IMG/VR virus record: IMGVR_UViG_2574180019_000004
Span: 1 to 39,225 of that record
From: a virus
Lineage: Duplodnaviria > Heunggongvirae > Uroviricota > Caudoviricetes
Length of the DNA stretch: 39,225 nucleotides
Direction: 5' to 3' (one strand)
In this document: in pieces, positions 1 through 39,225 of the stretch
How the letters are laid out: each line of letters opens with the position of its first letter
How positions within the stretch are numbered: position 1 is the stretch's first letter
Made by a program: the position numbers and the translations under genes
The notes under the pieces: model-generated
Seen by the model: only the letters and a program-made list of their open reading frames with translations
Told to the model about the DNA's origin: nothing
Databases searched by the model: none

Positions 1-17
1 ATTGAGTGGGAATGATT
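1..17. repeat. attL core direct repeat attgagtgggaatgatt
   Basis: Exact 17-bp copy at 39209-39225; flanked by imperfect inverted repeat ggaatgatt (9-17) / aatcattcc (36-44). Confidence 0.8.
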
Positions 18-61
18 AACAGCTAACTCATAGCAAATCATTCCTATTCAGATGCCAACTC

Positions 62-95
62 AACCCTCTGTTTTTACAGAGGGTTTTTGTTTTTA
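62..95 (+). terminator. Rho-independent terminator (aaccctctg-ttttta-cagagggtt + T-run)
   Basis: 9-bp GC-containing stem, 6-nt loop, followed by tttttgttttt; lies between attL and int, could insulate int from read-in transcription. Confidence 0.6.
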
Positions 96-150
96 TGTAT
101 TCATTTCTATTCACTCTACACCATATTTTTCGGCGGTACAGGTGACGGTA

Positions 151-165
151 TTACCTTAAAGGTAT
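151..165. promoter_or_regulatory. Imperfect operator-like palindrome TTACCttaaaGGTAt upstream of int
   Basis: Matches 9 of 10 defined positions of the recurring TTACC-N5-GGTAA site; nested in inverted repeat gacggtat/ataccgtc (145-179). Confidence 0.4.
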
Positions 166-207
166 ACTCTCATACCGTCATGAAAATGGTTTCTATACGG
201 GTGAATT

Positions 208-1464
208 GTGCTTACCGATACAAAATTAAAAAACCTCAAGCCGCAGGACAAACTGTACAAGGTCTCCGATCGTGACGGGCTGTATGTAGCTGTGCTTACG
301 TCAGGCACGGTCTCGTTTCGCTATGACTACCGTATCAACGGTCGCCGCGAAACACTGGTAATCGGGCAGTATGGGCGTGACGGTATCAGCCTGGCAGAAG
401 CGCGAGAAGAACTGATTGCTGCAAAGAAGCTGCTTAAAGCAGGCCAGTCGCCGGCTGCGGCTAAACGTGACGGTATCAAAAAGATTCGTGGTGCCGAGAC
501 GTTTGCGGTACATACCGACAGTTATATGAAACACGTCATCCTGGCTGACAGTACCCGCGCAATGAAGCAGGCAGTGATCGACCGTGACATACTTCCTGTT
601 CTTGGCAACAAAATGATGGCTGAAATTACCACATCGATGGTTCGTGATTTGTGTGACCGGATTGTCGAACGCGGTGGTCGGGCAACAGCAGTGCAGGCCA
701 GGGAGATCATCAGCAGCGTATACCGTCACGCCAATGACCGTGGTCATGGTTTGTTTAATCCTGCGGCTGACATTAAACCTTCGTCTATCGCCATATTTAA
801 ACCACGAGAGCGAACACTGACACCAGAAGAAATTGGCCTGTTCTTCCGTACGCTGGATGCCATTGGTGCTATGGGCACTATGAAAATGGCTTTAAAGCTG
901 GTGCTTATCACTATGGTTCGTAAAGGCGAATTCACCAATGCAACGTGGGACGAAATAGATTTTAAAAAATGGACATGGACAATTCCTTCAGACCGCATGA
1001 AGGGAAGCCGGGCGCACGTTATTTACCTGCCTAAACAGGCACAGGATATATTGGTCGGGTTGCAGATGTGCGCTGGTGGAAGTGAATATCTGGTTCCTGG
1101 TCGTTACAACTTCCGGAAGCCATTATCTAATGCCGCTCTGAACTCTCTGATCGACAGAACGGTGAAAATAATAAATGAAGATGGTGAGCATATTCAGGAC
1201 TTCACCGTACATGATATGCGCCGTACAGCCAGTACGTTGTTGCATGAGGCTGGTTATCCTTCAGACTGGATTGAAAAGGCTCTGGCACATGAGCAGAAAG
1301 GTGTGCGCGCCGTATATAACAAAGCGGAATACGCCAGACAGCGCGCCTACATGTTGCAGCAGTGGGCCGATATGATTGATTCCTGGATTAACGGGGAGCA
1401 TACGGATCTGATTCCGTTCTCCCCGTCGAAGTTTGAGAGGTGGATGGAAGACAGTAATAAATAA
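208..1464 (+). CDS. int: Tyrosine-type site-specific integrase (P4-like family)
   Basis: 418-aa ORF adjacent to att repeat; GTG start at 208 preceded by GGGTGA; N-terminal arm-binding-like region and C-terminal HDMRRT / LAHE / Y-containing catalytic region typical of phage integrases. Confidence 0.9.
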   Translation: MLTDTKLKNLKPQDKLYKVSDRDGLYVAVLTSGTVSFRYDYRINGRRETLVIGQYGRDGISLAEAREELIAAKKLLKAGQSPAAAKRDGIKKIRGAETFAVHTDSYMKHVILADSTRAMKQAVIDRDILPVLGNKMMAEITTSMVRDLCDRIVERGGRATAVQAREIISSVYRHANDRGHGLFNPAADIKPSSIAIFKPRERTLTPEEIGLFFRTLDAIGAMGTMKMALKLVLITMVRKGEFTNATWDEIDFKKWTWTIPSDRMKGSRAHVIYLPKQAQDILVGLQMCAGGSEYLVPGRYNFRKPLSNAALNSLIDRTVKIINEDGEHIQDFTVHDMRRTASTLLHEAGYPSDWIEKALAHEQKGVRAVYNKAEYARQRAYMLQQWADMIDSWINGEHTDLIPFSPSKFERWMEDSNK

Positions 1465-1466
1465 TT

Positions 1467-2126
1467 CTATCCTTCCTGGACTTTGGTAAGCGTCAGATTT
1501 CCGCAGAACACTGCGCCGGTGTCGATGTACATCTGGTTTGCATACACCAGTGGGTGATGTGCTGGCGTATGACCGAAGATGAACAAATCGGCACCGGTTA
1601 TCTCCGAGACAATACCGTCCTGCGCGTCGCTAACCCGCTCACGATTCCATATCACCATTTCTTCTGGTACTGGCTTATCGAATGCGTATTCGTTGTGCGG
1701 GTAGTCTGCGTGACAGATGACGACCTTCTTATTGCCGGTAACCAGTTCGATAATCATCGGGAGGTTGGTAATCTTTGGCAGAAGGTATTTGAGTTGCACA
1801 TCCTGCTCAGAATCAAGTTGGTGCCACCATCCACCGCCGTTTGACATCCAATGTCCGAAACTTCCGCCGTTGACCAGTGCATCCAGCATCATCTGCTCAT
1901 GGTTGCCACGAACAGCTCGGAACCACGGCATAGTAATCAAATCCAGGCATTCGACGTTTTCAGCGCCGCGGTCAACAAGGTCACCAACGGAAATAAGTAA
2001 ATCGCGCGCCGGGTCGAATGAAACTTTGTCGAGTTCGTTCATCAGCAGCGTGTAGCACCCATGCAGATCGCCGACGACGAAGATATTGCACCAGTCAGCG
2101 CCATTGATGCGTTGATATAGGTTCAT
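1467..2126 (-). CDS. Serine/threonine protein phosphatase (lambda PPase / calcineurin-like metallophosphoesterase)
   Basis: GDLHGCY, GDLVDRG and GNHE metallophosphatase motifs; start taken at internal ATG (MNLYQRING...) which overlaps stop of upstream gene as ATGA. Confidence 0.85.
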
Positions 2127-2773
2127 GCTGCACGCTCCCGCCCCTGGTTGTCTATTGGTGACACCGGAGCATTGCTGAATGCATTTGTTAATCCGCCAAT
2201 ATCCAACGCGTATCCAGGGTGTAGTTGCACTGCCGGGTCTTCGCACTGATTACCCCAAACATCGAAGCCATGAGACGTCTGGCGGGCGAACAGTTCAATG
2301 CGAGAAACATCGCCTAACAATTGCACAAGTTTTTCACGAACGATATCTGGTTTTCTTGAGTGCTCAAGCCGCGGTGCGGTAAATGACTGAACGATCCCTG
2401 CATTAATGCGCGTAGGTAGTTTTCCCTTTACCGCAAACAGGCAATCTTCACTATTGGCGCGAGTCATGTGTCCCATACCCATAACCAGTTTATCTGGTTG
2501 TCGACTACCACATTTTATCCACGTGAAGCCCTTCATCGTCATCAGACGAAATCCCCAGGCTTCAACAACTTTTAGTGCTTCGAGTGGTTGTGTTGGCACC
2601 CACCACATGGCCAACAGACAGTTTTCAGCGGTCAAATCCCACACAGGAAGGCGGCAGATATCCAGCACACTCATAACTGGATATTTAAAACCGGCACCGC
2701 GATTACCATCTGCGGCTTTGTCCCGGTATACCCAGGGTGGATCTGCATAGATTAGTGTGTATTTCTTAGTCAT
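2123..2773 (-). CDS. DNA N6-adenine methyltransferase (MT-A70-like, orphan)
   Basis: DPPW catalytic motif near N-terminus ([16 protein letters not shown]); no adjacent restriction endonuclease ORF; translationally coupled to phosphatase gene. Confidence 0.85.
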
Positions 2774-3017
2774 AAACCACCCCACAACATCTTATGCCGC
2801 TATAGTCGCCACGGCGAAGGCCGTTACCTTTTGTGATACATTGGTCCCTGCGAACCGCGATCCTTGCACGTTCAACATCACCAGAAGCAACATCCATACA
2901 CTGAAGCCAAAGGTGAGCGGCAATGCGGAACTGCCCTTTTTTCTCTCTTTCAATCGCGCGTTTTTCGATCTCTATCGCCGCAGGAGTAACGGCGACAATC
3001 TTTGACGGACTGCGCAT
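2766..3017 (-). CDS. Hypothetical early protein (83 aa from ATG at 3017)
   Basis: ORF in leftward operon; AAGGT 5 nt upstream of ATG 3017; no recognisable motif; start uncertain. Confidence 0.4.
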   Translation of the reverse strand: MRSPSKIVAVTPAAIEIEKRAIEREKKGQFRIAAHLWLQCMDVASGDVERARIAVRRDQCITKGNGLRRGDYSGIRCCGVVYD

Positions 3018-3174
3018 TGAAACCTTATTCATGTGATATTTTTCAAGTCGGCTTAACTTTCTCACTTAATCCAACCCTCTCTGAAAATTAATGTCAGCAG
3101 ATAAAGCCATGCTGAAACAGAGGCCAGGAATAAGTACCATCCTGACCATTTGCTCCAGTGCCTTAGCAGCGCAC

Positions 3175-3423
3175 TCATGCAGCGTTGCTCACGGGACGAT
3201 ATACACGTTGCTGAACAGGAGGTTTTTTACCCTGGAACTCTGCCGGGCTTGCTGCCTGACGTTCATCAAGCCAACGCTCAACTTCATCACGGTTCCATGC
3301 GCAGCGTTTATCGGTGATATACCAGCGTTTAGGAAATTCCCCTGCGCGCTCCATACGGTCGATAGTGCTCCATGACAGTGGCACCACCGCCAGGAGTTCC
3401 TTCTTACCTAATGCACCTTTCAT
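3175..3423 (-). CDS. AlpA-like phage transcriptional regulator / excisionase-like HTH protein
   Basis: 82-aa protein with AlpA-family signature around STIDRMERAGEFPKR; position in early operon. Confidence 0.7.
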   Translation of the reverse strand: MKGALGKKELLAVVPLSWSTIDRMERAGEFPKRWYITDKRCAWNRDEVERWLDERQAASPAEFQGKKPPVQQRVYRPVSNAA

Positions 3424-3472
3424 AAATACCTCTCTTGGTTGCAGTGCGGCGCGCGTGGCGCCGCGGTGGTGG

Positions 3473-4354
3473 TTACATAGATGTTTCGTTTAATTCTTCC
3501 CGACGAACGCTGTAAACGTCGGTGGCTTTTGCCAGCAGTTCGTCATCATCTGAAAGTTTTTGTGCAATGTATTTGTAAGCCTTATCCAGTTCGGAGACAG
3601 TGCTGTAATTCATCGCTGCGCTGGTAAAGGCCATCAGCATTTCTTCTGGATCACGGCTATCCGCTTTACGCGTTTGCTCATCAGGCTTTTTCGCTGGTTT
3701 AGCGTTGATCAGACTGTTCATTCCCGCAGCAGTGGTCGTTTGCGGAGTAATGTCTCGCTCAACGCGCGGTGCCGTTTCCTGTAATTCGTCAGGGGTGTAA
3801 ACACCGAGAAGTACATCAGGAGCGTGCAGTCGAGCCCATCGTTTCGTGCAAAGATAGGCAAGTTGCTGGCGCGGATCCTGTTCCCACAATGGAGAGTTAC
3901 GCACTCCGGCTTGCGCCATACTGATGGTAAGCTCACGGGGTTCTGCTTCTCCTTTAAGAACCGCTGACACAGTTACCGTCAGATTCGGTGATTTATCTGT
4001 TTTGCCGTTAACATTCGACCAGTCACCGCTCCAGCGATAATTCAGGCGTGTCGCTAGCAGGCTGGAAGAGGATACGACCGCGTTTACCAACTGTGCTTCG
4101 TAGCCTAACGTTCCGTTTACCACATGCGTTTTTTGCGCCACGGCGAAAGGGTTCATTCCCCACTGTGCCGCCTGCATGGTCACCGCCAGACAATCGGCAG
4201 GTTTGCCTTCAAGATGTTTCGGTACAGTCGCTTTGCTTTGTGACATCAACTCCGCGAAACGCACCAGTTGATTCATGCCCTCCGGGCTGAAGATTGCCGC
4301 AGCAGTACCTACAGTTGCGCCTGGTTGTGATGTGATTGCGATATCATTGCTCAT
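3473..4354 (-). CDS. recT: RecT-family single-strand annealing recombinase
   Basis: 293-aa protein with RecT-like core (AQWGMNPF... region); ATGA overlap with upstream exonuclease gene, the classical exo-recT pair. Confidence 0.85.
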   Translation of the reverse strand: MSNDIAITSQPGATVGTAAAIFSPEGMNQLVRFAELMSQSKATVPKHLEGKPADCLAVTMQAAQWGMNPFAVAQKTHVVNGTLGYEAQLVNAVVSSSSLLATRLNYRWSGDWSNVNGKTDKSPNLTVTVSAVLKGEAEPRELTISMAQAGVRNSPLWEQDPRQQLAYLCTKRWARLHAPDVLLGVYTPDELQETAPRVERDITPQTTTAAGMNSLINAKPAKKPDEQTRKADSRDPEEMLMAFTSAAMNYSTVSELDKAYKYIAQKLSDDDELLAKATDVYSVRREELNETSM

Positions 4355-5172
4355 ACGTACATATCCTGTTTACGTGCCCAGTCAGGGCGTTTAATAATTT
4401 CCACTCCGCCCCACTCATCGTTGATGCGGCATTCGTGATAGGTATTCAGATCCCGGCGGAACAGAGCGTGCCCGGCATCGACATCCGGCGCATCCAGCTC
4501 GAACACGCGTACCGGATACCGACCACAATCAATGCTTTCGCTCACGGCAAGAAAGAAAAAACCATGCGGCTGACCAGTAACCTTCATTGCGCCTTCGCGG
4601 TACATTGCGTCCTGCACGTGGTAGCGGAATTCCTCGATGTGGCGTGCAAAACGGTCCATATCTGCAACCTTTTTCACGTCGACGATCACGTTGTGCTCGT
4701 TCAGCCATTTGTCTGGACGAATGCGGCACAACTCACCAGTCTCTTCATCGTTCCAGTACATTGATGCTTCGTAGCAACCAGGTGCTTCCAGCATCCAGCG
4801 TGCCGCCGGGTGAGCCATTGCGCTATCACGCATCAGCTCCAGTTTCCGCCACTGCTCGGCATCAAGTACCGCAATCCCCATATCCGCTACATCACGAAGA
4901 AATGCTTCTTCGTCAGCTTTACCTTGTTTCGTCCGACGATCGAACTTTGGTGAAACAATGAAGCGTTTGTCGAATTCTCCAGGTTCCAGAAGCAGACAGT
5001 GCAATGCAGTTCCCATATCTAGTGCAGACTTTTTCTCTTCGTCTTCTGGTGCTGACTGAACCCATTTAAGAAGCGCCGGATTCTTGGCAACCATGTCCAG
5101 TTGCGACTTACTCACGCCGTCACCGGCGTGGTAGTCTTCGTTGCTGATGTCGAAATAAATTCCCGGTTTCAT
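4351..5172 (-). CDS. Recombination exonuclease (RecE / exonuclease VIII-like PD-(D/E)XK nuclease)
   Basis: 273-aa ORF immediately upstream of and translationally coupled to recT; sequence resembles prophage exodeoxyribonuclease VIII C-terminal domains. Confidence 0.75.
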   Translation of the reverse strand: MKPGIYFDISNEDYHAGDGVSKSQLDMVAKNPALLKWVQSAPEDEEKKSALDMGTALHCLLLEPGEFDKRFIVSPKFDRRTKQGKADEEAFLRDVADMGIAVLDAEQWRKLELMRDSAMAHPAARWMLEAPGCYEASMYWNDEETGELCRIRPDKWLNEHNVIVDVKKVADMDRFARHIEEFRYHVQDAMYREGAMKVTGQPHGFFFLAVSESIDCGRYPVRVFELDAPDVDAGHALFRRDLNTYHECRINDEWGGVEIIKRPDWARKQDMYV

Positions 5173-5468
5173 GCCGCGTCCTTCTGTCCATCAAGCTGAT
5201 CCGCCAGATCCCAGCGGGCGATAATTGCCATTGCCTCTCGCCGATATGCATCCATCAGTTCTTCGAACTCAGGGCTGTCTTTAGCAGCCTCCAGTACTTC
5301 CTGACGAACGCCTTTGCCTGTTACAACGTCGAAAGTTGAGGACAGTTGATGAAGCCGGATACTCTCAATCAGTTCAACTTGTCGGTCATATAGCTGTTCT
5401 GACAGGCGGTAGTCCTTGTCGAATGCCAGCATGATTTTTTGAAGATTTTTCTGCTGATTAACGTTCAT
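5169..5468 (-). CDS. Hypothetical early protein (99 aa, start MNVNQQ)
   Basis: ATG at 5468 preceded by GGGAGGG; stop overlaps exonuclease start; no motif recognised. Confidence 0.5.
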   Translation of the reverse strand: MNVNQQKNLQKIMLAFDKDYRLSEQLYDRQVELIESIRLHQLSSTFDVVTGKGVRQEVLEAAKDSPEFEELMDAYRREAMAIIARWDLADQLDGQKDAA

Positions 5469-5470
5469 TA

Positions 5471-5623
5471 TCAGCCCTCCCATATCTCGTTATCGTTGGC
5501 CACATCGCGAGCTTCTTTGCTGACGAAAGCCCACTTAATACCTTCCTGTAAGGTGCGGAACTTCCAGCTCATGAATCCGCATGCAGTAACGCAGTACCAA
5601 CCGTTGATGATTTTCCACTGCAT
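5471..5623 (-). CDS. Small Trp-rich protein (50 aa), first gene of leftward early operon
   Basis: Hand-translated MQWKIINGWYCVTACGFMSWKFRTLQEGIKWAFVSKEARDVANDNEIWEG; GAGGT 8 nt upstream of ATG; operator palindromes directly upstream; below ORF-track length cutoff. Confidence 0.4.
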   Translation of the reverse strand: MQWKIINGWYCVTACGFMSWKFRTLQEGIKWAFVSKEARDVANDNEIWEG

Positions 5624-5642
5624 AATTTGTTACCTCGGTCTG

Positions 5643-5719
5643 TTACCGTTGAGGTAATAATTATGCGTATTTGGTTTGGTGTCAATAGATATGAGTTAAA
5701 AAAATTACCCGTTAGGTAA
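5643..5719. promoter_or_regulatory. Left operator region (OL-like): two perfect TTACC-N5-GGTAA palindromes
   Basis: TTACCgttgaGGTAA at 5643-5657 and TTACCcgttaGGTAA at 5705-5719, plus extra TGTTACC half-site at 5628-5634; between repressor gene and leftward operon. Confidence 0.6.
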
Positions 5720-5730
5720 TCGAACAGGCA

Positions 5731-5756
5731 ATAAAAAAGCCGCCAGAAGGCGGCTT
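5731..5756 (-). terminator. Rho-independent terminator downstream of repressor gene (also weak on + strand)
   Basis: gccgcc-agaa-ggcggc hairpin; on minus strand followed by T-run (plus-strand aaaaaa at 5733-5738). Confidence 0.6.
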
Positions 5757-5776
5757 ACTTACTGAAAAATATGATT

Positions 5777-6361
5777 TTATTGTTTGTTTTTTTCGTTCTG
5801 GTTGATGACAAATTCAATGTAACTTTCGATCTTTGCTTTCTCGGTTTCGGGTAACAATGCGTAGCGCGAGCGGTCATAGTTGATGGTCGCAGGGTCGTGC
5901 GGGTGAATCAGTAATTCATAGCCGTGACGCCCGAATGCGGATGCAACATTCTCCAGGGTGGAAATGGAAACGCTGACCTCATTGTTTAACAGGCGGCTGA
6001 TTGTCACCTGGGCGACGCCGGATGCGCGGTGAAGTTTTCCCTGCGTTGAAAGGTCGCGGCTTTCGCTCATCCAGCGTTCCAGGTTGTGAGCCGCCAGTTG
6101 ACCAATGTCGCTTGGTCCGACAGGCTGAAAACCTTCCTGAGAAAGCGAGCGATCGATATCAAGCCAGTTACGGGGTTTATTGGCGGCAGCTTCAATTTTT
6201 CGCGCAACCTGGTCGCCGATAACCTTCTTGCCAAGAGCCCAGCGGTTTACCAGATTTGCCTGAGTTCCAAGTTTTTCTGCCATCCGCGTCTGAACACCAT
6301 TGAATTCACGGTCGATCAAGTCGTTGAGATTTTGCCTGCGGACGTCCTGGATACTTTTCAT
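5777..6361 (-). CDS. Prophage repressor, tandem HTH (XRE-like), no obvious autocleavage domain
   Basis: 194 aa; two HTH-like segments (around LGTQANLVNRWALGKK and SGVAQVTISRLLNNEVSVSISTLENVA); flanked on both sides by the recurring palindrome; divergent from Cro-like gene. Confidence 0.7.
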   Translation of the reverse strand: MKSIQDVRRQNLNDLIDREFNGVQTRMAEKLGTQANLVNRWALGKKVIGDQVARKIEAAANKPRNWLDIDRSLSQEGFQPVGPSDIGQLAAHNLERWMSESRDLSTQGKLHRASGVAQVTISRLLNNEVSVSISTLENVASAFGRHGYELLIHPHDPATINYDRSRYALLPETEKAKIESYIEFVINQNEKNKQ

Positions 6362-6416
6362 TTTCTGGAAAATCGCCTCATATATGAATCAGTAGATGAT
6401 TCAATTTAAAGCAATA

Positions 6417-6479
6417 TTACCCAACAGGTAAATGCACCCCATAGGTAACTATCCTTGATTTTTGTTACCTTATGGGTGA
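6417..6479. promoter_or_regulatory. Right operator region (OR-like), tripartite
   Basis: Perfect TTACCcaacaGGTAA 6417-6431; variant cACCccataGGTAA 6435-6448; imperfect TTACCttatgGGTgA 6465-6479; lies between repressor and cro-like starts. Confidence 0.6.
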
Positions 6480-6515
6480 ATATTTATTATCTGAAATAAA
6501 TATCAGGCAATAGCT

Positions 6516-6746
6516 ATGAGCGATAACGGACATTTCGATTTCAAAAAGCACTGGCTTGCACTTACTCCGGATGAGCGTGAAGCCTTCGCACAGGAAGCCG
6601 GAACGACGAGTCACTATATCCAGACTCACTTAACAGGTAAGCGCAAAATGCCAGGTAAAGTATTGATGAATGGGCTTTTTAAAGCCTGTAAATCAAGACA
6701 ATGGTTGCGCTCAAAAGCAGAACTGGCATACTTCTTCTACTCATGA
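6516..6746 (+). CDS. Cro-like small DNA-binding regulator
   Basis: 76-aa basic protein divergent from repressor; HTH-like segment EAGTTSHYIQTHLTGKRKMPGKVL. Confidence 0.6.
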   Translation: MSDNGHFDFKKHWLALTPDEREAFAQEAGTTSHYIQTHLTGKRKMPGKVLMNGLFKACKSRQWLRSKAELAYFFYS

Positions 6747-6767
6747 TATCCAGCCACAACCCTCTGT

Positions 6768-6791
6768 AGACCGCCATCCGGCGGTCTTTTC
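6768..6791 (+). terminator. Rho-independent terminator after cro-like gene (tR1-like position)
   Basis: agaccgcc-atcc-ggcggtct followed by tttt. Confidence 0.65.
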
Positions 6792-6896
6792 ATATCTATT
6801 CGCACCTCAAAGGTAATAAAAAACCAAATCTGGTTGATCTTTTTTTTGTGTCAGCACAAAATAACCGTAATCCCAATACTAATAACAGGGCTTACC

Positions 6897-7097
6897 ATGG
6901 AAATCATTACACGTATTGATGCCGCAAATCGCGGACTTAAACGCTACTACACCGGAAAACCATGTAAGCACGGACATGACAGTGAACGCTGGGTTTACAA
7001 CGGACACTGTGTTGAGTGCACCATGGAATCAAACCGTCGCATCAGGGCAGAGATTAAGCAGATCATGATTAATTCCTCCCCACAACATTCAAGCTGA
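6897..7097 (+). CDS. Small zinc-finger protein (C-x-H-x-H ... C-x2-C), cII-position hypothetical
   Basis: MEIITRIDAANRGLKRYYTGKPCKHGHDSERWVYNGHCVEC; start chosen at internal ATG; variant operator gcACCtcaaaGGTAA at 6802-6816 upstream. Confidence 0.45.
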   Translation: MEIITRIDAANRGLKRYYTGKPCKHGHDSERWVYNGHCVECTMESNRRIRAEIKQIMINSSPQHSS

Positions 7098-7112
7098 TAG
7101 CGGAGATTAATC

Positions 7113-7928
7113 ATGAGCAGACATGCAACAGATTGGGCCTGGGAGACAGATCCAGGTAGCTCGTCATTAAAGCTCATACTGCTCTCGATGGCTGACAGAG
7201 CCGATGAATATAACCTCTGCTACCCCAGCATAGAACGCCTCGTTAAAGACACTTGCCTGAATAAAAAAACCGTGCAGGCCGGGCTTATATCGCTCATGAA
7301 AATGGGGCTTATTTCAGATACCGGAGAGAGAAAGGGAGCGACGAAAAGAGTGCGGGTTTTCTCTCTTAATATAACCAAAAACGGGAACATTAAAGGCAAC
7401 CGGGAAGGGAGCAATGAACCCGAAAACGGTAATGTTACCGAAAACGGGAATATACCCAAAAACGGGATGTTGAATGATCCCAAAAACGGGATGTTGAATG
7501 ATCCCAAAAACGGGATCCAGAACCAGTCATATAACCAGTCATTTAACCAAGAGAGGGAGAGCAGGACAAAAAGCGGGGATTCTGTGCCTCATGACCCCGG
7601 CGCAAACAACGCCGTGATGAATAACTTTGTTCCTCCTGGTGGGCCAGGGCAATTAGGCAAATTTGTCATGCATGAACAATGGCAGCCATCAGATGACTTT
7701 CTTCGGAAAAGCTCCTTGCAGGGGATCTACCTGGACAGTCTGCCAACGGCACAGGAACTTGCAGAGTTCAGAATTTACTGGATGGCTGAGGGTAAGGCAT
7801 ACCATCAGGCACAGTGGGAGCAGAAGCTGGCAAGGCGGCTGCAGATTAGCAGACAGAAGCAATCAACATTACCTGATAACAACGTTCCGCACTGGAACAG
7901 CCCTGAAGCGTGGGAGGATTTCTTGTGA
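7113..7928 (+). CDS. Replication initiator (lambda O-like) containing internal iterons
   Basis: N-terminal winged-helix-like region (LKLILLSMADRADEY...TVQAGLISLMKMGLI); internal ENGN/KNGM repeats encoded by DNA iterons; followed by P-like gene with GTGA overlap. Confidence 0.65.
   Translation: MSRHATDWAWETDPGSSSLKLILLSMADRADEYNLCYPSIERLVKDTCLNKKTVQAGLISLMKMGLISDTGERKGATKRVRVFSLNITKNGNIKGNREGSNEPENGNVTENGNIPKNGMLNDPKNGMLNDPKNGIQNQSYNQSFNQERESRTKSGDSVPHDPGANNAVMNNFVPPGGPGQLGKFVMHEQWQPSDDFLRKSSLQGIYLDSLPTAQELAEFRIYWMAEGKAYHQAQWEQKLARRLQISRQKQSTLPDNNVPHWNSPEAWEDFL
7374..7517. repeat. Iteron array (candidate origin of replication) inside O-like gene
   Basis: Six copies of CCnAAAACGG(G/T)AA at 7374, 7419, 7438, 7455, 7479, 7503, including perfect 24-bp tandem cccaaaaacgggatgttgaatgat x2; followed by direct repeat aaccagtcat(a/t)taacc. 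Confidence 0.7.
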
Positions 7929-8710
7929 ACAACGTTTTTACCGCGATACAAAACCGTGACGGAGAAGCCCTTTCTCGCATGTCAGGTTATGAGCATCAGT
8001 ACGTCAACAATGACAATGTGGTGAACATGTCAGCAGAGAGGCTTGTTGATGCCCTTTTCAAACAGCTGAAACAACTGTTTCCGGCGGCAGTGGTAACCAA
8101 CCTGAAGACGCCAGAGCAGGAAGTTGCTGCAAAACAGCAGTGGATTGCTGCGTTTGCCGAAGGGGGAATACGTACCCGTGAACAGGTTTCTGCTGGTATG
8201 CGCCACGCCCGCGCCAGTGAATCTCCGTTCTGGCCGTCGCCAGGGCAATTCATCAAGTGGTGTAAAGACAGCAAGATGGTTCTTGGCGTCACCATTGACG
8301 ATGTGATGGCGGAGTTTCACCGGTACAGCAAGGAAAAAAGTTTATATCCTGGTGGTCCCGAAAGATTCCCGTGGCGGCATCCGGTTATGTACTGGGTCGT
8401 ATGTGATACACGCCGTGCAATGTATCAGCGCCAGCTTAGCGAGATTGAGGTTGAGAAACACGCGCGCAGGCTGCTCGATGATTGGGCGAAAAAGGTGGCT
8501 TCCGGACAGCAGATACCCGATCCGGTGATCAGCATACAGGCAAAGCCAGAGCCCATGAGTACACCTCCGGACACAGGGAGAGACGTTTACCATCCACCAG
8601 GGCGAAGTTTCGGGTGCATGCCTAACGCCGCCACCCTTGGGGGAATAACACCGGCGCAGTGGCTGATGGAGGAATACAGGCGGGGAAAGGCGGCAGGATT
8701 TATCAAGTAA
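7925..8710 (+). CDS. Replication protein P-like (DnaB helicase loader)
   Basis: Matches remembered lambda P segments (SPFWPSPGQFIKWCKD vs lambda RPFLPSPGQFVAWCRE; MRHARAS vs MRVARRQ); GTG start 7925 after GGGAGGA. Confidence 0.85.
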   Translation: MNNVFTAIQNRDGEALSRMSGYEHQYVNNDNVVNMSAERLVDALFKQLKQLFPAAVVTNLKTPEQEVAAKQQWIAAFAEGGIRTREQVSAGMRHARASESPFWPSPGQFIKWCKDSKMVLGVTIDDVMAEFHRYSKEKSLYPGGPERFPWRHPVMYWVVCDTRRAMYQRQLSEIEVEKHARRLLDDWAKKVASGQQIPDPVISIQAKPEPMSTPPDTGRDVYHPPGRSFGCMPNAATLGGITPAQWLMEEYRRGKAAGFIK

Positions 8711-8747
8711 TACCAGCGCGATAGCGCATTTTTTTACGCCTCAATAA

Positions 8748-8824
8748 TTACCTATGAGGTAACAAAATATTCTAAGCTCTATTGATTTTGTGTCTTATGT
8801 GGTTTTTAATTACCTTAGAGGTAA
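8748..8824. promoter_or_regulatory. Two perfect operator palindromes upstream of accessory/late operon
   Basis: TTACCtatgaGGTAA 8748-8762 and TTACCttagaGGTAA 8810-8824 (second overlaps RBS of gene at 8828); ATGTGGTT motif at 8797. Confidence 0.6.
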
Positions 8825-8827
8825 ATC

Positions 8828-9172
8828 ATGAGAAAACAGATACAGGCTCTTGGTCGACTCAAAACAGGCCAGATGAACAAAACAGAATCTGCGTATTGCC
8901 AGCACCTTGAGCAGCGTAAACGTGCAGGGGAAATCGTCTGGTATCGATTTGAGGGTATCAAGCTGCGGTTAGCTGACAACACGTTCTATACGCCCGATTT
9001 TGCTGTGATGCTCGCCACCGGCGAGATGGAACTGCACGAAGTGAAAGGTTTCTGGACCGACGACGCCAGGGTGAAAACCAAAGTCGCCGCAGATCAGTAT
9101 CCGTTCCGAATCATCGGGGTAACGGTTAAACCAAAGAAAGCAGGTGGTGGCTGGAACATCGAAGAGTTCTGA
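8828..9172 (+). CDS. DUF1064-like protein, possible PD-(D/E)XK-type nuclease
   Basis: 114 aa; D...E-x-K pattern (YTPDFAV ... ELHEVKG); identification from memory of family, not verified. Confidence 0.5.
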   Translation: MRKQIQALGRLKTGQMNKTESAYCQHLEQRKRAGEIVWYRFEGIKLRLADNTFYTPDFAVMLATGEMELHEVKGFWTDDARVKTKVAADQYPFRIIGVTVKPKKAGGGWNIEEF

Positions 9173-9233
9173 ATCGACGATCTTTTTAGTTATCAATGTA
9201 ATCAATAAGTTATGTGGATAAGCGAGGGTAAAG

Positions 9234-9749
9234 ATGGAAAGTAATATCAAAGGGTTAGTTGCCGCCGGGCATGAGATGGCTTCGGAACTGAAAGCAGAAT
9301 GTGGTGCCGTTGATATGCGCAGTGTGGCAAAGCTGATCAGCGATTTGGCAACGCAACTGGAAGTGCAACTGGTGCGTGCTAATGCGATGGCCGAAGACCA
9401 GCAGAAAGCGATTGAGTCAATTAAGCAGGCTGATGCAGCTGTTAAGTTGGCACACGAGAAGTTTTCGGCGCTGGCAGCAGAGAATGCGGAGCTTAAACAG
9501 TCGGAGAAGGAATTTAATAACTTCTGTCGTCAGGAGTACTACGGTTGGGAGGACAACTTCACGGAAACCCCAGCCACCGACGCTTTCCTGGCTGAAGTAC
9601 GGGCGCAGGCGTTTAATGACCTTTGCTCGGTGTTCGTTAAGCACGCGTCGGTGTCCGGGCTGGACGATGGCGACTGCGTTACGGTGAAAGAGGCGACTGA
9701 CGCCCTGCTGCATTGTGCGGAACAGCTTCACGAGGGAGTGCATTCATGA
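9234..9749 (+). CDS. Hypothetical phage protein (coiled-coil rich)
   Basis: 171-aa ORF with RBS AGGGTAAAG; no motif recognised. Confidence 0.55.
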   Translation: MESNIKGLVAAGHEMASELKAECGAVDMRSVAKLISDLATQLEVQLVRANAMAEDQQKAIESIKQADAAVKLAHEKFSALAAENAELKQSEKEFNNFCRQEYYGWEDNFTETPATDAFLAEVRAQAFNDLCSVFVKHASVSGLDDGDCVTVKEATDALLHCAEQLHEGVHS

Positions 9750-9979
9750 GCAACCTACTACCATGTCCATTCTGTGGCGGCGCAGCGCACGTTGCCAGCG
9801 AAGCAGATCACCCTGAATATGGCTCTGGCGGTCGATTCTATTTCGTTCGATGCGGTACGTGTCGCGCTCAATCTGGTAGCAAATATGCAGCGCCTGGAAA
9901 TGACTGCGCGATTTTTTATTCAGAGGTTAGAGCAGAGTGGAATCAGCGAGCAAAGGAGGCAACCAGTGAGCGAAATTAA
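9746..9979 (+). CDS. lar: Lar-family restriction alleviation protein
   Basis: N-terminal MSNLLPCPFCGG motif and second Cys pair (CGTC), WNQR near C-terminus, as in Rac RalR/Lar; RBS GAGGGAG. Confidence 0.75.
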   Translation: MSNLLPCPFCGGAAHVASEADHPEYGSGGRFYFVRCGTCRAQSGSKYAAPGNDCAIFYSEVRAEWNQRAKEATSERN

Positions 9980-10382
9980 TTACCAGGCACTGCGTGAGGC
10001 GGCGGAAGCAATAAAAGTCGTGGCAGCGCCGCAAAAATTGCTTGCCTTTCGCATGAAGGTCACGCCGCAGGTTGTGCTGGCCCTGCTGGATGAACGGGAA
10101 AGAAACCAGCAATACATCAAACGCCGCGACCAGGAGAACGAGGAGATTGCGCTAACGGTAGGGAAGCTGCGTGTTGAGCTTGAAGCAGAAAAACAGCGGG
10201 CAAAAGTTCTATTTATGGAAAATGCTCGGCTTAAGTCAGGCATAGCCGGTCTGATACACCTCGGTATTCGATATGCAGATGTTGAGGTCATGAAAATTGC
10301 TGGAGATGCCCAGCTTTCTACCCCATGCACTGACAGCATCATAAACAGCATTGCAACAGGCATTCGCATCAAAGGAGAGTGA
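9966..10382 (+). CDS. Hypothetical protein (Ea22-like, coiled coil)
   Basis: GTG start after strong RBS GGAGG; begins VSEINYQALREAAEA; overlaps lar 3' end. Confidence 0.5.
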   Translation: MSEINYQALREAAEAIKVVAAPQKLLAFRMKVTPQVVLALLDERERNQQYIKRRDQENEEIALTVGKLRVELEAEKQRAKVLFMENARLKSGIAGLIHLGIRYADVEVMKIAGDAQLSTPCTDSIINSIATGIRIKGE

Positions 10383-10383
10383 T

Positions 10384-10965
10384 ATGAGCGCTATAACCAA
10401 AGAACGTATCAAATTATTCATTAAAAATCCGCTTGATAACGGACTTACTCGTGGCGAACAAATGGAACTGGCACGAATTGCACTGGCATCACTGGGAGCA
10501 GAACCTGTAAGCCAAACTTACAACTTGCCAGAATTAATCGAAGGCATGGAGGTTTCCATTGATGTAAGCACTTGTGATGCGGATTTAGGTAATCGCTATT
10601 TCGGTACCGTCACCGAGGCGTTAGAACTTGATACTGCCAAGAATGGTTACATCCTCCTGGTTCAGGACGCAGAGCCAAACTTCGATATAAATGGCAACTC
10701 TCCGGTAACTCCGGATGGTTGGGTTATAGTGCCGAAGAAACTAACCGCTGAGAACGGCGCTAAGGGTGTGCTATCCGGTGAATTTTCAGAAACGACGTTT
10801 ATAAGCTGCCCGGAATGTTTTGGCGATGATGATTGCGATACCTGTGACGGTAGCGGGCGGATTGAAATTAAAGTACCAGTCACGTGGACGACCATAAAAT
10901 CCATCTGGGATAAAGGTATTGCGTATTTTGCAGCAGAACCGAGGCAGGAGGTTAACCGTGGCTAA
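10384..10965 (+). CDS. DUF551-like protein with C-terminal zinc ribbon
   Basis: NGNSPVTPDGW motif; CPECFGDDDCDTCDGSGR zinc ribbon; shares DNA modules with next gene. Confidence 0.6.
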   Translation: MSAITKERIKLFIKNPLDNGLTRGEQMELARIALASLGAEPVSQTYNLPELIEGMEVSIDVSTCDADLGNRYFGTVTEALELDTAKNGYILLVQDAEPNFDINGNSPVTPDGWVIVPKKLTAENGAKGVLSGEFSETTFISCPECFGDDDCDTCDGSGRIEIKVPVTWTTIKSIWDKGIAYFAAEPRQEVNRG

Positions 10966-11575
10966 CCTGCAACTTGCCGTCAAAGGTGAATACTTCGATG
11001 CCATGCTTCAGGGTAGCCAACCTGTAAGCCAAACTTACAAGTTGCCAGTTAATACACCTTGCCAAGATGCGCCAGCCCATATCTGGCTGCAAACAGCTGG
11101 AGTATGGCCAGAAGATGGCGAGTTAAGCGAATTAACGTGGTGCAGCCACAATCAGCACCATGATGACACGCTATATGTTCGAGCTGACTTGGTAAATGGC
11201 AACTCTCCGGTAACTCCGGATGGTTTATCCACGGTATGCGCTGAGGCTTATCAGGTTGTAGGAGTTATGGCAGATGCGCTTGGTGTATTCGGTGATGCAG
11301 CAGTACAGAAAGTTCTGGATAACCTGTCACAGCAAAAACTTGTTCACAGAGATGTGCTGCCGTTCTCGCGTCCGGTAACTCCGGATGGTTGGATAAGCTG
11401 TAGTGAGCGAATGCCCCCTCAAGATGATTGGATTTTAATTTATTCAAAGCACGGCGAGTATATGGCAGGACAGGTACAAGGGGAATACGTGGAGTTGAGC
11501 GACGGCACTTTATCGTGGTTAGGGAACGCCTTGTTCTGGATGCCGCTACCAGAACCGCCGCAGGAGGCGAAATGA
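10958..11575 (+). CDS. DUF551 domain protein (mosaic paralog)
   Basis: GTG start after AGGAGG; NGNSPVTPDG and RPVTPDGWISCSERMPP motifs; N-terminal 16 aa nearly identical to the ASCH-like gene at 11832. Confidence 0.6.
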   Translation: MANLQLAVKGEYFDAMLQGSQPVSQTYKLPVNTPCQDAPAHIWLQTAGVWPEDGELSELTWCSHNQHHDDTLYVRADLVNGNSPVTPDGLSTVCAEAYQVVGVMADALGVFGDAAVQKVLDNLSQQKLVHRDVLPFSRPVTPDGWISCSERMPPQDDWILIYSKHGEYMAGQVQGEYVELSDGTLSWLGNALFWMPLPEPPQEAK

Positions 11576-11832
11576 TGGATGTAAAAGAGAAGGTTTTGCA
11601 GGTGATGCGTTCCCGGGCTGCCCTGCAAGATAAAGCTCTCGGCGGGGAATATCCATTCAGGATGGCAACCTGGAATCTGCGGTTGGCAATGGAGAAGGAA
11701 TTTCCTGATGAAGAATGGCGTTCGGCAGATTTGCGCAAAATTCTTATGGAGCTGGCTAAAGACGGAACAGTATCCAAAGATACCCATGCCAGCCGGATTG
11801 GTCAGGCGGTATGGAGACTGGAGGTGAGGTAA
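11572..11832 (+). CDS. Hypothetical protein (86 aa)
   Basis: ATGA overlap with upstream stop; AGGAGG RBS. Confidence 0.5.
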   Translation: MMDVKEKVLQVMRSRAALQDKALGGEYPFRMATWNLRLAMEKEFPDEEWRSADLRKILMELAKDGTVSKDTHASRIGQAVWRLEVR

Positions 11833-12113
11833 TGGCTAACCTGCAACTTGCCGTTAAAGGTGAATACTTCGATGCCATGATTCGAGGGGAGAAAACGGAA
11901 GAGTATCGCCTGTGTAATGACTACTGGAATAAGCGCCTCGTTAACCGTAAGTATGACCGCCTGATTATCACAAAGGGATATCCGAAGCGCGAAGACTTCA
12001 GTCGCAGAATTGACGTCCCGTATAACGGATATGAAATAAAAACAATCACACATCCACACTTCGGTGATAAACCGGTAAAGGTGTTCGCGATAAAGGTAAA
12101 TATTGATGGCTAA
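11832..12113 (+). CDS. ASCH/PUA-like small protein
   Basis: 93 aa MANLQLAVKGEYFDAMIRGEKTEEYRL...; fold assignment from memory, unverified. Confidence 0.45.
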   Translation: MANLQLAVKGEYFDAMIRGEKTEEYRLCNDYWNKRLVNRKYDRLIITKGYPKREDFSRRIDVPYNGYEIKTITHPHFGDKPVKVFAIKVNIDG

Positions 12114-12444
12114 ATCAGCAGCAGAGCGCAAAGCCGCTCAGAGAGCCAGACAAGCTGCATCTGGTGTGCGTAAGCTGGAGATTGTGCTTGATGCTCAGGA
12201 AATTGAAATGCTGGAGCGTAACTGTGCCACACGTCGCCCCGGGCGTGCGCCTTACGAATTTGGTGAGTATATAGCGTTACTGATCCGCCAGGATGATGCA
12301 CGCGTGCGCGGGCATATAAAATCGATCAGCAGAAAACGTTGCGGTAAGTGCGGCGAGAGAGTTCCAGTTAATTCATGCCCGTGTAATGGTGACTCGCAAT
12401 GCTGGGTGACTAAAGGCTGGCATGAAACGAAATTAATAGTGTGA
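12106..12444 (+). CDS. Zinc-finger protein, candidate late-gene regulator
   Basis: C-terminal CGKCGERVPVNSCPCNGDSQC; last gene before terminator/operator/terS; stop codon lies inside GTGACATGTCAC palindrome. Confidence 0.5.
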   Translation: MAKSAAERKAAQRARQAASGVRKLEIVLDAQEIEMLERNCATRRPGRAPYEFGEYIALLIRQDDARVRGHIKSISRKRCGKCGERVPVNSCPCNGDSQCWVTKGWHETKLIV

Positions 12445-12452
12445 CATGTCAC
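12441..12452. repeat. Palindrome GTGACATGTCAC (copy 1 of 3)
   Basis: Exact 12-bp palindrome; terminator hairpin follows at 12494. Confidence 0.6.
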
Positions 12453-12493
12453 GAGTAGATTATGCATGATGAATTTGATGTGTTTTGAATACT

Positions 12494-12519
12494 GCCGCCA
12501 ACTATGGCGGCTTTATTTT
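12494..12519 (+). terminator. Rho-independent terminator upstream of terS
   Basis: gccgcc-aactat-ggcggc followed by tttatttt. Confidence 0.6.
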
Positions 12520-12530
12520 GCATGTTACTA

Positions 12531-12563
12531 TTACCACAACGGTAACTATTACCACGGTGGTTA
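12531..12563. promoter_or_regulatory. Operator palindromes immediately upstream of terS
   Basis: Perfect TTACCacaacGGTAA 12531-12545 and imperfect TTACCacggtGGTtA 12549-12563. Confidence 0.55.
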
Positions 12564-12565
12564 TG

Positions 12566-13159
12566 ATGCCTGCTGAACCTAAAACCTATAAACGCAAATC
12601 AACGCAATTTAAGCCACTAACAGCAATGCAGGAGGCTTATTGCCAGTCATACATCAAAACGCCTGAAAACCAGACTCAGGCAGCGATTAACGCAGGATTC
12701 TCCCCAAATACAGCGGCAGTTAAAGCCAGTGTCATGATGCGCGATGAACGCATTCAAAAACGGATTGCCGAGTTGATGGAGGAGCGCAACAAACGAATGC
12801 GCGTCAGTGCTGATTACGTTCTCATGCGCCTGGTGGAGATCGACCAGATGGACGTGATCGACATCCTCAACGACGATGGGAGCCTTAAACCAATCCGTGA
12901 GTGGCCGAAAATCTGGCGCACTACGCTTAGTGGCTTTGATCTGTCATCGACCATCATGAACATGAACGAGGATTCGATAGAGACAATCCTCAAAAAAATT
13001 AAATGGCCTGACAAGGTGAAGAACCTTGAGCTGATTGGTAAGCATGTTGATGTCAACGCGTTCAAAGAACGTCTGGATGTTAATGTGAATGTGACAATTG
13101 CTGATCGCATAGCAGCAGCCAGGAAGAGACTGAAAGAACGTCAGGATGGCAATAAGTGA
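12566..13159 (+). CDS. terS: Terminase small subunit
   Basis: Conserved TerS-like region AYCQSYIKTPENQTQAAINAGFSPNTAAVKASVMMRD; directly upstream of and overlapping terL; N-terminal part of the tracked ORF treated as non-coding. Confidence 0.8.
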   Translation: MPAEPKTYKRKSTQFKPLTAMQEAYCQSYIKTPENQTQAAINAGFSPNTAAVKASVMMRDERIQKRIAELMEERNKRMRVSADYVLMRLVEIDQMDVIDILNDDGSLKPIREWPKIWRTTLSGFDLSSTIMNMNEDSIETILKKIKWPDKVKNLELIGKHVDVNAFKERLDVNVNVTIADRIAAARKRLKERQDGNK

Positions 13160-14631
13160 CAGATACAGCGTTATCTCCTGAAGATCAGTTAATCGAGGAT
13201 ATTGCAGGGTTCACTCACGATCCGCTTGGCTATGCCCTCTATGCGTTCCCGTGGGGGGAAGAGGGTACTGAACTGGCACATGCCACCGGTCCACGTCAGT
13301 GGCAGGCCGATGCGTTCCGAGAGATACGTGATCACCTGCAGAATCCAGAGACGCGCTATCAGCCGCTTATGCTGGCACGCGCTTCTGGTCACGGTATTGG
13401 TAAATCCGCATTCATCTCAATGCTGATCAACTGGGGCATGTCCACTTGCGAGGATTGTAAGGTCGTGGTGACCGCCAACACCGACAACCAGCTACGAACG
13501 AAGACCTGGCCGGAAATTATCAAGTGGTCGAACCTTGCTATCACGAAAGAGTGGTTTACCTGTACCGCTACCGCGATGTACAGCAATGACCCTGGGCACG
13601 ACAAGCGGTGGCGAGCTGACGCAATCCCCTGGTCTGAGCACAACACTGAGGCATTCGCCGGACTACACAACGAGCGAAAACGCATCATCGTGGTATTCGA
13701 TGAAGCGTCGAACATTGCGGATCTGGTGTGGGAAGTTGCTGAGGGTGCGCTTACGGACGAAGACACTGAGATTATCTGGGTGGCGTTCGGAAACCCTACA
13801 CGTAACACCGGACGTTTCCGCGAATGTTTCCGCAAATATAAACACCGCTGGAAAACTGCGCAGATTGACAGCCGAACGGTGGAAGGCACTAACAAACAGC
13901 AGTTGCAGAAATGGGTTGATGACTACGGGGAAGACAGCGACTTCGTTAAAATCCGTGTGCGCGGCATATTCCCTGATGCATCTGAATTGCAGTTTATCCC
14001 TACCGGTCTTACTGATGAGGCAATGAAACGGGTGGTAACCGCTGCGCAGGTGGCGCATGCTCCGGTGATAATCGGTGTTGACCCGGCATATTCAGGCGTT
14101 GATGACGCGGTGATATACCTGCGGCAGGGGCTACACAGTAAGGTGCTGTGGACTGGCAACAAGACTACCGACGATCTGATTATGGCGAAGCGTATCGCTG
14201 ACTTTGAAGACCAGTATCAGGCTGACGCGGTGTTCATCGACTTCGGTTACGGAACCGGTCTGAAGTCAATCGGTGACGGATGGGGTCGTACATGGCAACT
14301 TGTTCCGTTCGGTGGCGCGTCTACTGACCCGCAGATGCTCAACAAGCGTGGGGAGATGTTCAATTCATGCAAGACATGGCTGAGGCTGGGCGGCATGCTG
14401 GATGACCAGGAAACAGCAGACGACCTGTCGGCGGCAGAGTACAAAGTTCGAGTGGATGGTAAAATCGTTATCGAACCGAAGGAAGATATCAAGGAGCGGA
14501 TTGGGCGTTCGCCGGGTAAAGGCGATGCGCTACTGCTGACGTTTGCGTTCCCTGTGTCTAAGCGTCTGCAAATTCCCGGGCAGCAGAACCAGCAAGGCAA
14601 GGCCATCACAGATTACGATCCCTATGCTTAA
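13156..14631 (+). CDS. terL: Terminase large subunit
   Basis: Walker A-like ASGHGIGKSAF and Walker B-like IIVVFDEAS; GTGA overlap with terS stop. Confidence 0.85.
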   Translation: MTDTALSPEDQLIEDIAGFTHDPLGYALYAFPWGEEGTELAHATGPRQWQADAFREIRDHLQNPETRYQPLMLARASGHGIGKSAFISMLINWGMSTCEDCKVVVTANTDNQLRTKTWPEIIKWSNLAITKEWFTCTATAMYSNDPGHDKRWRADAIPWSEHNTEAFAGLHNERKRIIVVFDEASNIADLVWEVAEGALTDEDTEIIWVAFGNPTRNTGRFRECFRKYKHRWKTAQIDSRTVEGTNKQQLQKWVDDYGEDSDFVKIRVRGIFPDASELQFIPTGLTDEAMKRVVTAAQVAHAPVIIGVDPAYSGVDDAVIYLRQGLHSKVLWTGNKTTDDLIMAKRIADFEDQYQADAVFIDFGYGTGLKSIGDGWGRTWQLVPFGGASTDPQMLNKRGEMFNSCKTWLRLGGMLDDQETADDLSAAEYKVRVDGKIVIEPKEDIKERIGRSPGKGDALLLTFAFPVSKRLQIPGQQNQQGKAITDYDPYA

Positions 14632-14671
14632 TCCGCTGGTTGGGATAATGTCGTTGATATCCTCTGATGAG

Positions 14672-14705
14672 GATAAAACAAAGCCAGCTCATCGGCTGGC
14701 TGTTT
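14672..14705. terminator. Bidirectional intrinsic terminator between terL and convergent moron gene
   Basis: gccagc-tcatcg-gctggc with A-run upstream and tgtttg downstream. Confidence 0.6.
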
Positions 14706-14717
14706 GTGACATGTCAC
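14706..14717. repeat. Palindrome GTGACATGTCAC (copy 2 of 3)
   Basis: Exact copy immediately after the terminator hairpin. Confidence 0.6.
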
Positions 14718-14721
14718 GGTG

Positions 14722-15096
14722 TTATTGCTCGCTTAGCTTCTGCTTCAGCAAGTAACCTTCGAGCATCCAGATTTTGTTTACAGCATTCTGCCGGGCAATC
14801 TTCCTACCAATTTCTGCATCAAAGTTTTCCGGGCTTGCACAGGCACTCTCTCCGGTAACGGTGAAGCCATTCTTCAGTACCAATACGCAGAAAGTGAGAA
14901 GGTGCAGAGCATCAGGGGTGGCTTCGACATAAGGCTCCGGATTATAAATAAGGTCATCTTCTTTAGCCTGGTGGTCACCCTGCGCAGCAGTGAAAAAATG
15001 CTCACTGCAAATGAGGCCTTCAATTTTCTCGGGTGTTACACGCGGTGCCGTTTTGCCTTTCTCAACGATTTCTTTTTCGATTTGCTGGTCGTTCAT
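14722..15096 (-). CDS. Hypothetical protein (moron, opposite strand to packaging/head genes)
   Basis: 124-aa ORF with strong RBS AAGGTGAG 4 nt before ATG; co-oriented with tRNA; no motif recognised. Confidence 0.6.
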   Translation of the reverse strand: MNDQQIEKEIVEKGKTAPRVTPEKIEGLICSEHFFTAAQGDHQAKEDDLIYNPEPYVEATPDALHLLTFCVLVLKNGFTVTGESACASPENFDAEIGRKIARQNAVNKIWMLEGYLLKQKLSEQ

Positions 15097-15207
15097 AATC
15101 TCACCTTAAAAAAATGCCCGGCGAACCAGGCGAACTGGAAGCAATGAGTTATGCCTTCCGTGGCTGTACGGGTTTACAGCATGAAGTCATCGCAATGGCG
15201 TCCTGCT

Positions 15208-15251
15208 GTAAAAAGGGCGGTGATAGTCCTTCAAGGGAACCATCACCGCCA
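15208..15251 (-). terminator. Candidate terminator downstream of tRNA
   Basis: gggcggtgat ... atcaccgcc 9-bp stem with 17-nt loop, followed on minus strand by UUUU. Confidence 0.45.
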
Positions 15252-15293
15252 AGCACCTGGAACTTCTGGCATCACGGTCCTTAGGCGTGATTC

Positions 15294-15370
15294 TGGCGTG
15301 GCATGCAGGATTCGAACCTGCGACCAACCGCTTAGAAGGCGGTTGCTCTGTCCGACTGAGCTAATGCCAC
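15294..15370 (-). tRNA. tRNA-Arg (anticodon UCU)
   Basis: Minus-strand 77-nt cloverleaf folded by hand: acceptor GTGGCAT/ATGCCAC, D-stem GCTC/GAGC, anticodon stem ACCGC/GCGGT with loop CTTCTAA, T-arm GCAGG-TTCGAAT-CCTGC, discriminator G, encoded CCA. Confidence 0.9.
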
Positions 15371-15692
15371 AACGCTGAGAGCACTTAGCCTGTTAAGGCG
15401 CCACACTTTGTCGCGGCTCCATAAATGCTCTCATCGTTGTACCCTCGTCTCTTCCGAGGCGTCACACCGAATCGCCGGGATGGTGAATCCCCGTGCGCGG
15501 AATAAAACCGCTCGACTTGCACATTCCGGCTACCTGGTTCGTTTGCCCGAGCAAGGGAGGGTGCCCCTTAAACGTATCCAGACCGCTATCGTCGCATGTG
15601 CCATACGCCGTACTGCTCAAAATAAAAGCTCACTCCACCTGTTCAATTTAACGACAAGCCAGTCAGGTTAGTAACCGGAATGAGCTCTTTGG

Positions 15693-15707
15693 TTACCTTA
15701 AAGGTAA
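15693..15707. promoter_or_regulatory. Perfect operator palindrome upstream of head operon
   Basis: TTACCttaaaGGTAA; ATGTGGTT motif at 15753 between it and gene start. Confidence 0.6.
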
Positions 15708-15797
15708 TAATTCGTGCGTTAAATGTCAACTACCTACGATAAATAAATCATATGTGGTTAAATTGGTAATAATTTAATTGCGTACGGAGTCATTGAT

Positions 15798-16004
15798 ATG
15801 TGCATGGGTAGCTCACCATCAGTGCCTGCAACACCAGAAGTTCAGGCAGCACCACAGGAGCAGGATGCCGCCGTTGTTGATGCCCGCGACGAAGAAACAC
15901 GTCGCCGTCGCGCTGCTGCTGGTCGTAGTTCTACGCTGCTTACTGGTTCTCAGGGCGACACATCAACCGCTAATACCAGCGGTAAAACGCTGCTTGGTCA
16001 GTAA
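15798..16004 (+). CDS. Small hypothetical protein upstream of portal
   Basis: 68-aa ORF MCMGSSPSVPATPEV..., low complexity; weak support. Confidence 0.4.
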   Translation: MCMGSSPSVPATPEVQAAPQEQDAAVVDARDEETRRRRAAAGRSSTLLTGSQGDTSTANTSGKTLLGQ

Positions 16005-16018
16005 CCGGAGTCATTGAA

Positions 16019-17698
16019 ATGGCGGAAACAACTAAAGAGCGATTGAACAAACAGTTCGCACAACTTGAAAGCGAGCGTCAGTCGTTCGAGCCGCACTGGC
16101 GCGAGTTGAGTGATTACATCAACCCGCGTGGTTCCCGCTTTCTGACTTCAGAGGTCAACCGTAACGATCGACGCAATGCACGCATTATTGATTCGACCGG
16201 GACTATGGCGGCGCGCACTCTCGCCAGCGGCATGATGTCAGGCATCACAAGCCCCGCGCGTCCGTGGTTTCGCCTGGCTACGCCAGATCCTGAAATGATG
16301 GATTATGGCCCTGTTAAGTTGTGGCTTGAGGCGGTGCAGAACCGCATGAACGATATGTTCAATAAGTCGAATCTCTACCAGTCTCTTCCGCAGTTATACG
16401 GAAGCCTCGGCACATACAGCACTGGTGCAATGGCAGTGCTGGAGGATGACGAGGACATCATTCGTACAATGCCATTCCCGATAGGCAGTTACTACCTGGC
16501 TAACTCACCTCGTGGCAGTGTTGACACCTGTTTTCGCAAGTTCTCTATGACTGTTCGTCAGCTTGTTCAGGAGTTCGGGCTAAATAACGTCAGCGAATCC
16601 GTAAAAAGCATGTGGGAAAGCGGCACCTACGAGAAGTGGATCGAAGTGATGCATTCGGTTTACCCGAACATTGACCGCGATACATCGAAGCTGGATAGCA
16701 AGAACAAGCCATTCAAATCGGTTTATTACGAGGTTGGCGGCGATAACGACAAGTTGTTGCGTGAGTCCGGATTCGATGAGTTTCCAATTATGGCTCCGCG
16801 CTGGGAAGTTAACGGCGAAGATGTTTATGGATCATCATGCCCGGGTATGCTGGCGCTTGGACCTGTTAAGGCATTGCAGCTTCTCCAGAAGCGCAAGTCG
16901 CAGTTGATTGATAAAGCCACCAATCCGCCGATGGTTGCTCCGACTTCCCTCAAGAATCAGCGCGCCTCCCTTCTTCCTGGCGACATCACGTATATCGATC
17001 AGATTACTGGTCAGGATGGTTTCAGGCCTGCTTATCTGGTTAACCCCAGTACAGCAGATCTGGTGGCAGACATTCAGGACACTCGCCAAATCATTAACAG
17101 CGCCTACTTTGTCGATCTGTTCATGATGTTGCAGAACATCAATACCCGCTCGATGCCTGTTGAAGCGGTGATCGAAATGAAAGAAGAAAAACTTCTGATG
17201 TTGGGGCCGGTTCTGGAGCGTCTGAACGACGAATGTCTTAATCCTCTCATTGACCGCGCTTTCTCTATGATGGTGCGTAAAAACATGCTGCCGCCACCGC
17301 CTGACGCGATGGAAGGCATGCCCCTGAAGGTCGAATACATTTCCGTCATGGCTCAGGCGCAGAAGTCTATCGGCCTGTCCAGTCTGGCGTCCACGGTTAA
17401 CTTCATTGGTCAACTTGCGCAAGCGAAACCAGAAGCTCTCGACAAACTCAACGTTGATCAGGCGATCGATGCATTCGCTGATATGTCCGGAGTGTCTCCA
17501 ACCGTCATTGTTCCGCAGGAACAGGTTGAGCAGGCTCGCCAGCAACGGGCACAGCAACAACAGCAGCAACAAATGATGGCGATGGGGATGGCGGCGGCAC
17601 AGGGTGCCAAGACGCTAAGTGAAGCTAAAACTTCGGATCCGAGTGTTTTGTCAGCTATGGCGAATGCAGTTAGTGGTCAGGGTGGGCAATCACAATGA
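16019..17698 (+). CDS. Portal protein (T7 gp8-like head-to-tail connector)
   Basis: 559 aa; position after terminase; C-terminal Q/A/M-rich tail (QQRAQQQQQQQMMAMGMAAAQG) resembles remembered T7 portal C-terminus. Confidence 0.8.
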   Translation: MAETTKERLNKQFAQLESERQSFEPHWRELSDYINPRGSRFLTSEVNRNDRRNARIIDSTGTMAARTLASGMMSGITSPARPWFRLATPDPEMMDYGPVKLWLEAVQNRMNDMFNKSNLYQSLPQLYGSLGTYSTGAMAVLEDDEDIIRTMPFPIGSYYLANSPRGSVDTCFRKFSMTVRQLVQEFGLNNVSESVKSMWESGTYEKWIEVMHSVYPNIDRDTSKLDSKNKPFKSVYYEVGGDNDKLLRESGFDEFPIMAPRWEVNGEDVYGSSCPGMLALGPVKALQLLQKRKSQLIDKATNPPMVAPTSLKNQRASLLPGDITYIDQITGQDGFRPAYLVNPSTADLVADIQDTRQIINSAYFVDLFMMLQNINTRSMPVEAVIEMKEEKLLMLGPVLERLNDECLNPLIDRAFSMMVRKNMLPPPPDAMEGMPLKVEYISVMAQAQKSIGLSSLASTVNFIGQLAQAKPEALDKLNVDQAIDAFADMSGVSPTVIVPQEQVEQARQQRAQQQQQQQMMAMGMAAAQGAKTLSEAKTSDPSVLSAMANAVSGQGGQSQ

Positions 17699-17991
17699 CA
17701 GATTACGAAGACGATCAACTGAAAGAAGAAAACGCCCGTAAGCAACGTGACATGGTGCAGCGTGAAATTGATGACATTCGCTTTGTCATGAGCAGTGAAC
17801 AGGGGCGTCGCGTTGTCTGGTCGGTGCTGGAGAAAGGCCGTGTGTTTTCCGCTATCTCACCGATGGACGCTATGGCAATGGCATTTAATGAGGGGCAACG
17901 CAATCTGGCGCTGGAACTGTTTCAGCGCGTTATGGCGCATTGCCCTGAGCAGTATTTGAAGATGGCCAAAGAGGCCAGTGAACAGGAGTGA
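17695..17991 (+). CDS. Hypothetical head-module protein
   Basis: 98-aa ORF, ATGA overlap with portal stop. Confidence 0.55.
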   Translation: MTDYEDDQLKEENARKQRDMVQREIDDIRFVMSSEQGRRVVWSVLEKGRVFSAISPMDAMAMAFNEGQRNLALELFQRVMAHCPEQYLKMAKEASEQE

Positions 17992-17993
17992 TC

Positions 17994-18689
17994 ATGAATT
18001 TATTTGAGCGTTTGCTGTATCGCCGTCTTTGCAATGAGCAACCAGTCGATGGTGGAGCAGCTCCGGCTGCGTCAGAACCGTCAGCGCCTGCAGGTGATAA
18101 CCCTGCTCCAGTTGGTGATCCATCACAACAGGAAGGTGATAAGCCACAACCTGTTGCTGATGGCGATAAACCTGCTGATGACAAAAAGCCTGAAAACGAT
18201 AAGCAGGATGAAAAAAAGGACGGCGATAAACCAGAGGGTGCGCCTGAGAAGTACGAGTTTCAGGCTGCCGAAGGCGTAGAACTGGATACAGAAGCGTTGA
18301 AGGAATTCGAGCCGGTGGCGCGAGAACTTAACCTGACCAACGAGCAAGCGCAAAAGCTGGTTGATGCTTATCCGAAGATTCTGGCAGGTGTTCAGCAGCG
18401 CCAGGCAGAAGCCTGGCAGAAAACAACCGAGCAGTGGGCTGCGGATGTAAAAGCTGACAAAGAAATCGGTGGCGACAAGTTGATTTCTAACCTTAGCGCC
18501 GCACAGCGTGCGCTTGACCAGTTCGGGACACCTGAACTCAAAGAATATCTGAACACCACCGGGCTGGGTAATCACCCTGATCTGGTCAAAACGTTCGTGA
18601 AAATCGGAAAGGCGATGTCTGAAGATGGCATGGTCACCGGTGGTAATGAAGGCCAGCGTAGTGCGGCCGAAGTGCTCTATGGCAAATAA
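17994..18689 (+). CDS. Scaffolding protein (acidic, low complexity)
   Basis: Highly acidic P/A/D/K-rich N-terminal half and helical C-terminal half; between portal and capsid genes; ATG 17994 after AGGAG. Confidence 0.65.
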   Translation: MNLFERLLYRRLCNEQPVDGGAAPAASEPSAPAGDNPAPVGDPSQQEGDKPQPVADGDKPADDKKPENDKQDEKKDGDKPEGAPEKYEFQAAEGVELDTEALKEFEPVARELNLTNEQAQKLVDAYPKILAGVQQRQAEAWQKTTEQWAADVKADKEIGGDKLISNLSAAQRALDQFGTPELKEYLNTTGLGNHPDLVKTFVKIGKAMSEDGMVTGGNEGQRSAAEVLYGK

Positions 18690-18703
18690 GAGAGGAAATG
18701 ACA

Positions 18704-19690
18704 ATGGCTGTTAAAGGCTTAACTGCGCTAACGCTGGCTGACTGGGGTAAGCGCGTCGATCCAAACGGGAAAGTCGATAAGATTATCGAGCTTCTCGGTC
18801 AAACTAACCCGATCCTTCAGGATATGCCTTTTGTCGAAGGGAACCTTCCTACCGGACACCGAACCACCATTCGTTCTGGTTTACCTTCAGCTACCTGGCG
18901 TTTGCTGAACTATGGCGTACAGCCAAGCAAATCAACCACAGTGCAGGTAACCGATTCCGTTGGCATGCTGGAAACCTATGCTGAAGTCGATAAGTCACTG
19001 GCTGATCTGAACGGTAATACCGCCGAATTCCGCCTGTCTGAAGACCGCGCATTTATTGAAGCGATGAATCAGCAGATGGCGCAGACACTGTTTTATGGTG
19101 ATTCCAGCGTTAACCCTCAGCAGTTTATGGGACTGTCCTCCCGCTATTCCAGCCTGTCTGCGGGTAATGCTCAGAACATCATTGATGCTGGTGGCACGGG
19201 TACAGATAACACCTCAATCTGGTTAGTGGTGTGGGGCGAAAACACCGTGCATGGCATCTTCCCGAAAGGGCAGAAGGCTGGCATCCAGATGGAAGATAAA
19301 GGCCAGGTGACACTGGAAGATGCGAATGGCGGCAAGTACGAAGGCTACCGTACCCATTACAAATGGGACAACGGACTTGCTCTGCGTGACTGGCGTTATG
19401 TTGTTCGCATTGCAAACATCGATGTCAGCAATCTTTCAGAACCTTCCTCTGCCGCAAATATTGCGAAGTTGATGGTTAAAGCACTGCATCGCATTCCAAA
19501 TCGTGGCATGGGTCGCCCGGTGTTCTACATGAACCGCACTGTAGGCCAGGCTCTTGATCTGCAATCTCTGGAGAAAACATCTCTGGCGATCAGCGTAAAA
19601 GAGACAGAAGGCGAGTGGTGGACTTCATTCCGTGGTGTACCAATCCGTGAAACTGATGCGCTTCTGGAAACAGAAGCCCGCGTGGTGTAA
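18704..19690 (+). CDS. Major capsid protein
   Basis: 329 aa following scaffold gene with strong RBS GAGGAA; size and position typical; followed downstream by a terminator as after T7 gene 10. Confidence 0.7.
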   Translation: MAVKGLTALTLADWGKRVDPNGKVDKIIELLGQTNPILQDMPFVEGNLPTGHRTTIRSGLPSATWRLLNYGVQPSKSTTVQVTDSVGMLETYAEVDKSLADLNGNTAEFRLSEDRAFIEAMNQQMAQTLFYGDSSVNPQQFMGLSSRYSSLSAGNAQNIIDAGGTGTDNTSIWLVVWGENTVHGIFPKGQKAGIQMEDKGQVTLEDANGGKYEGYRTHYKWDNGLALRDWRYVVRIANIDVSNLSEPSSAANIAKLMVKALHRIPNRGMGRPVFYMNRTVGQALDLQSLEKTSLAISVKETEGEWWTSFRGVPIRETDALLETEARVV

Positions 19691-19741
19691 CGCCTGTTAT
19701 TAACCTGTGGGTCGTAACAGACCCACTAATGGAGAAAGAAG

Positions 19742-20179
19742 ATGATCACCGACAAACTGTTGATGTTCTCCGAAGCTCAGGCGGTTACGAATACCGCGGC
19801 TTCTACTGACGTAATCGATCTCGGTCCAATTGATGGAAACCGTCGCGATATCGGTGTGGGTTACCCGCTTGAGTTTTGGGTGCTGGTTAACGAATCCGCC
19901 ACGGCAAGTGGTGAGGCAACTGTAAACATCCAGTTGCAGACGAGTGAGAATAACAGCTCATGGACCACTATTTATGATAGTGGCGCACTGGCAAAGACCG
20001 CCCTGGCAGCAGGTAAACGAGTTGTTTCTGCAAAGGTGCCTGCCGGTGTTCAGCGATATCTGCGTGTTAACTACTCCGTCGCAACTGGCCCACTAACGGC
20101 CGGCAAATTCACTGCGGGTATCAGTCTGGATGTTGATGCCAATACGCCGTACCCGATCCGCTCAAAAGTAACTGGTTAA
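19742..20179 (+). CDS. Hypothetical virion protein (possible capsid decoration)
   Basis: 145-aa ORF with RBS GGAGAAAG; position after capsid gene. Confidence 0.5.
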   Translation: MITDKLLMFSEAQAVTNTAASTDVIDLGPIDGNRRDIGVGYPLEFWVLVNESATASGEATVNIQLQTSENNSSWTTIYDSGALAKTALAAGKRVVSAKVPAGVQRYLRVNYSVATGPLTAGKFTAGISLDVDANTPYPIRSKVTG

Positions 20180-20189
20180 GGTGATATCG

Positions 20190-20525
20190 ATGTCAGGTGA
20201 GAAACCAAGATACCGCGTTCTGCGCCTCTCTCATATCCATAACACTCTGTGGCCGGAGGGGGCAGAAATCGAATACGAAGGTGAGCCTGGTAGCGCACTG
20301 GAACCTGTGAACGATGCAGCCAGACAGGCAAAAGCAAAAGTTGCAGGAAAGGTGTCAATGGCAGCAACCAGCACCAAAATCATCAACGATGTGTCAGATG
20401 ATGGTGAACTGGATAAGCTCCGTGAAGAGTACGAATTGCTCTTTAACGAGAAGCCACACCATAACGCCAAAGCCGAAACGCTCCGCGAGAAGATCGCAGA
20501 TAAGCGTAAAGAACTGGGCGTGTAA
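20190..20525 (+). CDS. Hypothetical protein
   Basis: ATG 20190 after AGGTGA; 112 aa. Confidence 0.5.
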   Translation: MSGEKPRYRVLRLSHIHNTLWPEGAEIEYEGEPGSALEPVNDAARQAKAKVAGKVSMAATSTKIINDVSDDGELDKLREEYELLFNEKPHHNAKAETLREKIADKRKELGV

Positions 20526-20541
20526 GCCTCGCGGATCAGAC

Positions 20542-20563
20542 AAGGGGCTTCGGCCCCTTTATT
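20542..20563 (+). terminator. Rho-independent terminator within structural region
   Basis: aggggc-ttcg-gcccc followed by tttatt. Confidence 0.65.
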
Positions 20564-20575
20564 GCAGGAGTGTAT

Positions 20576-20899
20576 ATGGAACTCGTAAACCTCAAAACCG
20601 GCACTGACAGCTACCAGGATGAGAGCGGAGAAACCAGAACTCGCGATGAATACCCGTGGGGGCTGTGCATCACTCTTAATAACGACACATTGAATAAGCT
20701 GAAGGCGCAACCTCAGGGCGTCGGAACAGAAGTGATGATAACTGCAAAGGCTGTTATTCGAGGCCTGTCTGCCAGAGAAACTGACGATGGTGTTAATCGC
20801 AGCGCCGATCTGCAGATCACTGATATGGCGATCGCTCCTGTTTCCGGGGATGTAGAAAAATCAGCGGCTGAAACCCTGTACGGCAATGGGGGTGAGTAA
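20576..20899 (+). CDS. Hypothetical virion protein
   Basis: ATG after AGGAG; 107 aa. Confidence 0.5.
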   Translation: MELVNLKTGTDSYQDESGETRTRDEYPWGLCITLNNDTLNKLKAQPQGVGTEVMITAKAVIRGLSARETDDGVNRSADLQITDMAIAPVSGDVEKSAAETLYGNGGE

Positions 20900-21504
20900 T
20901 GGCCTCTGTAGTAGAGATCTGCAATCGTGCGCTGTCCAATATTGGCAATAGCCGCAGCATTAACAGCCTGACGGAAGCCAGCAAGGAAGCGGGGGAATGT
21001 TCGCTGCACTTTGAGGCCTGCCGTGATGCTGTGCTTTCTGATTTTGACTGGAACTTTGCTACCAAACGCGTGGCGCTTGCAGATACGAGCAATCCACCGC
21101 CTGACTGGGAATATGCGTATCAGTACCCGTCCGATTGTCTGCGCATTAGTGAAATTATGCTTCCTGGTGTACGCAATCCAACAGCAGCAATGCGCGTTCA
21201 GTACGAAGTTGGTGCAGACACCAACGGAACAGGAAAGTTGATCTACACAGACCAGCCTCAGGCATGGCTCAAGTATGTCTCTCGCGTTTCAGATGTGAAC
21301 ATGTTTGATGCCATTTTTATGGAGGCGTTGGCCTGGCGTCTTGCGGCAGCTATTAACATGGCGCTGACTGGGAATGCGGATCTCGGTACATTTGCTCTCA
21401 ATATGTACAATCGCGTGATTCTTAGTGCTGGTTCGCATAGCCAGAATGAATCACAGGAACCACAGCCACCGGTTGACGAGTTTACCATTGCGAGGTTGTC
21501 CTGA
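20899..21504 (+). CDS. Tail tubular protein A-like (T7 gp11-like adaptor)
   Basis: 201 aa; N-terminal ICNRALSNIGNSRSINSL pattern resembles remembered T7 gp11 N-terminus; precedes gp12-like gene. Confidence 0.6.
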   Translation: MASVVEICNRALSNIGNSRSINSLTEASKEAGECSLHFEACRDAVLSDFDWNFATKRVALADTSNPPPDWEYAYQYPSDCLRISEIMLPGVRNPTAAMRVQYEVGADTNGTGKLIYTDQPQAWLKYVSRVSDVNMFDAIFMEALAWRLAAAINMALTGNADLGTFALNMYNRVILSAGSHSQNESQEPQPPVDEFTIARLS

Positions 21505-23975
21505 TGGCTATCAGTTGGATCCAGCCCAGCTTTGCCGGTGGTGAGATTGGACCATCGTTGTATGGTCGTATCGACATGGCGAAGTACCAGGTGGCATTGC
21601 GCAAGTGCGATAACTTTATCGTGCGGCAGTATGGCGGCGTTGAGAATCGACCTGGTACGCGTTTTGTTGGTGCCGCCAAATACCCAAATCGGAAATGCCG
21701 CCTGATCCCGTTCCAGTTCTCGACGGTTCAGACCTATGCTCTGGAGTTCGGACACCAGTACATGCGCGTTATCAAAGATGGTGCGTTGGTGCTGAACAGC
21801 AGCAATGTTATTTATGAAATTGCCACGCCATATACTGAAGCCGATCTGTTCAGAATTAAATTCACGCAAAGCGCAGACGTGCTTACGCTGGTTCATCCGG
21901 CATACCCGCCGAAAGAGTTGCGCCGCTATGCGCATGACAACTGGCAACTGGTTGATGTGGTAACGAAGAACGGGCCATTTGAAGATATCAATATTGACGA
22001 GTCAGTGACGGTTTATGCCAGCGCCAGCACCGGGACAATTACGTTAACGGCAAGCGCCTCTATTTTTGGCGCGGAGCAGGTAGGCAAATTGTTCTATCTG
22101 GAACAGCCAGCAGTGGATTCAGTACCGGTATGGGAAACCAGTAAGAGTACGTCGATTGGCGATATTCGCCGTGCAGACAGTAACTACTATCGCGCCGTTA
22201 CAGCAGGCAAAACAGGCACTTTGCGCCCTTCGCATACAGAAGGCACATCATGGGATGGCTGGGGCGGCTCCGGTGATGATGATACTGGCATTGAGTGGGA
22301 GTATCTGCACAGTGGTTTTGGCATTGCCCGTATAACTGCTGTAAATGGCACTACTGCAACTGCCGAGGTGATTTCCTATATCCCTTCGCAGGTCGTTGGC
22401 GAGGATAATGCCAGCTATAAATGGGCTAAATATGCCTGGAACAGTGTTAATGGTTATCCTGGCACTGTTGTTTATTATCAACAACGTCTTTACTTCGCCG
22501 CATCGACTGCGTTCCCTCAGACTATCTGGGCCAGCCGTACCGGGGATTATAAGGATTTTGGCAAAAGCAATCCTACGCAGGATGACGACAGAATTATCTA
22601 CACCTATGCCGGGCGTCAGGTTAATGAGATCCGCCACCTGATTGATGTCGGTTCGCTGGTGGCACTGACTTCCGGAGGTGAGTACGTCATCACCGGCGAC
22701 CAGAACAAAGTGTTAACCCCATCATCATTTGCATTCAGCTCTCAGGGATCAAATGGCTCAAGCAACGTCCCACCAATTGCTGTGGCGAATATTGCTCTGT
22801 TCGTCCAGGAGAAAGGCAGCGTTGTCCGTGATCTGGCCTACTCATTCGATGTTGACGGCTATCAGGGGAACGACCTGACCATCCTTGCTAATCATCTTTT
22901 TCAGAAGCACAGCATTGTTGACTGGTGCTTCTCTATTGTCCCTTACTCCAGCGCCTTCTGCATTCGTGATGACGGTAAATTACTGGTGATGACCTATTTG
23001 CGTGATCAACAGGTTTTTGCATGGGCACCACAGTCCAGTACCGGAAAATATGAAAGCACATGCAGTATCAGCGAAGGAAATGAAGATGCGGTGTATTTCG
23101 TCGTTAACCGAATCGTTAACGGGCAAACAGTGAGATACATCGAGAGACTGTCCAGCCGTTTATTTACCAGCGATGAAGATGCTTTCTTTGTTGATTCTGG
23201 CCTTAGCTATGATGGAAGAAATACGTCTGACAGAACGATGACCATCACTGGTGGTTCTGGTGAATGGGATTACAGCGCGGAATATACAATCAGTGTTTCT
23301 GGTGGTGCGTACTTCACCAGTAGTGATGTCGGTGCGCAACTACAGTTCCCTTATACCGTAACTGATCCTGGTACTGGCGATGAAGTGTCAAAAGAATTAC
23401 GTTGCGACATTATTTCTGTAACAAGCAATACCGCTGTAGTTGTTCGTGCCAACAGGAACGTCCCGCCATCCCTCAGGAATGCGGCCACCACGAACTGGCA
23501 GATGGCGCGCCGGACATTTGGCGGCTTGTCTCATCTTGAAGGCCAGACCGTAAACATCCTCTCTGATGCGAACGTGGAACCACAAAAAGTGGTTTCCGGA
23601 GGTGCCGTCACGCTGGAATCACCGGGGGCTGTTGTGCACATCGGCCTGCCAATAACTGCTGAATTCGAAACACTGGATATCAACATTAACGGACAGGAAA
23701 CGCTGCTGGACAAAAAACAGGCGATCCCGTCAGTTACTCTGGTTGTGAATGCCAGTCGCGGCATCTGGGCGACTACGCCCGGCGGTAAATGGTACGAATA
23801 TCCACAGCGTGAATTCGAGTTCTACGATGATCCTGTTGATGACGCTACCGGAAAAGTAGAAGTGAAACTGGACAGTAACTGGGGCAAAAACGGACGTGTA
23901 AGAATCCGTCAGCTTGACCCGTTGCCGCTGTCTGTTCTTGCCGTTATTCCTCGCCTTACTGTTGGGGGGTTCTGA
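21504..23975 (+). CDS. Tail tubular protein B-like (T7 gp12-like nozzle)
   Basis: 823 aa; N-terminus SFAGGEIGPSLYGRID resembles remembered T7 gp12 (NLKGGISQQPDILRYPD); size and position. Confidence 0.6.
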   Translation: MAISWIQPSFAGGEIGPSLYGRIDMAKYQVALRKCDNFIVRQYGGVENRPGTRFVGAAKYPNRKCRLIPFQFSTVQTYALEFGHQYMRVIKDGALVLNSSNVIYEIATPYTEADLFRIKFTQSADVLTLVHPAYPPKELRRYAHDNWQLVDVVTKNGPFEDINIDESVTVYASASTGTITLTASASIFGAEQVGKLFYLEQPAVDSVPVWETSKSTSIGDIRRADSNYYRAVTAGKTGTLRPSHTEGTSWDGWGGSGDDDTGIEWEYLHSGFGIARITAVNGTTATAEVISYIPSQVVGEDNASYKWAKYAWNSVNGYPGTVVYYQQRLYFAASTAFPQTIWASRTGDYKDFGKSNPTQDDDRIIYTYAGRQVNEIRHLIDVGSLVALTSGGEYVITGDQNKVLTPSSFAFSSQGSNGSSNVPPIAVANIALFVQEKGSVVRDLAYSFDVDGYQGNDLTILANHLFQKHSIVDWCFSIVPYSSAFCIRDDGKLLVMTYLRDQQVFAWAPQSSTGKYESTCSISEGNEDAVYFVVNRIVNGQTVRYIERLSSRLFTSDEDAFFVDSGLSYDGRNTSDRTMTITGGSGEWDYSAEYTISVSGGAYFTSSDVGAQLQFPYTVTDPGTGDEVSKELRCDIISVTSNTAVVVRANRNVPPSLRNAATTNWQMARRTFGGLSHLEGQTVNILSDANVEPQKVVSGGAVTLESPGAVVHIGLPITAEFETLDININGQETLLDKKQAIPSVTLVVNASRGIWATTPGGKWYEYPQREFEFYDDPVDDATGKVEVKLDSNWGKNGRVRIRQLDPLPLSVLAVIPRLTVGGF

Positions 23976-24439
23976 TGATCGATGTTCGAATTATTCCCGC
24001 CACCGAAGAGCATCTTCAGATGATTTTGCCGGATGTTCGTCAGGCTGATATTGACGAACTGTATGCGGTATCGCTGATGACTACCGAAGATGCGCTGCTT
24101 GTTGGTCTTCGCACTGCGACTATGGCCTGGTCAGGGTTCGCGAACGGAGAACTGGTAACCATGTTTGGTGTATCTCCGGCGTCAATGATCGGTGGCAATG
24201 GTACGCCCTGGCTGGTAGGAACCAGCCGTATTGAAAAATATCAGAAGACATTTCTGCGCCACTGCCGCCCTGTATTGCAGCAGATGCTGGCAGTTTATCC
24301 GCGCCTGGAAAACTACGTCGACGAGCGAAACCATGTTGCCAAAGCATGGCTGCACTGGCTTGGATTCAGGCTTGAAGAAGCCGCGCCTTATGGAGCTCTT
24401 GGTCTTTATTTCCACAGATTTCACATGGAGAGAAAATAA
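23975..24439 (+). CDS. Hypothetical virion protein (gp13 position)
   Basis: 154-aa ORF after RBS GGGGGG. Confidence 0.5.
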   Translation: MIDVRIIPATEEHLQMILPDVRQADIDELYAVSLMTTEDALLVGLRTATMAWSGFANGELVTMFGVSPASMIGGNGTPWLVGTSRIEKYQKTFLRHCRPVLQQMLAVYPRLENYVDERNHVAKAWLHWLGFRLEEAAPYGALGLYFHRFHMERK

Positions 24440-24978
24440 TGTGTAACCCAGCCATCGCTTTGGTTGCCGTCACAGTGGCATCCACAGCCGCGTCAATGTA
24501 CAGCCAGAGCAAGCAGGCAAAATACCAGTCAGCCATAGCTGATCGGAATGCTGAAATTGCTGAAGCTCAGGCACAGGATTCAATCAATCGTGGGAATATT
24601 GAAGCGGATCAGCGTCGTCGTGAAATGCGTCAACGCTCAGGCACTGCGGCGGCCACTATGGGGGCTACCGGTGCGGAATTAAGTAGCGGAACAGCTCTTG
24701 ACGTTTTTGCGGATAATGCTCAGTTCGGCACTCTTGATGCGTTAACGACAGTGAATAATGCTCAGCGTGAGGCATATGGGTATCAGGTTCAGGGAATGAA
24801 TGCTCAGGCACAGGGGGCTGCTGCTCAGTCGGCTGCTAAATCATCGATGACCAGCACTTTGTTAACGGCACCACTAAAAGCATACGGTGCATACCAGATG
24901 GGCGGAGGAACGTGGAGCCCATTCTCTCAGAAGGCTGCGCCGATTTCTGCTGCTGTTGGCACTCCAACCGGTCGATAA
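24439..24978 (+). CDS. Internal virion protein B-like (T7 gp14-like)
   Basis: Starts MCNPAIAL and ends PISAAVGTPTGR, resembling remembered T7 gp14 termini (MCWAAAI ... KGTKTGR); A/Q-rich. Confidence 0.65.
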   Translation: MCNPAIALVAVTVASTAASMYSQSKQAKYQSAIADRNAEIAEAQAQDSINRGNIEADQRRREMRQRSGTAAATMGATGAELSSGTALDVFADNAQFGTLDALTTVNNAQREAYGYQVQGMNAQAQGAAAQSAAKSSMTSTLLTAPLKAYGAYQMGGGTWSPFSQKAAPISAAVGTPTGR

Positions 24979-24990
24979 GGGGATAATAAG

Positions 24991-27504
24991 ATGCCAGTTG
25001 TACCAACAACATCGGGCCGTCAGGTTCAGAGCAGAGGGATTTCGACGCAGGGATTCTCATCGTTTCAGACACCAAATGTCGGTGATGTACTTGGCGATGT
25101 TGCAGAGCAATATGCAGGTATTATTGCGCAGGCAAAACAGCGTGCGAATGTTGCTATGGCTCAGGATGCTTCTCTTAGCTTAAGCCAGATAAGCAGCGAT
25201 CTGCTGAATAACCCTGAAACAGGTTTGCTTAACCTGAAAGGGAAAAATGCTATTGGAAAAGTTCAGGAGTATACGCAGCAGTTTGATGCCCAGGTCGAGC
25301 AACTGGCTATGTCGCTGCCGGATGAACAGGCTCGTAATGCTTTCATGCAGCAGGCGCAGCAGCAGCGCATTCAGTTCACTACGCAGGCCGGGCGGCACGA
25401 GATAGGGCAAATAAATGCCTACGAAGAAGGCCAGTTTCAGGCGACGCTGCTGAACAATGGTAAAAATGCCGCAGCATTGTATGGCGACAACGCCGCATAC
25501 GTATTGGCTAATAAGCAAACTTTCCAGCAAATTGAGGATTACGGCATTGCGCATGGCTGGAGCGACGAGCAAATCCAGGCCAAGAAAATCGAGTTTAAAG
25601 AGAAGGTTGCTGATGCAGCATTGTCCCAGTGGTCGGCAAACAATGCGACCGCATTCATCCAAAGTAATGGCGAGTTAAGTGATACTGCTGCTGGAGCTCG
25701 CCGTGCTGTAGCAGATAGTGACTCTTCCGAGCGTGCCCGTGGCATACGCAACAATAACCCAGGAAATCTCGAATACAGCAAAACCAATCCGTGGGTAGGC
25801 CAGACCGGTGATGATGGTCGATTTGCTAAATTCGAAACACCTGAACACGGGATTCGTGCATTAGGGCGGAACCTGATGTCGTATCAGAGGCAGGGTATTG
25901 ATACCGTCAGCGAGATAATTAATCGCTGGGCACCGCCTACTGATAAAAATGACACTATGTCGTATATCAAAGCAGTGTGCGAACAACTTGGCGTTTCTGC
26001 TGATGAGCCTCTCGATGCATCTAATCCTGATACCCTGAAGGCGCTTTGTGCAGCCATTATCCATCATGAGAACGGTAGCCAGCCATACAGTGATCAGCAG
26101 CTAACTGCTGGTGTCAGTGCAGCACTTGGTTTATCAACAATTCCAACCAACACCAAACGCTATACCGGTAATGCAGCATTCGATGCGGCATCTCCTGAGG
26201 CGCAGGCAAGTTTTATGCGACAGGCGGATCAACTGCGTCGGCAGCAGCAGGCTGAATATAAAACGATGATTGACAGCCAAGTTCGCGATGCGACAGCTGC
26301 GTATATGCGTGGCGTTGAGTTTCCTAACCCACCTGGTGAGGCTGATTTTATTGCAGCTTATGGAGTCAGAGAAGGAAACCTGCGATATACCGAGTTCAGA
26401 AATACGCAAATCGCCGGACAGTATATAGGCTCTTTCCGCAACATGCCGACAAGCAGCATTACAGCATATGTTGAGCAATTACGCCCGGATACTGGTGAGA
26501 CAGGGGAGGGTTATGCGGCACGAGCCGCTCTTTATGACAACGTTGTGTCGGCTGCAAGTCAGGTGATAAAGCAGAGACAGGCTGATCCTGTACAGTTCTC
26601 TCTTGCCGCCGGACAGGCAAAGCCTATCGACATGAGCAATAAGGATAACTTTGGACAGAGCGTTGCCTTGCGTGCTGCTCAGGTCAGTGACCTTGCTAAG
26701 TCATATGGCACTCCACTGACGTTCTTTTCCAAAGACGAGGCCAATCAGATCGGTGTTTTCTTTCGTGATGCGCCCGTTTCCCAACAGGCAGCATATCTCG
26801 ATACCATCAGGCAGAGCACTGGTGGTGGGCAGGTGTATATGTCAGCACTACAGCAGATCAGTGCCAACGCTCCATCTGCTGCCGTTGCCGGGATACTGAT
26901 GGATAAGCCAGGTGGTATTTTGGCAGAAAAAAACTGGTTTAATCCGGATGTTTCCGTGTCTCCAGAAACCGCTGCGCAGACAATTCTTGCTGGCGCGGCG
27001 GCTCGTAAAGGTACTGATGACGCGAAAGGTATTCCGATGCCTAAAGATGCTGATCTTCGCCTTGAGTTTTCTGACATGGTGAAGGATGCATTTGCTGGTG
27101 ATGCTCAGGGGGCATCAATGGCATACGAGATCGCAAAGGACTATTACGCTGGTGTGATGGCGAAAAAAGGCGTGGTATCAGGCGAAATTGACAATGATAT
27201 CTGGAAACAGGCTGTTAACGTAGCTACAGGTGGCGTGCATGACTATAACGGAATGGGGAATGTTCTTTTGCCGTGGGGAATGTCTGCAGAGCAATTCGAT
27301 AAGCAGGTTAATCAGGCTTGGAATGAACAAGTTGTTGGCACAGGGATAAAAACACCGCCTGGTCAGTATGGTTTGCAAAGTTACGGCGATAGTCAGTACC
27401 TGGTGAAACTTGGTACTGGTTATCTGCTGAAAGATGATGGTTCTCCTGTTGTTCTTGATCTGACACAGAAGCGTCAGAGATTCTCCGGAGATATTCCGCA
27501 ATGA
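24991..27504 (+). CDS. Internal virion/ejection protein with putative peptidoglycan-hydrolase-like segment
   Basis: 837 aa; segment IRNNNPGNLEYS...GIRALGRNLMSYQRQG...IINRWAP looks muramidase/transglycosylase-like (unverified); gp15/16 position. Confidence 0.55.
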   Translation: MPVVPTTSGRQVQSRGISTQGFSSFQTPNVGDVLGDVAEQYAGIIAQAKQRANVAMAQDASLSLSQISSDLLNNPETGLLNLKGKNAIGKVQEYTQQFDAQVEQLAMSLPDEQARNAFMQQAQQQRIQFTTQAGRHEIGQINAYEEGQFQATLLNNGKNAAALYGDNAAYVLANKQTFQQIEDYGIAHGWSDEQIQAKKIEFKEKVADAALSQWSANNATAFIQSNGELSDTAAGARRAVADSDSSERARGIRNNNPGNLEYSKTNPWVGQTGDDGRFAKFETPEHGIRALGRNLMSYQRQGIDTVSEIINRWAPPTDKNDTMSYIKAVCEQLGVSADEPLDASNPDTLKALCAAIIHHENGSQPYSDQQLTAGVSAALGLSTIPTNTKRYTGNAAFDAASPEAQASFMRQADQLRRQQQAEYKTMIDSQVRDATAAYMRGVEFPNPPGEADFIAAYGVREGNLRYTEFRNTQIAGQYIGSFRNMPTSSITAYVEQLRPDTGETGEGYAARAALYDNVVSAASQVIKQRQADPVQFSLAAGQAKPIDMSNKDNFGQSVALRAAQVSDLAKSYGTPLTFFSKDEANQIGVFFRDAPVSQQAAYLDTIRQSTGGGQVYMSALQQISANAPSAAVAGILMDKPGGILAEKNWFNPDVSVSPETAAQTILAGAAARKGTDDAKGIPMPKDADLRLEFSDMVKDAFAGDAQGASMAYEIAKDYYAGVMAKKGVVSGEIDNDIWKQAVNVATGGVHDYNGMGNVLLPWGMSAEQFDKQVNQAWNEQVVGTGIKTPPGQYGLQSYGDSQYLVKLGTGYLLKDDGSPVVLDLTQKRQRFSGDIPQ

Positions 27505-29303
27505 GTTACTTTGGCCTTAATCCAGTAAACCAGAATCAGCAGCTTGACGAAGCAGCATCAAATCCAGCTGGCTTTAACAGCGATGTTGGTTTTTTCGACA
27601 ATGCTGTAGGGGCGGCATTGTCTGGTTTGTACTCCGGGCTGGTGGCAAAGCCAGATCAGTTGCTATGGGCAGGGATGGATAAAATCGTATCCCCGATTGC
27701 TCAGTTTGTTAACGAAAACACCTTGCTCAATGACACTTCAGTTTCATACATTGCTGAGCAGAGAAAACTAGCAGAGCAGCAGGTTAAGCGGCTGACGCCT
27801 GATGCCGCGACAACCGGAACCGCCGGGCAGGTTCTTTATGTGTTGTTCGATATGGGCGGGCAGGCTGTTGTCGGTACAACGCTCGGTGGTCCTGTCGGAG
27901 GTGCAGCGGCGGTAACTTCGCTACAGGGTTTTTCTGAGTTTGAACGGCTGACAGCACAGGGTGTTGATTTCAGGACGGCGCAGGAAGCGGGATTAGTGCA
28001 GGGCATTACTGCTGGTGCCGGAACACTGATCCCTATGAGCCTCGGGTTACGTGCTGGTGGTGCGCTGGCGGAAGGTGTGGCGGCTCAGCTTGCGCGGACG
28101 GGTGAGAGTTCAGTGCGACGCGCCGCAGCAACAGCAGTACGTGCAACGCCAGATATTGCCTATGCCGCAGGTACAAATATTGCGTTCGGTATGGCACAGC
28201 GTGGGCTTACTGCAAAAACGCTTCGTGATGGTGGCTATAGCGAAATGGCTAACCAGTATGATGTGTTGGATCGACAGGCAATTGCTATTGATGCTGTTCT
28301 TGGGGTGGCGTTTGGTGGTGTCGGCAGATTTATTAACTCTCGCGGCGAGTCTACAAGCACACCAAATTTTTCACCAGTTGATATCGATGCTGCACTGGCG
28401 GCGAATGCCGCTCATCATGCTGAAATTGATATTGCTCCTGGCGTGCCGATCAACGTGCTTTCGCGTAATTCTCACATTCAGGCTCTGCGAAAAGCCATGT
28501 CTGATGTTAGCCAGGGGAGAGATGTAGACGTTGCCAGCATTGTTGAGTCTGCATCTTTCAGTGAAATTCCTGGGCGCAAGAGTCTGCTGTCTCAGGCAGT
28601 TAATGAGGCTCTGTCATCTGTAGATGATGGAGTAACGGCGCGCGCTATAGAAAATCGGTTGCTTGAAGAACAGGCCGCGCAGCTTTTGCCGCGTGGCGAT
28701 AGACAGGTTTACCAGTCTGAAATCGCTAATAGCCAACGAATTATTGAAAATCTCACTGAACAGCGCGCACAAATTCTTGCAGAAGAGCCAACCGGTAGCG
28801 GTAAGGCTTTATCTCGTGCTCGATCAGATAAACAGGCCAGACTTCGCGATATTGACCAACGAATCCGGCAGGCACAAGAACGCCTGGAATCTTCTCGTAA
28901 CGCGTTGGCACCGCACGAGCCTGGCGGTCAGTTTTTTGAAGCTAGAGCAGAACTGGCTCGGAGACAGCAGGCAGAAAGTGAACTTAATGCTCAGGCTGTT
29001 TCATTCTATAAAACAGCAGAGGTCAGGACGCCAGACGAAGTAGCTCCTTTTGAGCCCGGTAAGATATTGCAACAGGCAGAACAAAAGATGATGGCAGATC
29101 CGGCAGGAGATATTGATCTGCGCATAGCTGAAGATTCGCTGCTTGAATCACCGGACATGATAATAACCGTGCTGGATGATGATGGTAATCCACAATCGCG
29201 CAGCGCGCGTGAAGTGCTGGATGAAGCGAACAGGGAAAGTGAGCAGGCAATACAGGATTCCAGCCTGTTTGATGTTGCTGTGGCGTGTTTCTTGAGAGGT
29301 TAA
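27501..29303 (+). CDS. Internal virion/ejection protein
   Basis: 600-aa ORF, ATGA-type overlap with previous gene; A/G-rich N-terminus. Confidence 0.55.
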   Translation: MSYFGLNPVNQNQQLDEAASNPAGFNSDVGFFDNAVGAALSGLYSGLVAKPDQLLWAGMDKIVSPIAQFVNENTLLNDTSVSYIAEQRKLAEQQVKRLTPDAATTGTAGQVLYVLFDMGGQAVVGTTLGGPVGGAAAVTSLQGFSEFERLTAQGVDFRTAQEAGLVQGITAGAGTLIPMSLGLRAGGALAEGVAAQLARTGESSVRRAAATAVRATPDIAYAAGTNIAFGMAQRGLTAKTLRDGGYSEMANQYDVLDRQAIAIDAVLGVAFGGVGRFINSRGESTSTPNFSPVDIDAALAANAAHHAEIDIAPGVPINVLSRNSHIQALRKAMSDVSQGRDVDVASIVESASFSEIPGRKSLLSQAVNEALSSVDDGVTARAIENRLLEEQAAQLLPRGDRQVYQSEIANSQRIIENLTEQRAQILAEEPTGSGKALSRARSDKQARLRDIDQRIRQAQERLESSRNALAPHEPGGQFFEARAELARRQQAESELNAQAVSFYKTAEVRTPDEVAPFEPGKILQQAEQKMMADPAGDIDLRIAEDSLLESPDMIITVLDDDGNPQSRSAREVLDEANRESEQAIQDSSLFDVAVACFLRG

Positions 29304-29308
29304 ATTAA

Positions 29309-31783
29309 ATGAGACAGGAATGTATACAAGCGGTCCAGCAGGCGGCGCAGCGCACGTTAACGGCGCGAGAAATACAGAACATTGAAGACCGCATTTATCG
29401 AAATATGCGCTCCATTGCTCGTGATGACCCGATGTCGTGGCGACAACTTTCCGAATCAGAACGGTTGTATCGTGCAGCACAATTGGCATCTGAAGAATTA
29501 CAGCGAGAAGCGGCATTAAAGAAACGTCGTGTGGCCCTCACTATAGCCGCACGTCAGAGATTGGATAAATTTATCAATAGCTATCAAGGGGCTGATGGGA
29601 AACTTGGCGCTCTTAACCGTACTATTGCTTTTAATGCAGACGGTAAATCGAATTTCCTCTCTGTTGAATCCAGAACAAAAGCCACCCGTGATTATGCATT
29701 GAGTCAATTGCAGGAGGCATTCGAAGCAGTTGATCCTCGCTTTTTTGGTCTGTTTGAAGATGAAGCGGGCGTACGTGACCTGGTATATGAAATGCGGGGG
29801 CAAAATACTGGCAATGCTAAAGCAAGAAAAGGTGCTAAGGCGTGGAGAGAAGTTACAGAGCTGCTGCGCCGCCGGTTTAATGATGCTGGTGGGGACATTG
29901 GCTATCTCGAAAACTGGGGGATCCCTCAACATCATTCTATGGAAAAGGTTGGGGCAGTATCAAAGGATAAGTGGGTTAGCGATGTTATAGGTAAGCTGGA
30001 TCGCAAATATTATATCCGAGCCGATGGACAACTGATGAACGATGCCGAGTTGTCTTCATTTCTTGGAGAGGCTTATAACACGATCGCTACTGGTGGGCTG
30101 AATAAGCTTACTGATACCGGAATGCGAATTTCCGGCGCACGTGCTAACCGTGGTAATGCATCACGACAGATACATTTCAAAGATGCAGATTCCTATCTGC
30201 AATATCAGCAACTTTATGGCGATCGCTCTCTATGGGAAATCATGGTCGGTCACCTGGAAGGTATCAGTAAAGATATTGCACTGGTGGAAACATATGGCCC
30301 AAACCCCGATCATGTTTTCCGCTCTCTTCTTGATCAGGTGAAGGCAGAAACGGCAACAGCTAACCCGAGTAAAACCGGTAAAGTCGAGCGGCTGGCGAAC
30401 AACACAGAGAATCTGTACAACTTTATTTCCGGAAAGACACAGCCTGTAGCGAATCCGCACATCGCGCGATGGTCTGACAATATCCGCAACTGGCTGGTTG
30501 CCAGCAGACTCGGATCCGCGTTGCTGTCATCGTTCTCTGATCTTGGAACCATGTATCTGTCTGCGAAGGTGACCAACCTTCCAATGAACCAGTTATTCCG
30601 CAACCAGCTTGAAGCTATGGACCCAACGAACCGTACTGAGCTTGCGCGGGCGCGCCGCGCTGGTCTGGCGATGGAATCTCTACTTGGCAGCGTTAACCGC
30701 TGGGCGATGGATAATATGGGGCCGTCTGTGTCTCGTTGGGCTGCAACGGCGGTAATGCGTGCCAGTGGGCTTACAGCATGGTCAGATGCGCACAAGCGCG
30801 CCTATGGCGTAACCATGATGGGAAGCCTGGGAGAAGTAGTGTCACGGACACCAGACCTTCGTAGCCTCGATGACTCTGATTTTCGTATCCTGAAAAGTAA
30901 AGGGATTACTGACACAGACTGGAGCGTATGGAAGCTGGCGCAACAGGAGGACTGGGGGAACGGTAATAATACGATGCTGACACCGGAAAGCATTATGCGT
31001 ATCCCTGATTCAGCAGTTAAACATCTTGGTGAGCCTGAACGCGTGAAATTTGAGGCAATGCGTAAACTGCTCGGTGCCGTAACTGAAGAAGTTGATATGG
31101 CTGTTATTACACCGGGCGCACGTGAGCAGATGTTCGTAGGGTCTGGTCTTCAGCGTGGAACATGGAAAGGTGAATTAACGAGAAGTGTTTTCCTGTTTAA
31201 ATCGTTCCCTATCTCGGTTGTTATGCGTCACTGGTCACGCGCTATGGGTATGCCGTCTGCTGGTGGGCGTGCAGCATATATAGCAACGTTTTTAGCAAGC
31301 ACAACCATGCTTGGTGCTCTTTCCATGCAGATTACTGATCTTATTAATGGGAGAAATCCAAAGGAAATGACCGGTGACCACATGGTTAAATTCTGGATAA
31401 ATGCATTTTTAAAAGGTGGCGGGGCTGGGTTGTACGGTGATTTTCTTTTCTCTGACCACACTAGGTACGGGAGCGGCGCGCTGGCGTCGATGCTTGGCCC
31501 GGTAGCTGGTCTGGTTGATGACGTAGTGAAGATAGCTCAGGGCATACCGCTAAATGCTGTGGAAGGGAAGAGTGAGCAGACTGGTGGTGATCTGGTTAAG
31601 CTGGGGAAGGGGCTGATGCCAGGTGCGAATCTCTGGTACTTGAAGGCGGCTCTCGATCATATGATCTTTAACCAGATGCAGGAGTATTTTTCACCAGGCT
31701 ATTTGCGTAAAATGGAGCAACGTTCGAAGAAAGAGTTTAACCAGACATACTGGTGGCGACCTCAGGATGTCACTCCGCAATAA
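29309..31783 (+). CDS. Internal virion/ejection protein (large)
   Basis: 824-aa ORF with RBS GAGG; last large gene before moron island. Confidence 0.55.
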   Translation: MRQECIQAVQQAAQRTLTAREIQNIEDRIYRNMRSIARDDPMSWRQLSESERLYRAAQLASEELQREAALKKRRVALTIAARQRLDKFINSYQGADGKLGALNRTIAFNADGKSNFLSVESRTKATRDYALSQLQEAFEAVDPRFFGLFEDEAGVRDLVYEMRGQNTGNAKARKGAKAWREVTELLRRRFNDAGGDIGYLENWGIPQHHSMEKVGAVSKDKWVSDVIGKLDRKYYIRADGQLMNDAELSSFLGEAYNTIATGGLNKLTDTGMRISGARANRGNASRQIHFKDADSYLQYQQLYGDRSLWEIMVGHLEGISKDIALVETYGPNPDHVFRSLLDQVKAETATANPSKTGKVERLANNTENLYNFISGKTQPVANPHIARWSDNIRNWLVASRLGSALLSSFSDLGTMYLSAKVTNLPMNQLFRNQLEAMDPTNRTELARARRAGLAMESLLGSVNRWAMDNMGPSVSRWAATAVMRASGLTAWSDAHKRAYGVTMMGSLGEVVSRTPDLRSLDDSDFRILKSKGITDTDWSVWKLAQQEDWGNGNNTMLTPESIMRIPDSAVKHLGEPERVKFEAMRKLLGAVTEEVDMAVITPGAREQMFVGSGLQRGTWKGELTRSVFLFKSFPISVVMRHWSRAMGMPSAGGRAAYIATFLASTTMLGALSMQITDLINGRNPKEMTGDHMVKFWINAFLKGGGAGLYGDFLFSDHTRYGSGALASMLGPVAGLVDDVVKIAQGIPLNAVEGKSEQTGGDLVKLGKGLMPGANLWYLKAALDHMIFNQMQEYFSPGYLRKMEQRSKKEFNQTYWWRPQDVTPQ

Positions 31784-31792
31784 GGAACAACA

Positions 31793-32206
31793 ATGAAGGA
31801 ATTATTGCTGTTATCGGTATTTTTGATATCCGCTTGCTCGACATCCTATGATGTTTATGACGGTGTTGATAAGGCATATTGCGACAAAGTTAAAATGGAT
31901 TTTTCTCTTGCCAAGACGGCGAAGGATAGTTGTATTGATCACTACGTCAAGACTTATACCAAGCCAGCATCATCGGCATCTGATATTGCTGAAGGTGCTG
32001 TGTTTGAGTGTAACAAGGTGATATCCATCGCAGCGAGTTCTTCATACGATGCTGCTGTATGTGCAATGGCTGAAAGAAACGGCATGTCAGTGCAAAAAGT
32101 TAATAGCATGATAAACAGTAATGACGAAGCCAAAATAAGAACTGATATCAGCTCGGTGAAAAAAGATGCCATGAACAGAGTTGTAAAATATCAGTCATCT
32201 TTATAA
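31793..32206 (+). CDS. Lipoprotein (moron; candidate superinfection-exclusion factor)
   Basis: Signal peptide with lipobox MKELLLLSVFLISAC-S; 137 aa; followed by palindrome and terminator. Confidence 0.7.
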   Translation: MKELLLLSVFLISACSTSYDVYDGVDKAYCDKVKMDFSLAKTAKDSCIDHYVKTYTKPASSASDIAEGAVFECNKVISIAASSSYDAAVCAMAERNGMSVQKVNSMINSNDEAKIRTDISSVKKDAMNRVVKYQSSL

Positions 32207-32207
32207 G

Positions 32208-32219
32208 TCGTGACATGTC
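32208..32219. repeat. Palindrome GTGACATGTCAC (copy 3 of 3)
   Basis: Exact copy, immediately followed by terminator hairpin. Confidence 0.6.
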
Positions 32220-32243
32220 ACAGGCCGCAAAAGCGGCCTTGTT
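32220..32243 (+). terminator. Rho-independent terminator after lipoprotein gene
   Basis: aggccgc-aaaa-gcggcct followed by tgtttt. Confidence 0.65.
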
Positions 32244-32263
32244 TTAACGAATGCCACCGCCCG

Positions 32264-32950
32264 TCAGAAGAACCCTGCTTTGTCGTTGATGTACTCCGCG
32301 TGCGTCTGGATATCACGCAGGCATTTGTTCACACCGACGATGTAGCAGAACATGGTGGTCAACTCCGCCGCCGCGCCCGATACGTCGTGCCCGTCTTCCT
32401 GTAACTGGTTCAGCAGATTCATCAGCAGTGAGTTCTCCGTCAGGCCGAGAACACCAGACGGCGAGTGAATCAGACTGCGGTAGCCGGGCTTTAGTGGGGC
32501 GCTGTAGGTTTTGTTCTCTATCTTCATTGCCTGCATCACTGCTGATGCTGTGGCGTTGGCTACCTGGTCGGCAACCATCTTTATGCGTTCTTCTTGCGGG
32601 AGCGAGTTTTTAATGTAACTTCCGGTGCGGCGGATCTGAGGAAGAACCTCACCTGTAACCCATTTACGAAAGCGGTATGGGATAGTGCCTGGTGTCACCG
32701 CATCGCGGCAGCGGAGGATCAGTGTGTAGAGGCCTGACTCGTTGATAATATTGGTTTCGCCTTGACGGCCTAAGTTAAATTTAGCCCTTTCATCATCATC
32801 AAGAGATTTTATTGACATAGTGGGGTTTGTCAGTTGAAGAGCTTTAATAACGTCTTTGGCAACAAACCAAGGATTTCCATCAATAACAATGGCTCGAATG
32901 GTTGCTTCTGATTCAAAATGAAAAACAGATGGGGTTACGTTAGCAGTCAT
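32264..32950 (-). CDS. Bro-N domain antirepressor-like protein
   Basis: Start at internal ATG (MTANVTPSVFHFESEATIRAIVIDGNPWFVAKDV = Bro-N signature) with RBS AAGGTGA; C-terminal approx 70 aa paralogous to the small gene at 34096-34353. Confidence 0.75.
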   Translation of the reverse strand: MTANVTPSVFHFESEATIRAIVIDGNPWFVAKDVIKALQLTNPTMSIKSLDDDERAKFNLGRQGETNIINESGLYTLILRCRDAVTPGTIPYRFRKWVTGEVLPQIRRTGSYIKNSLPQEERIKMVADQVANATASAVMQAMKIENKTYSAPLKPGYRSLIHSPSGVLGLTENSLLMNLLNQLQEDGHDVSGAAAELTTMFCYIVGVNKCLRDIQTHAEYINDKAGFF

Positions 32951-33231
32951 AGTGATCACCTTTGTAGTTAGGTTAATCACCACTACCGACGCCAATCGGT
33001 TGGTGGTGAACTGTGCAGGGTTGGCGTAACCGGCTACAAAGGACCCGGCGCACCTTTCGGTGCCCCCACACAGCCCACCATAGAATAGGTGCGCTTTACA
33101 CATAAAAAAACCGCTTATGCGGCATATGTGCCTCTGTAGTAATCCGGGACGCCAATCCCGGCACTGGATTTTGCCAGTGCCCGATTACTATGGCACAAGA
33201 GGAGTGCGATGTAAATTTACCGTAAAGGTAA
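32951..33231 (-). promoter_or_regulatory. Structured 5' leader / candidate small RNA upstream of Bro-N antirepressor
   Basis: Hairpin 32977-33009 (12-bp stem, loop ACGCCAAT); complementary TTGGCGT at 33021-33027; hairpin 33050-33063; terminator-like ccgc-ttat-gcgg + A-run (33104-33122); three-helix element 33136-33191 with loop ACGCCAAT again; candidate -35 TTGATT / -10 TATCAT on minus strand. Confidence 0.4.
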
Positions 33232-33324
33232 TGATAAGCGCGAAGAAACATTGAAATCAACCGTATTTGGTTGATTGCGTTTAACGCTTGATCACCTGAA
33301 AGCAAGATATTACCTTTAAGGTAA
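33217..33324. promoter_or_regulatory. Two perfect operator palindromes in divergent promoter region
   Basis: TTACCgtaaaGGTAA 33217-33231 and TTACCtttaaGGTAA 33310-33324 (20 bp upstream of ATG of gene at 33345). Confidence 0.6.
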
Positions 33325-33344
33325 TGTTATTGTGAGGAAAAGCA

Positions 33345-34073
33345 ATGGAAGTTTTCTGGATAGTTGTTGGTGTGGTTGCGGTGATTATTTACGTTATCAA
33401 CCAGAACAAGACTAAGATCTCTGATCGTACGGTCGTTAATCATAACAAAACGATAAAGACCGAAGATGGGGAGATAACGATTAATCGTACACAGGTGATA
33501 GAACACACCTCTACTCAGTTTCAAAAAACTGGAGGTAATGCGCCTAATATTTCCGCACCTCCTGCTTATGATAGTGCGGTAATCCAGACATATTATAAAC
33601 AGCAGGAGTTAGCAAAAGAGAGGCAACTGATTCAGCCAAAGCCGTTTACAGCTGAGATTCCACCTGGAGTGTCAACGCGTCCGGCATATCATGGAAGATT
33701 CCCTGGTGATGACATATCGTCTCAGTCATCTAAAAAAGCACCTCAGGCAATATCAGAGCCAGCAAGAATACCTTCTGTATCGCCGCCAAAAGAAGAATCA
33801 GCTAACAGAGTTTCAAGTGGTAGCAAGCAGTGCTTGCGATGCAGAATAAACCTTCCATATGAAAAATTCAGGAAATCGTCAAAAAATCCAGATGGATTGA
33901 CTAAATGGTGTGCAAGGTGTCTCGATGGCCCAAAGAATACACGCCATATGAAGTGGTGCCCAATTTGTAATGTCCGCAGAAAACGAACCAGCTTTTACCC
34001 TAATAATCAAAATGCGGACGGCTTAATGGCATGGTGCAAAACGTGCTGGGATGAGCACAAAGCGAAACGATAG
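33345..34073 (+). CDS. Membrane-anchored tandem zinc-ribbon protein (unknown function)
   Basis: N-terminal TM helix (VFWIVVGVVAVIIYVI) followed by basic NQNKTK; S/P-rich linker; two repeated modules KxCxRC...NPDGLxxWCxxC (CLRC...WCARC and CPIC...WCKTC); RBS GAGGAAAAG. Confidence 0.65.
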   Translation: MEVFWIVVGVVAVIIYVINQNKTKISDRTVVNHNKTIKTEDGEITINRTQVIEHTSTQFQKTGGNAPNISAPPAYDSAVIQTYYKQQELAKERQLIQPKPFTAEIPPGVSTRPAYHGRFPGDDISSQSSKKAPQAISEPARIPSVSPPKEESANRVSSGSKQCLRCRINLPYEKFRKSSKNPDGLTKWCARCLDGPKNTRHMKWCPICNVRRKRTSFYPNNQNADGLMAWCKTCWDEHKAKR

Positions 34074-34097
34074 GCCGCTCTTGCGGCCTTTAAATTT
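34072..34097. terminator. Intrinsic terminator shared by convergent genes
   Basis: ggccgc-tctt-gcggcc followed by tttaaattt. Confidence 0.55.
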
Positions 34098-34353
34098 ACC
34101 GGGTTTGTTTTCGTAATTGTTCGGCACAATAGTCGAGATGTGTTTGCAGATCCCGCATAGACATCTGTGAGCTGGTGACGTAGTTAATCAGTGCAGTCAG
34201 TTCGGCAAGTGGGCCATCGACATTAAATCCATCCTTATCGAGATCCCGGAGTAATTTCATCAAGTGCGATCCCTCCACCAGTGACCTGACGCCTCCCGGC
34301 GTGTGAATCCTTTCGGTAAATCCGTCTTCCAGTGGATAGTGATACTGCTGCAT
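34096..34353 (-). CDS. Small antirepressor-like protein (85 aa), LexA-box controlled
   Basis: ATG 34353 after GGAGAAG; paralogous to Bro-N protein C-terminus (IHTPGGVRSLVEGSHLMKLL...AELTALINYV vs IHSPSGVLGLTENSLLMNLL...AELTTMFCYI); LexA box about 20 bp upstream. Confidence 0.6.
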   Translation of the reverse strand: MQQYHYPLEDGFTERIHTPGGVRSLVEGSHLMKLLRDLDKDGFNVDGPLAELTALINYVTSSQMSMRDLQTHLDYCAEQLRKQTR

Positions 34354-34372
34354 CTTATCTTCTCCATGCAAT

Positions 34373-34392
34373 AACTGTATATTTATACAGTA
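34373..34392. promoter_or_regulatory. LexA (SOS) box
   Basis: aaCTGTATATTTATACAGta = CTGT-N8-ACAG, 18/20 match to consensus TACTGTATATATATACAGTA. Confidence 0.7.
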
Positions 34393-34429
34393 GCAAATAA
34401 TTTGTTTGCTATCCAGCACGTTTTGCAAA

Positions 34430-34444
34430 TCACCTGAAAGGTAA
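34430..34444. promoter_or_regulatory. Variant operator tCACCtgaaaGGTAA between antirepressor-like and tail fibre genes
   Basis: Right half perfect, left half CACC variant as at 6435 and 6802; ATGTGGTT motif at 34477. Confidence 0.4.
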
Positions 34445-34548
34445 TATCTTTTCGTATTTATGGATTATCTATCCATATGTGGTTTTTCAGGTAATAGAAT
34501 AACCAGATATGCGGCGCAACGGGTGCTGCGACTATCTGGAGATTTAAC

Positions 34549-37200
34549 ATGACGGTCTCAACCGAAGTTGACCACAACGAATACACTGGTAACGGAGCTA
34601 CGACATCATTTCCGTATACCTTCCGTATTTTCAAAAAATCCGACCTGGTTGTTCAGGTGTCTGACCTGAACGGGAACGTAACAGAATTGGTTCTGGATAC
34701 TGACTACACAGTAACCAATGCTGGAGGATATAATGGCGGTAATGTAATTCTGTCGAAGGCGTTGGCTAACGGTTATCATATTTCTATATCACGAGAGCTC
34801 CCGGTTACGCAGGATACTGATTTGCGTAATCAGGGTAAGTTCTTCGCTGAGGTACATGAAGACGCGTTCGATAAACTGACAATGCTTATTCAAAAGTGTT
34901 TTTCATGGATGAGGTTAGCACTTATAAAACCAAGCATTCTGGCTAACTATTATGATGCAAAAAATAATAAGATATCAAATCTAGCAAATGCCACTGACAG
35001 AAACGATGCTGTCAATAAAGGTTATGTTGATGATCTTTTTACTGGAGGTGTAACGCCTACACCTAACAGCGCTAAAAACGATATTTTTACAAATCACCAA
35101 AGAAAGATTGTAGCTACGATGCCGCTTCTTTTTCCTGAATATGATGCGATTATGGCTGCTAACCCGTCAGCAACTTATATGTATCCTCAAGGATTCTGCG
35201 TTAGCGAAGATTTGATATACATCACTTATCCATTTGAGCCTAAACAGACGAATAATGTCGTCGCAGTATTTAACATATCTGGTATTTATCAAGGTTATTT
35301 CTATGTTCAGGCTGGCGGCCCAGGCTTCGCTGCTGAAGGAATCGTGGTTACGTCAGACTATGGCCCCAAAAAAATGTTTGTTGGTCACACAAACGGAATA
35401 CTGCGTGAATTTAATATGGAGGGGGCATTATACGGAAGCAATCTGCCTCTTGTACAAAACCATGATGTTGGATTATTCAACCAGTTCAGCTACAGAAGAG
35501 GTATATGGCTCGTTGAGCAGAATGCGCCAGAAGTAGGACAGAAAATCACAAGAACTGTACTTGCAGTGTTCGACAGTGGTTTCAATCGCCTGTCAACTAT
35601 AACGCTGCCGTTACATGATGTTGGGTATGTAACTAAAAGCACCTCACCTTATGCGCCTTATTTCAACAAGCGTCAGGGTATTGCGGTAGGTGATAACTAC
35701 TTTGTCTGCGGCTATGGCGGCTTCATAGCTGATGGGGCAGGAAGCGCAGGATATAACGAATATCAGGGCAGCAAAGTTTTTAACCCTGACGGTACAAAGC
35801 GAACTGAATCAATGCTTCATCCTCAGGCCATGATGGATTTAATGAAAGCCGCAGGATTGAACGTCACTCGCATAGAAAATGAAGGCGTTTGTGTTTCTCA
35901 GGATGGAAAATCCATTTATTCACTTTACATTCATCAGGAAAGAACTGGCTCTGAACCTTACAATTCAGGTTTGGTTATTTTCGAAGATTTCTCCACTAAT
36001 AAAGATGCTATCGATTTTACACCTGCATCCAGGCTTTACCGCGGATTTGATATCGATCACGCGAGCATTGGGGTATATCCCCGTAGTGCGAAGGGGATTG
36101 TTAACCCTGTAGATGGTACGTTGTTCACTAACATGACTGAAATTCTTCGCTATATGCAGGAGATGAGTCAGAAGGCATTTAATTTTTACACAGGGACTGT
36201 CAGCATTGCTGATATATCTGGCGTGGCAATCCCTTCCAGCACATATGTTGAAATACTGAATGCGAATAATCAGACTTTTATAGTCAACTATTATTCATCT
36301 GATAGTGGCATTAGTTATTTGGTTGCAACTAATCCTTCTGGTGACTTTGTATTTGTGCGCCAGCGACCGGCACAGTGGGCATCTAACTTAACCATTCAGC
36401 AAAACGCAGATCCTGATACAAACCAATTAAACCGCATCACTGCATCATCATATGCCGGTGCAACTACAAACTCTCAGAAAATATTGGTCCTTGACCAGCA
36501 GGCTACAGCTAGCGCAAATAGCTTGGTATTGGGCGGTAGTTCTTCTGTGTTTAGGTCTGCCACCACGGTGGATATTGCATGCAACAGCGACCCGACAGCA
36601 TTGGGAGGAACCATACGCTGGCGGTTTTATGATACAGGTCTTCGCCCGTTTGCTGACAATACCTATAATTTTGGTCAGGCATCGTTTCGTATTAAAGACG
36701 CCTACTTTGCAAATGCCCCAACCGTTTCATCAGATGCCACGCTGAAAACCAATCCCGAGGCAATATCAGATTTAAGTGAAATGCTTTCTTCTGATAGAGA
36801 CAGCATTCTTGATGCCTGGGGCGATATTTCTGTTGTGGCGTATCGATGGCTCGACGCTATATCCATGAAGGGCGATGGTGCCAGATGGCATTTTGGCGTC
36901 ATGGCTCAGCAGGTAAGAGATGTATTCCTGGCGCACGGAATTGATGGAACCAGATTTGGCCTTCTTTGCTATGACGAGTGGGACGATATTTTTGAGCCGG
37001 TAATCGCGACTAAAGAGATTACCGATGCGTCTGGTGAGTTGGTCACCGTCGAATATGACACCGGAGAACAGAGGCTGGTTAAAAAAGCGGGTAGTTCATG
37101 GGGCATACGGCCTGACCAGTGCGCTTGGCTTGAGGCTGCATATCAGCGCCGCCGATGCGATCGTATTGAAGAGCGACTCGAACTATTGGAATCAAAATAA
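34549..37200 (+). CDS. Tail fibre / tailspike with T7 gp17-like N-terminal adaptor and C-terminal intramolecular chaperone (S74-like) domain
   Basis: 883 aa; N-terminus resembles remembered T7 gp17 N-terminal domain; C-terminal approx 150 aa (from DATLKTNPEAISD onward) resembles endosialidase-type auto-cleaving chaperone. Confidence 0.8.
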   Translation: MTVSTEVDHNEYTGNGATTSFPYTFRIFKKSDLVVQVSDLNGNVTELVLDTDYTVTNAGGYNGGNVILSKALANGYHISISRELPVTQDTDLRNQGKFFAEVHEDAFDKLTMLIQKCFSWMRLALIKPSILANYYDAKNNKISNLANATDRNDAVNKGYVDDLFTGGVTPTPNSAKNDIFTNHQRKIVATMPLLFPEYDAIMAANPSATYMYPQGFCVSEDLIYITYPFEPKQTNNVVAVFNISGIYQGYFYVQAGGPGFAAEGIVVTSDYGPKKMFVGHTNGILREFNMEGALYGSNLPLVQNHDVGLFNQFSYRRGIWLVEQNAPEVGQKITRTVLAVFDSGFNRLSTITLPLHDVGYVTKSTSPYAPYFNKRQGIAVGDNYFVCGYGGFIADGAGSAGYNEYQGSKVFNPDGTKRTESMLHPQAMMDLMKAAGLNVTRIENEGVCVSQDGKSIYSLYIHQERTGSEPYNSGLVIFEDFSTNKDAIDFTPASRLYRGFDIDHASIGVYPRSAKGIVNPVDGTLFTNMTEILRYMQEMSQKAFNFYTGTVSIADISGVAIPSSTYVEILNANNQTFIVNYYSSDSGISYLVATNPSGDFVFVRQRPAQWASNLTIQQNADPDTNQLNRITASSYAGATTNSQKILVLDQQATASANSLVLGGSSSVFRSATTVDIACNSDPTALGGTIRWRFYDTGLRPFADNTYNFGQASFRIKDAYFANAPTVSSDATLKTNPEAISDLSEMLSSDRDSILDAWGDISVVAYRWLDAISMKGDGARWHFGVMAQQVRDVFLAHGIDGTRFGLLCYDEWDDIFEPVIATKEITDASGELVTVEYDTGEQRLVKKAGSSWGIRPDQCAWLEAAYQRRRCDRIEERLELLESK

Positions 37201-37297
37201 GACCAAGTTTAGGTAATTATTATCCGTAAATGGTTTATTGTGTATGATGGACCTCATCTTCTAAGGGGGTTTTTATGCACAATAAACGGTGGTTAAT

Positions 37298-37699
37298 ATG
37301 TCAGCCGGATTAACCAGTGAATCATTAAATCAATGGCTTAGTATGGGTTCTCTGGCGGCTGTTATCGCTGGCGTCCCGCCAGAAGTGGCGTTAGGCTCAC
37401 TCGCTGGTGCGGTAATTTTTGTTACCTCGGCAGTTGAGTATCCAATACGTCGCCGGGTTCTCCTGTCCCTGCTCAGCTTCCTCTGCGGCCTTCTCTTCTA
37501 TAAACCCACAGCGTCGATCCTTATCGGCTTTGCCAGCCTGATCCCTACCATCACTCAGGACTCTTTCGAGAAAGGGATCGTCTTCTCTGCTGGCGCATTC
37601 GTGTCAGCAATAGTCGCAGTGCGCATTGGCATCTGGCTCTATCACCATTCCGATAATCCACGCGAGTTAATTCCGGGGAGAAAAGACGATGGTAACTAA
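37298..37699 (+). CDS. Holin candidate (multi-TM membrane protein)
   Basis: Several hydrophobic helices; first gene of lysis cassette; start at ATG 37298. Confidence 0.55.
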   Translation: MSAGLTSESLNQWLSMGSLAAVIAGVPPEVALGSLAGAVIFVTSAVEYPIRRRVLLSLLSFLCGLLFYKPTASILIGFASLIPTITQDSFEKGIVFSAGAFVSAIVAVRIGIWLYHHSDNPRELIPGRKDDGN

Positions 37700-37997
37700 T
37701 GAGCTTGTTTTGCTTATCACCAATGCAGTTATTTGCACTGGCATAGCAATTCGCGTTGTCACATTCCGGCGTAACGGCTCTCAACACCGAAGGTGGGGAG
37801 GATGGCTTGCTTATTTCCTGATTGTTGCTGCGGCCAGTATTCCGGTTCGTGTTGCCTATGCAATCTGGTTCCGCACGCCAATGGCTGTGGATTTATCTGA
37901 GGTCATTATCAACGCTGTCATGCTCGCTGCGGTTATTAAAACGCGCGGTAACGTCGTTCAAATTTTCAAAGTATCGAGGTCTAAACATGGAGATTAA
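37689..37997 (+). CDS. Second small membrane protein (holin/antiholin partner)
   Basis: 102 aa with 3 hydrophobic segments; overlaps neighbours; RBS GGGGAGAAAAG. Confidence 0.5.
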
Positions 37998-38616
37998 ACA
38001 ATTCCAGCGAGCTGCTGGTATTAGCGAGGCGCTGGCCGCACGCTGGTTCTCGCATATAACTTCTGCGATGAAAGAGTTTGGTATCAGCAAACCAGAAGAT
38101 CAGGCAATGTTTATTGCTCAGGTCGGGCATGAGTCTGGAGGTTTCACCCGGTTGCAGGAAAATTTCAACTACAGCGTCAGCGGACTGGCTAACTTCGTTC
38201 GGGCTGGGCGTCTCACTCAGGGACAGGCCAACGCATTGGGGCGACGCGCAGGCGAACCACCATTGCCACCTGAGCGCCAGAGAGCGATTGCCAATCTGGT
38301 GTACAGCAAACGCATGGGCAACAATGCTCCTGGCGATGGCTGGAACTACCGTGGGCGCGGACTTATCCAGATTACCGGTTTGAATAACTATCGTGACTGT
38401 GGAAACGGCCTGAAAGTGGACCTGCTGGAAAATCCTGAACTGCTGGCGCAGGACGAATACGCGGCTCGAAGCGCGGCGTGGTTCTTCTCCAGCAAATGCT
38501 GCATGAAGTATACCGGAGATATTGCACGTGTAACTCTGCTTATCAATGGTGGCCGGAACGGCATTGATGACCGGCGCGCGCGATACATCACTGCCAGTAA
38601 GGTGCTGGCGGTATGA
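37987..38616 (+). CDS. Endolysin, glycoside hydrolase family 19 (chitinase-like)
   Basis: Start at internal ATG ([11 protein letters not shown]) after GAGG; GH19-like motifs [12 protein letters not shown] and [16 protein letters not shown]. Confidence 0.8.
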
Positions 38617-39107
38617 TCTGGGCATTCGCAAAAGCATACTGGAAACAGTTGGTTATCATGGCGATGCTTGCTGTTCTGGTCATATCAGGAGTTGTAGCCT
38701 GGAATGCACACGGCAGTCGTCAGTACGACGCCGGGTATGCGCAGGCACAGGAAGATCAGAAACAGGCTGATGATAAGGCCAGGTCACAACGTGATCAGGA
38801 GAAAACACAAATTGAACGTGAAGCACAATCCCGTATCGATGTGGCGCGTGTTGATGCTGAGCATGCTAATGCCGCTGCTGACAGCATGCGCGCCGAGCTT
38901 GACAAAACCAAGCGACTCGCCGAACACTATACCGGATCTTTCCCCACTGGCACGCCAGCCAGCAAGGTCATCGGTGTGCTCGCCGACATGCTTGAAGAAA
39001 GCAACCGAGTTTACAACGCAACAGCAGCTGAGGCTGAAAAGTATCGGATTGCAGGAGAATCCTGCGAACAGCAATACGATTCACTGAAGAAGCAAAAATC
39101 GTGGTAA
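38613..39107 (+). CDS. i-spanin (Rz-like)
   Basis: N-terminal TM helix then charged coiled-coil; ATGA overlap with endolysin stop; contains embedded +1-frame lipoprotein ORF. Confidence 0.7.
38839..39087 (+). CDS. o-spanin (Rz1-like lipoprotein) embedded within Rz gene
   Basis: Alternate-frame ORF with lipobox LLTAC followed by Pro-rich sequence; exact start (38839/38854/38863) uncertain. Confidence 0.55.
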   Translation: MWRVLMLSMLMPLLTACAPSLTKPSDSPNTIPDLSPLARQPARSSVCSPTCLKKATEFTTQQQLRLKSIGLQENPANSNTIH

Positions 39108-39208
39108 AATCGTGGTACTGATTTTCGGTGACGGTATATAAAACGGTACGGGAAAAGTTGAGGTTTGTAAAAGTGTTATCACTCAATTGGTTATGGTTGT
39201 CGTAAATA

Positions 39209-39225
39209 ATTGAGTGGGAATGATT
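39209..39225. repeat. attR core direct repeat attgagtgggaatgatt
   Basis: Exact copy of 1-17; preceded by inverted repeat cactcaatt (39180-39188) / aattgagtg. Confidence 0.8.

Follow-up and report, generated by a model that had tools for sequence, protein, structure and literature searches.

An opposite-strand phage cassette carrying a pseudoknotted RNA, a tRNA-Arg(UCU) and a gene of the Acb4 sponge family

What is carried by a short unit that runs against the packaging and head genes of a temperate phage, and when would it be expressed? The 39,225-nucleotide stretch of DNA analyzed here (the window) is the genome of a phiV10-like temperate podophage (Uetakevirus) of E. coli, in which a cassette lying between terL and the portal gene is read leftward, opposite to its neighbors (Table 1). 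The original prediction described this cassette as a tRNA-Arg(UCU) and an uncharacterized 124-aa gene, bracketed by hairpin terminators and probably acquired as a moron. Both genes indeed lie on the minus strand, and a terminator scan found three terminator-like hairpins on that strand (hairpin B, hairpin D and the cassette-ending hairpin). The last of these separates the stop codons of terL and of the acb4-family ORF, which converge on it; at the homologous site, the phiV10 record has an annotated rho-independent terminator on the plus strand. The interval 15371-15797, which had been taken as empty, is occupied by a large structured RNA together with a promoter/operator region.

Table 1. Features of the cassette and its surroundings (positions in the window)
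Feature	Position	Strand	Basis or remark
Integrase	208-1464		Left end of window
terS	12485-13159		PF03592
terL	13156-14631		phrog_2
Cassette-ending hairpin	14682..14701		Terminator scan on minus strand; T-rich tails on both strands
acb4-family gene, 124 aa (predicted cyclic-dinucleotide sponge against CBASS)	14722..15096	-	PF13876, Foldseek
Conserved untranslated leader (~200 nt)	15097..15293	-	Terminator scan, fold, comparison of loci
Hairpin D, followed by AUUUUUUU	15131..15116	-	Terminator scan
Hairpin B, intrinsic-terminator-like, followed by CUUUUU	15250..15216	-	Terminator scan
Hairpin A	15291..15271	-	In leader
tRNA-Arg(UCU), complete, CCA end encoded in gene	15294..15370	-	ARAGORN and Rfam RF00005
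Structured RNA, ~246 nt	15371-15616	-	Directly upstream of tRNA-Arg
P6 domain of structured RNA, long stem AACGAUGAGAGCAUU...AGUGCUCUCAGCGUU closing a variable insert	15371..15434	-	Folds in 13 loci
Structured RNA core: helices P1, P2, P3', P4, P5 and two pseudoknots	15435..15616	-	Covariance model R1
Pseudoknot PKb	CACC 15485..15482 with GGUG 15468..15465		
Invariant 19-mer GGUAGCCGGAAUGUGCAAG of structured RNA	15534..15516	-	
Palindrome TTACCTTAAAGGTAA, putative repressor operator	15693-15707		Overlaps -10 of leftward promoter-like site
Leftward promoter-like site: TTGACA 15729..15724, 17-nt spacer, TACCTT 15706..15701	15693..15729	-	Read from sequence
Portal	16019-17698		PF12236
True C4 RNA	32999-33085		Elsewhere in window

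The tRNA proved complete, as predicted, and did not fail the covariance model: ARAGORN called a tRNA-Arg with anticodon tct as the sole tRNA in the window, and Rfam RF00005 matched it over its full length (1-71) with 73.3 bits (gathering threshold 29; E 2.4e-14). It matches host argU at 63 of 77 bases; the anticodon loop CUUCUAA is identical, and the acceptor stem and anticodon stem account for most of the 14 differences. E. coli ArgRS recognizes A20, C35 and U36 as identity elements; the phage tRNA carries all three, with the anticodon UCU (tct) at position 35 and A20 within the D-loop AGUCGGACA. It is a complete argU-like isoacceptor, already annotated as tRNA-Arg in RefSeq and GenBank relatives. 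In the phiV10 RefSeq record, the tRNA is absent and an opposite-strand CDS is placed across it.

AGA and AGG make up 115 of the 661 Arg codons of the phage (17%), at 6.25 and 3.73 per 1000 codons, respectively; in E. coli K-12 they occur at roughly 2 and 1 per 1000. This usage, plausibly heavy in tail, injection and some early genes, makes the suggested codon-supply role plausible, and its benefit may be small because the anticodon loop is identical to that of the host tRNA and the host already has argU. The tRNA was rejected as an attachment site on position, since it lies mid-genome, far from the integrase at the left end of the window; the proposal that it is a recombination target keeps an evolutionary sense only, in that a conserved leader flanks swapped cargo (see below). 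Other phage tRNA-Arg(UCU) genes (T4 tRNA-Arg, argN/argO of Stx phages, and those of SPN9TCW and O157 typing phage 9) share with the present one the anticodon and a complete cloverleaf in a genome of raised AGA/AGG use; unlike them, the present tRNA is flanked on one side by a large structured RNA and on the other by a leader rich in terminators that feeds an anti-defense gene, and in sister loci a tRNA-shaped module that is not a tRNA takes its place.

The 124-aa ORF starts at an ATG preceded by AAGGTGAG, the strong ribosome-binding site noted originally, and its product belongs to the PF13876/Acb4 family by HMM, by sequence match to a PDB entry and by fold. It covers PF13876 profile positions 1-82 of 82 with 118.1 bits (cut-off 27; E 2.4e-34). 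The ORF is also conserved, as had been expected: all 8000 candidate homologues that were scored passed the threshold of E ≤ 0.001, and PF13876 was found in 120/120 among the matches listed. phmmer matched the protein to Acb4 in PDB 9e4w (E 0.0039), and chains of the same entry occupied all of Foldseek ranks 1-13 for its AF2 model (pLDDT 80.1), with probabilities of 0.99-1.00 and E ~2e-3 to 8e-3, at TM-scores of only 0.37-0.53; the matches that followed were dsRBD-like, with E > 0.2. Residues 64-124 are identical to phiV10 p03 at 58 of 61 positions and to Sf6 gp66 at 60 of 61. Both of these proteins are in Table S3 of the Acb4 paper, which equates PF13876 with Acb4 (10.1101/2024.12.30.630793). 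Sequence and model place the 124-aa protein within the Acb4/PF13876 family, with cyclic-dinucleotide sponging as its predicted activity.

How far the ligand pocket is kept can be judged against the founding member, Acb4 of Bacillus phage SPO1 (PDB 9E4W; Pfam name Phage_gp49_66), which is the best and sole confident fold match. Both are small stand-alone genes encoded by phages, and their products are comparable in size, share an order of helices, three-strand sheet and long C-terminal helix, and keep an ENF-x-x-EIGR motif. Unlike SPO1 Acb4, to which it is ~22% identical, the 124-aa protein is 28 residues longer, contains a hypervariable insert at residues 37-63 and has replaced the guanine-reading E49 as well as the phosphate contacts Y57 and T70. 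A crystal structure of SPO1 Acb4-cGAMP has been reported, in which K36, F48, E49, V56, Y57, F62, N63, I66, T70 and K81 contact the ligand; 3'3'-cGAMP was bound by 8/8 tested homologues, and 3'3'-cAA was also bound only by those from phages of Gram-negative hosts (10.1101/2024.12.30.630793). In the phmmer alignment F48, F62 and I66 are identical and N63 is changed to D, with E49→T, V56→C, Y57→A and T70→I as further replacements; about 3-4 of 9 alignable contacts are kept, and K36 and K81 align unreliably.

Judged from aligned sequences, the region directly upstream of the tRNA is a pseudoknotted RNA with strong covariation, outside any Rfam family. Covariance model R1 of its core gives a single match in the window (141.5 bits, E 2.5e-45), and the last base of the P6 stem directly precedes tRNA nucleotide 1. 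When 33 diverse sequences were aligned independently with MAFFT, pairing held in 96.6% of cells and 12 pairs showed compensatory changes, values reached by 0/500 shuffles, with slid controls pairing at 28-45%. P6 folds with the same closing stem in all 13 loci, around inserts of 72-135 nt, and has compensatory variants in three of the loci compared (L026, L101 and Steno BUCT709). The evidence for RNA structure is covariation and not energy, because the single-sequence MFE fold of 15371-15640 is no better than shuffles (z = -1.03 for the minus strand and -1.92 for the plus strand). Moreover, ~50 G-U cells of the alignment would turn into A-C mismatches in the complementary strand, which makes the structure specific to the strand of the tRNA. 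Long single-stranded runs are invariant, length differences among the variable hairpins are not divisible by three, and no ATG ORF is conserved. PKa, RNAalifold's nested alternative in which the P1 loop pairs with AUGUGC, is invariant and is therefore kept only as a candidate pseudoknot.

Rfam 15 had no match on the structured RNA, either at gathering thresholds over the whole window or at E ≤ 5 over 14600-16050, and over the homologous regions of 12 other loci, also at permissive E-values, neither the RNA nor the tRNA-like modules were matched. A full-text literature search with sequence strings of the RNA found no paper, and a keyword search on prophage structured RNAs and antitermination RNAs yielded nothing fitting. 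The prophage Pas sRNAs, considered as candidates, are unrelated and located in the late/lysis region.

The RNA is nevertheless widespread: it occurs in 1840/5426 complete E. coli genomes, annotated in none, and is found in Uetakeviruses, P1-like phage-plasmids and lambdoid prophages, where the region marks mosaic junctions between phages and several records carry a 'hypothetical protein' annotation over it. It is invariably on the coding strand, with genes of the same direction downstream, and heads long untranslated leaders whose first ORF is typically 250-650 nt away. Where P6 is present, the RNA is abutted by a tRNA or by a tRNA-shaped GUGG...CCAC-AAC module; a pattern search over 153 loci found tRNA-Arg at 28, the tRNA-like module at 65 and others at 4. 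In P1/P7 a tRNA is immediately 5' of the RNA; 81-88 nt separate the RNA from ban, and the vicinity has no terminator-like hairpin. In phage cdtI the RNA lies ~40 nt downstream of a TTGACA-16-CATAAT promoter located after the cI terminator. Across 105 non-redundant loci, terminator-like hairpins under a strict definition follow the RNA on the same strand in 37%, versus 6% on the opposite strand. A perfect rrn-type boxA (GCTCTTTAA) follows it in only 2/109 loci, so that dependence on Nus-boxA is not general.

On the other side of the tRNA, the untranslated leader has a fold z-score of -3.95. It is conserved in a comparison of 27 distinct tRNA-linked loci, where hairpins B and D both show compensatory changes; the RBS AAGGUGAG comes directly after the run that follows hairpin D. 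Because no promoter fits between the terminators and this RBS, Acb4 output must depend on read-through. The gene behind an identical leader and RBS differs among relatives, being Acb4, a PF11195 Tad2-like gene or one of several uncharacterized small genes, and in some loci the cargo gene is absent although the leader and terminator D are present. From this comparison of sequences the position reads as a swappable anti-defense slot, whose cargo includes Acb4, Tad2-like sponges and at least five uncharacterized small proteins; a Pfam search gave no family for the SPN9TCW cargo or for five further families of cargo genes or first ORFs. An RprA-like signal in the leader was discarded, being sub-threshold in one relative only (50.2 bits versus 70) and not reproduced in six other loci.

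Upstream of the RNA, the leftward promoter-like site combines a consensus -35 with a weak -10 (3/6 matches), and on account of the latter a generic promoter scan of the window made no call at 15729..15701. The palindrome overlapping this -10 is of the type TTACC-N5-GGTAA, which has 13 copies in the window versus 0.63 expected, recurs at other operon heads of the genome and is annotated as 'repressor' in epsilon15; its putative operator role rests on that annotation, made by another group. The same design of TTGACA-17-TACCTT plus palindrome also precedes the structured RNA in SPN1S-type loci, L147 and L150. The overlap of the -10 with a repressor-type palindrome suggests that the cassette is an early lytic unit and not a moron expressed in the lysogen.

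The moron label accordingly survives in part. In Hendrix's sense a moron has its own promoter and terminator amid another operon, and the 15729..15701 site together with the three terminators supports the view of the cassette as a self-contained opposite-strand accessory unit; expression in the lysogen is doubtful, given the position of the -10. With morons and the anti-defense 'accessory slots' known from temperate phages it shares its autonomy, a place between essential late genes and a cargo that varies in close relatives; unlike them, it has a non-coding leader as its conserved part, a cargo placed after two terminators and a promoter apparently under repressor control. A recent acquisition was not borne out: comparison of records found the same layout across Uetakevirus relatives, and the GC content of the cassette (0.47-0.49) is only slightly below that of the flanks (0.53-0.55).

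Taken together, the cassette is probably an accessory counter-defense transcription unit, ordered as promoter/operator, RNA, tRNA, leader and Acb4. Transcription probably starts at the TTGACA-17-TACCTT promoter, with its -10 inside the repressor-type palindrome; if so, the unit would be silent in the lysogen and fire on infection or induction. The transcript would carry, in this order, the ~246-nt pseudoknotted RNA, the tRNA, the ~200-nt leader with its two intrinsic terminators and, after the U-tract of the second terminator and a short Shine-Dalgarno-bearing spacer, the Acb4-family gene. RNase P and 3' processing would cut out the tRNA, adding decoding capacity for AGA (and AGG), and an Acb4 oligomer would sequester CBASS cyclic dinucleotides such as 3'3'-cGAMP so that the host effector is not triggered, an activity shown for other Acb4 members and extended to this one by analogy. 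At the weakest step, which we propose only tentatively, the 5' structured RNA would render RNA polymerase resistant to the terminators, with RNase P cleavage at the tRNA defining the 3' end of the RNA.

Terminator resistance of this kind is the job of the HK022 put RNA, which is unrelated. The cis-acting processive antiterminator RNAs putL and putR of this N-less lambdoid phage resemble the structured RNA in three respects: a position shortly after an early promoter (in cdtI-type phages, after the cI terminator), a transcript on which terminators and long untranslated regions come later, and occurrence in lambdoid prophages. Unlike put, which is ~70 nt long with two stem-loops (PMC9378689), the structured RNA has a 165-nt core of five helices and two pseudoknots, plus P6. 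Homology was rejected and a functional analogy alone retained: the HK022 genome has no match to the 19-mer with up to 3 mismatches, and the best score of R1 on it is 7.7 bits (E 0.29), in a tail gene. The put-type promoter-proximal position before terminators is seen in the window and in cdtI and is absent from P1/P7; since P1/P7 have no terminator and only 37% of loci have a strict one, antitermination is either not general or not right.

In another account, a serious though still doubtful one, the structured RNA is a stand-alone stable RNA acting in trans, for example as an immune sensor or as a host-protein decoy or sponge, and the tRNA or module is mainly an RNase P handle for a precise, base-paired 3' end; the terminators would then end a non-coding operon, and cargo would be expressed on leak-through. 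RNase P matures the C4 RNAs of P1/P7 and the CI RNA of P4. The exactness with which P6, where present, ends at the tRNA or module, the tRNA immediately 5' of the RNA in P1/P7, the cargo-less loci and the suitability of the long invariant single-stranded runs as a binding surface all favor this account, whereas the coding-strand position upstream of same-direction genes fits a role in cis equally well, and the RNA has no known partner. With C4 and CI it shares its non-coding nature, its occurrence in temperate enterobacterial phages (P1/P7 among them) and its physical coupling to a tRNA or tRNA-like fold; with GOLLD and ROOL it shares a structured fold and a place beside tRNAs. It matches the models of none of the four, and at ~250 nt it is larger than C4 and CI and far smaller than GOLLD and ROOL. 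The pseudoknots, invariant junctions, 5'-leader position and downstream terminators would also suit a sensor akin to a riboswitch, one that responds, for example, to an immune nucleotide signal and opens the terminators only on demand; this is very improbable, because the 77-nt tRNA and > 40 further nt separating the RNA from the first terminator make the usual aptamer/terminator overlap impossible, the P1/P7 copies have no terminator behind them and there is no similarity to any Rfam riboswitch. Least credible of all is that the 246 nt act as DNA, in recombination or protein binding, or hide a small protein gene: the 'hypothetical protein' annotations and mosaic junctions would agree with this, yet hairpin lengths and the lack of a conserved ATG ORF speak against a gene, and compensatory changes that keep helices and pseudoknots, together with the strand specificity conferred by the G-U cells, against a role as DNA.

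The remaining alternatives concern the genes. In a moron expressed from the prophage, the tRNA would only ease translation of rare Arg codons and the second gene would be an uncharacterized lysogenic-conversion factor; the promoter-like site and terminators, the direction against the neighbors, the AGA/AGG enrichment and the slightly lower GC over the ORF are what this predicts, and it is nonetheless unlikely in view of a gene from a characterized anti-CBASS family, sponges that act in lytic infection, a -10 overlapping a palindrome that recurs at other operon heads and a layout kept across the genus. Alternatively, the tRNA may itself be a counter-defense part that replaces host tRNA-Arg cut by a nuclease (colicin D-type or other anticodon nucleases), making the whole cassette a device of immune evasion. 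Phage tRNAs do neutralize tRNA-targeting defenses, as with the tRNA-Lys of T5 against PARIS and in mycobacteriophages, and here the tRNA is co-located with sponge genes in an anti-defense slot and differs from argU chiefly in its acceptor stem and anticodon stem; we consider this improbable as well, since nucleases usually target the anticodon loop, in which the phage and host tRNAs do not differ, and codon enrichment is a simpler reason for the gene. The counter-defense transcription unit set out above is the reading we prefer.

In summary, tRNA-Arg(UCU) genes are textbook features of phages and the adjoining gene belongs to a sponge family described in 2024, so that the finding as first written is ordinary; its immediate value is a corrected annotation, the phiV10 RefSeq record still listing the gene as hypothetical. 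The structured RNA is widespread, strongly structured and named in no database, and our best guess is that it serves read-through of terminators and is processed by RNase P. Possibly, the RNA and its abutting tRNA or tRNA-shaped module form a new class of regulatory RNA in phages, one that RNase P matures and that acts on the transcription complex or a host factor to permit the early expression of swappable anti-defense genes. Such a class would cover Uetakeviruses, P1-like phage-plasmids and N-less lambdoid prophages, and would be present in about one-third of complete E. coli genomes. The prophages concerned are clinically common and include Stx2a/2c and cdt phages, and the RNA is also found on P1-like plasmids. 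A conserved non-coding leader followed by a swappable gene makes the locus one that can be mined for new anti-defense proteins; and should the RNA govern read-through, or be a stable RNA released by processing, early gene control in phages and the expression of counter-defense would gain a further layer at the RNA level.

The whole genome of a phiV10-like phage makes up the window, in prophage order and starting with the integrase; 79-88% of its first 25 kb aligns to whole genomes of the Uetakevirus group, and over the cassette region identity to phiV10, O157 typing phages 9/10, ZX5, PAS61 and TL-2011b (all Uetakevirus) is 96-98%. The original prediction of a tRNA-Arg(UCU) and a 124-aa gene running against the surrounding packaging and head genes was borne out at the positions given by ARAGORN, by an ORF with an ATG start and by the flanking genes themselves (terS, terL and portal), and the hairpin terminators noted around the pair correspond to three minus-strand terminator-like hairpins. 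The gene, described as unknown, was placed by homology and structure searches in the PF13876/Acb4 family, so that the opposite-strand unit with a real tRNA and terminators stands and the novelty of its gene does not; the first interpretation is supported in part. The 68-aa ORF beyond the cassette is rich in Ala, Arg and Thr and has no Pfam family.

Features of the cassette, its surroundings and related sites in the window
Feature	Position	Strand	Remarks
terS, terL, portal		+	PF03592, phrog_2 and PF12236, respectively; flanking genes
Terminator-like hairpin	14701..14682	-	Marks the end of both terL (14682-14701) and cassette
124-aa ORF	14722..15096	-	ATG start, AAGGTGAG just before it
Leader	15097..15293	-	Hairpins A, B, D in this order
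Hairpin D	15131..15116	-	Terminator-like; tail AUUUUUUU
Hairpin B	15250..15216	-	Terminator-like; tail CUUUUU
tRNA-Arg, anticodon tct	15294..15370	-	ARAGORN; sole tRNA in the 39,225-bp window
Structured RNA	15371-15616	-	Covariance model: one copy in window, 15435..15616, 141.5 bits
Palindrome TTACCTTAAAGGTAA	15693-15707		Contains the -10 of the promoter-like site
Promoter-like site	TTGACA 15729..15724; TACCTT 15706..15701	-	17-nt spacer
68-aa ORF	15798-16004	+	phrog_831, homologue of epsilon15 gp3; immediately 5' of portal
TTACC-N5-GGTAA sites	151, 5643, 5705, 6417, 6465, 8748, 8810, 12531, 12549, 15693, 33217, 33310, 34430		
C4 antisense RNA	32999-33085	-	79.5 bits
isrK Hfq-binding RNA	33104-33180	-	76.8 bits; beside C4

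The 124-aa protein matches PF13876 (Phage_gp49_66; E 2.4e-34) and phrog_322, and its only match of solved structure is 9E4W, 'anti-CBASS 4 (Acb4)'. Acb4 of SPO1, a PF13876 member, is a tetrameric 3'3'-cGAMP sponge; eight of eight further homologues tested bind 3'3'-cGAMP, and binding of 3'3'-cAA as well was confined to those whose phages infect Gram-negative hosts (Chang et al., 10.1101/2024.12.30.630793). Table S3 of the same study includes phiV10 Q287B5 and Sf6 gp66, to which residues 64-124 of the window protein are identical at 58/61 and 60/61 positions, respectively; residues 37-63 form a hypervariable insert (6/27 identical). With an AF2 model (45 homologues, pLDDT 80.1), the top 13 Foldseek matches are all 9e4w chains (probability 0.99-1.00, with modest TM-scores of 0.37-0.53), followed by dsRBD-like folds, a similarity also remarked for Acb4 (10.1101/2024.12.30.630793). 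Among the ligand contacts of SPO1 Acb4, F48, F62 and I66 are retained, N63 is replaced by D, and E49, V56, Y57 and T70 are substituted. Judged by these comparisons, assignment to the Acb4 family is secure, as a statement of membership rather than of exact ligand range, and the protein would sequester CBASS signals.

The tRNA scores 73.3 bits with the Rfam tRNA model (gathering score 29), in agreement with ARAGORN, and its gene ends in GCCA, so that the CCA tail is encoded. It shares 63/77 bases with host argU, which adjoins fimZ/intD; the anticodon loop and T-arm are the same and the differences lie mostly in the acceptor and anticodon stems. Among 5518 E. coli records the phage-type tRNA is present at ≥95% identity in about 505; in the remainder host tRNA-Arg, at 84.5%, is the best match. 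AGA and AGG, which average about 2 and 1 per 1000 codons in E. coli K-12, reach 6.25 and 3.73 in 39 non-overlapping long ORFs of the window; they make up 115 of 661 Arg codons and are concentrated in tail, injection and tailspike genes and one early gene. Codon supply, as originally suggested, is a reasonable role to propose from this usage. The tRNA is annotated in the records of typing phage 9 and Salmonella phage SPN9TCW. The phiV10 RefSeq entry (NC_007804.2) has no tRNA feature, and places across tRNA-Arg, on the opposite strand, the hypothetical CDS PhiV10p04 (2672-2923, +), probably a mis-annotation.

Between the tRNA and acb4 lies a 197-nt leader, whose fold is much better than those of shuffles (z = -3.95) and in which the RBS follows the U-tract of hairpin D by at most 3 nt. 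It is kept through hairpin D in 27 distinct loci with the pair of structured RNA and tRNA-Arg, with compensatory changes in hairpins B and D (for example, GCCCGG..CCGGGC versus GCCCAC..GTGGGC). The gene after the RBS varies, and some loci have none: this cargo comprises two Acb4 subtypes, Tad2-like (PF11195) proteins of 98 and 173 aa and, lacking Pfam matches, a 140-aa MKTIDMLAKYL family and a 138-aa lipobox protein (SPN9TCW/L059). Further cargo without Pfam match, behind the leader or the RNA, consists of a 143-aa Cys-rich protein, an 86-aa protein (one locus each, L081 and L044) and a 130-aa MSAAIKRVRPMD family in 32 lambdoid loci. Among loci L094, L105, L083 and L066, the place that Acb4 has here is taken by Tad2-like proteins (98, 173 and 191 aa), and P1-like elements have a further Tad2-like protein after the RNA. 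The locus thus conserves its non-coding leader and exchanges its cargo, a predicted counter-defence gene. Epsilon15 retains acb4 without the tRNA and most of the RNA, of which the covariance model finds the 5' part only (2640-2727, 35.9 bits); the rest, together with the tRNA, appears to have been lost by deletion between two copies of GGTTCCCTTGA, one in the P2 loop of the RNA and the other in the loop of hairpin B. The motif shared by these loops, UUCCCUUGA, may itself be functional.

DNA 77-83% identical to 15371-15611 occurs in cdtI, Stx2c/Stx2a-converting phages, P1/P7/D6/SJ46/RCS47, Klebsiella SopranoGao, a Stenotrophomonas phage and mEp390, nearly always unannotated; several relatives annotate a 'hypothetical protein' over it. 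Among 5426 complete E. coli genomes, 1840 carry the stretch (554 places on plasmids), and the annotation under the match is always 'none'. Its invariant 19-mer was located in at least 119 contigs of IMG/VR and in 24 species-representative genomes, almost exclusively Enterobacterales. Two genome contigs are labelled Oscillospiraceae / Bacillota MAG: L139 shares the 19-mer only and is a chance match, and the 1.7-kb L151 holds a genuine copy, whose upstream sequence, near-identical to a viral contig (L047), points to likely mis-binning rather than a Firmicutes occurrence. A covariance-model search of HK022 found no copy.

When 33 sequences of less than 90% identity were aligned with MAFFT, invariant runs alternated with variable hairpins. 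The proposed structure of five helices and two pseudoknots pairs in 96.6% of 1022 cells, with compensatory changes at 12 pairs; none of 500 shuffles matches these values, and slid controls reach 28-45%. Covariation supports P1, P2, P4, P5 and the P4-loop pseudoknot (CACC/GGUG to AACC/GGUU), and its pattern rules out that the stretch acts as DNA or codes for protein; PKa and P3', being invariant, are unproven. The fold is specific to the tRNA strand on account of about 50 G-U cells. Neither the RNA nor P6 nor the tRNA-like modules described below match Rfam 15 in the window and related loci; with no RefSeq annotation or text match in the literature searched (subscription literature being outside its scope), the RNA appears undescribed.

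The sixth stem, P6, closes a variable insert, covaries, and ends on the base directly preceding tRNA nucleotide 1. A pattern-based census of 153 loci found after P6 tRNA-Arg(UCU) in 28, a GUGG...CCAC-AAC module in 65 and something else, including another tRNA, in 4; P6 was not detected by this pattern in 56. The module (cdtI, about 2385-2497, -; also L008, L036 and L146) spans 75-200 nt, has covarying D-like (GCGCAGGCUGAUGCGC) and T-like (GCCGGAGAUCAGCACCGGC) hairpins and is not matched by ARAGORN. At loci L133 and L153, P6 is directly followed by a tRNA (anticodon AAT; ARAGORN: tRNA-Ile) that lacks an encoded CCA, ends in ...CGCCGC-AACC and is an intermediate between true tRNA and tRNA-like module. 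The arrangement differs in 19 P1/P7-type loci, where a tRNA annotated as tRNA-Ile (CAT anticodon) lies 17 nt upstream of the RNA; in P7 the RNA sits between trnI and ban, and the P7 ban operon also shows, between annotated tRNAs, near-threshold matches to STnc100 (3505-3620, -; 43 bits versus 47) and tRNA-Sec (3733-3817, -; 46.6 versus 47). Just downstream of the RNA in Stenotrophomonas phage BUCT709 is a sub-threshold RprA match (2355-2474, -; 50.2 bits versus 70, E 0.001), not reproduced in six other loci at E ≤ 0.1; RprA-like GCUGUGUGUAG strings occur in leaders of SPN1S-type and some other loci.

Upstream of the RNA, the -10 of a promoter-like site lies within a palindrome of the type annotated as repressor sites in epsilon15. 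The window has 13 copies of TTACC-N5-GGTAA where 0.63 would be expected; they stand at operon heads, including before terS, around the immunity region and beside C4/isrK, and resemble a regulon of dispersed operators such as that of P1 C1. The C4/isrK pair is a P1/P7-type immI-like module, also found in cdtI (4776-4964) and Stx2a_WGPS2 (5292-5480). The promoter-palindrome combination of the cassette also stands upstream of the homologous RNA in two unrelated prophages and in SPN1S-type phages. In cdtI, mEp390, Stx2a_WGPS2 and the Stenotrophomonas phage the RNA comes immediately after a cI-type repressor gene and has the same orientation. In cdtI the cI terminator is followed by TTGACA-16-CATAAT and, ~40 nt further, by the RNA, and the early leftward operon has this stretch as its leader.

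This arrangement suggests that a repressor would control the cassette promoter, that RNA, tRNA, leader and acb4 would be co-transcribed, and that RNase P would cut at the P6/tRNA junction. The interval from hairpin D to the RBS leaves no room for a promoter, and acb4 would therefore have to be reached by read-through; that the 5' structured RNA provides it is the most speculative step, advanced tentatively. The main alternative, that the RNA is a stable trans-acting species with the tRNA or tRNA-like part as its processing handle, is possible but likewise held with low confidence. Across the loci the first ORF is mostly 250-650 nt behind the RNA, and in 37% of 105 non-redundant loci the RNA is followed by strict terminator-like hairpins on its own strand, compared with 6% for the other strand. 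The tRNA lies between the RNA and the terminators, which makes a riboswitch unlikely.

As first described, the finding mainly calls for re-annotation: the tRNA and the Acb4 gene are of known kinds, their orthologues are already listed publicly, and the cassette as a whole is a predicted counter-defence unit of an ordinary sort whose annotation is wrong. The combination of leader and slot varies the moron or anti-defence-island theme in a new way, and the upstream RNA is the part of the cassette worth following up.

Follow-up and report, generated by a model that had tools for sequence, protein, structure and literature searches.

The question raised by this stretch of DNA (the window, 39,225 nt in all, analysed at full length) is whether it joins the parts of two kinds of phage or follows a single inherited plan. 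An initial annotation had read it as a chimera, in which a lambdoid early and immunity region was joined to a T7-like virion module at 15798-37200, and had added that the layout may resemble epsilon15/phiV10-type temperate podoviruses. The marked span runs exactly from the first ORF of the head operon to the stop codon of the tail spike gene, and the genes named there are all present. Our comparisons bear out the second suggestion: with a probability of about 0.93, the window is a complete, apparently intact Uetakevirus (phiV10/epsilon15 group) prophage, cut out at its att sites. Temperate short-tailed E. coli phages of this kind are already well described, and nothing in the architecture is new.

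The window begins and ends with an exact 17 nt direct repeat, ATTGAGTGGGAATGATT, which forms the attL core (1-17, +) and the attR core (39209-39225, +). This sequence corresponds to the end of host guaA, namely its final four codons and stop codon. The identical 17-mer in E. coli P4 closes the guaA coding sequence directly before a prophage integrase gene, and public E. coli contigs show yfgI/yfgH on the right of the prophage. The window encodes a tyrosine integrase with a P4-type arm-binding domain (208-1464, +; PF13356, PF22022, PF00589), which would direct insertion at the 3′ end of guaA such that the last codons of the gene are rebuilt.

Megablast matched the window at 97% identity to phiV10, PAS61, phiv142-3, ZX5 and TL-2011b, and the gene order from integrase to spanin follows phiV10 throughout, gene by gene, as well as the annotation of epsilon15 when ORF maps are compared. 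The nucleotide alignment to phiV10 takes in 83.1% of the window at 94.7% identity, or an overall similarity of about 0.79. By ICTV convention, members of a genus share about 70% or more nucleotide similarity over the genome, a level that the window exceeds relative to phiV10. Because the overall similarity is about 79%, the window would represent a separate species within Uetakevirus. A tRNA-Arg(TCT) gene (15294-15370, -; ARAGORN, Rfam RF00005) is conserved in phiV10 and PAS61, and ARAGORN finds no tRNA in epsilon15.

The early-left operon (1467-5483, -) encodes a NinI-like phosphatase, an MT-A70 methyltransferase, a PerC-like protein, an AlpA/Xis-like protein, RecT (3473-4354, -), a RecE-like PD-(D/E)XK nuclease (4351-5172, -) and a small ORF, as judged from Pfam matches to Metallophos, MT-A70, PerC, Phage_AlpA, RecT and DUF3799; relatives are annotated as exonuclease VIII/RecE-like. 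The replication module (7113-8710, +) consists of an initiator with HTH_36 and DnaT domains (7113-7928, +; PF13730, PF17948) and a lambda P-like helicase loader (7925-8710, +; PF06992, E = 1.5e-56). A repeat search located four 24 nt iterons inside the initiator gene (7367-7519), and the DnaT/HTH-type initiator would act on these repeats within its own gene together with the lambda P-type loader. The initiator has no Pfam match to Phage_rep_O, the lambda O family. Integration, recombination and replication by O and P had all been called lambdoid. RecT, the RecE-like nuclease, an integrase and lambda P are indeed present, but the integrase is of the P4 type and the supposed 'O' is the DnaT/HTH_36 protein. 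Beyond the replication genes lies a block of accessory early genes (8828-12444, +), which includes DUF1064, Ead/Ea22, DUF551 and internally duplicated ORFs (Pfam and repeat searches), and ends with an epsilon15 gp49-like regulator (12103-12444, +; phrog_536). This is the most variable block relative to phiV10.

The immunity region has the divergent repressor/Cro-like pair that suggested a lambdoid system, although its components are of another type. Specifically, the prophage repressor Rep (5777-6361, -; PDB 5d50_A 'Repressor', E = 4e-42) is an SPC32H-type protein with two HTH regions, for which Pfam returns HTH_3 only and no S24 autocleavage domain; its SPC32H orthologue is not cleaved. A small Cro-like regulator (6516-6746, +; phrog_35 transcriptional repressor, E = 9e-13) is transcribed divergently from rep, and a motif search places three putative OR-like operators of the form TTACC-N5-GGTAA between the two genes (6417-6479, no strand assigned). 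Further copies lie at 151, 5643, 5705, 6803, 8748, 8810, 12531, 12549, 15693, 33217, 33310 and 34430. Overall, the motif has 34 matches in the window against 4.4 expected, and about 13 putative operators are dispersed across the genome, late units included, at positions matching those that the epsilon15 RefSeq record annotates as 'repressor' protein_bind features.

Two antirepressor modules accompany this repressor. The first is a small Ant (34096-34390, CDS 34096-34353, -; PDB 5d50_E 'Anti-repressor protein', E = 1.4e-46), which is predicted to be SOS-controlled on the basis of a LexA box, CTGTATATTTATACAG, that precedes the gene (34375-34390; motif match and sequence context). Together with the Rep match, these features place the immunity system in the SPC32H repressor/antirepressor type of Uetakevirus. 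The second encodes a BRO-N Ant (32264-33180, probable start 32950, -; PF02498, phrog_130) preceded by a C4 antisense RNA (32999-33085, -) and an isrK-like RNA (33104-33180, -), with Rfam scores for the module of 79.5 bits (RF01695) and 76.8 bits (RF01394). By orthology and sequence motif, we infer that Rep would bind its operators genome-wide during lysogeny, including those before the terminase, head and tail spike units. On DNA damage LexA would leave its box before the small ant gene, and the resulting Ant would inactivate Rep by binding.

The terminase and capsid are not of the T7 type. The small terminase subunit (PF03592, +) is open from 12485 and has its probable true start at 12563; a terminator-like hairpin (12494-12511) and the operators at 12531 and 12549 fall inside the longer ORF. 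Neither this protein nor the large subunit (13156-14631, +; phrog_2) has BLASTP similarity to T7 gp18 or gp19. The portal (16019-17698, +) does belong to the T7 gp8 family (PF12236, E = 3e-187). The T7 likeness had been assigned to its C-terminus; the match in fact spans residues 7-496. Its PDB matches include the Carin-1 portal (8ck0, E = 6e-179) and the P-SCSP1u portal (E = 1.9e-5). The head genes that follow (17695-20899, +; PF25181, PF20911, PF21190, PF21628 and PHROGs) encode a Bbp19-like protein, a scaffold or 'protease'-annotated protein, the major capsid protein, a Bbp16-like protein, a small ORF and a cement protein. The capsid protein is of the epsilon15 gp7 family (18698-19690, +; PF20911, E = 2e-149) and the cement protein is gp10-like (20570-20899, +; PF21628, E = 1e-51), a combination expected of Uetakevirus. 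BLASTP gave no similarity to the T7-type capsid (gp10) or terminase (gp19) of Autographiviridae. The virion would combine an epsilon15-type HK97-fold capsid and cement protein with a tail made of portal, adaptor and nozzle and with internal ejection proteins. For epsilon15, the capsid and terminase have been grouped with those of siphoviruses (Hardies et al., 2016; PMC4819975).

The likeness of the tail to T7 gp11, gp12 and gp14 proposed initially is real, but it lies below the reach of pairwise comparison. The tail adaptor (20899-21504, +; PDB 8ck1_E 'Connector', E = 2e-26) has the T7 gp11 fold. Its AF2 model (pLDDT 87.8) matches T7 gp11 (7box_N) in Foldseek with E = 3.2e-6, a TM score of 0.59 and 12% identity, and matches to T7 gp11, KP32 TTPA, P-SCSP1u, Kp7/Kp9, PhiM1 and HRP29 range from 3e-6 to 9e-5; identity to T7 gp11 is 12-14%. 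The tail nozzle (21504-23975, +; PDB 8ck1_A 'Tail Nozzle', E = 1.5e-217) is a remote member of the T7 gp12 type. Its hhalign match to T7 gp12 residues 350-466 has P = 9.6e-5 and a probability of 58% (controls at most 1%), its profile finds a solved 'nozzle gp13' with E = 2.5e-5, and hmmsearch against T7 gp12 gives E = 0.031; the link is confined to some 110 residues, and its statistics are modest. The T7 pairing of adaptor and nozzle is recovered only at the level of fold for the former and of profile, over this segment, for the latter.

Internal virion (ejection) proteins occupy 23975-31783 (+; phrog_308 and phrog_418 'internal virion protein', PF24072), with PDB matches to 9vvp_L Gp29 (E = 3.8e-38) and the endolysin 7q47. 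They comprise IVP-A (23975-24439, +), IVP-B of the T7 gp14 family (24439-24978, +; PF24072 T7_gp14, 32.8 bits, cut-off 27), a protein of 837 aa that carries a muralytic domain in residues 249-398 (24991-27504, +), a 600-aa internal protein (27501-29303, +) and an 824-aa IVP-D candidate (29309-31783, +). The 600-aa and 824-aa proteins matched no solved structure and no T7 protein in our searches. When every virion protein of the window was compared by BLASTP with T7 gp8-gp19, no significant cognate match was obtained, the best scores being those for gp17 (E = 0.043) and gp14 (E = 0.064). From these sequences, the T7 link is ancient, visible at 12-14% identity by fold or profile only; it takes in the portal, adaptor, nozzle and internal virion proteins and excludes the capsid and terminase. 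The tail and ejection proteins would be very distant homologues of T7 gp8, gp11, gp12, gp13, gp14 and gp16. Such links have already been published for epsilon15, with assignments for the orthologous ejection proteins and a stronger statement for the nozzle and T7 gp12 (HMM-HMM E < 1e-10; Hardies et al., 2016; PMC4819975). The window contains no tape-measure, tail-tube or sheath genes, in agreement, for tape measure and sheath, with the initial annotation.

The tail spike (34549-37200, +; Pfam, PDB 3gw6, tblastn, AF2 and Foldseek) has four parts: an epsilon15-type anchor (residues 1 to about 170), a receptor-binding domain predicted to form a beta-propeller (about 181-490), a stalk and a C-terminal Peptidase_S74 intramolecular chaperone (728-883; PF13884, E = 2.8e-12; 3gw6, E = 3.9e-39; Foldseek, E = 9e-14). 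The last of these confirms the endosialidase-type chaperone recognized earlier. It has the conserved Ser...Lys pair of its family, and residues S728, D729 and K733, which are invariant in 27 homologues, are probably catalytic. The AF2 model is of a monomer with a mean pLDDT of 66.7 and is unreliable at residues 85-180 and 605-727. The predicted propeller is closer to the receptor-binding proteins known from Staphylococcus phages Phi11, 80alpha and P68 than to the usual beta-helix O-antigen depolymerase.

That the spike carries a host-range cassette, as had been proposed, is well supported. The nucleotide match to phiV10 ends at 34892 (unaligned from 34893), the protein junction between anchor and receptor-binding domain lies at about residue 170, and the GC content dips to 0.42-0.44 over the gene. 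The receptor-binding domain is 70.5% identical to Kayfunavirus records (tblastn), occurs behind P22-type (PF09008), T7-type (PF03906) and epsilon15-type anchors, and recurs in other coliphage genomes with an identity of about 41%. The trimeric spike would recognize the host and be attached to the tail by its conserved N-terminal anchor, with the receptor-binding part and the chaperone, predicted to be self-cleaving, forming an exchangeable unit.

A T7 gp17-like adaptor in the spike was not established. The N-terminus scores 21.6 bits against PF03906, under the cut-off of 25.2, over 28 residues only (134-161, profile positions 122-149), and the hhalign match with residues 1-160 of T7 gp17, although collinear, has little significance (P = 0.016, probability 2.9%). 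T7 gp17 is absent from the best 50 fold matches of the spike, whose model is poor for residues 85-180. The anchor is of the epsilon15 gp20/Carin-1 type, though it may be remotely homologous to that of T7 gp17; genuine T7-type anchors on the same receptor-binding domain occur in the Kayfunavirus proteins.

Two genes near the spike form cassettes that phiV10 lacks, and they are unaligned to its genome. One encodes a 137-aa protein with a lipoprotein-signal-like N-terminus, LISAC, as read from the translation (31793-32206, +; phrog_8691), and the other a 242-aa Cys-rich, zinc-ribbon-like protein (33345-34073, +; phrog_6762, E = 6e-150) with weak endonuclease VII and Lar-like matches. After the spike, the lysis cassette (37289-39107, +; PHROGs 198, 217, 181 and 312) begins with two holin genes, followed by those for a GH19 endolysin (37987-38616, +) and an Rz-like spanin (38613-39107, +); the Pfam families of these genes are also supported on identical genes in public contigs.

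Where three syntenic operons end, a 12 nt palindrome, GTGACATGTCAC, immediately precedes a terminator-like hairpin or an annotated terminator. We regard it as a speculative and rather doubtful joint proposition that the receptor-binding domain has an uncharacterized receptor specificity or enzymatic activity and that this palindrome is an undescribed control site for late termination or antitermination.

How did these gene sets come to stand together? A lambdoid prophage backbone might have recently acquired its virion module from a T7-like (Autographiviridae) phage: the portal, adaptor, nozzle and gp14 have families or folds related to those of T7, the order portal-scaffold-capsid-11-12-13-14-...-fibre is collinear with T7, and T7-like Kayfunavirus phages share the receptor-binding domain at 70% identity. 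We consider such an event exceedingly improbable. An adaptor at 12-14% identity, virion proteins that lack significant BLASTP similarity to T7 and a capsid and terminase of other types argue against it, as does a GC content that stays even, at about 0.50-0.52, across the early/late boundary. Furthermore, the layout is common to dozens of phages, epsilon15 and phiV10 among them, at 75-97% nucleotide identity, and recent exchange with T7-like phages is seen in the receptor-binding cassette only. T7 RNA polymerase is 883 aa long, and there is no room for an enzyme of this type because ORFs outside the virion module reach 491 aa at most; the early ORFs are all small or assigned to other families, and none is a single-subunit RNA polymerase. 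The integrase, Rep, Ant and att sites are likewise at odds with the strictly lytic life of Autographiviridae.

As a prophage located in a chromosome, the window might also be a defective remnant or satellite that merely looks complete. In one public contig (L008) the lysis genes are followed within about 220 bp by a methyltransferase gene, with no called integrase or phosphatase gene in the gap; therefore, deleted or rearranged copies seem to exist. For the window itself this reading is highly improbable. All phiV10 genes from integrase to spanin are intact, full-length ORFs in the same order, no frameshifts are seen in essential genes, both att cores are intact, and the close relatives PAS61, ZX5 and phiv142-3, which equal the window in size, have been isolated and form plaques. 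With an intact Uetakevirus prophage as the preferred reading, the genes behind the initial description of a chimera, and their remote T7 homology, stand, but the 'chimeric' layout is a plan that a whole genus has inherited and not a join. Recent exchange seems confined to the tail spike cassette and a few accessory genes.

Since both this plan and the relation of the tail and ejection proteins to T7 have been published, the discovery value is small. The practical value is modest and lies in a well-delimited, probably inducible prophage at guaA, whose receptor-binding cassette differs from those of characterized O157, O103 and O146 relatives and could serve serogroup prediction or host-range engineering, in line with PMC10408124.

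Known systems frame this conclusion. Lambda and other lambdoid phages share with the window a lambda P family loader, RecT with an exonuclease, a NinI-like phosphatase, Ead/Ea22 accessory genes and a divergent repressor/Cro-like pair with three operators between. The window is not lambda-like in its SPC32H-type Rep/Ant system with about 13 operators spread into late units, DnaT-type initiator, P4-type integrase and lysis genes after the spike. In lambdoid phages lysis lies between the late regulator and the terminase, and the pairing of lambda O with P, the S24-type CI repressor and the tail type of that group are all missing from the window. Rep has no autocleavage domain, induction is predicted to be driven by antirepressor, and the structural genes are of the short-tail adaptor/nozzle type, with no long-tail or P22-type set. 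T7 has in common with the window the PF12236 portal family, the gp14 family, the adaptor fold, the central nozzle segment (T7 gp12 residues 350-466) and the virion gene order. In contrast, BLASTP-level similarity is lacking, the capsid and terminase families differ, and the window is temperate and without phage RNA polymerase or T7-type replication genes; its terminase genes lie upstream of the portal, whereas those of T7 are at the right end.

For four parts of the window, the best matches among solved structures come from the Cobetia marina podovirus Carin-1 (PDB 8CK0/8CK1) and from LME-1, a phage of Legionella (9EFK): portal, connector/adaptor and nozzle, with the E-values given above, and the fibre N-terminal anchor (E = 1.9e-25). 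These phages have other hosts and unrelated distal spike domains. Nearer relatives are the Salmonella Uetakevirus phages epsilon15 and SPC32H/SPN1S, which have the same genome plan; the solved Rep and Ant proteins of SPC32H are orthologous to those of the window. Epsilon15 shares the capsid gp7/gp10 families, tail gp11/gp12 and the operator motif at syntenic places, and conserves GTGACATGTCAC before three terminators, although it aligns over only 47% of the window at 76% identity. Unlike the window, it is annotated with O-antigen polymerase/inhibitor conversion genes and a beta-helix-type spike. Closest of all are phiV10 (Uetakevirus phiV10; NC_007804), PAS61, phiv142-3, ZX5 and TL-2011b. Relative to phiV10, the window has extra or different cassettes at 1448-2120, 9392-11832, 31787-32208 and 33240-34095, no oac O-acetyltransferase gene after the spike, and separate RecT and RecE-like genes that are annotated as a fusion in phiV10. 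The window and this group are syntenic over the whole genome, with the integrase, Rep/Ant, DnaT and P, tRNA-Arg(TCT), head, tail and ejection genes and lysis cassette in common.

The window is one whole prophage of the genus Uetakevirus, running from attL to attR. When both of its halves were compared with annotated phage genomes by megablast, the phiV10 group (phiV10, O157 typing phages 9 and 10, PAS61, phiv142-3, ZX5, HEMP4 and TL-2011b) matched at 97% identity, followed by Enterobacter phage Tyrion at ~81% and the Salmonella phages epsilon15 and SPN1S/SPC32H at ~75-77%. Base-by-base blastn aligned 83.1% of the window to phiV10 with 94.7% identity and 47% to epsilon15 with 76% identity, and the ORF map from integrase to spanin is collinear with both records. 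An exact 17 nt direct repeat, ATTGAGTGGGAATGATT, is present at both ends. E. coli strain P4 harbours a prophage 97% identical to the window; there the guaA coding sequence ends with this 17-mer and the prophage integrase gene follows directly. A cargo island and then yfgI/yfgH lie on the far side, and in other public contigs yfgI/yfgH come directly after the prophage. Synteny, the terminal repeat, the guaA junction and the yfgI/yfgH flank therefore identify a complete insertion. The resemblance to epsilon15/phiV10-type temperate podoviruses suggested in the initial annotation is thus borne out by megablast, blastn, synteny and the att ends.

A search of the right junction in P4 allowing up to one mismatch did not recover the att core; on reading the sequence, attR there shares only 11 of the 17 nt, and attL shares all 17. 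To the right of the P4 prophage (12026-14770 of that locus), a response regulator gene, an integrase-core pseudogene and an AAA ATPase gene precede yfgI. Because these genes lie between the 11 nt attR and yfgI, they represent a second small island at the same guaA-yfgI hotspot. Another arrangement was seen in a 37.6 kb public contig encoding an identical tail spike (GCA_013080665.1, contig DABINR010000030.1, 10065-11430), wherein an MT-A70 gene lies within ~220 bp after the spanin gene, with neither an integrase nor a phosphatase gene called in the interval. This contig could represent a variant with a deletion or one assembled in circular form.

The region from 15798 to 37200, extending from the first head-operon ORF through the tail-spike stop codon, had been described as a T7-like virion module. 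Assignments from Pfam and PHROGs begin with a portal of the T7 gp8 family (16019-17698; PF12236, E 3e-187, aa 7-496), a Bbp19-like protein (17695-17991), a scaffold-like protein that carries a protease label in PHROGs (17988-18689) and a major capsid protein of the epsilon15 gp7 family (18698-19690; PF20911, E 2e-149). These are followed by a Bbp16-like protein (19742-20179), an epsilon15 gp10-like cement protein (20570-20899), two 'tail proteins' (20899-21504 and 21504-23975), two 'internal virion proteins' (23975-24439 and 24439-24978, the second matching T7_gp14, PF24072, at 32.8 bits with a cut-off of 27), three large virion proteins (24991-31783) and the tail spike (34549-37200). The window contains no tape-measure, tail-tube or sheath gene, the kind of siphovirus or myovirus tail gene that would have told against the initial annotation. 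A match of the 837-aa protein to phrog_2276 could be read as a tape measure. It is limited to aa 185-421, and we rejected that reading because the match takes in the muralytic domain (aa 249-398), which also matches an endolysin and the podophage E1004 internal protein Gp29 (3.8e-38). In function, this domain parallels the T7 gp16 lytic transglycosylase. The 824-aa protein has no relative among solved structures.

How T7-like these proteins are depends on the depth of comparison. Against T7 gp8-gp19, the virion proteins of the window gave no significant cognate pair by BLASTP, the best matches being to gp17 over 22 residues (E 0.043) and gp14 over 13 residues (E 0.064), and phmmer listed none. 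A T7 likeness therefore cannot be claimed at the level of ordinary sequence comparison. The closest solved structures by sequence belong to the marine podovirus Carin-1 (portal, 6e-179; 'Connector', 2e-26; 'Tail Nozzle', 1.5e-217) and Legionella phage LME-1, not to T7. For the 201-aa gp11-like adaptor (20899-21504), a profile of close homologues searched against PDB sequences likewise found Carin-1 and LME-1 only, with T7 absent, and the T7 link is visible only by fold. The AlphaFold model (pLDDT 87.8) matched the Carin-1 connector first; it also matched T7 gp11 (7box_N; E 3.2e-6, TM 0.59, 12% identity) and the T7-type adaptors KP32 tail tubular protein A, P-SCSP1u, Kp7, Kp9, PhiM1 and HRP29.

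The 823-aa gp12-like nozzle (21504-23975) was modelled from a library clustered at 50% identity, a plain homologue search having returned only relatives of at least 82% identity, which is too shallow. Its family comprises 18,278 such clusters with E≤1e-3, 9,142 of them with E≤1e-30, and many carry 100-300 additional residues ahead of the conserved C-terminal two-thirds. When T7 and window proteins were searched with a profile built from 128 clusters, T7 gp12 was the sole non-self match (E 0.031 at PDB-size Z). On hhalign, profile columns 345-463 aligned with T7 gp12 residues 350-466 (P 9.6e-5, probability 58%), and six other T7 proteins used as controls reached at most 1% probability. A second profile searched against PDB sequences found a 793-aa 'nozzle gp13' over the gp12-matching segment (E 2.5e-5). 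These results agree with those of Hardies et al. (2016; PMC4819975), who reported that the tubular-tail-B groups of epsilon15 and T7 match strongly by HMM-HMM comparison, within a central domain only (T7 gp12 354-556), and who grouped the terminase and capsid of epsilon15 with those of siphoviruses. Very ancient homology links the portal, adaptor, nozzle and ejection proteins to the T7 set, and the T7 gene order has been kept. The proposed likeness of portal, gp11, gp12 and gp14 consequently holds at the level of family, fold or profile but not by BLASTP or phmmer; the relationship is distant, excludes capsid and terminase, and has already been published.

The tail spike was expected to join a T7 gp17-like adaptor to an endosialidase-type chaperone, and the second half of this proposal is secure. 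The C-terminal Peptidase_S74 chaperone is recognized by Pfam (E 2.8e-12), by similarity to the endosialidase chaperone 3gw6 (E 3.9e-39) and by Foldseek (E 9e-14), and residues S728, D729 and K733 do not vary across 27 homologues. The N-terminal anchor of ~170 aa is instead of the epsilon15 gp20 type (61% identity to epsilon15) and matches the Carin-1 fibre N-terminus by sequence (E 1.9e-25) and by fold (1.2e-9). Similarity to the Pfam family of the T7 gp17 N-terminus spans 28 residues and falls below threshold, and hhalign aligns the anchor collinearly, though weakly, with T7 gp17 residues 1-160. The monomeric AlphaFold model (mean pLDDT 66.7) is too poor at aa 85-180 and 605-727 to judge a gp17-like anchor. 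Its pLDDT is 83-94 for most of aa 181-320 and 70-90 for much of what follows up to ~490, and a beta-propeller is predicted for aa ~181-490. The best structural matches of the model are receptor-binding proteins of Staphylococcus phages Phi11, 80alpha, P68 and NF5, followed by WD40-type propellers.

Spike residues from ~171 onwards recur behind other anchor types: a P22-type head-binding anchor (PF09008) in homologue P0243 (84% identity), genuine T7-type anchors (PF03906) in P0244 and P0246 (71-72%) and an epsilon15-type anchor in P0245 from Rahnella (64%). Homologues of ~41% identity occur in several other coliphage genomes of ~47 and 73 kb. The junction lies at the motif NDI(F/Y)xNH(Q/K)RK(I/V)V..MPL, nucleotide similarity to phiV10 ends at 34892, and GC content is 0.42-0.44 across 33-36 kb compared with ~0.50 elsewhere. 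The occurrence of one domain behind several anchors, the GC dip and the end of phiV10 similarity make the proposed host-range cassette well supported, in keeping with the tail-spike modularity published for Uetakevirus, Lederbergvirus and Kayfunavirus (PMC10408124).

By Pfam, the early region encodes an integrase of the P4 type, a phosphatase resembling NinI, an MT-A70 methyltransferase, small regulators resembling PerC and AlpA, RecT and a PD-(D/E)XK nuclease annotated as RecE-like in relatives. The repressor has HTH domains only. The replication initiator combines HTH_36 and DnaT domains, a clear homologue of lambda P is present (E 1.5e-56), and there are Ead/Ea22 and DUF551 accessory genes. 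Neither a lambda O-family protein nor an S24 autocleavage domain was found in this Pfam search. The lambdoid character ascribed to recombination and replication thus extends to RecT, the RecE-like nuclease and P, but not to O. Four 24 nt iterons (consensus GAATgAtCCCAAAAACGGGATgTT) at 7367-7519, within the initiator gene, are probably the replication origin; lambda O likewise has its iterons inside the initiator gene, although the protein family here is different.

Immunity departs from the lambdoid pattern that had been assumed. In the solved SPC32H pair, the repressor (5d50_A, E 4e-42) is the orthologue of Rep (5777-6361, minus strand) and the antirepressor (5d50_E, E 1.4e-46) that of the 85-aa Ant (34096-34353, minus strand). 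Some 22 nt upstream of ant, at 34375-34390, is a perfect LexA box, CTGTATATTTATACAG; one review (PMC7380047) counts Kim and Ryu (2013), on antirepression in SPC32H, with the examples of LexA cleavage leading to an antirepressor and so to repressor inactivation. The palindrome TTACC-N5-GGTAA has 34 matches where 4.4 are expected (both strands, ≤1 mismatch), with positions at 151, 5643, 5705, 6417, 6435, 6465, 6803, 8748, 8810, 12531, 12549, 15693, 33217, 33310 and 34430. The sites are intergenic: three lie between rep and the cro-like gene, two downstream of rep, and others upstream of int, 6834, 8828, the terminase genes, the head operon (15693) and the spike (34430), as well as in the ant region. 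The palindrome coincides with sites that the epsilon15 RefSeq record labels 'repressor', and it recurs in phiV10. Judging from this dispersal and the epsilon15 features, Rep seems to act directly on the late, terminase and tail-spike units, beyond the immunity region.

A larger BRO-N antirepressor gene (32264-32950, minus strand) lies behind tandem RNAs recognized by Rfam, a C4 antisense RNA (32999-33085, minus strand; 79.5 bits) and an isrK-like Hfq-binding RNA (33104-33180, minus strand; 76.8 bits). Translation of this gene probably begins at ATG 32950, because the longer ORF (32264-33103) overlaps the C4 RNA, stopping just short of isrK. The arrangement is similar to that of P1/P7 immI. Together with the small Ant, this unit gives the phage two antirepressor modules; a C-terminal domain (phrog_450) is common to their products. 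The SPC32H-type Rep/Ant pair, the LexA box, the dispersed operators and the BRO-N module thus point to an antirepressor-driven system with dispersed operators rather than the lambda CI/RecA scheme.

A 12 nt perfect palindrome, GTGACATGTCAC, occurs exactly three times in the window (0.12 expected): at 12441-12452, 0-7 nt before the stop codon of a gp49-like regulator gene; at 14706-14717, 75 nt past the large terminase stop; and at 32210-32221, 4 nt past the stop of the last structural-operon gene. Each copy adjoins a terminator-like hairpin, and syntenic places hold three copies in epsilon15 (~76% identical) and two in the linear record of phiV10. This palindrome may be a control site for termination or antitermination. 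The small-terminase ORF as listed (TTG 12485) includes a terminator-like hairpin at 12494-12511 and the operators at 12531 and 12549. Starting from ATG 12563 gives 198 aa, the size annotated in epsilon15; annotating 224 aa, as in phiV10, probably overextends the protein. A tRNA-Arg gene and the low-coding 1.1 kb gap at 14632-15797 were considered as unusual features and set aside, because both are conserved in phiV10, PAS61 and others.

Segments that do not align to phiV10 encode the phosphatase (1448-2120), accessory early genes with internal duplications (three pieces in 9392-11832), a 137-aa protein with a lipoprotein-like signal (31787-32208), a 242-aa Cys-rich protein (33240-34095) and the spike (34893-37196). 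The most variable block is 10351-12113; repeats of 33, 51 and 30 nt there, 96-100% identical with copies 505-874 nt apart, give neighbouring accessory ORFs paralogous N-termini. After the spike, phiV10 carries an O-acetyltransferase gene, whereas the window lacks it and its holin gene begins 89 nt past the spike. The cassette proteins that differ from phiV10 are not new, since all have full-length PHROG families. Public E. coli assemblies commonly contain the tail-spike cassette too, an identical protein being present in at least 24 contigs. The genes behind the proposed chimera of a lambdoid early region and a T7-like virion are largely real, but their combination is the conserved, published plan of a known genus. 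Three of the labels given to them, lambda O, lambdoid immunity and the T7 gp17-like anchor, call for correction. The window is at most another species-level member of Uetakevirus, with an architecture already known from phiV10 and epsilon15.

Follow-up and report, generated by a model that had tools for sequence, protein, structure and literature searches.

The 137-aa lipoprotein encoded at positions 31793-32206 on the plus strand is one allele of a swappable cassette that occupies the last position of an epsilon15/phiV10-like ejection-protein operon. The gene is real and accessory, and it is marked by a low GC content and a patchy distribution among related phages. The position in which it sits is a newly described slot, in which unrelated small envelope proteins replace one another between exact borders. 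The most likely role of the lipoprotein, which we put forward tentatively, would be an accessory one in phage exclusion, exercised in the envelope at a step after adsorption.

The lipoprotein gene at the end of the late operon

The window, by which we mean the whole 39,225-nucleotide stretch of DNA that was analysed, is a complete epsilon15/phiV10-like (Uetakevirus) E. coli prophage. Over the stretch tested it is 100% identical to the chromosomes of the dog isolates P4 and FP4. The prophage runs from an integrase gene (208-1464) to a lysis cassette that contains two holins, a GH19 endolysin and a DUF2514 Rz-like gene. Inside the prophage, a gene for tRNA-Arg(TCT) is encoded on the minus strand (15294-15370), with the terminase region on one side and the portal region on the other. 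The last genes of the late operon encode a T7_gp14-family protein and then internal virion (ejection) proteins of 837, 600 and 824 aa. The gene for the last of these (29309-31783, plus strand) matches phrog_684, a virion structural protein. Its stop codon is followed after a gap of 9 nt by the ATG of the lipoprotein ORF, and the location straight after the internal virion genes that had been proposed in an earlier note on this DNA is thus confirmed. The Shine-Dalgarno sequence AAGGAA (31782-31787) stands 5 nt before the ATG and overlaps the TAA stop (31781-31783) of the ejection-protein gene. The GC content of the lipoprotein ORF is 39.1%, against 49.3% for the window.

Downstream, a small palindrome GTGACATGTCAC and a strong intrinsic terminator (32209-32245, plus strand) close the late/ejection operon. 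A terminator scan gives a stem of 7 bp with 6 GC pairs (32222-32239) that is followed by TGTTTT, and the local RNA fold of the region has an energy of -19 kcal/mol (z = -2.0). The palindrome/terminator block is conserved in loci that carry other alleles, phiV10 included. Because the terminator is common to all alternative alleles, it belongs to the operon and not to the lipoprotein gene. The earlier note had credited the gene with a terminator of its own; one does follow it, but it is shared. The term moron, also used there, fits in part. The deviant GC and the absence from close relatives such as phiV10 are those of a classical moron and of an accessory gene, whereas no promoter of its own, as a classical moron would have, was found and the terminator is shared. 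No promoter-like sequence was found on the plus strand from 31000 to 31792, the ~790 nt upstream of the gene, in a consensus scan that could miss weak or non-canonical promoters. Likewise, no promoter was found upstream of a Providencia homologue on the strand of that gene. At the 3' end of the ejection-protein gene, a third-position (synonymous-site) conservation profile revealed no embedded element with strong conservation. Since no promoter of its own was found and its start is coupled to the late operon, expression of the lipoprotein in the lysogen, where exclusion pays most, is not evident.

This arrangement raises the question of a late function in the lytic cycle of the phage itself. 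The lipoprotein might set the timing of lysis, shield progeny from triggering by debris or vesicles, or block secondary adsorption (lytic conversion). The 9-nt gap, the Shine-Dalgarno sequence laid over the upstream stop, the missing promoter and the operon terminator right after the gene would all suit such a function, and the coupling is equally tight in a divergent Cedecea prophage, with 3 nt from the stop to the start of the ORF. T5 Llp, too, is a product of the lytic cycle. However, a complete lysis cassette with two holins, the GH19 endolysin, Rz and an embedded Rz1 is present elsewhere in the window. The proteins that alternate in the slot are unrelated and differ in topology, so that no single lysis or assembly role is conserved among them, and there is no phage lytic cycle that the plasmid-borne and island-borne homologues could serve. 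We therefore consider a late lytic role improbable.

The lipoprotein is not itself the o-spanin of the phage, as the window has its own Rz and embedded Rz1 (38839-39087). Searches of the 137-aa protein against the spanin PHROGs gave E values of 0.076 or higher and, where an alignment was shown, it covered the signal peptide only.

The tailspike gene (34549-37200) is not adjacent to the lipoprotein gene, and the location next to receptor-binding genes that had been noted earlier does not hold. A distance of 2.3 kb and three genes separate the two, namely a Bro-N anti-repressor-like gene, a gene for a 242-aa protein and a gp19-like gene. The Bro-N gene (32264-33103, minus strand) has a longest ORF of 279 aa compared with the 228-aa RefSeq product in identical sequence (L016, 20565-21251), and its true start is uncertain. 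The 242-aa gene (33345-34073, plus strand; phrog_6762, no function assigned), with the Bro-N and gp19-like genes as its neighbours, represents a second accessory gene; its GC content is 43% and it has its own terminator (34072-34089). The N-terminus of its product is hydrophobic, and the C-terminal part contains two Cys-rich repeats with a weak resemblance to endonuclease VII, HNH or Lar Zn-ribbons. In the interval that follows the tailspike gene (37200-37289) there is no O-antigen-modifying gene and the holin genes come directly; the same place holds oac in phiV10 and an Acyl_transf_3 gene in the Cedecea prophage.

A hypervariable slot after the last ejection-protein gene

The slot was surveyed in 80 IMG/VR loci that encode an 824-aa protein 82-100% identical to that of the window, and the first downstream ORF was taken in 79 of these (L019-L097). 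In 78 of the 79 loci this ORF encodes a transmembrane (TM), signal-peptide or lipoprotein product, and the remaining locus is interrupted by an IS insertion. The ORF starts no more than about 40 nt past the stop of the ejection-protein gene in 78 loci, mostly at 6-15 nt. The occupants fall into 8 unrelated clusters. The most frequent are a 41-57-aa TM family (37 loci) and a 45-49-aa two-TM family (20 loci). The 137-aa lipoprotein is found in 8 loci and a 102-aa secreted relative in 2 more. The others are a 101-aa TM protein (4 loci), a 103-aa TM protein (3 loci), a 126-aa lipoprotein that is unrelated to the 137-aa one (2 loci), a 128-aa multi-TM protein (1 locus) and a 115-aa secreted protein with Gly/Thr repeats (1 locus). 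No known function was found for any of the slot alleles.

The borders of the cassette are exact. In an alignment of the loci, identity extends to TAAGGA (31781-31786), the conserved part of the stop/Shine-Dalgarno region and the upstream border of the cassette, and it resumes at CGTGACATGTCACAGGCCGC...GCGGCCTTGTTTT (terminator), whatever ORF lies between. TAAGGA is common to loci with 46-aa, 57-aa and 137-aa alleles, and column identity drops from ~0.9 to ~0.3 immediately past GGA. The cassette proper is the ORF, with the palindrome and terminator as its downstream border. The alleles are spread over backbones whose ejection proteins are 84-100% identical. The slot of phiV10, for example, holds a 46-aa two-TM protein (p21) and no 137-aa lipoprotein. 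Like the 137-aa lipoprotein, p21 and the other slot alleles are small envelope proteins that use the same stop/Shine-Dalgarno overlap and the same terminator, but in sequence and topology they are unrelated to it, with the exception of the 102-aa signal-peptide protein. The lipoprotein allele itself occurs together with several different tailspike receptor-binding domains, which rules out a link between this allele and the tailspike type.

In many relatives the slot holds two consecutive genes, first a 57-aa two-TM ORF that starts with GTG or TTG and then a 98-aa multi-TM gene (phrog_3075). The pair stands before the shared terminator in E. coli E2865 (L015, 3085-3576), where the 57-aa ORF is absent from the RefSeq annotation, and in about 33 IMG/VR loci. 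The stretch from the slot to the Bro-N gene is also mosaic. In E. coli VE-V11-M (L014, 3276-4344) it contains a YafO-family toxin gene and an adjacent 108-aa gene, and further relatives have different small genes there.

The slot is limited to small envelope proteins, and unrelated families turn over in it between precise borders. As a pattern read from sequences, this points to an accessory function driven by conflict rather than to a structural or lysis function. A search of the Uetakevirus literature found no mention of this slot.

A small lipoprotein family with a predicted helical hairpin

The N-terminus of the 137-aa protein, MKELLLLSVFLISAC, has Lys2, an uncharged h-region and the lipobox L-I-S-A-C with Cys15 and with Ser at position +2, in agreement with a PROSITE PS51257-type rule. 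The signal peptide comprises residues 1-14 (31793-31834), up to L-I-S-A, and the lipobox Cys15 codon is at 31835-31837. The rule asks for Lys or Arg in the n-region, an uncharged h-region and the lipobox [LVI][ASTVI][GAS]C with the Cys at residue 15-35. When it was applied to the 1303 start-to-stop candidates of at least 40 aa in all six frames of the whole window, six places matched. In only two of the six is the h-region truly hydrophobic and the gene credible, the 137-aa ORF and the embedded o-spanin. The latter is an Rz1-type lipoprotein (38839-39087, plus strand) that is encoded out of frame within the DUF2514 Rz-like gene (38613-39107). The lipobox and a residue other than Asp at +2 are kept in all nine family members examined, down to 26% identity. 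A lipobox that every homologue keeps at such divergence is no chance match, and together with the ORF and the rule this upholds the earlier description of a 137-aa lipobox protein. The only hydrophobic stretch of the protein is the h-region of its signal peptide, and no segment reaches the TM threshold in a hydropathy scan. According to the Lol rule, a lipoprotein without Asp at +2 is sorted to the outer membrane, so the missing Asp suggests this destination for the predicted lipoprotein. Very probably the protein is a periplasmic lipoprotein with an outer-membrane anchor. It would be processed through Sec, Lgt and Lsp and would then be sorted to the outer membrane, and its periplasmic domain of ~120 residues is expected to form a disulfide-stapled, all-helical bundle.

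The expected fold comes from AlphaFold2, which confidently predicts the E. coli protein to be all-helical (pLDDT 86.7), with helices at residues 24-55, 62-72, 74-96, 100-106, 109-116 and 119-136. The prediction for a 26%-identical Providencia protein (pLDDT 86.3) has a near-identical hairpin and next helix, while its two last helices are fused. Among the PDB fold matches, no structural relatives of the model were found. All members of the family, down to 26% identity, have four invariant cysteines with a spacing of 16, 24-25 and 16 residues (CX16C-X24-25-CX16C). This twin CX16C core (Cys30, Cys47, Cys73 and Cys90; 31880-32062, plus strand) lies on a predicted antiparallel helical hairpin, whose two arms comprise residues 24-55 and 62-96. 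The residue numbers of Cys30 and Cys90 add up to 120 and so do those of Cys47 and Cys73, and on an antiparallel hairpin this fits two inter-helix disulfide staples, C30-C90 and C47-C73. The 102-aa secreted relative shares the central hairpin (hhalign probability 92%) and keeps the inner Cys pair only, which supports the same pairing.

The lipoprotein family is very small, orphan and previously uncharacterised. The unannotated phrog_8691 matches the protein over its full length (residues 1-137 of 137, E = 1.6e-91, PHROGs), and all seven diverse family members tested match it as well. The gene is carried by 22 of 5426 complete E. coli genomes, and a tblastn search of 50,697 deposited phage genomes gave no match. 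It has so far been seen only in prophages and IMG/VR contigs. A collection of 5.8 billion proteins contains 17 clusters, nearly all of them 95-99% identical and from E. coli, Enterobacter or Citrobacter; the outlying clusters are one at 82% and a Cedecea protein at 54%. Only 6 clusters match in an exhaustive HMMER search of 1.8 billion representatives, and a scan of 185,579 species-representative genomes returned one fragment only. The 137-aa lipoprotein has no significant match in Pfam or NCBIfam and matches none of the families of PADLOC-DB, even at E <= 10. No paper was found that mentions the lipoprotein accessions, phrog_8691 or phiV10 p21.

Relatives of the lipoprotein keep the same place in prophages of other lineages. 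In the Cedecea prophages the ORF of the 54%-identical homologue begins 3 nt after the upstream gene ends. That gene encodes an ejection protein of 848 aa with only 25% identity to the 824-aa protein of the window. A metagenomic homologue with 26% identity again ends a module of T7_gp14, SLT, 573-aa and 855-aa proteins. Between the E. coli and Cedecea lineages the lipoprotein (54%) is thus far more conserved than the ejection protein next to it (25%). This argues against direct binding to the ejection proteins and speaks for a conserved component of the host as its target.

The family is also found on other kinds of mobile elements, so that prophages, islands and Col3M plasmids all carry it. 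The Providencia/Morganella homologue P0020 is located in integrase/AlpA/DUF3987/YfjJ islands, between the core genes and variable cargo. The cargo beside it includes GajA/GajB (Gabija), type I and type III restriction-modification systems and a DruE-like helicase, a neighbourhood that amounts only to guilt by association. In three such islands on Providencia and Morganella chromosomes (L006-L008) an identical 139-aa homologue is present at 8001-8420; their defence cargo consists of Gabija with type I restriction-modification, of type III restriction-modification with SIR2, and of UvrD-like and DruE-like helicases, respectively. The P0024-type homologue is 142 aa long with about 29% identity and is found on 2.4-4.0 kb Col3M plasmids of Proteus and Providencia (NZ_CP135992.1 and NZ_CP066834.1, which are L017 and L018); it is also present in L009-L011. 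It appears to be the sole protein gene common to these plasmids. Metagenomic concatemers carry the P0024-type gene, one of them together with qnrD.

Carriage on prophages, islands and Col3M plasmids is also what one would expect of cargo that benefits the host in ways unrelated to phages. Such a protein could provide periplasmic immunity to a bacteriocin or a T6SS effector, or it could be an envelope-stress or serum-resistance factor like lambda Bor. The family is well conserved across hosts and, as a small periplasmic protein with probable disulfides, resembles many immunity proteins. Nevertheless, a cognate toxin gene was not found nearby in any of the contexts examined, and in Pfam, NCBIfam and the PDB the protein matches neither Bor nor any family of immunity proteins. 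Host-benefit cargo of this kind would also leave unexplained why the slot stands at the end of the ejection operon and why its content is restricted to envelope proteins. We give this explanation a low probability.

Receptor masking or post-adsorption exclusion as possible roles

The earlier note had compared the protein with T5 Llp and the Cor proteins. Likenesses exist. T5 Llp is a phage lipoprotein that is very similar in its signal peptide and lipobox (LLSAC versus LISAC) and has an accessory envelope function; database annotation describes it as a lytic-cycle product that blocks FhuA. Cor of HK022, phi80 and N15 is a prophage-borne lipoprotein, as is the 137-aa protein, and is annotated as excluding FhuA-dependent phages. 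A kinship with them is not borne out, however. The T5 Llp precursor has 77 aa versus 137 aa here, Cor is likewise 77 aa long, and the lipoprotein is thus about twice their size and predicted to be all-helical. The hhalign alignment of T5 Llp with the family profile covers residues 2-18, the signal peptide, only, and that of Cor, with a probability of 32%, is also restricted to the signal peptide; the mature parts are dissimilar. No T5 Llp chain is among the PDB fold matches listed for the lipoprotein model, and an extra tblastn search with T5 Llp added nothing. The gene settings differ, too. T5 llp is divergent from and abuts the receptor-binding protein gene oad, and cor sits downstream of the tail-fibre gene in siphophages, while the lipoprotein gene abuts an ejection-protein gene.

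Receptor masking of the Llp/Cor type would mean that the lipoprotein inactivates a primary or secondary outer-membrane receptor and so blocks adsorption or irreversible binding of its own or of heterologous phages. A phage-borne, accessory gene for a predicted outer-membrane lipoprotein would suit this, as it does for Llp and Cor. Its conservation, which exceeds that of the ejection proteins, agrees with a conserved target in the host, and carriage on plasmids and islands fits protection from heterologous phages. The evidence on the other side begins with the missing similarity to Llp and Cor beyond the signal peptide and with the difference in size and predicted fold. Uetakeviruses adsorb via O-antigen-specific tailspikes, and the same lipoprotein allele accompanies different tailspike receptor-binding domains. 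Most of the other slot alleles are tiny, predicted to span a membrane (presumably the inner one) and would be unable to mask an outer-membrane receptor, and no receptor-binding gene is adjacent to the lipoprotein gene. Specific support for receptor masking in the manner of Llp and Cor, as the earlier note had suggested, is therefore wanting, and we think it doubtful at best.

We tentatively favour exclusion after adsorption instead. Once incoming phages have adsorbed to the O-antigen, the lipoprotein would disturb a later step, either the penetration of outer membrane and periplasm or the assembly of the trans-envelope conduit for DNA delivery. The O-antigen receptor of its own phage would not be masked. 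The action would parallel that of P22 SieA at the inner membrane, or that of TP-J34 Ltp. Three observations lend this indirect support: a hypervariable slot with envelope proteins only, the equivalent place of P22 sieA, and homologues beside defence genes. In addition, the same family keeps the slot position in prophages with a 25%-identical ejection protein (Cedecea and the metagenome), and the spanins of the phage are encoded at another site in the window. Three points speak against the favoured view. No promoter was found for a gene that is coupled to the late operon, the conservation above that of the ejection proteins suggests a target in the host, and no family member is linked to phage exclusion by homology, with Pfam, NCBIfam and PADLOC searched.

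The best precedent for exclusion, by analogy, is P22 SieA. In P22-like prophages, sieA lies after gene 16, the last ejection gene, and before gene 9 for the tailspike (PMC10883804). It is present in only some relatives, and the three types of SieA are ~25% identical to one another (PMC10883804). SieA blocks DNA delivery via the gp16/gp20 conduit at the inner membrane, and escape mutations are found in gp16 and gp20 (PMC10883804). Both SieA and the 137-aa lipoprotein are thus encoded by a temperate podophage in the same position, from the last ejection-protein gene to the tailspike gene. In contrast to the predicted soluble helical domain of the lipoprotein, whose gene has no detected promoter, SieA spans the inner membrane several times and has a promoter of its own, PsieA. 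The two have no sequence relation, and the 137-aa protein, which is without a TM domain, is not a SieA. The same paper also cites the lipoprotein TP-J34 Ltp, which blocks DNA injection (PMC10883804). Ltp, a helical and membrane-anchored lipoprotein, binds the conduit-forming tape measure protein of the incoming phage. This Streptococcus thermophilus prophage protein is the closest analogue of the mechanism proposed here. It differs from the 137-aa lipoprotein in its Gram-positive host and its tandem HTH-like repeats, and no sequence or fold match between the two was found.

Other small envelope proteins of phages were compared as well. T4 Spackle (Sp) is a small, secreted, helical protein of the periplasm that halts the incoming phage at the cell wall. 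Unlike the 137-aa protein it is not a lipoprotein, and identity with it was rejected, as the match to PF25676 is located over the region of the signal peptide and, at 10.9 bits (E = 0.74), stays below the cut-off of 27. An inhibitor of a virion lytic transglycosylase was also considered. This idea is weakened, as the 837-aa protein of the window is without a Pfam SLT match; such a match is present in the Cedecea and metagenome homologues of that protein. The lipoprotein model has no fold match to Ivy, MliC or Spackle.

In a wider scheme, the slot might be a dedicated, recombination-bounded hot spot in which each of at least eight families is a distinct inhibitor of podovirus genome delivery for one envelope layer. 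The lipoprotein would then be a new fold for the outer-membrane/periplasmic stage, and Morganellaceae islands and Col3M plasmids would have borrowed it as a stand-alone defence. We regard this larger picture as speculative and, taken as a whole, unlikely.

For a second podophage lineage, the slot adds a compact and precisely bounded set of at least eight candidate envelope proteins that are unrelated to one another. Among these proteins, only the 137-aa lipoprotein type is also present on plasmids and in defence islands, and it is a plausible candidate for an exclusion factor. If it does not exclude phages, it is an ordinary orphan prophage lipoprotein. If it does, it would represent a new structural family of outer-membrane exclusion factors, and escape mutants would provide a genetic handle on the passage of epsilon15-like phages through the outer membrane and periplasm. 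Phage exclusion would also account for the retention of this gene by minimal Col3M (qnrD-type) plasmids.

Follow-up and report, generated by a model that had tools for sequence, protein, structure and literature searches.

Organization of the Bro-N antirepressor leader

The window (the whole 39,225-nucleotide stretch analyzed here) belongs to a 39-kb integrating podovirus in which the antirepressor gene adjoins the tail genes, a context like that of P22 and epsilon15. The region to the right of this leftwards-transcribed gene (32951-33231) contains a C4 antisense RNA immunity module of the phage P1 type, in standard form, together with its IsrK-like leader RNA; the regulatory element is real, and of an already known, widespread kind. 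Read 5' to 3' on the minus strand, which is the antirepressor coding strand and carries all of the Rfam matches, the order is promoter, a1 hairpin, b1 box, terminator, C4 (b' loop and a' junction), a2 hairpin, b2 box over the Shine-Dalgarno sequence, and Bro-N ATG. The features, with the a and b sites named as in the P1 record, are as follows.

33310..33324, no strand assigned: second operator of the same type as that at 33217..33231, 93 bp from it and in front of a divergent plus-strand gene (33345..34073)
33231..33260, minus strand: putative distal promoter-like site TTGATT-18-TATCAT (consensus scan), predicted start inside the operator
33217..33231, no strand assigned: palindromic operator TTACCGTAAAGGTAA, directly upstream of the proximal -35 and downstream of the distal -10
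33187..33215, minus strand: proximal promoter TTTACA-17-CATAGT with an extended -10 TG (consensus scan), predicted start near 33180
33104..33180, minus strand: IsrK-like leader sRNA of ~77 nt (RF01394), consisting of hairpin 1, a1 hairpin, b1 box and terminator
33180..33161, minus strand: IsrK hairpin 1, loop GCAAAAUC
33144..33161, minus strand: a1 target hairpin, loop AUUGGCGU (33156..33149) complementary to the C4 a' junction
33131..33139, minus strand: b1 target box CUACAGAGG, pairing with the C4 b' loop over 9 bp including one G-U
33104..33123, minus strand: intrinsic terminator (independent terminator scan), stem 33123..33110 (GCCGCAUAAGCGGU) followed by a U7 run to 33104
32999..33085, minus strand: C4 antisense RNA gene (RF01695), a 17-bp closing stem and two hairpins
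33034..33042, minus strand: b' determinant, the C4 hairpin loop CCUUUGUAG
33021..33027, minus strand: a' determinant, the C4 single-stranded junction ACGCCAA, complementary to the a1 and a2 loops
32977..33009, minus strand: a2 target hairpin, loop AUUGGCGU at 32996..32989
32957..32967, minus strand: b2 target box CUACAAAGG (32967..32959), overlapping the Shine-Dalgarno sequence AAGGUG (32962..32957), 6 nt upstream of the ATG
32264..32950, minus strand: Bro-N antirepressor gene (228 aa), the predicted regulated cargo

Homology to both RNA families is demonstrated. The C4 antisense RNA model (RF01695) matches 33085..32999 over its full length (model positions 1-87 of 87) with 79.5 bits (gathering score 45; E 7.6e-16), and the isrK model (RF01394) matches 33180..33104, terminator included, over model positions 1-77 of 77 with 76.8 bits (gathering score 50); the E-values for C4 and isrK are about 1e-16. 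A third model, RF03163 (c4-a1b1), covers 33193..33141 at 45.1 bits, slightly below its gathering score of 46.7. An initial annotation of this region had suggested an Rfam/Infernal search, in which C4 and isrK both exceed their gathering scores, and had likened the architecture to P1 c4 with a different sequence. The latter was wrong: this is a C4 homologue and not an analogue, as indicated by the two scores and the P1 immI order of the parts. That annotation overlooked the C4 RNA gene at 33085..32999 and the b' determinant CCUUUGUAG.

All of the elements that it described are present at the positions given. The hairpins at 32977-33009 and 33144-33161 do share the loop ACGCCAAT (plus strand), with identity reaching 10 nt, GACGCCAATC, at 32988-32997 and 33148-33157, and the complementary TTGGCGT is present at 33021-33027. 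The compact three-helix element (33136-33191) corresponds to two adjacent hairpins with a possible closing helix (33137-33150/33177-33190), and the terminator, a hairpin followed by U7, is on the minus strand as proposed (stem 33123..33110, U run ending at 33104). In place of the single transcript of roughly 100-120 nt that had been anticipated, two RNAs of ~77 nt each are expected, one IsrK-like and the other C4. Folding of the minus-strand RNA (256 nt) gives -116.7 kcal/mol, compared with -84.2 +/- 5.0 kcal/mol for 200 dinucleotide shuffles (z = -6.6), none of which is as stable.

The proximal promoter is invariant in the related phages ZX5 and TL-2011b, and in the 12 homologues aligned with the window a -10-like box (CATAGT, TATAGT or TAAAGT) precedes the first hairpin at constant spacing; the distal promoter-like site is conserved in TL-2011b. 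The operator motif TTACCN5GGTAA occurs 13 times in the window compared with 0.63 expected, and the copies are intergenic or promoter-proximal, the space that separates the repressor gene from its divergent neighbor being among these sites. We infer that these sites are bound by the SPC32H-type Rep, and by analogy with what is reported of SPC32H Rep (PMC9638917) the two operators could possibly be bound jointly by a Rep tetramer. There is no LexA box at the C4 promoter; the sole good one (34375-34390) precedes the small Ant gene.

RNA structure and co-variation of determinants and targets

The structure of these RNAs is likewise demonstrated. The C4 fold has 27 pairs, with 99.8% of alignment cells paired in 16 sequences and changes on both sides in 12 of the 27 (slid alignments, as a control, are 29-49% paired); the isrK helices are 94.3% paired across 13 sequences; and the a2 outer stem is 99.1% paired, with both-side changes in three of its seven pairs. 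Compensatory changes are present in the C4, a2 and isrK helices alike, which is the covariation that the initial annotation had proposed looking for. The terminator stem is extended by a lower stem of CACAUA with UAUGUG; conservation with compensatory changes is seen both in this extension and at the top of the stem. The 5' arm of the a2 hairpin, UCACCAC (33009..33003), doubles as the 3' arm of the C4 closing stem (alignment columns 83-88 are common to both), and because this arm serves both structures the a2 hairpin and the C4 fold are mutually exclusive. C4 has a 5' GGU following UAU at 33079 and a 3' ACCA tail at 33004..33001, past the stem, a sequence compatible with RNase P processing to ~77 nt. 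By comparison with P1, for which the mature C4 ends were taken from the NC_005856 annotation, the mature RNA is predicted to span approximately 33079..33002, carrying GGU at the 5' end and an ACC(A) tail at the 3' end.

Complementarity of C4 to two pairs of targets is demonstrated as well. The a' junction forms a 10 bp duplex with a1 (-16.6 kcal/mol) and pairs at seven of seven positions with a2, in its hairpin loop, and the b' loop pairs with b1 (-14.2 kcal/mol) and with b2 (9 of 9 Watson-Crick pairs, -13.2 kcal/mol), such that the summed pairing with C4 is -30.8 kcal/mol for a1/b1 versus -23.5 kcal/mol for a2/b2. A second complementary set went unremarked in the initial annotation: CCTTTGTAG at 32959-32967 is the perfect complement of CTACAAAGG at 33034-33042, with a near copy, CCTCTGTAG, at 33131-33139. 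The bipartite motif TTGGCGT-N5-35-CTACARAGG occurs three times in the window, all in the leader region, and in none of 100 shuffles; a bipartite a-b site search for further C4 targets elsewhere in the window found none. Cognate determinant/target duplexes have energies of -10 to -17 kcal/mol and crossed combinations -4 to -6 kcal/mol. As whole-molecule duplexes, C4 and its targets give z = -0.9 and -2.5 against shuffles, which was uninformative, and local contact energies together with co-variation were used in place of whole-molecule duplex energies.

Few parts of C4 vary as much between homologues as the b' loop (mean column entropy of 1.02 versus 0.53 in the stems). We examined 50 C4 loci from IMG/VR, representing 18 specificity types and chosen by a fixed-spacing pattern (one C4 helix plus an AACCC motif) that admits only loci whose b' loop is 11 nt and whose a' spacer is 6 nt. 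Across the 18 types, the loop and junction of C4 are demonstrated to co-vary with the two target pairs at fixed offsets. In this sample, in which one C4 helix is invariant by construction of the search pattern and the loci are related by descent, 16 of the 18 types have the cognate 7-mer complement of a' at a2 and 10 of the 18 have it at a1 (0 of 290 and 1 of 290, respectively, for non-cognate combinations), and the b' helices average 8.3-8.6 bp for cognate and 5.2-5.5 bp for non-cognate pairs (p about 1e-10). Cognate complementarity for b1 recurs in the homologues at about -96.

The closest relatives, ZX5 and TL-2011b, have a one-nucleotide deletion in b' that is matched by one-nucleotide deletions in both b1 and b2, and the remainder of C4 is identical; the b2 form in ZX5 is CUAAAAGG versus CUACAAAGG in the window. 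Co-change of determinants and targets between phages is the basis of P1/P7 heteroimmunity, and ZX5/TL-2011b, which differ from the window phage by a single nucleotide at each of three sites, provide a natural experiment in RNA-coded heteroimmunity.

At the megablast level at least part of the module is present in 941 of 5426 complete E. coli genomes (~17%), with at least 80% coverage in 454, and the matches listed have no annotated RNA feature beneath them. In the Uetakevirus (phiV10-like) phages the C4/IsrK module preceding the Bro-N antirepressor is unannotated in GenBank, and it was not found in the literature searched on these phages. Its recognition is of value mainly for annotation and interpretation of the phiV10-like group and will be no surprise to specialists.

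Proposed control of the antirepressor and alternative interpretations

The cargo is a genuine antirepressor. Its product matches Pfam Bro-N (72.3 bits) and PHROG 130 'anti-repressor Ant' (E 1e-56), and is 82% identical to ZX5 ORF4, overexpression of which cut lysogen counts about 1000-fold (PMC9782041); similarity to P1 Ant1 is not significant (E 0.11). The C-terminal 78 residues are 41% identical to a small SPC32H-type Ant encoded in the same phage, and represent a paralogous domain. The protein components elsewhere in the window are as follows.

5777..6361: repressor, matching PDB 5D50 chain A (E 4e-42), with HTH domains only and lacking a self-cleavage domain
34353..34096, minus strand: small Ant (85 aa), matching 5D50 chain E (E 1.4e-46)
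34375-34390: perfect LexA box CTGTATATTTATACAG in the small Ant promoter

The window is a phiV10-like (Uetakevirus) E. coli phage, and we consider it very probable that in it a P1/P7-type immI module, composed of C4 and an IsrK-like leader, controls translation of the Bro-N antirepressor. The individual steps in such a mechanism are transferred from P1, P7 and Gifsy-1. Leftward transcription would begin near 33180, from a promoter abutting the repressor operator, and a proportion of transcripts would end at 33123..33104 to give a 77-nt IsrK-like RNA carrying the a1 and b1 copies. Read-through transcripts would include C4 as well as a1 and b1, as predicted from where the promoter lies, and by analogy with P1 an RNA of ~77 nt would be excised by RNase P. 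The C4 b' loop and a' junction could then pair with b2 (32967..32959) and the a2 loop (32996..32989), and because b2 covers the ant Shine-Dalgarno sequence, ribosome binding would be blocked and the antirepressor kept off. According to a published account of C4, a GGW motif is where RNase P processes the RNA, and the ribosome-binding site is occluded by b' (PMC5320573, which cites Hartmann 1995 and Citron & Schuster 1990). The block is expected in cis, and also in trans when a phage with the same specificity superinfects.

The a1 and b1 sites may pair with the same C4 surfaces, either inside the read-through transcript or when carried on free IsrK-like RNA, which by analogy with Gifsy-1 and P1 could act as a competing decoy that relieves repression. 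The direction and weight of this interaction are uncertain, because the published Gifsy-1 model is one of activation through translation of an upstream ORF and not of relief from C4 repression. In that system IsrK pairs with the downstream 'orf45' region, as supported by the compensatory mutations G28A/C162U and G31A/C159U, and IsrK supplied in trans activates anrP translation (PMC4825925). A tentative extension, which we regard as possible while not favoring it, is a switch built from three RNAs, in which the terminated IsrK-like RNA would be a specific C4 sponge, the ratio of termination to read-through at 33123..33104 would set Bro-N antirepressor output, and the 'orf45' region of Gifsy-1 would be a C4 homologue. 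SOS/LexA and C4 immunity would then be two independent inputs into one repressor, since the Bro-N antirepressor shares its Rep-binding domain with the small LexA-controlled Ant. If true, this would reconcile the P1 and Gifsy-1 models.

We have also considered that positive control of the Gifsy-1 IsrK type is dominant here, such that cis pairing involving a1/b1 silences the mRNA (structure A), an IsrK-like RNA opens it in trans, ribosomes enter at the ATG at 33103 and continue to ant, and processed C4 is of minor importance. The minimum-free-energy fold of the leader does pair a1-b1 with C4 b'-a' in cis, equivalent to structure A (PMC4825925), the match to the isrK model is full-length, the frame from the ATG at 33103 runs in frame into ant, and in Gifsy-1 anrP translation requires both orf45 translation and IsrK in trans (PMC4825925). 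However, this ATG lies in the lower stem of the terminator and has no Shine-Dalgarno sequence, and in the homologues the frame ends at stops scattered between -23 and +55 with respect to the C4 core end, with stops inside C4 in two of the 18 types and no start codon in three. In ZX5 the ORF starts inside C4 and ends before ant, codon periodicity is absent through C4, and a model of activation only leaves the co-variation of a2/b2 with C4 unexplained. Dominance of positive control therefore seems rather unlikely to us, although it is compatible with C4 repression and the two are not mutually exclusive. That the region instead encodes protein, either as an N-terminal extension of the antirepressor (279 aa from the ATG at 33103) or as a small 'Ash family' peptide as in the ZX5 annotation, is very improbable. 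The open frame from 33103 (51 codons) does continue in frame into ant and the corresponding frame is stop-free across C4 in 16 of 18 types, GenBank MW722083 has a CDS for a 37-aa 'ash family protein' annotated over C4, and Gifsy-1 orf45 was detected as a tagged protein (PMC4825925). Yet a C4 match of 77.7 bits falls on the ZX5 CDS, the starts, stops and relation of the frame to ant are unconserved in homologues, third-position variation shows no excess, the substitutions compensate one another in RNA helices, neither Pfam nor NCBIfam gives a match to the translated peptides, and the Gifsy-1 study itself reports that the nucleotide sequence is conserved and the amino-acid sequence is not (PMC4825925). 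The protein-coding reading of the C4 region was rejected on conservation, periodicity and peptide searches. The earlier view that the region has no convincing ORF is borne out, in that both the start and the stop of the 51-codon frame are unconserved and the frame through C4 lacks conservation and any coding signal.

The hairpin and U7 terminator between promoter and ant, within a highly structured leader, could also suggest nothing more than transcription attenuation in cis, whereby read-through into ant is limited and no RNA acts in trans. This offers no account of a second conserved RNA past the terminator (C4, 79.5 bits), nor of the triplicated determinant and target sequences or their co-variation, including the three-site indel, and we judge it highly improbable. 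A cis-encoded antisense RNA of the P22 sar type, transcribed from the plus strand across the ant ribosome-binding site, might be considered from the similar context, with an antirepressor by the tail genes in a P22/epsilon15-like podovirus. We find no plus-strand promoter-like or terminator-like site in 32800-33450, the complementary sequences are on the strand of the target itself, and the Rfam matches are all on the minus strand, so that such an RNA is improbable in the extreme. A sar-like opposite-strand RNA was rejected for want of a plus-strand promoter or terminator in that interval. The earlier suggestion of antisense or attenuator control stands as regards a structured leader with a terminator and antisense regulation as in P1 c4, and fails in its likeness to P22 sar.

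Relationships to known immunity systems

The window C4 and that of P1/P7 are homologous RNAs, with the window scoring 79.5 bits compared with 68.8 bits for P1 itself. P1 immI matches the same three Rfam models, and its annotated parts (a1, b1, a hairpin and U run, c4, a2, and b2 at the Shine-Dalgarno sequence) have the same order as in the window. In P1 there are likewise one or more promoters beside a repressor operator, and b' covers the ribosome-binding site with a' binding upstream; like P1, the window C4 has a GGU at the 5' end and an ACC tail at the 3' end, as would be expected of an RNase P product. Variable determinants give differing specificities, as between P1 and P7, and the determinants themselves differ: b' is CCUUUGUAG and a' is ACGCCAA in the window, whereas those of P1 are CACUAAC and CUGUCAA. 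The P1 cargo is the icd-ant1/ant2 operon, but the window has no icd-like leader gene and b2 is directly at the antirepressor start; this concerns the cargo and not the RNA family, since other C4 loci, such as those of APSE, also precede Bro-N genes. P1 also has a C1 operator and is a plasmid prophage, whereas the window has a putative SPC32H-type Rep operator in an integrating podovirus.

The APSE phages of Hamiltonella (LR794146) encode an isrK-family sRNA, a C4-family sRNA and a BRO N-terminal domain protein in the same arrangement as in the window, with ~69% identity over part of the region in a different host and phage lineage. The APSE authors report that the C4 antisense regions match the region upstream of the Bro-N gene (PMC7313666); their annotation calls the loop a' and the junction b', opposite to the P1 record. 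The P22 sar RNA spans the ant ribosome-binding site and is made from the opposite strand. The P22 mnt-arc-ant immI region has a common purpose with the window module, post-transcriptional repression by a small RNA of a podovirus antirepressor located next to the tail genes. Unlike sar, the window regulator is on the strand of its target and, as proposed, would be processed from the target's own transcript.

The Gifsy-1 isrK-orf45-anrP locus has two hairpins, a linker and a terminator, all of which are also in the window, and in both an antirepressor gene is reached by read-through. The central segment of IsrK has a complement of ~30 nt downstream, for which the window counterpart is a1-b1 against C4 b'-a'. 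Gifsy-1 yields a processed stable downstream RNA, STnc1160 (PMC4825925), which we infer to be a C4 homologue. A search with the isrK consensus for a Gifsy-1 sequence among the phage collection returned only E. coli and Klebsiella phages. The loci differ in that the orf45 stop overlaps the anrP start (AUGA) in Gifsy-1, whereas the window frame from the ATG at 33103 has no stop before ant and is unconserved among relatives, and the downstream AntQ toxicity of Gifsy-1 has no visible counterpart in the window. The SPC32H Rep-Ant system (PDB 5D50) has the same types of repressor and small LexA-controlled Ant as the window, and corresponds to the protein layer of the switch and not to the RNA element; the secondary sources searched on SPC32H contain no mention of an RNA-controlled second antirepressor. 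With an IsrK-like RNA and C4 together in one well-defined phage that has a solved Rep-Ant structure, the window phage could help in reconciling the P1 account of repression with the Gifsy-1 account of activation.

An isrK–C4 module upstream of the Bro-N antirepressor gene

Over its first 24.4 kb the window is 98% identical to phiV10-like podoviruses of E. coli (vB_EcoP_PAS61, phiv142-3 and ZX5), so it represents, essentially in full, the genome of a temperate phage of Uetakevirus type. The interval from the minus-strand Bro-N gene ant (32950..32264) to a divergent gene starting at 33345 contains a leader, read from the minus strand, that is structured far beyond chance; the RNA from 33195..32940 has a folding energy of −116.7 kcal/mol (z = −6.6), and none of 200 shuffled sequences is equally stable. 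It contains minus-strand matches to the Rfam families C4 antisense RNA (33085..32999; 79.5 bits, gathering score 45) and isrK (33180..33104; 76.8 bits, gathering score 50), and a match to c4-a1b1 at 45.1 bits, slightly below the gathering score of 46.7. The region is a real and well-supported member of both the C4 and isrK families, with the following parts, where a' and b' are the C4 determinants, a1 and b1 their upstream target copies, and a2 and b2 the targets at the ant start.

33215..33187, minus strand: predicted proximal promoter, TTTACA-17-CATAGT, with extended -10
33156..33149, minus strand: a1 loop AUUGGCGU, target of a'
33139..33131, minus strand: b1 CUACAGAGG, target of b'
33123..33104, minus strand: terminator between b1 and C4, a hairpin followed by U7
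33042..33034, minus strand: C4 b' loop CCUUUGUAG
33027..33021, minus strand: C4 a' junction ACGCCAA
32996..32989, minus strand: a2 loop
32967..32959, minus strand: b2 CUACAAAGG, overlapping the Shine-Dalgarno AAGGUG, six bases before ATG 32950

All of the elements named in the initial annotation are present in the sequence, including two hairpins with the common loop ACGCCAAT (the identity reaches 10 nt, 32988-32997 and 33148-33157), the complementary TTGGCGT at 33021-33027, and the minus-strand hairpin and U7 terminator. A second set of complementary boxes had been overlooked, in which CCTTTGTAG (32959-32967) is the complement of CTACAAAGG (33034-33042), with a near copy at 33131-33139. All three copies of the combination TTGGCGT-N5-35-CTACARAGG in the window fall within this region, and 100 shuffles yield none; a window-wide search found no copy of the bipartite a-b site elsewhere in the phage genome. 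Contact energies are −10 to −17 kcal/mol for cognate pairs and −4 to −6 kcal/mol for crossed ones. Because one stretch serves both as 3' arm of the C4 closing stem and as 5' arm of the a2 hairpin, the two folds are mutually exclusive; co-variation supports both.

Two other features of the leader are noted. The first IsrK hairpin has a loop (33167-33174, GCAAAAUC) that hardly varies between specificity types and hence does not determine specificity; in IMG/VR contigs that are nearly identical elsewhere, such as that of locus L005, it is flipped to its complement (GGATTTTGCC versus GGCAAAATCC in the window). At the proximal promoter, the -10 region (33183-33192, CAUAGUAAUC as RNA) can pair at nine of ten positions with 32948-32957 (GAUCACUAUG, at the ant start codon), and the related loci L047 and L092 show similar complementarity; any effect would be confined to distal-promoter transcripts, and the match may be coincidence or shared descent.

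Co-variation and coding potential among related loci

An IMG/VR pattern scan, with one C4 helix held fixed, returned 119 loci, of which 50 are real C4 loci (38 unique), related by descent and carrying 18 determinant combinations. Complements of the determinants keep constant positions, at about −112 and −96 (upstream) and +22 and +51 (downstream). Of the 18 cognate combinations, 16 have a strict Watson-Crick 7-mer complement of a' at a2 and 10 have one at a1, versus 0 and 1, respectively, of 290 non-cognate ones, and the mean length of the b' helix is 8.3-8.6 bp in cognate versus 5.2-5.5 bp in non-cognate combinations. In the homologue alignment the C4 helices, one of them fixed by the search pattern, are 99.8% paired with 12 of 27 pairs changed on both sides; the IsrK-like helices (94.3% paired) and the outer stem of the a2 hairpin (99.1%) also show compensatory changes. 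The clearest case of co-variation is in the nearest relatives, ZX5 and TL-2011b, whose C4 lacks one G in the b' loop and is otherwise identical, with a matching one-base deletion in each of b1 and b2.

Two of the IMG/VR loci have unusual arrangements. L051 (IMGVR_UViG_2910425090_000003) has two C4 modules approximately 1 kb apart on one contig (2445 and 3450), with identical b' loops but different a' junctions, each with cognate a1 and a2. In L035 the a1 loop UUGGUCU mismatches its own a' (which requires UUGGAAC) while a2 matches, and its upstream half looks recombinant.

The region could alternatively be read as protein-coding. Immediately past the U run, an ATG at 33103 begins a frame that traverses C4, continues in phase into ant and is stop-free across C4 in 16 of the 18 types, and ZX5 has a 37-aa 'ash family protein' CDS annotated over C4 (GenBank MW722083, 2015-2128). 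However, homologues differ in start codon, in where the frame stops and in its phase relative to the downstream gene, and the ZX5 CDS begins within C4 and ends before ant. There is also no codon periodicity through C4 (column entropies of 0.67, 0.57 and 0.72 for the first, second and third codon positions), and the frame peptides match no Pfam or NCBIfam model. We therefore find no conserved reading frame through the region in homologues, the observation that the initial annotation had set against a regulatory RNA. The ZX5 CDS coincides with an Rfam C4 match (77.7 bits) and is probably a spurious protein call on an RNA gene; Gifsy-1 'orf45' is conserved in nucleotide, not amino-acid, sequence (PMC4825925).

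Transcription, operators and two putative antirepressors

The proximal promoter, together with a -10-like box at a fixed distance upstream of the first hairpin in homologues, predicts that leftward transcription begins near 33180. Stopping at 33123..33104 would produce a 77-nt IsrK-like RNA, and read-through would give the C4 precursor and ant mRNA. In P1/P7, C4 is described as being excised by RNase P at a GGW motif, its b' loop occluding the ribosome-binding site and a' binding upstream (PMC5320573, citing Hartmann 1995 and Citron & Schuster 1990). The C4 of the window carries a 5' GGU and a 3' ACCA tail, and we infer that it would block antirepressor translation in cis, and also in trans when a phage that shares its specificity comes in. 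The a1/b1 sites are complementary to the same C4 surfaces and are paired with them in cis in the minimum-free-energy fold of the whole leader; this corresponds to 'structure A' of Gifsy-1, demonstrated there by compensatory mutations, and in Gifsy-1 short IsrK given in trans activates antirepressor translation (PMC4825925). The IsrK-like RNA may compete for C4.

The operator noted earlier at 33217 is one of 13 copies of the palindrome TTACCN5GGTAA in the window (0.63 expected), mostly promoter-proximal and often paired 18-93 bp apart, one pair sitting where the small terminase gene begins.

TTACCN5GGTAA sites: 151; 5643 and 5705; 6417 and 6465; 8748 and 8810; 12531 and 12549; 15693; 33217 and 33310; 34430

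A tRNA gene (15297-15370, minus strand; Rfam tRNA, 73.3 bits) is near the site at 15693. The divergent promoter region also holds a perfect palindrome AATCAACCGTATTTGGTTGATT (33255-33276), located between its two operators and partly conserved in TL-2011b; one arm of the palindrome includes the distal promoter's -35 hexamer. The divergent gene (33345-34073, plus strand) encodes a 242-aa full-length member of PHROG 6762, a family without assigned function, with an N-terminal hydrophobic segment and repeated C-terminal CxxC motifs weakly matching Stc1 and endonuclease VII / Lar-like zinc fingers.

The phage repressor (5777..6361, minus strand) has HTH domains only, without a self-cleavage domain, and matches the SPC32H Rep structure 5D50_A (E 4e-42); SPC32H Rep is described as binding DNA as a tetramer (PMC9638917). 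A Bro-N domain is present in the ant product, which matches PHROG 130 'anti-repressor Ant' and shares 82% identity with ZX5 ORF4, overexpression of which reduced lysogen counts about 1000-fold (PMC9782041); the gene that C4 would control is a real antirepressor. An 85-aa gene (34353..34096, minus strand, ATG 34353; phrog_450, function unassigned in PHROGs) matches SPC32H Ant (PDB 5D50 chain E; E 1.4e-46). Its promoter region carries a perfect LexA box, CTGTATATTTATACAG, at 34375-34390, and it has a Rep-type operator at 34429-34445. A 110-aa version from a TTG start in the mechanical ORF list is probably wrong. Over its C-terminal 78 aa, the Bro-N Ant shares 41% identity with this small Ant (E 2e-20; 32264-32703 versus 34096-34353). 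With the LexA box and the shared C-terminal domain, the phage appears to have two antirepressor paralogues, one under SOS/LexA control and the other controlled by C4 RNA.

Comparison with known immunity systems

In the annotated P1 immI region a repressor operator and promoters are followed by a1 (in a hairpin loop), b1, a hairpin with a U run, c4, a2, and then b2 over the Shine-Dalgarno of the next ORF, and the order of parts in the window is identical. The proposal of P1 c4-type antisense control is supported, but not its qualification that the sequence is different, as the RNA belongs to the C4 family; the suggested likeness to P22 sar is not borne out, no sar-like opposite-strand promoter/terminator being found in 32800-33450. 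Unlike P1, the window has no icd and its Ant is unrelated to P1 Ant, and unlike Gifsy-1 it lacks the orf45 coupling feature; P1 cargo-related features and orf45 coupling are the only membership features missing. The module is present in phiV10, TL-2011b and ZX5, and of 5426 complete E. coli genomes, 941 match at least part of it. The ZX5 paper (PMC9782041) makes no mention of an sRNA or antisense control. A catalogue of the C4 motif across proteobacteria and phages dates from 2010 (PMC2864571), and the same isrK-C4-Bro-N arrangement is already annotated in APSE phages. The module is a further member of a known element type.

Follow-up and report, generated by a model that had tools for sequence, protein, structure and literature searches.

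The locus analyzed here raises the question of how DNA damage in the host could induce a prophage whose repressor, as an earlier sequence-only reading described it, carries two helix-turn-helix (HTH) segments and no S24 peptidase motif. The window, meaning the whole stretch of 39,225 nucleotides that was analyzed, is an epsilon15-like, phiV10-type E. coli prophage belonging to Uetakevirus. The earlier reading had attributed SOS induction to a LexA-controlled antirepressor and not to repressor autocleavage, and this is supported by the orthology of both Ant and Rep to the proteins of phage SPC32H. Judged by this homology, the locus very probably represents an ant-rep lysis-lysogeny switch, in which a LexA-gated Ant would act against an uncleaved Rep and which is orthologous to the SPC32H system. 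The proposed mechanism gains its support because Ant is ~87% identical to that of SPC32H, Rep is homologous, and the gene order as well as the position of the box match those of SPC32H. The features around the small gene are as follows.

34096..34353, minus strand: ant, 85-aa antirepressor, orthologue of SPC32H Ant (PDB 5D50_E, phrog_450)
34362..34365, minus strand: Shine-Dalgarno sequence GGAG of ant, 8 nt before the ATG, kept in all aligned loci
34373..34392, no strand assigned (read on the plus strand): LexA (SOS) box AACTGTATATTTATACAGTA, 18/20 consensus match
34387..34415, minus strand: putative ant promoter, placed by eye from conservation and from the p95 promoter of phage 186
34072..34089, no strand assigned: G+C-rich hairpin GGCCGC-AAGA-GCGGCC (terminator scan and RNA fold)
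34549..37200, plus strand: tailspike / tail fibre gene with a Pfam Peptidase_S74 chaperone domain, divergent from ant

The open reading frame of ant runs from the ATG at 34353 to a stop at 34096 on the minus strand and comprises 85 codons. When its product was compared with all solved-structure sequences, a single match was obtained, namely chain E of 5D50, which is entitled 'Anti-repressor protein' (E 1.4e-46), and the alignment spans residues 2-84 (83 of the 85 residues) with ~87% identity. Against the annotated ant of SPC32H (KC911856), the identity is 86.7%. As well, the protein matches phrog_450 (E 7e-48), and PHROG 450 is marked 'unknown function'. Searches of Pfam and NCBIfam returned no model for Ant, and the NCBIfam search gave no family for the Bro-N protein or the 242-aa protein encoded nearby either. 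A tblastn search with Ant over 50,697 phage records led to 35 records, all of which are epsilon15-like podoviruses (Uetakevirus) or near kin, with sources in Escherichia, Salmonella, Enterobacter, and Klebsiella. SPC32H and SPC32N are among them, and there the gene is annotated as 'ant: anti-repressor protein'. Ant is 98-100% identical in the E. coli phages phiV10, TL-2011b, O157 typing phages 9 and 10, and others, and the label 'hypothetical protein' is carried by the gene in phiV10, TL-2011b, epsilon15, and the matching E. coli records listed. Moreover, the ant region is present in 531 of 5426 complete E. coli genomes. By its sequence, the small gene is the E. coli counterpart of the SPC32H Ant antirepressor.

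The target of such an antirepressor would be the prophage repressor, which is encoded far from ant and is listed here with the operator palindromes.

5777..6361, minus strand: rep, 194-aa prophage repressor, SPC32H Rep homologue, no S24 peptidase domain
6417-6431 and 6465-6479, no strand assigned: two operator palindromes in the rep-cro intergenic region (palindrome search)
5643 and 5705: two operator palindromes 3' of rep (palindrome search)
33217-33231 and 33310-33324, no strand assigned: two operator palindromes 5' of isrK and of the divergent 242-aa gene
34430..34444, no strand assigned: operator-like palindrome TCACCTGAAAGGTAA in the ant-tailspike spacer, kept in all aligned loci
151, 6802, 8748, 8810, and 15693: further operator palindromes (palindrome search)

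Rep matches 5D50_A ('Repressor') over residues 1-190, i.e., over its full length (E 4e-42), and 5D4Z_A, which is the C-terminal domain of SPC32H Rep (E 4e-20). It shares 42% of its residues with SPC32H Rep, and the phiV10 repressor has the same sequence throughout (100% identity); the window is therefore a phiV10-species prophage. According to Pfam, Rep contains an HTH_3 domain at residues 106-147 and a weaker YdaS-like HTH at residues 21-61, and these HTH domains are all that was matched, in agreement with the earlier description; the Pfam check for an S24 domain that the same reading had called for was run, and Peptidase_S24 gave no match at E up to 0.01. The final 43 residues of Rep are ~49% identical to those of SPC32H Rep by hand count, slightly above the 42% overall. 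The phage records with a Rep match (37) are also nearly the same set as those with an Ant match (35). With Rep at 42% but Ant at 87% identity, the contact between Ant and Rep is therefore assumed for the pair in the window.

The operator palindrome TTACCT-N3-AGGTAA, searched with up to 2 mismatches, occurs in 16 copies in the window against 0.77 expected, and nearly all of these are intergenic. SPC32H possesses 18 copies at matching places, including three in the rep-cro intergenic region, and in the epsilon15 record the site homologous to 34430..34444 is annotated as 'protein_bind: repressor'. Given this spread, Rep therefore probably controls several transcription units directly, among them the second antirepressor cassette described below.

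A near-consensus SOS box with its core at 34375-34390 had been recognized in front of the 85-aa minus-strand gene, at a distance given as about 20 bp, and both statements were confirmed. The 16-nt core of CTGTATATTTATACAGTA reads CTGTATATTTATACAG and lies exactly at 34375-34390, and 21 nt separate it from the ant ATG. The 20-mer at 34373-34392 differs from the E. coli LexA consensus TACTGTATATATATACAGTA at 2 positions and is the sole site in the window with 3 or fewer mismatches, with 0.00 such sites expected from 100 dinucleotide-preserving shuffles of the 39-kb window; the runner-up 20-mer has 7 mismatches. The box is thus unique in the window and beyond chance. The loose pattern CTGT-N8-ACAG is found three times in the window against 0.54 expected, and just one of these copies, the ant box, has an all-A/T spacer, the spacers of the other two being G+C-rich. 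By the same window scan, no second LexA box is located before the Bro-N gene or before rep.

The box probably acts on a promoter that we place directly over it. The putative ant promoter consists of a -35 TGGATA (34415..34410), a 17-nt spacer, and a -10 TACTGT (34392..34387), so that the LexA box opens with the six bases of the -10, which thus lies inside it. A block CTGGA(T/A)A that spans the putative -35 is kept in 8 of 8 aligned loci, and the annotated p95 (tum) promoter of coliphage 186 likewise has a -10 TACTGT inside its LexA box. The hexamers TGGATA and TACTGT are weak and were missed by the consensus promoter scan of the window; because that generic scan made no call there, the promoter is our own reading. 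Downstream, the G+C-rich hairpin lies 3' of the ant stop, between the convergent ant and 242-aa genes, and is probably a bidirectional terminator; in the epsilon15 record, a rho-independent terminator is annotated directly after the ant homologue gp19. Between the box and this hairpin there is ant alone, which would make it monocistronic, and no dinI homologue is encoded there.

Comparison with relatives places box and gene in a conserved setting. The ant of SPC32H (19676-19936, minus strand) is divergent from the tailspike gene tsp, which flanks it on one side, while large injection-protein genes and a gene for a 46-aa membrane protein flank it on the other. In the window, a gene for an 824-aa protein (29309-31783) is followed by ant and then by the tailspike gene (34549-37200), and the position and orientation of ant relative to the injection-protein and tailspike genes are the same as in SPC32H, with ~2.3 kb of extra genes before ant on the injection-gene side. 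The earlier reading had stressed the placement of ant in the late region beside the tail fibre gene; the location is correct, but it is not a peculiarity of this prophage, being the standard position in the phage genus. The ant-tailspike intergenic regions of the window and SPC32H align end to end, and the window box in ant orientation, TACTGTATAAATATACAGTT, aligns onto the SPC32H box, TACTGTATGTTTATACAGTG, which is the only LexA-like site in the SPC32H genome. In that stretch, SPC32N differs from SPC32H by a single base change, ACAG to AAAG, which falls inside the box. Kim & Ryu (2013) reportedly found that the box mutation of SPC32N results in constitutive Ant and an always-lytic phage.

The survey of relatives covered 16 loci, which come from seven distinct phages (SPC32H and SPC32N being counted as two loci) and from eight bacterial genomes found by Ant alignment, and which represent about ten genera (Escherichia, Salmonella, Enterobacter, Citrobacter, Erwinia, Pseudocitrobacter, Scandinavium, Buttiauxella, Klebsiella, and Superficieibacter). 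For each locus, the best LexA-like 20-mer was sought over the whole 3.2 kb (1.2 kb for SPC32N), and in 16 of 16 it was located ~19-23 nt 5' of the ant start. CTGT-N8-ACAG is intact in 10 of the 16 loci as well as in the window, and its inner 8 nt vary, the variants seen being ATAAATAT, ATGTTTAT, ATAAGCAT, ACATATAT, ACATTTAT, ATAAACAT, ACATAAAT, and TTATTCAT. Fixed half-sites with a varying spacer are the pattern expected of a site that is kept for LexA. In the four Klebsiella loci and the Superficieibacter locus, ATGT-N8-ACAG is found instead of CTGT-N8-ACAG.

The Ant-Rep pair of SPC32H was reportedly characterized by Kim & Ryu in 2013 (J Virol 87:11775) and by Kim et al. in 2016 (PNAS; PDB 5D50, 5D4Z). 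According to later papers, the SPC32H mechanism has been established experimentally, and the conclusions of both studies are cited in PMC7380047, PMC9638917, PMC9986798, and a bioRxiv preprint. According to PMC7380047, self-cleavage of LexA allows Ant to be made, which inhibits the repressor by protein-protein interaction. PMC9986798 describes the C-terminal part of SPC32H Rep as an HTH-like domain and a tetramerisation domain, the latter being also the Ant-contacting part. The bioRxiv preprint presents the Ant mechanism as a repressor trapped in a non-functional conformation.

Transferred to the window, the mechanism would run as follows. In the lysogen, host LexA would occupy the box at 34373-34392, which overlaps the putative -10, and keep ant silent, and a Rep tetramer would sit on the TTACCT-N3-AGGTAA operators genome-wide and keep the lytic genes off. 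Upon DNA damage, RecA-stimulated self-cleavage of LexA would permit ant transcription, and Ant, which is a tetramer in SPC32H, would bind the C-terminal tetramerisation domain of Rep. Ant is then predicted to split Rep tetramers into dimers, which would leave the DNA with Rep uncleaved, leading to prophage induction. For the phage in the window, we infer LexA binding, Ant-Rep contact, Rep stability, and promoter usage by homology. In independent agreement with such a mechanism, a DNA-damaging microcin has been found to induce phiV10-species Uetakevirus prophages of gut E. coli 21- to 47-fold (bioRxiv 10.64898/2026.05.26.727859).

In addition to ant, the window carries a second antirepressor-like gene, which belongs to a small-RNA cassette on the same strand.

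32264..33103, minus strand: Bro-N antirepressor with an Ant-like C-terminal domain (AnrP-like; Pfam Bro-N, E 8e-20)
32999..33085, minus strand: C4-type antisense RNA (Rfam RF01695, 79.5 bits; gathering score 45)
33104..33180, minus strand: IsrK-type Hfq-binding sRNA (Rfam RF01394, 76.8 bits; gathering score 50)

The proposal that the small gene is paralogous to the C-terminal domain of the Bro-N protein holds well, as Ant aligns with residues 198-275 of that protein without gaps (41% identity over 78 aa, E 3e-16), and the C-terminal part of the Bro-N protein itself matches phrog_450 (E 7e-36). The Bro-N gene likely starts at the ATG at 32950 and encodes 228 aa, and the 51 in-frame codons 5' of this ATG match Gifsy-1 orf45 in position. 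The IsrK- and C4-type RNAs are located directly 5' of the gene. The operator at 33217-33231 ends 1 nt 5' of a putative isrK -35, TTTACA. The immI region of phage P1 (c4-icd-ant) has a layout similar to that of isrK-orf45-anrP. Like these two regions, the cassette in the window combines, in this order, an IsrK sRNA, a C4-type RNA over a short frame, and an antirepressor-like gene; unlike them, it encodes a Bro-N protein whose C-terminal domain is paralogous to the phage's own LexA-controlled Ant. A further difference is that the short upstream frame is continuous and in frame with the Bro-N gene, which has also been noted for Shigella dysenteriae (PMC4825925). In Gifsy-1, IsrK unlocks translation of the antirepressor-like protein of isrK-orf45-anrP (PMC4825925).

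The presence of this cassette suggests that induction might be brought about mainly or redundantly by the Bro-N / Ant-domain protein (32264-32950), with the LexA-controlled Ant being a trigger or a cross-inducer in trans. Its C-terminal domain, at 41% identity to Ant, and its antirepressor PHROG matches are consistent with such a role, the same cassette recurs 3' of ant in Enterobacter phage Tyrion and Klebsiella phage ST512-KPC3phi13.3, and antirepressors controlled by a phage repressor have precedents in FsoA of Fels-1 (PMC3121763) and AnrP of Gifsy-1 (PMC4825925). However, SPC32H, epsilon15, and the BUCT554 ant stretch have the same ant-rep pair and no Bro-N cassette, which is absent from SPC32H by Rfam search and is not annotated around ant in the other two, and the Bro-N gene has no LexA box. 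As two Rep operators and an antisense-RNA gate precede it, this gene should stay silent until Rep has been removed, which argues against Bro-N-led induction, and we regard that explanation as improbable. Much less probable still is a reading in which the box either serves the tailspike gene on the other strand or is an A/T-rich palindrome that arose by chance, and in which the small protein has an SOS role other than antirepression, e.g., a DinI-like one. The box does lie within the 195-bp intergenic region common to ant and the tailspike gene, and the small protein is mostly 'hypothetical' in databases and falls into no Pfam or NCBIfam family. Against this, the distance from the box to the start codon is 21 nt for ant and 158 nt for the tailspike gene, no such box is expected by chance, and the small protein is ~87% identical to a chain crystallised with its repressor and has no significant similarity to Tum or DinI.

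It is hardly credible that Rep is inactivated by RecA-dependent self-cleavage through a module too divergent to be detected, for which the general prevalence of cI/LexA-type repressors is the sole support. The Pfam result at E ≤0.01 speaks against it, as does the alignment of the entire C-terminal part of Rep with the C-terminal domain of SPC32H Rep. According to PMC7380047, protein-protein contact with Ant is what inhibits the repressor in these Salmonella prophages, repressor cleavage not being the main outcome. Rep was accordingly rejected as a self-cleaving repressor of the LexA / lambda cI type, its C-terminal half being of the SPC32H Rep type. The LexA-gated ant-rep switch thus remains the preferred explanation. 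Within it, the cassette might form the second stage of a two-stage circuit, in which the LexA-gated Ant would act first and the IsrK/C4-gated Bro-N protein would follow after Rep leaves 33217/33310; this is a tentative and rather unlikely extension. If it were true, the Bro-N protein would lock the switch by positive feedback or act in trans, in the latter case on Uetakevirus prophages of other immunity types that reside in the same host. That Ant is far better conserved than Rep between E. coli and Salmonella phages (87% against 42%) would fit cross-immunity antirepressors, comparable to the crosstalk among Gifsy prophages.

The mechanism is already known, having been published in 2013-2016 for the sister phage SPC32H with both genetics and structure, and the finding as stated therefore contains no new biology. 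Its practical value is one of annotation, i.e., that ant can be named instead of being called a 'hypothetical protein', and the correct name explains the response of phiV10-type prophages to bacteriocins and agents that damage DNA, which occurs despite a cleavage-less repressor. A point of possible experimental interest is the pairing of the LexA-gated Ant with a second Ant-domain protein, which would be gated by small RNAs and by the repressor.

The earlier reading had also assigned the locus to a Tum/Gifsy-type design. The logic of this comparison is right, while kinship to Tum was not borne out, there being no sequence relation. In phage 186, the LexA box overlaps the -10 of the tum promoter and Tum binds a non-cleavable repressor; ant, with its putative -10, would follow the same logic. 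The boxes of SPC32H and epsilon15 differ little from the 186 box, TACTGTATGTTTATACAGTA. Ant was tried as a Tum homologue and rejected (pairwise BLASTP E 0.056, 14/47 identities); no 186-like record is among the 35 tblastn matches of Ant, which over the phage collection are Uetakevirus-like records only, and Pfam gave no DinI match in Ant. One half of Tum (146 aa) is DinI-like, a part that the 85-aa Ant lacks, and phage 186 is a P2-like myovirus with another repressor family than the phage in the window. The antirepressors GfoA, GftA, and GfhA of Gifsy-1/2/3 are small, are controlled directly by LexA, and bind uncleaved repressors (Lemire et al. 2011, PMC3121763), and they resemble Ant in being small, LexA-gated, and coded outside the immunity region (PMC3121763). 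Unlike ant in the window, which is monocistronic and adjoins the tailspike gene, the Gifsy antirepressor gene is the second gene of a dinI-led operon located 1.3 kb 3' of the replication genes (PMC3121763). Moreover, the complex in Gifsy is a heterotetramer A2B2 (PMC3121763), whereas that of SPC32H is a hetero-octamer according to PMC9638917. The proper family is the SPC32H-type Ant; Tum and the Gifsy antirepressors share the design, but Tum is not of this family and the Gifsy antirepressors probably are not.

Compared with SPC32H itself, the window has an orthologous Ant (~87%) and an orthologous Rep (42%) of the same length and two-domain layout, a LexA box ~19 nt before the ant ATG, the same arrangement of injection genes, ant on the minus strand, and the tailspike gene, and the same genome-wide operator palindrome family. 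The two differ in that the phage in the window belongs to the phiV10 species, has E. coli as its host, and carries a strongly diverged Rep, and in the box spacer, which is ATAAATAT in the window and ATGTTTAT in SPC32H. Furthermore, between the injection genes and ant, SPC32H has the 46-aa membrane protein gene only, while the window has an insert of ~2.3 kb relative to SPC32H, whose genes are a lipoprotein-like one, those of the IsrK/C4/Bro-N cassette, and one for a 242-aa zinc-ribbon membrane protein.

Between phiV10-type and SPC32H-type phages, the putative antirepressor Ant (34096-34353 in the window) retains about 87% identity, whereas the prophage repressor Rep (5777-6361) retains only 42%. 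Moreover, Ant identity does not run parallel to Rep identity in phage Tyrion, where the values are 85.5% and 78%, respectively. The comparison suggests that Ant recognizes a conserved surface of Rep, and that it could work across immunity types.

The palindrome TTACCT-N3-AGGTAA, counted with up to two mismatches, occurs 16 times in the window against 0.77 expected, and nearly all copies are intergenic. Their start positions include the following:

151, 5643, 5705, 6417, 6465, 6802
8748, 8810, 15693, 33217, 33310, 34430

One copy is annotated as a repressor site in the epsilon15 record. The palindrome is probably the Rep operator, through which many promoters would be controlled simultaneously.

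Upstream of ant, the Klebsiella loci L007-L009 and L017 and the Superficieibacter locus L014 carry the box ATGT-N8-ACAG (about positions 1457-1477 of these loci), whose left half-site has another base in place of its key C; this change is kept throughout the group. This box may represent a weakened LexA site or the mark of a different control. As well, a block ATTCTATTACC..AAAAACC.TATATG.AT (in ant orientation), which lies upstream of the tailspike gene at 34475-34505 (plus strand), is kept in all eight aligned loci from five genera and probably belongs to the tailspike or late promoter. The IHF site annotated beside the operator in the epsilon15 record lies nearer to ant than this block.

Several further features were identified in the window:

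31793-32206, plus strand, 137-aa protein carrying LISAC, a signal of the lipoprotein type
32264-32950, minus strand, Bro-N antirepressor gene, directly downstream of the IsrK and C4 RNAs
32999-33180, minus strand, IsrK sRNA (RF01394) and C4 antisense RNA (RF01695)
33345-34073, plus strand, 242-aa protein carrying two zinc-ribbon repeats (CxxC...CxxC) and, at its N terminus, a membrane helix
15294-15370, minus strand, tRNA-Arg (anticodon TCT), within the terminase-portal region

The 137-aa protein matches phrog_8691 (unknown function), and its gene may be a moron or exclusion gene. The 242-aa protein matches phrog_6762, also of unknown function, with weak matches to Stc1 and endonuclease VII-like proteins; its gene sits between the isrK cassette and ant, an arrangement shared with phage TL-2011b. 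The IsrK-C4-Bro-N cassette is also present in phage Tyrion and Klebsiella phage ST512-KPC3phi13.3.

Compared with the window, SPC32H has the same palindrome in the same distribution (18 copies) and a tRNA-Arg likewise in the terminase-portal region. It lacks the 242-aa protein gene, and a 46-aa membrane protein gene follows its injection-protein genes instead of the lipoprotein-like one. The layout of the IsrK-C4-Bro-N cassette resembles that of Gifsy-1 isrK-orf45-anrP and P1 immI, with the orf45-like frame fused in frame to the Bro-N gene in the window.
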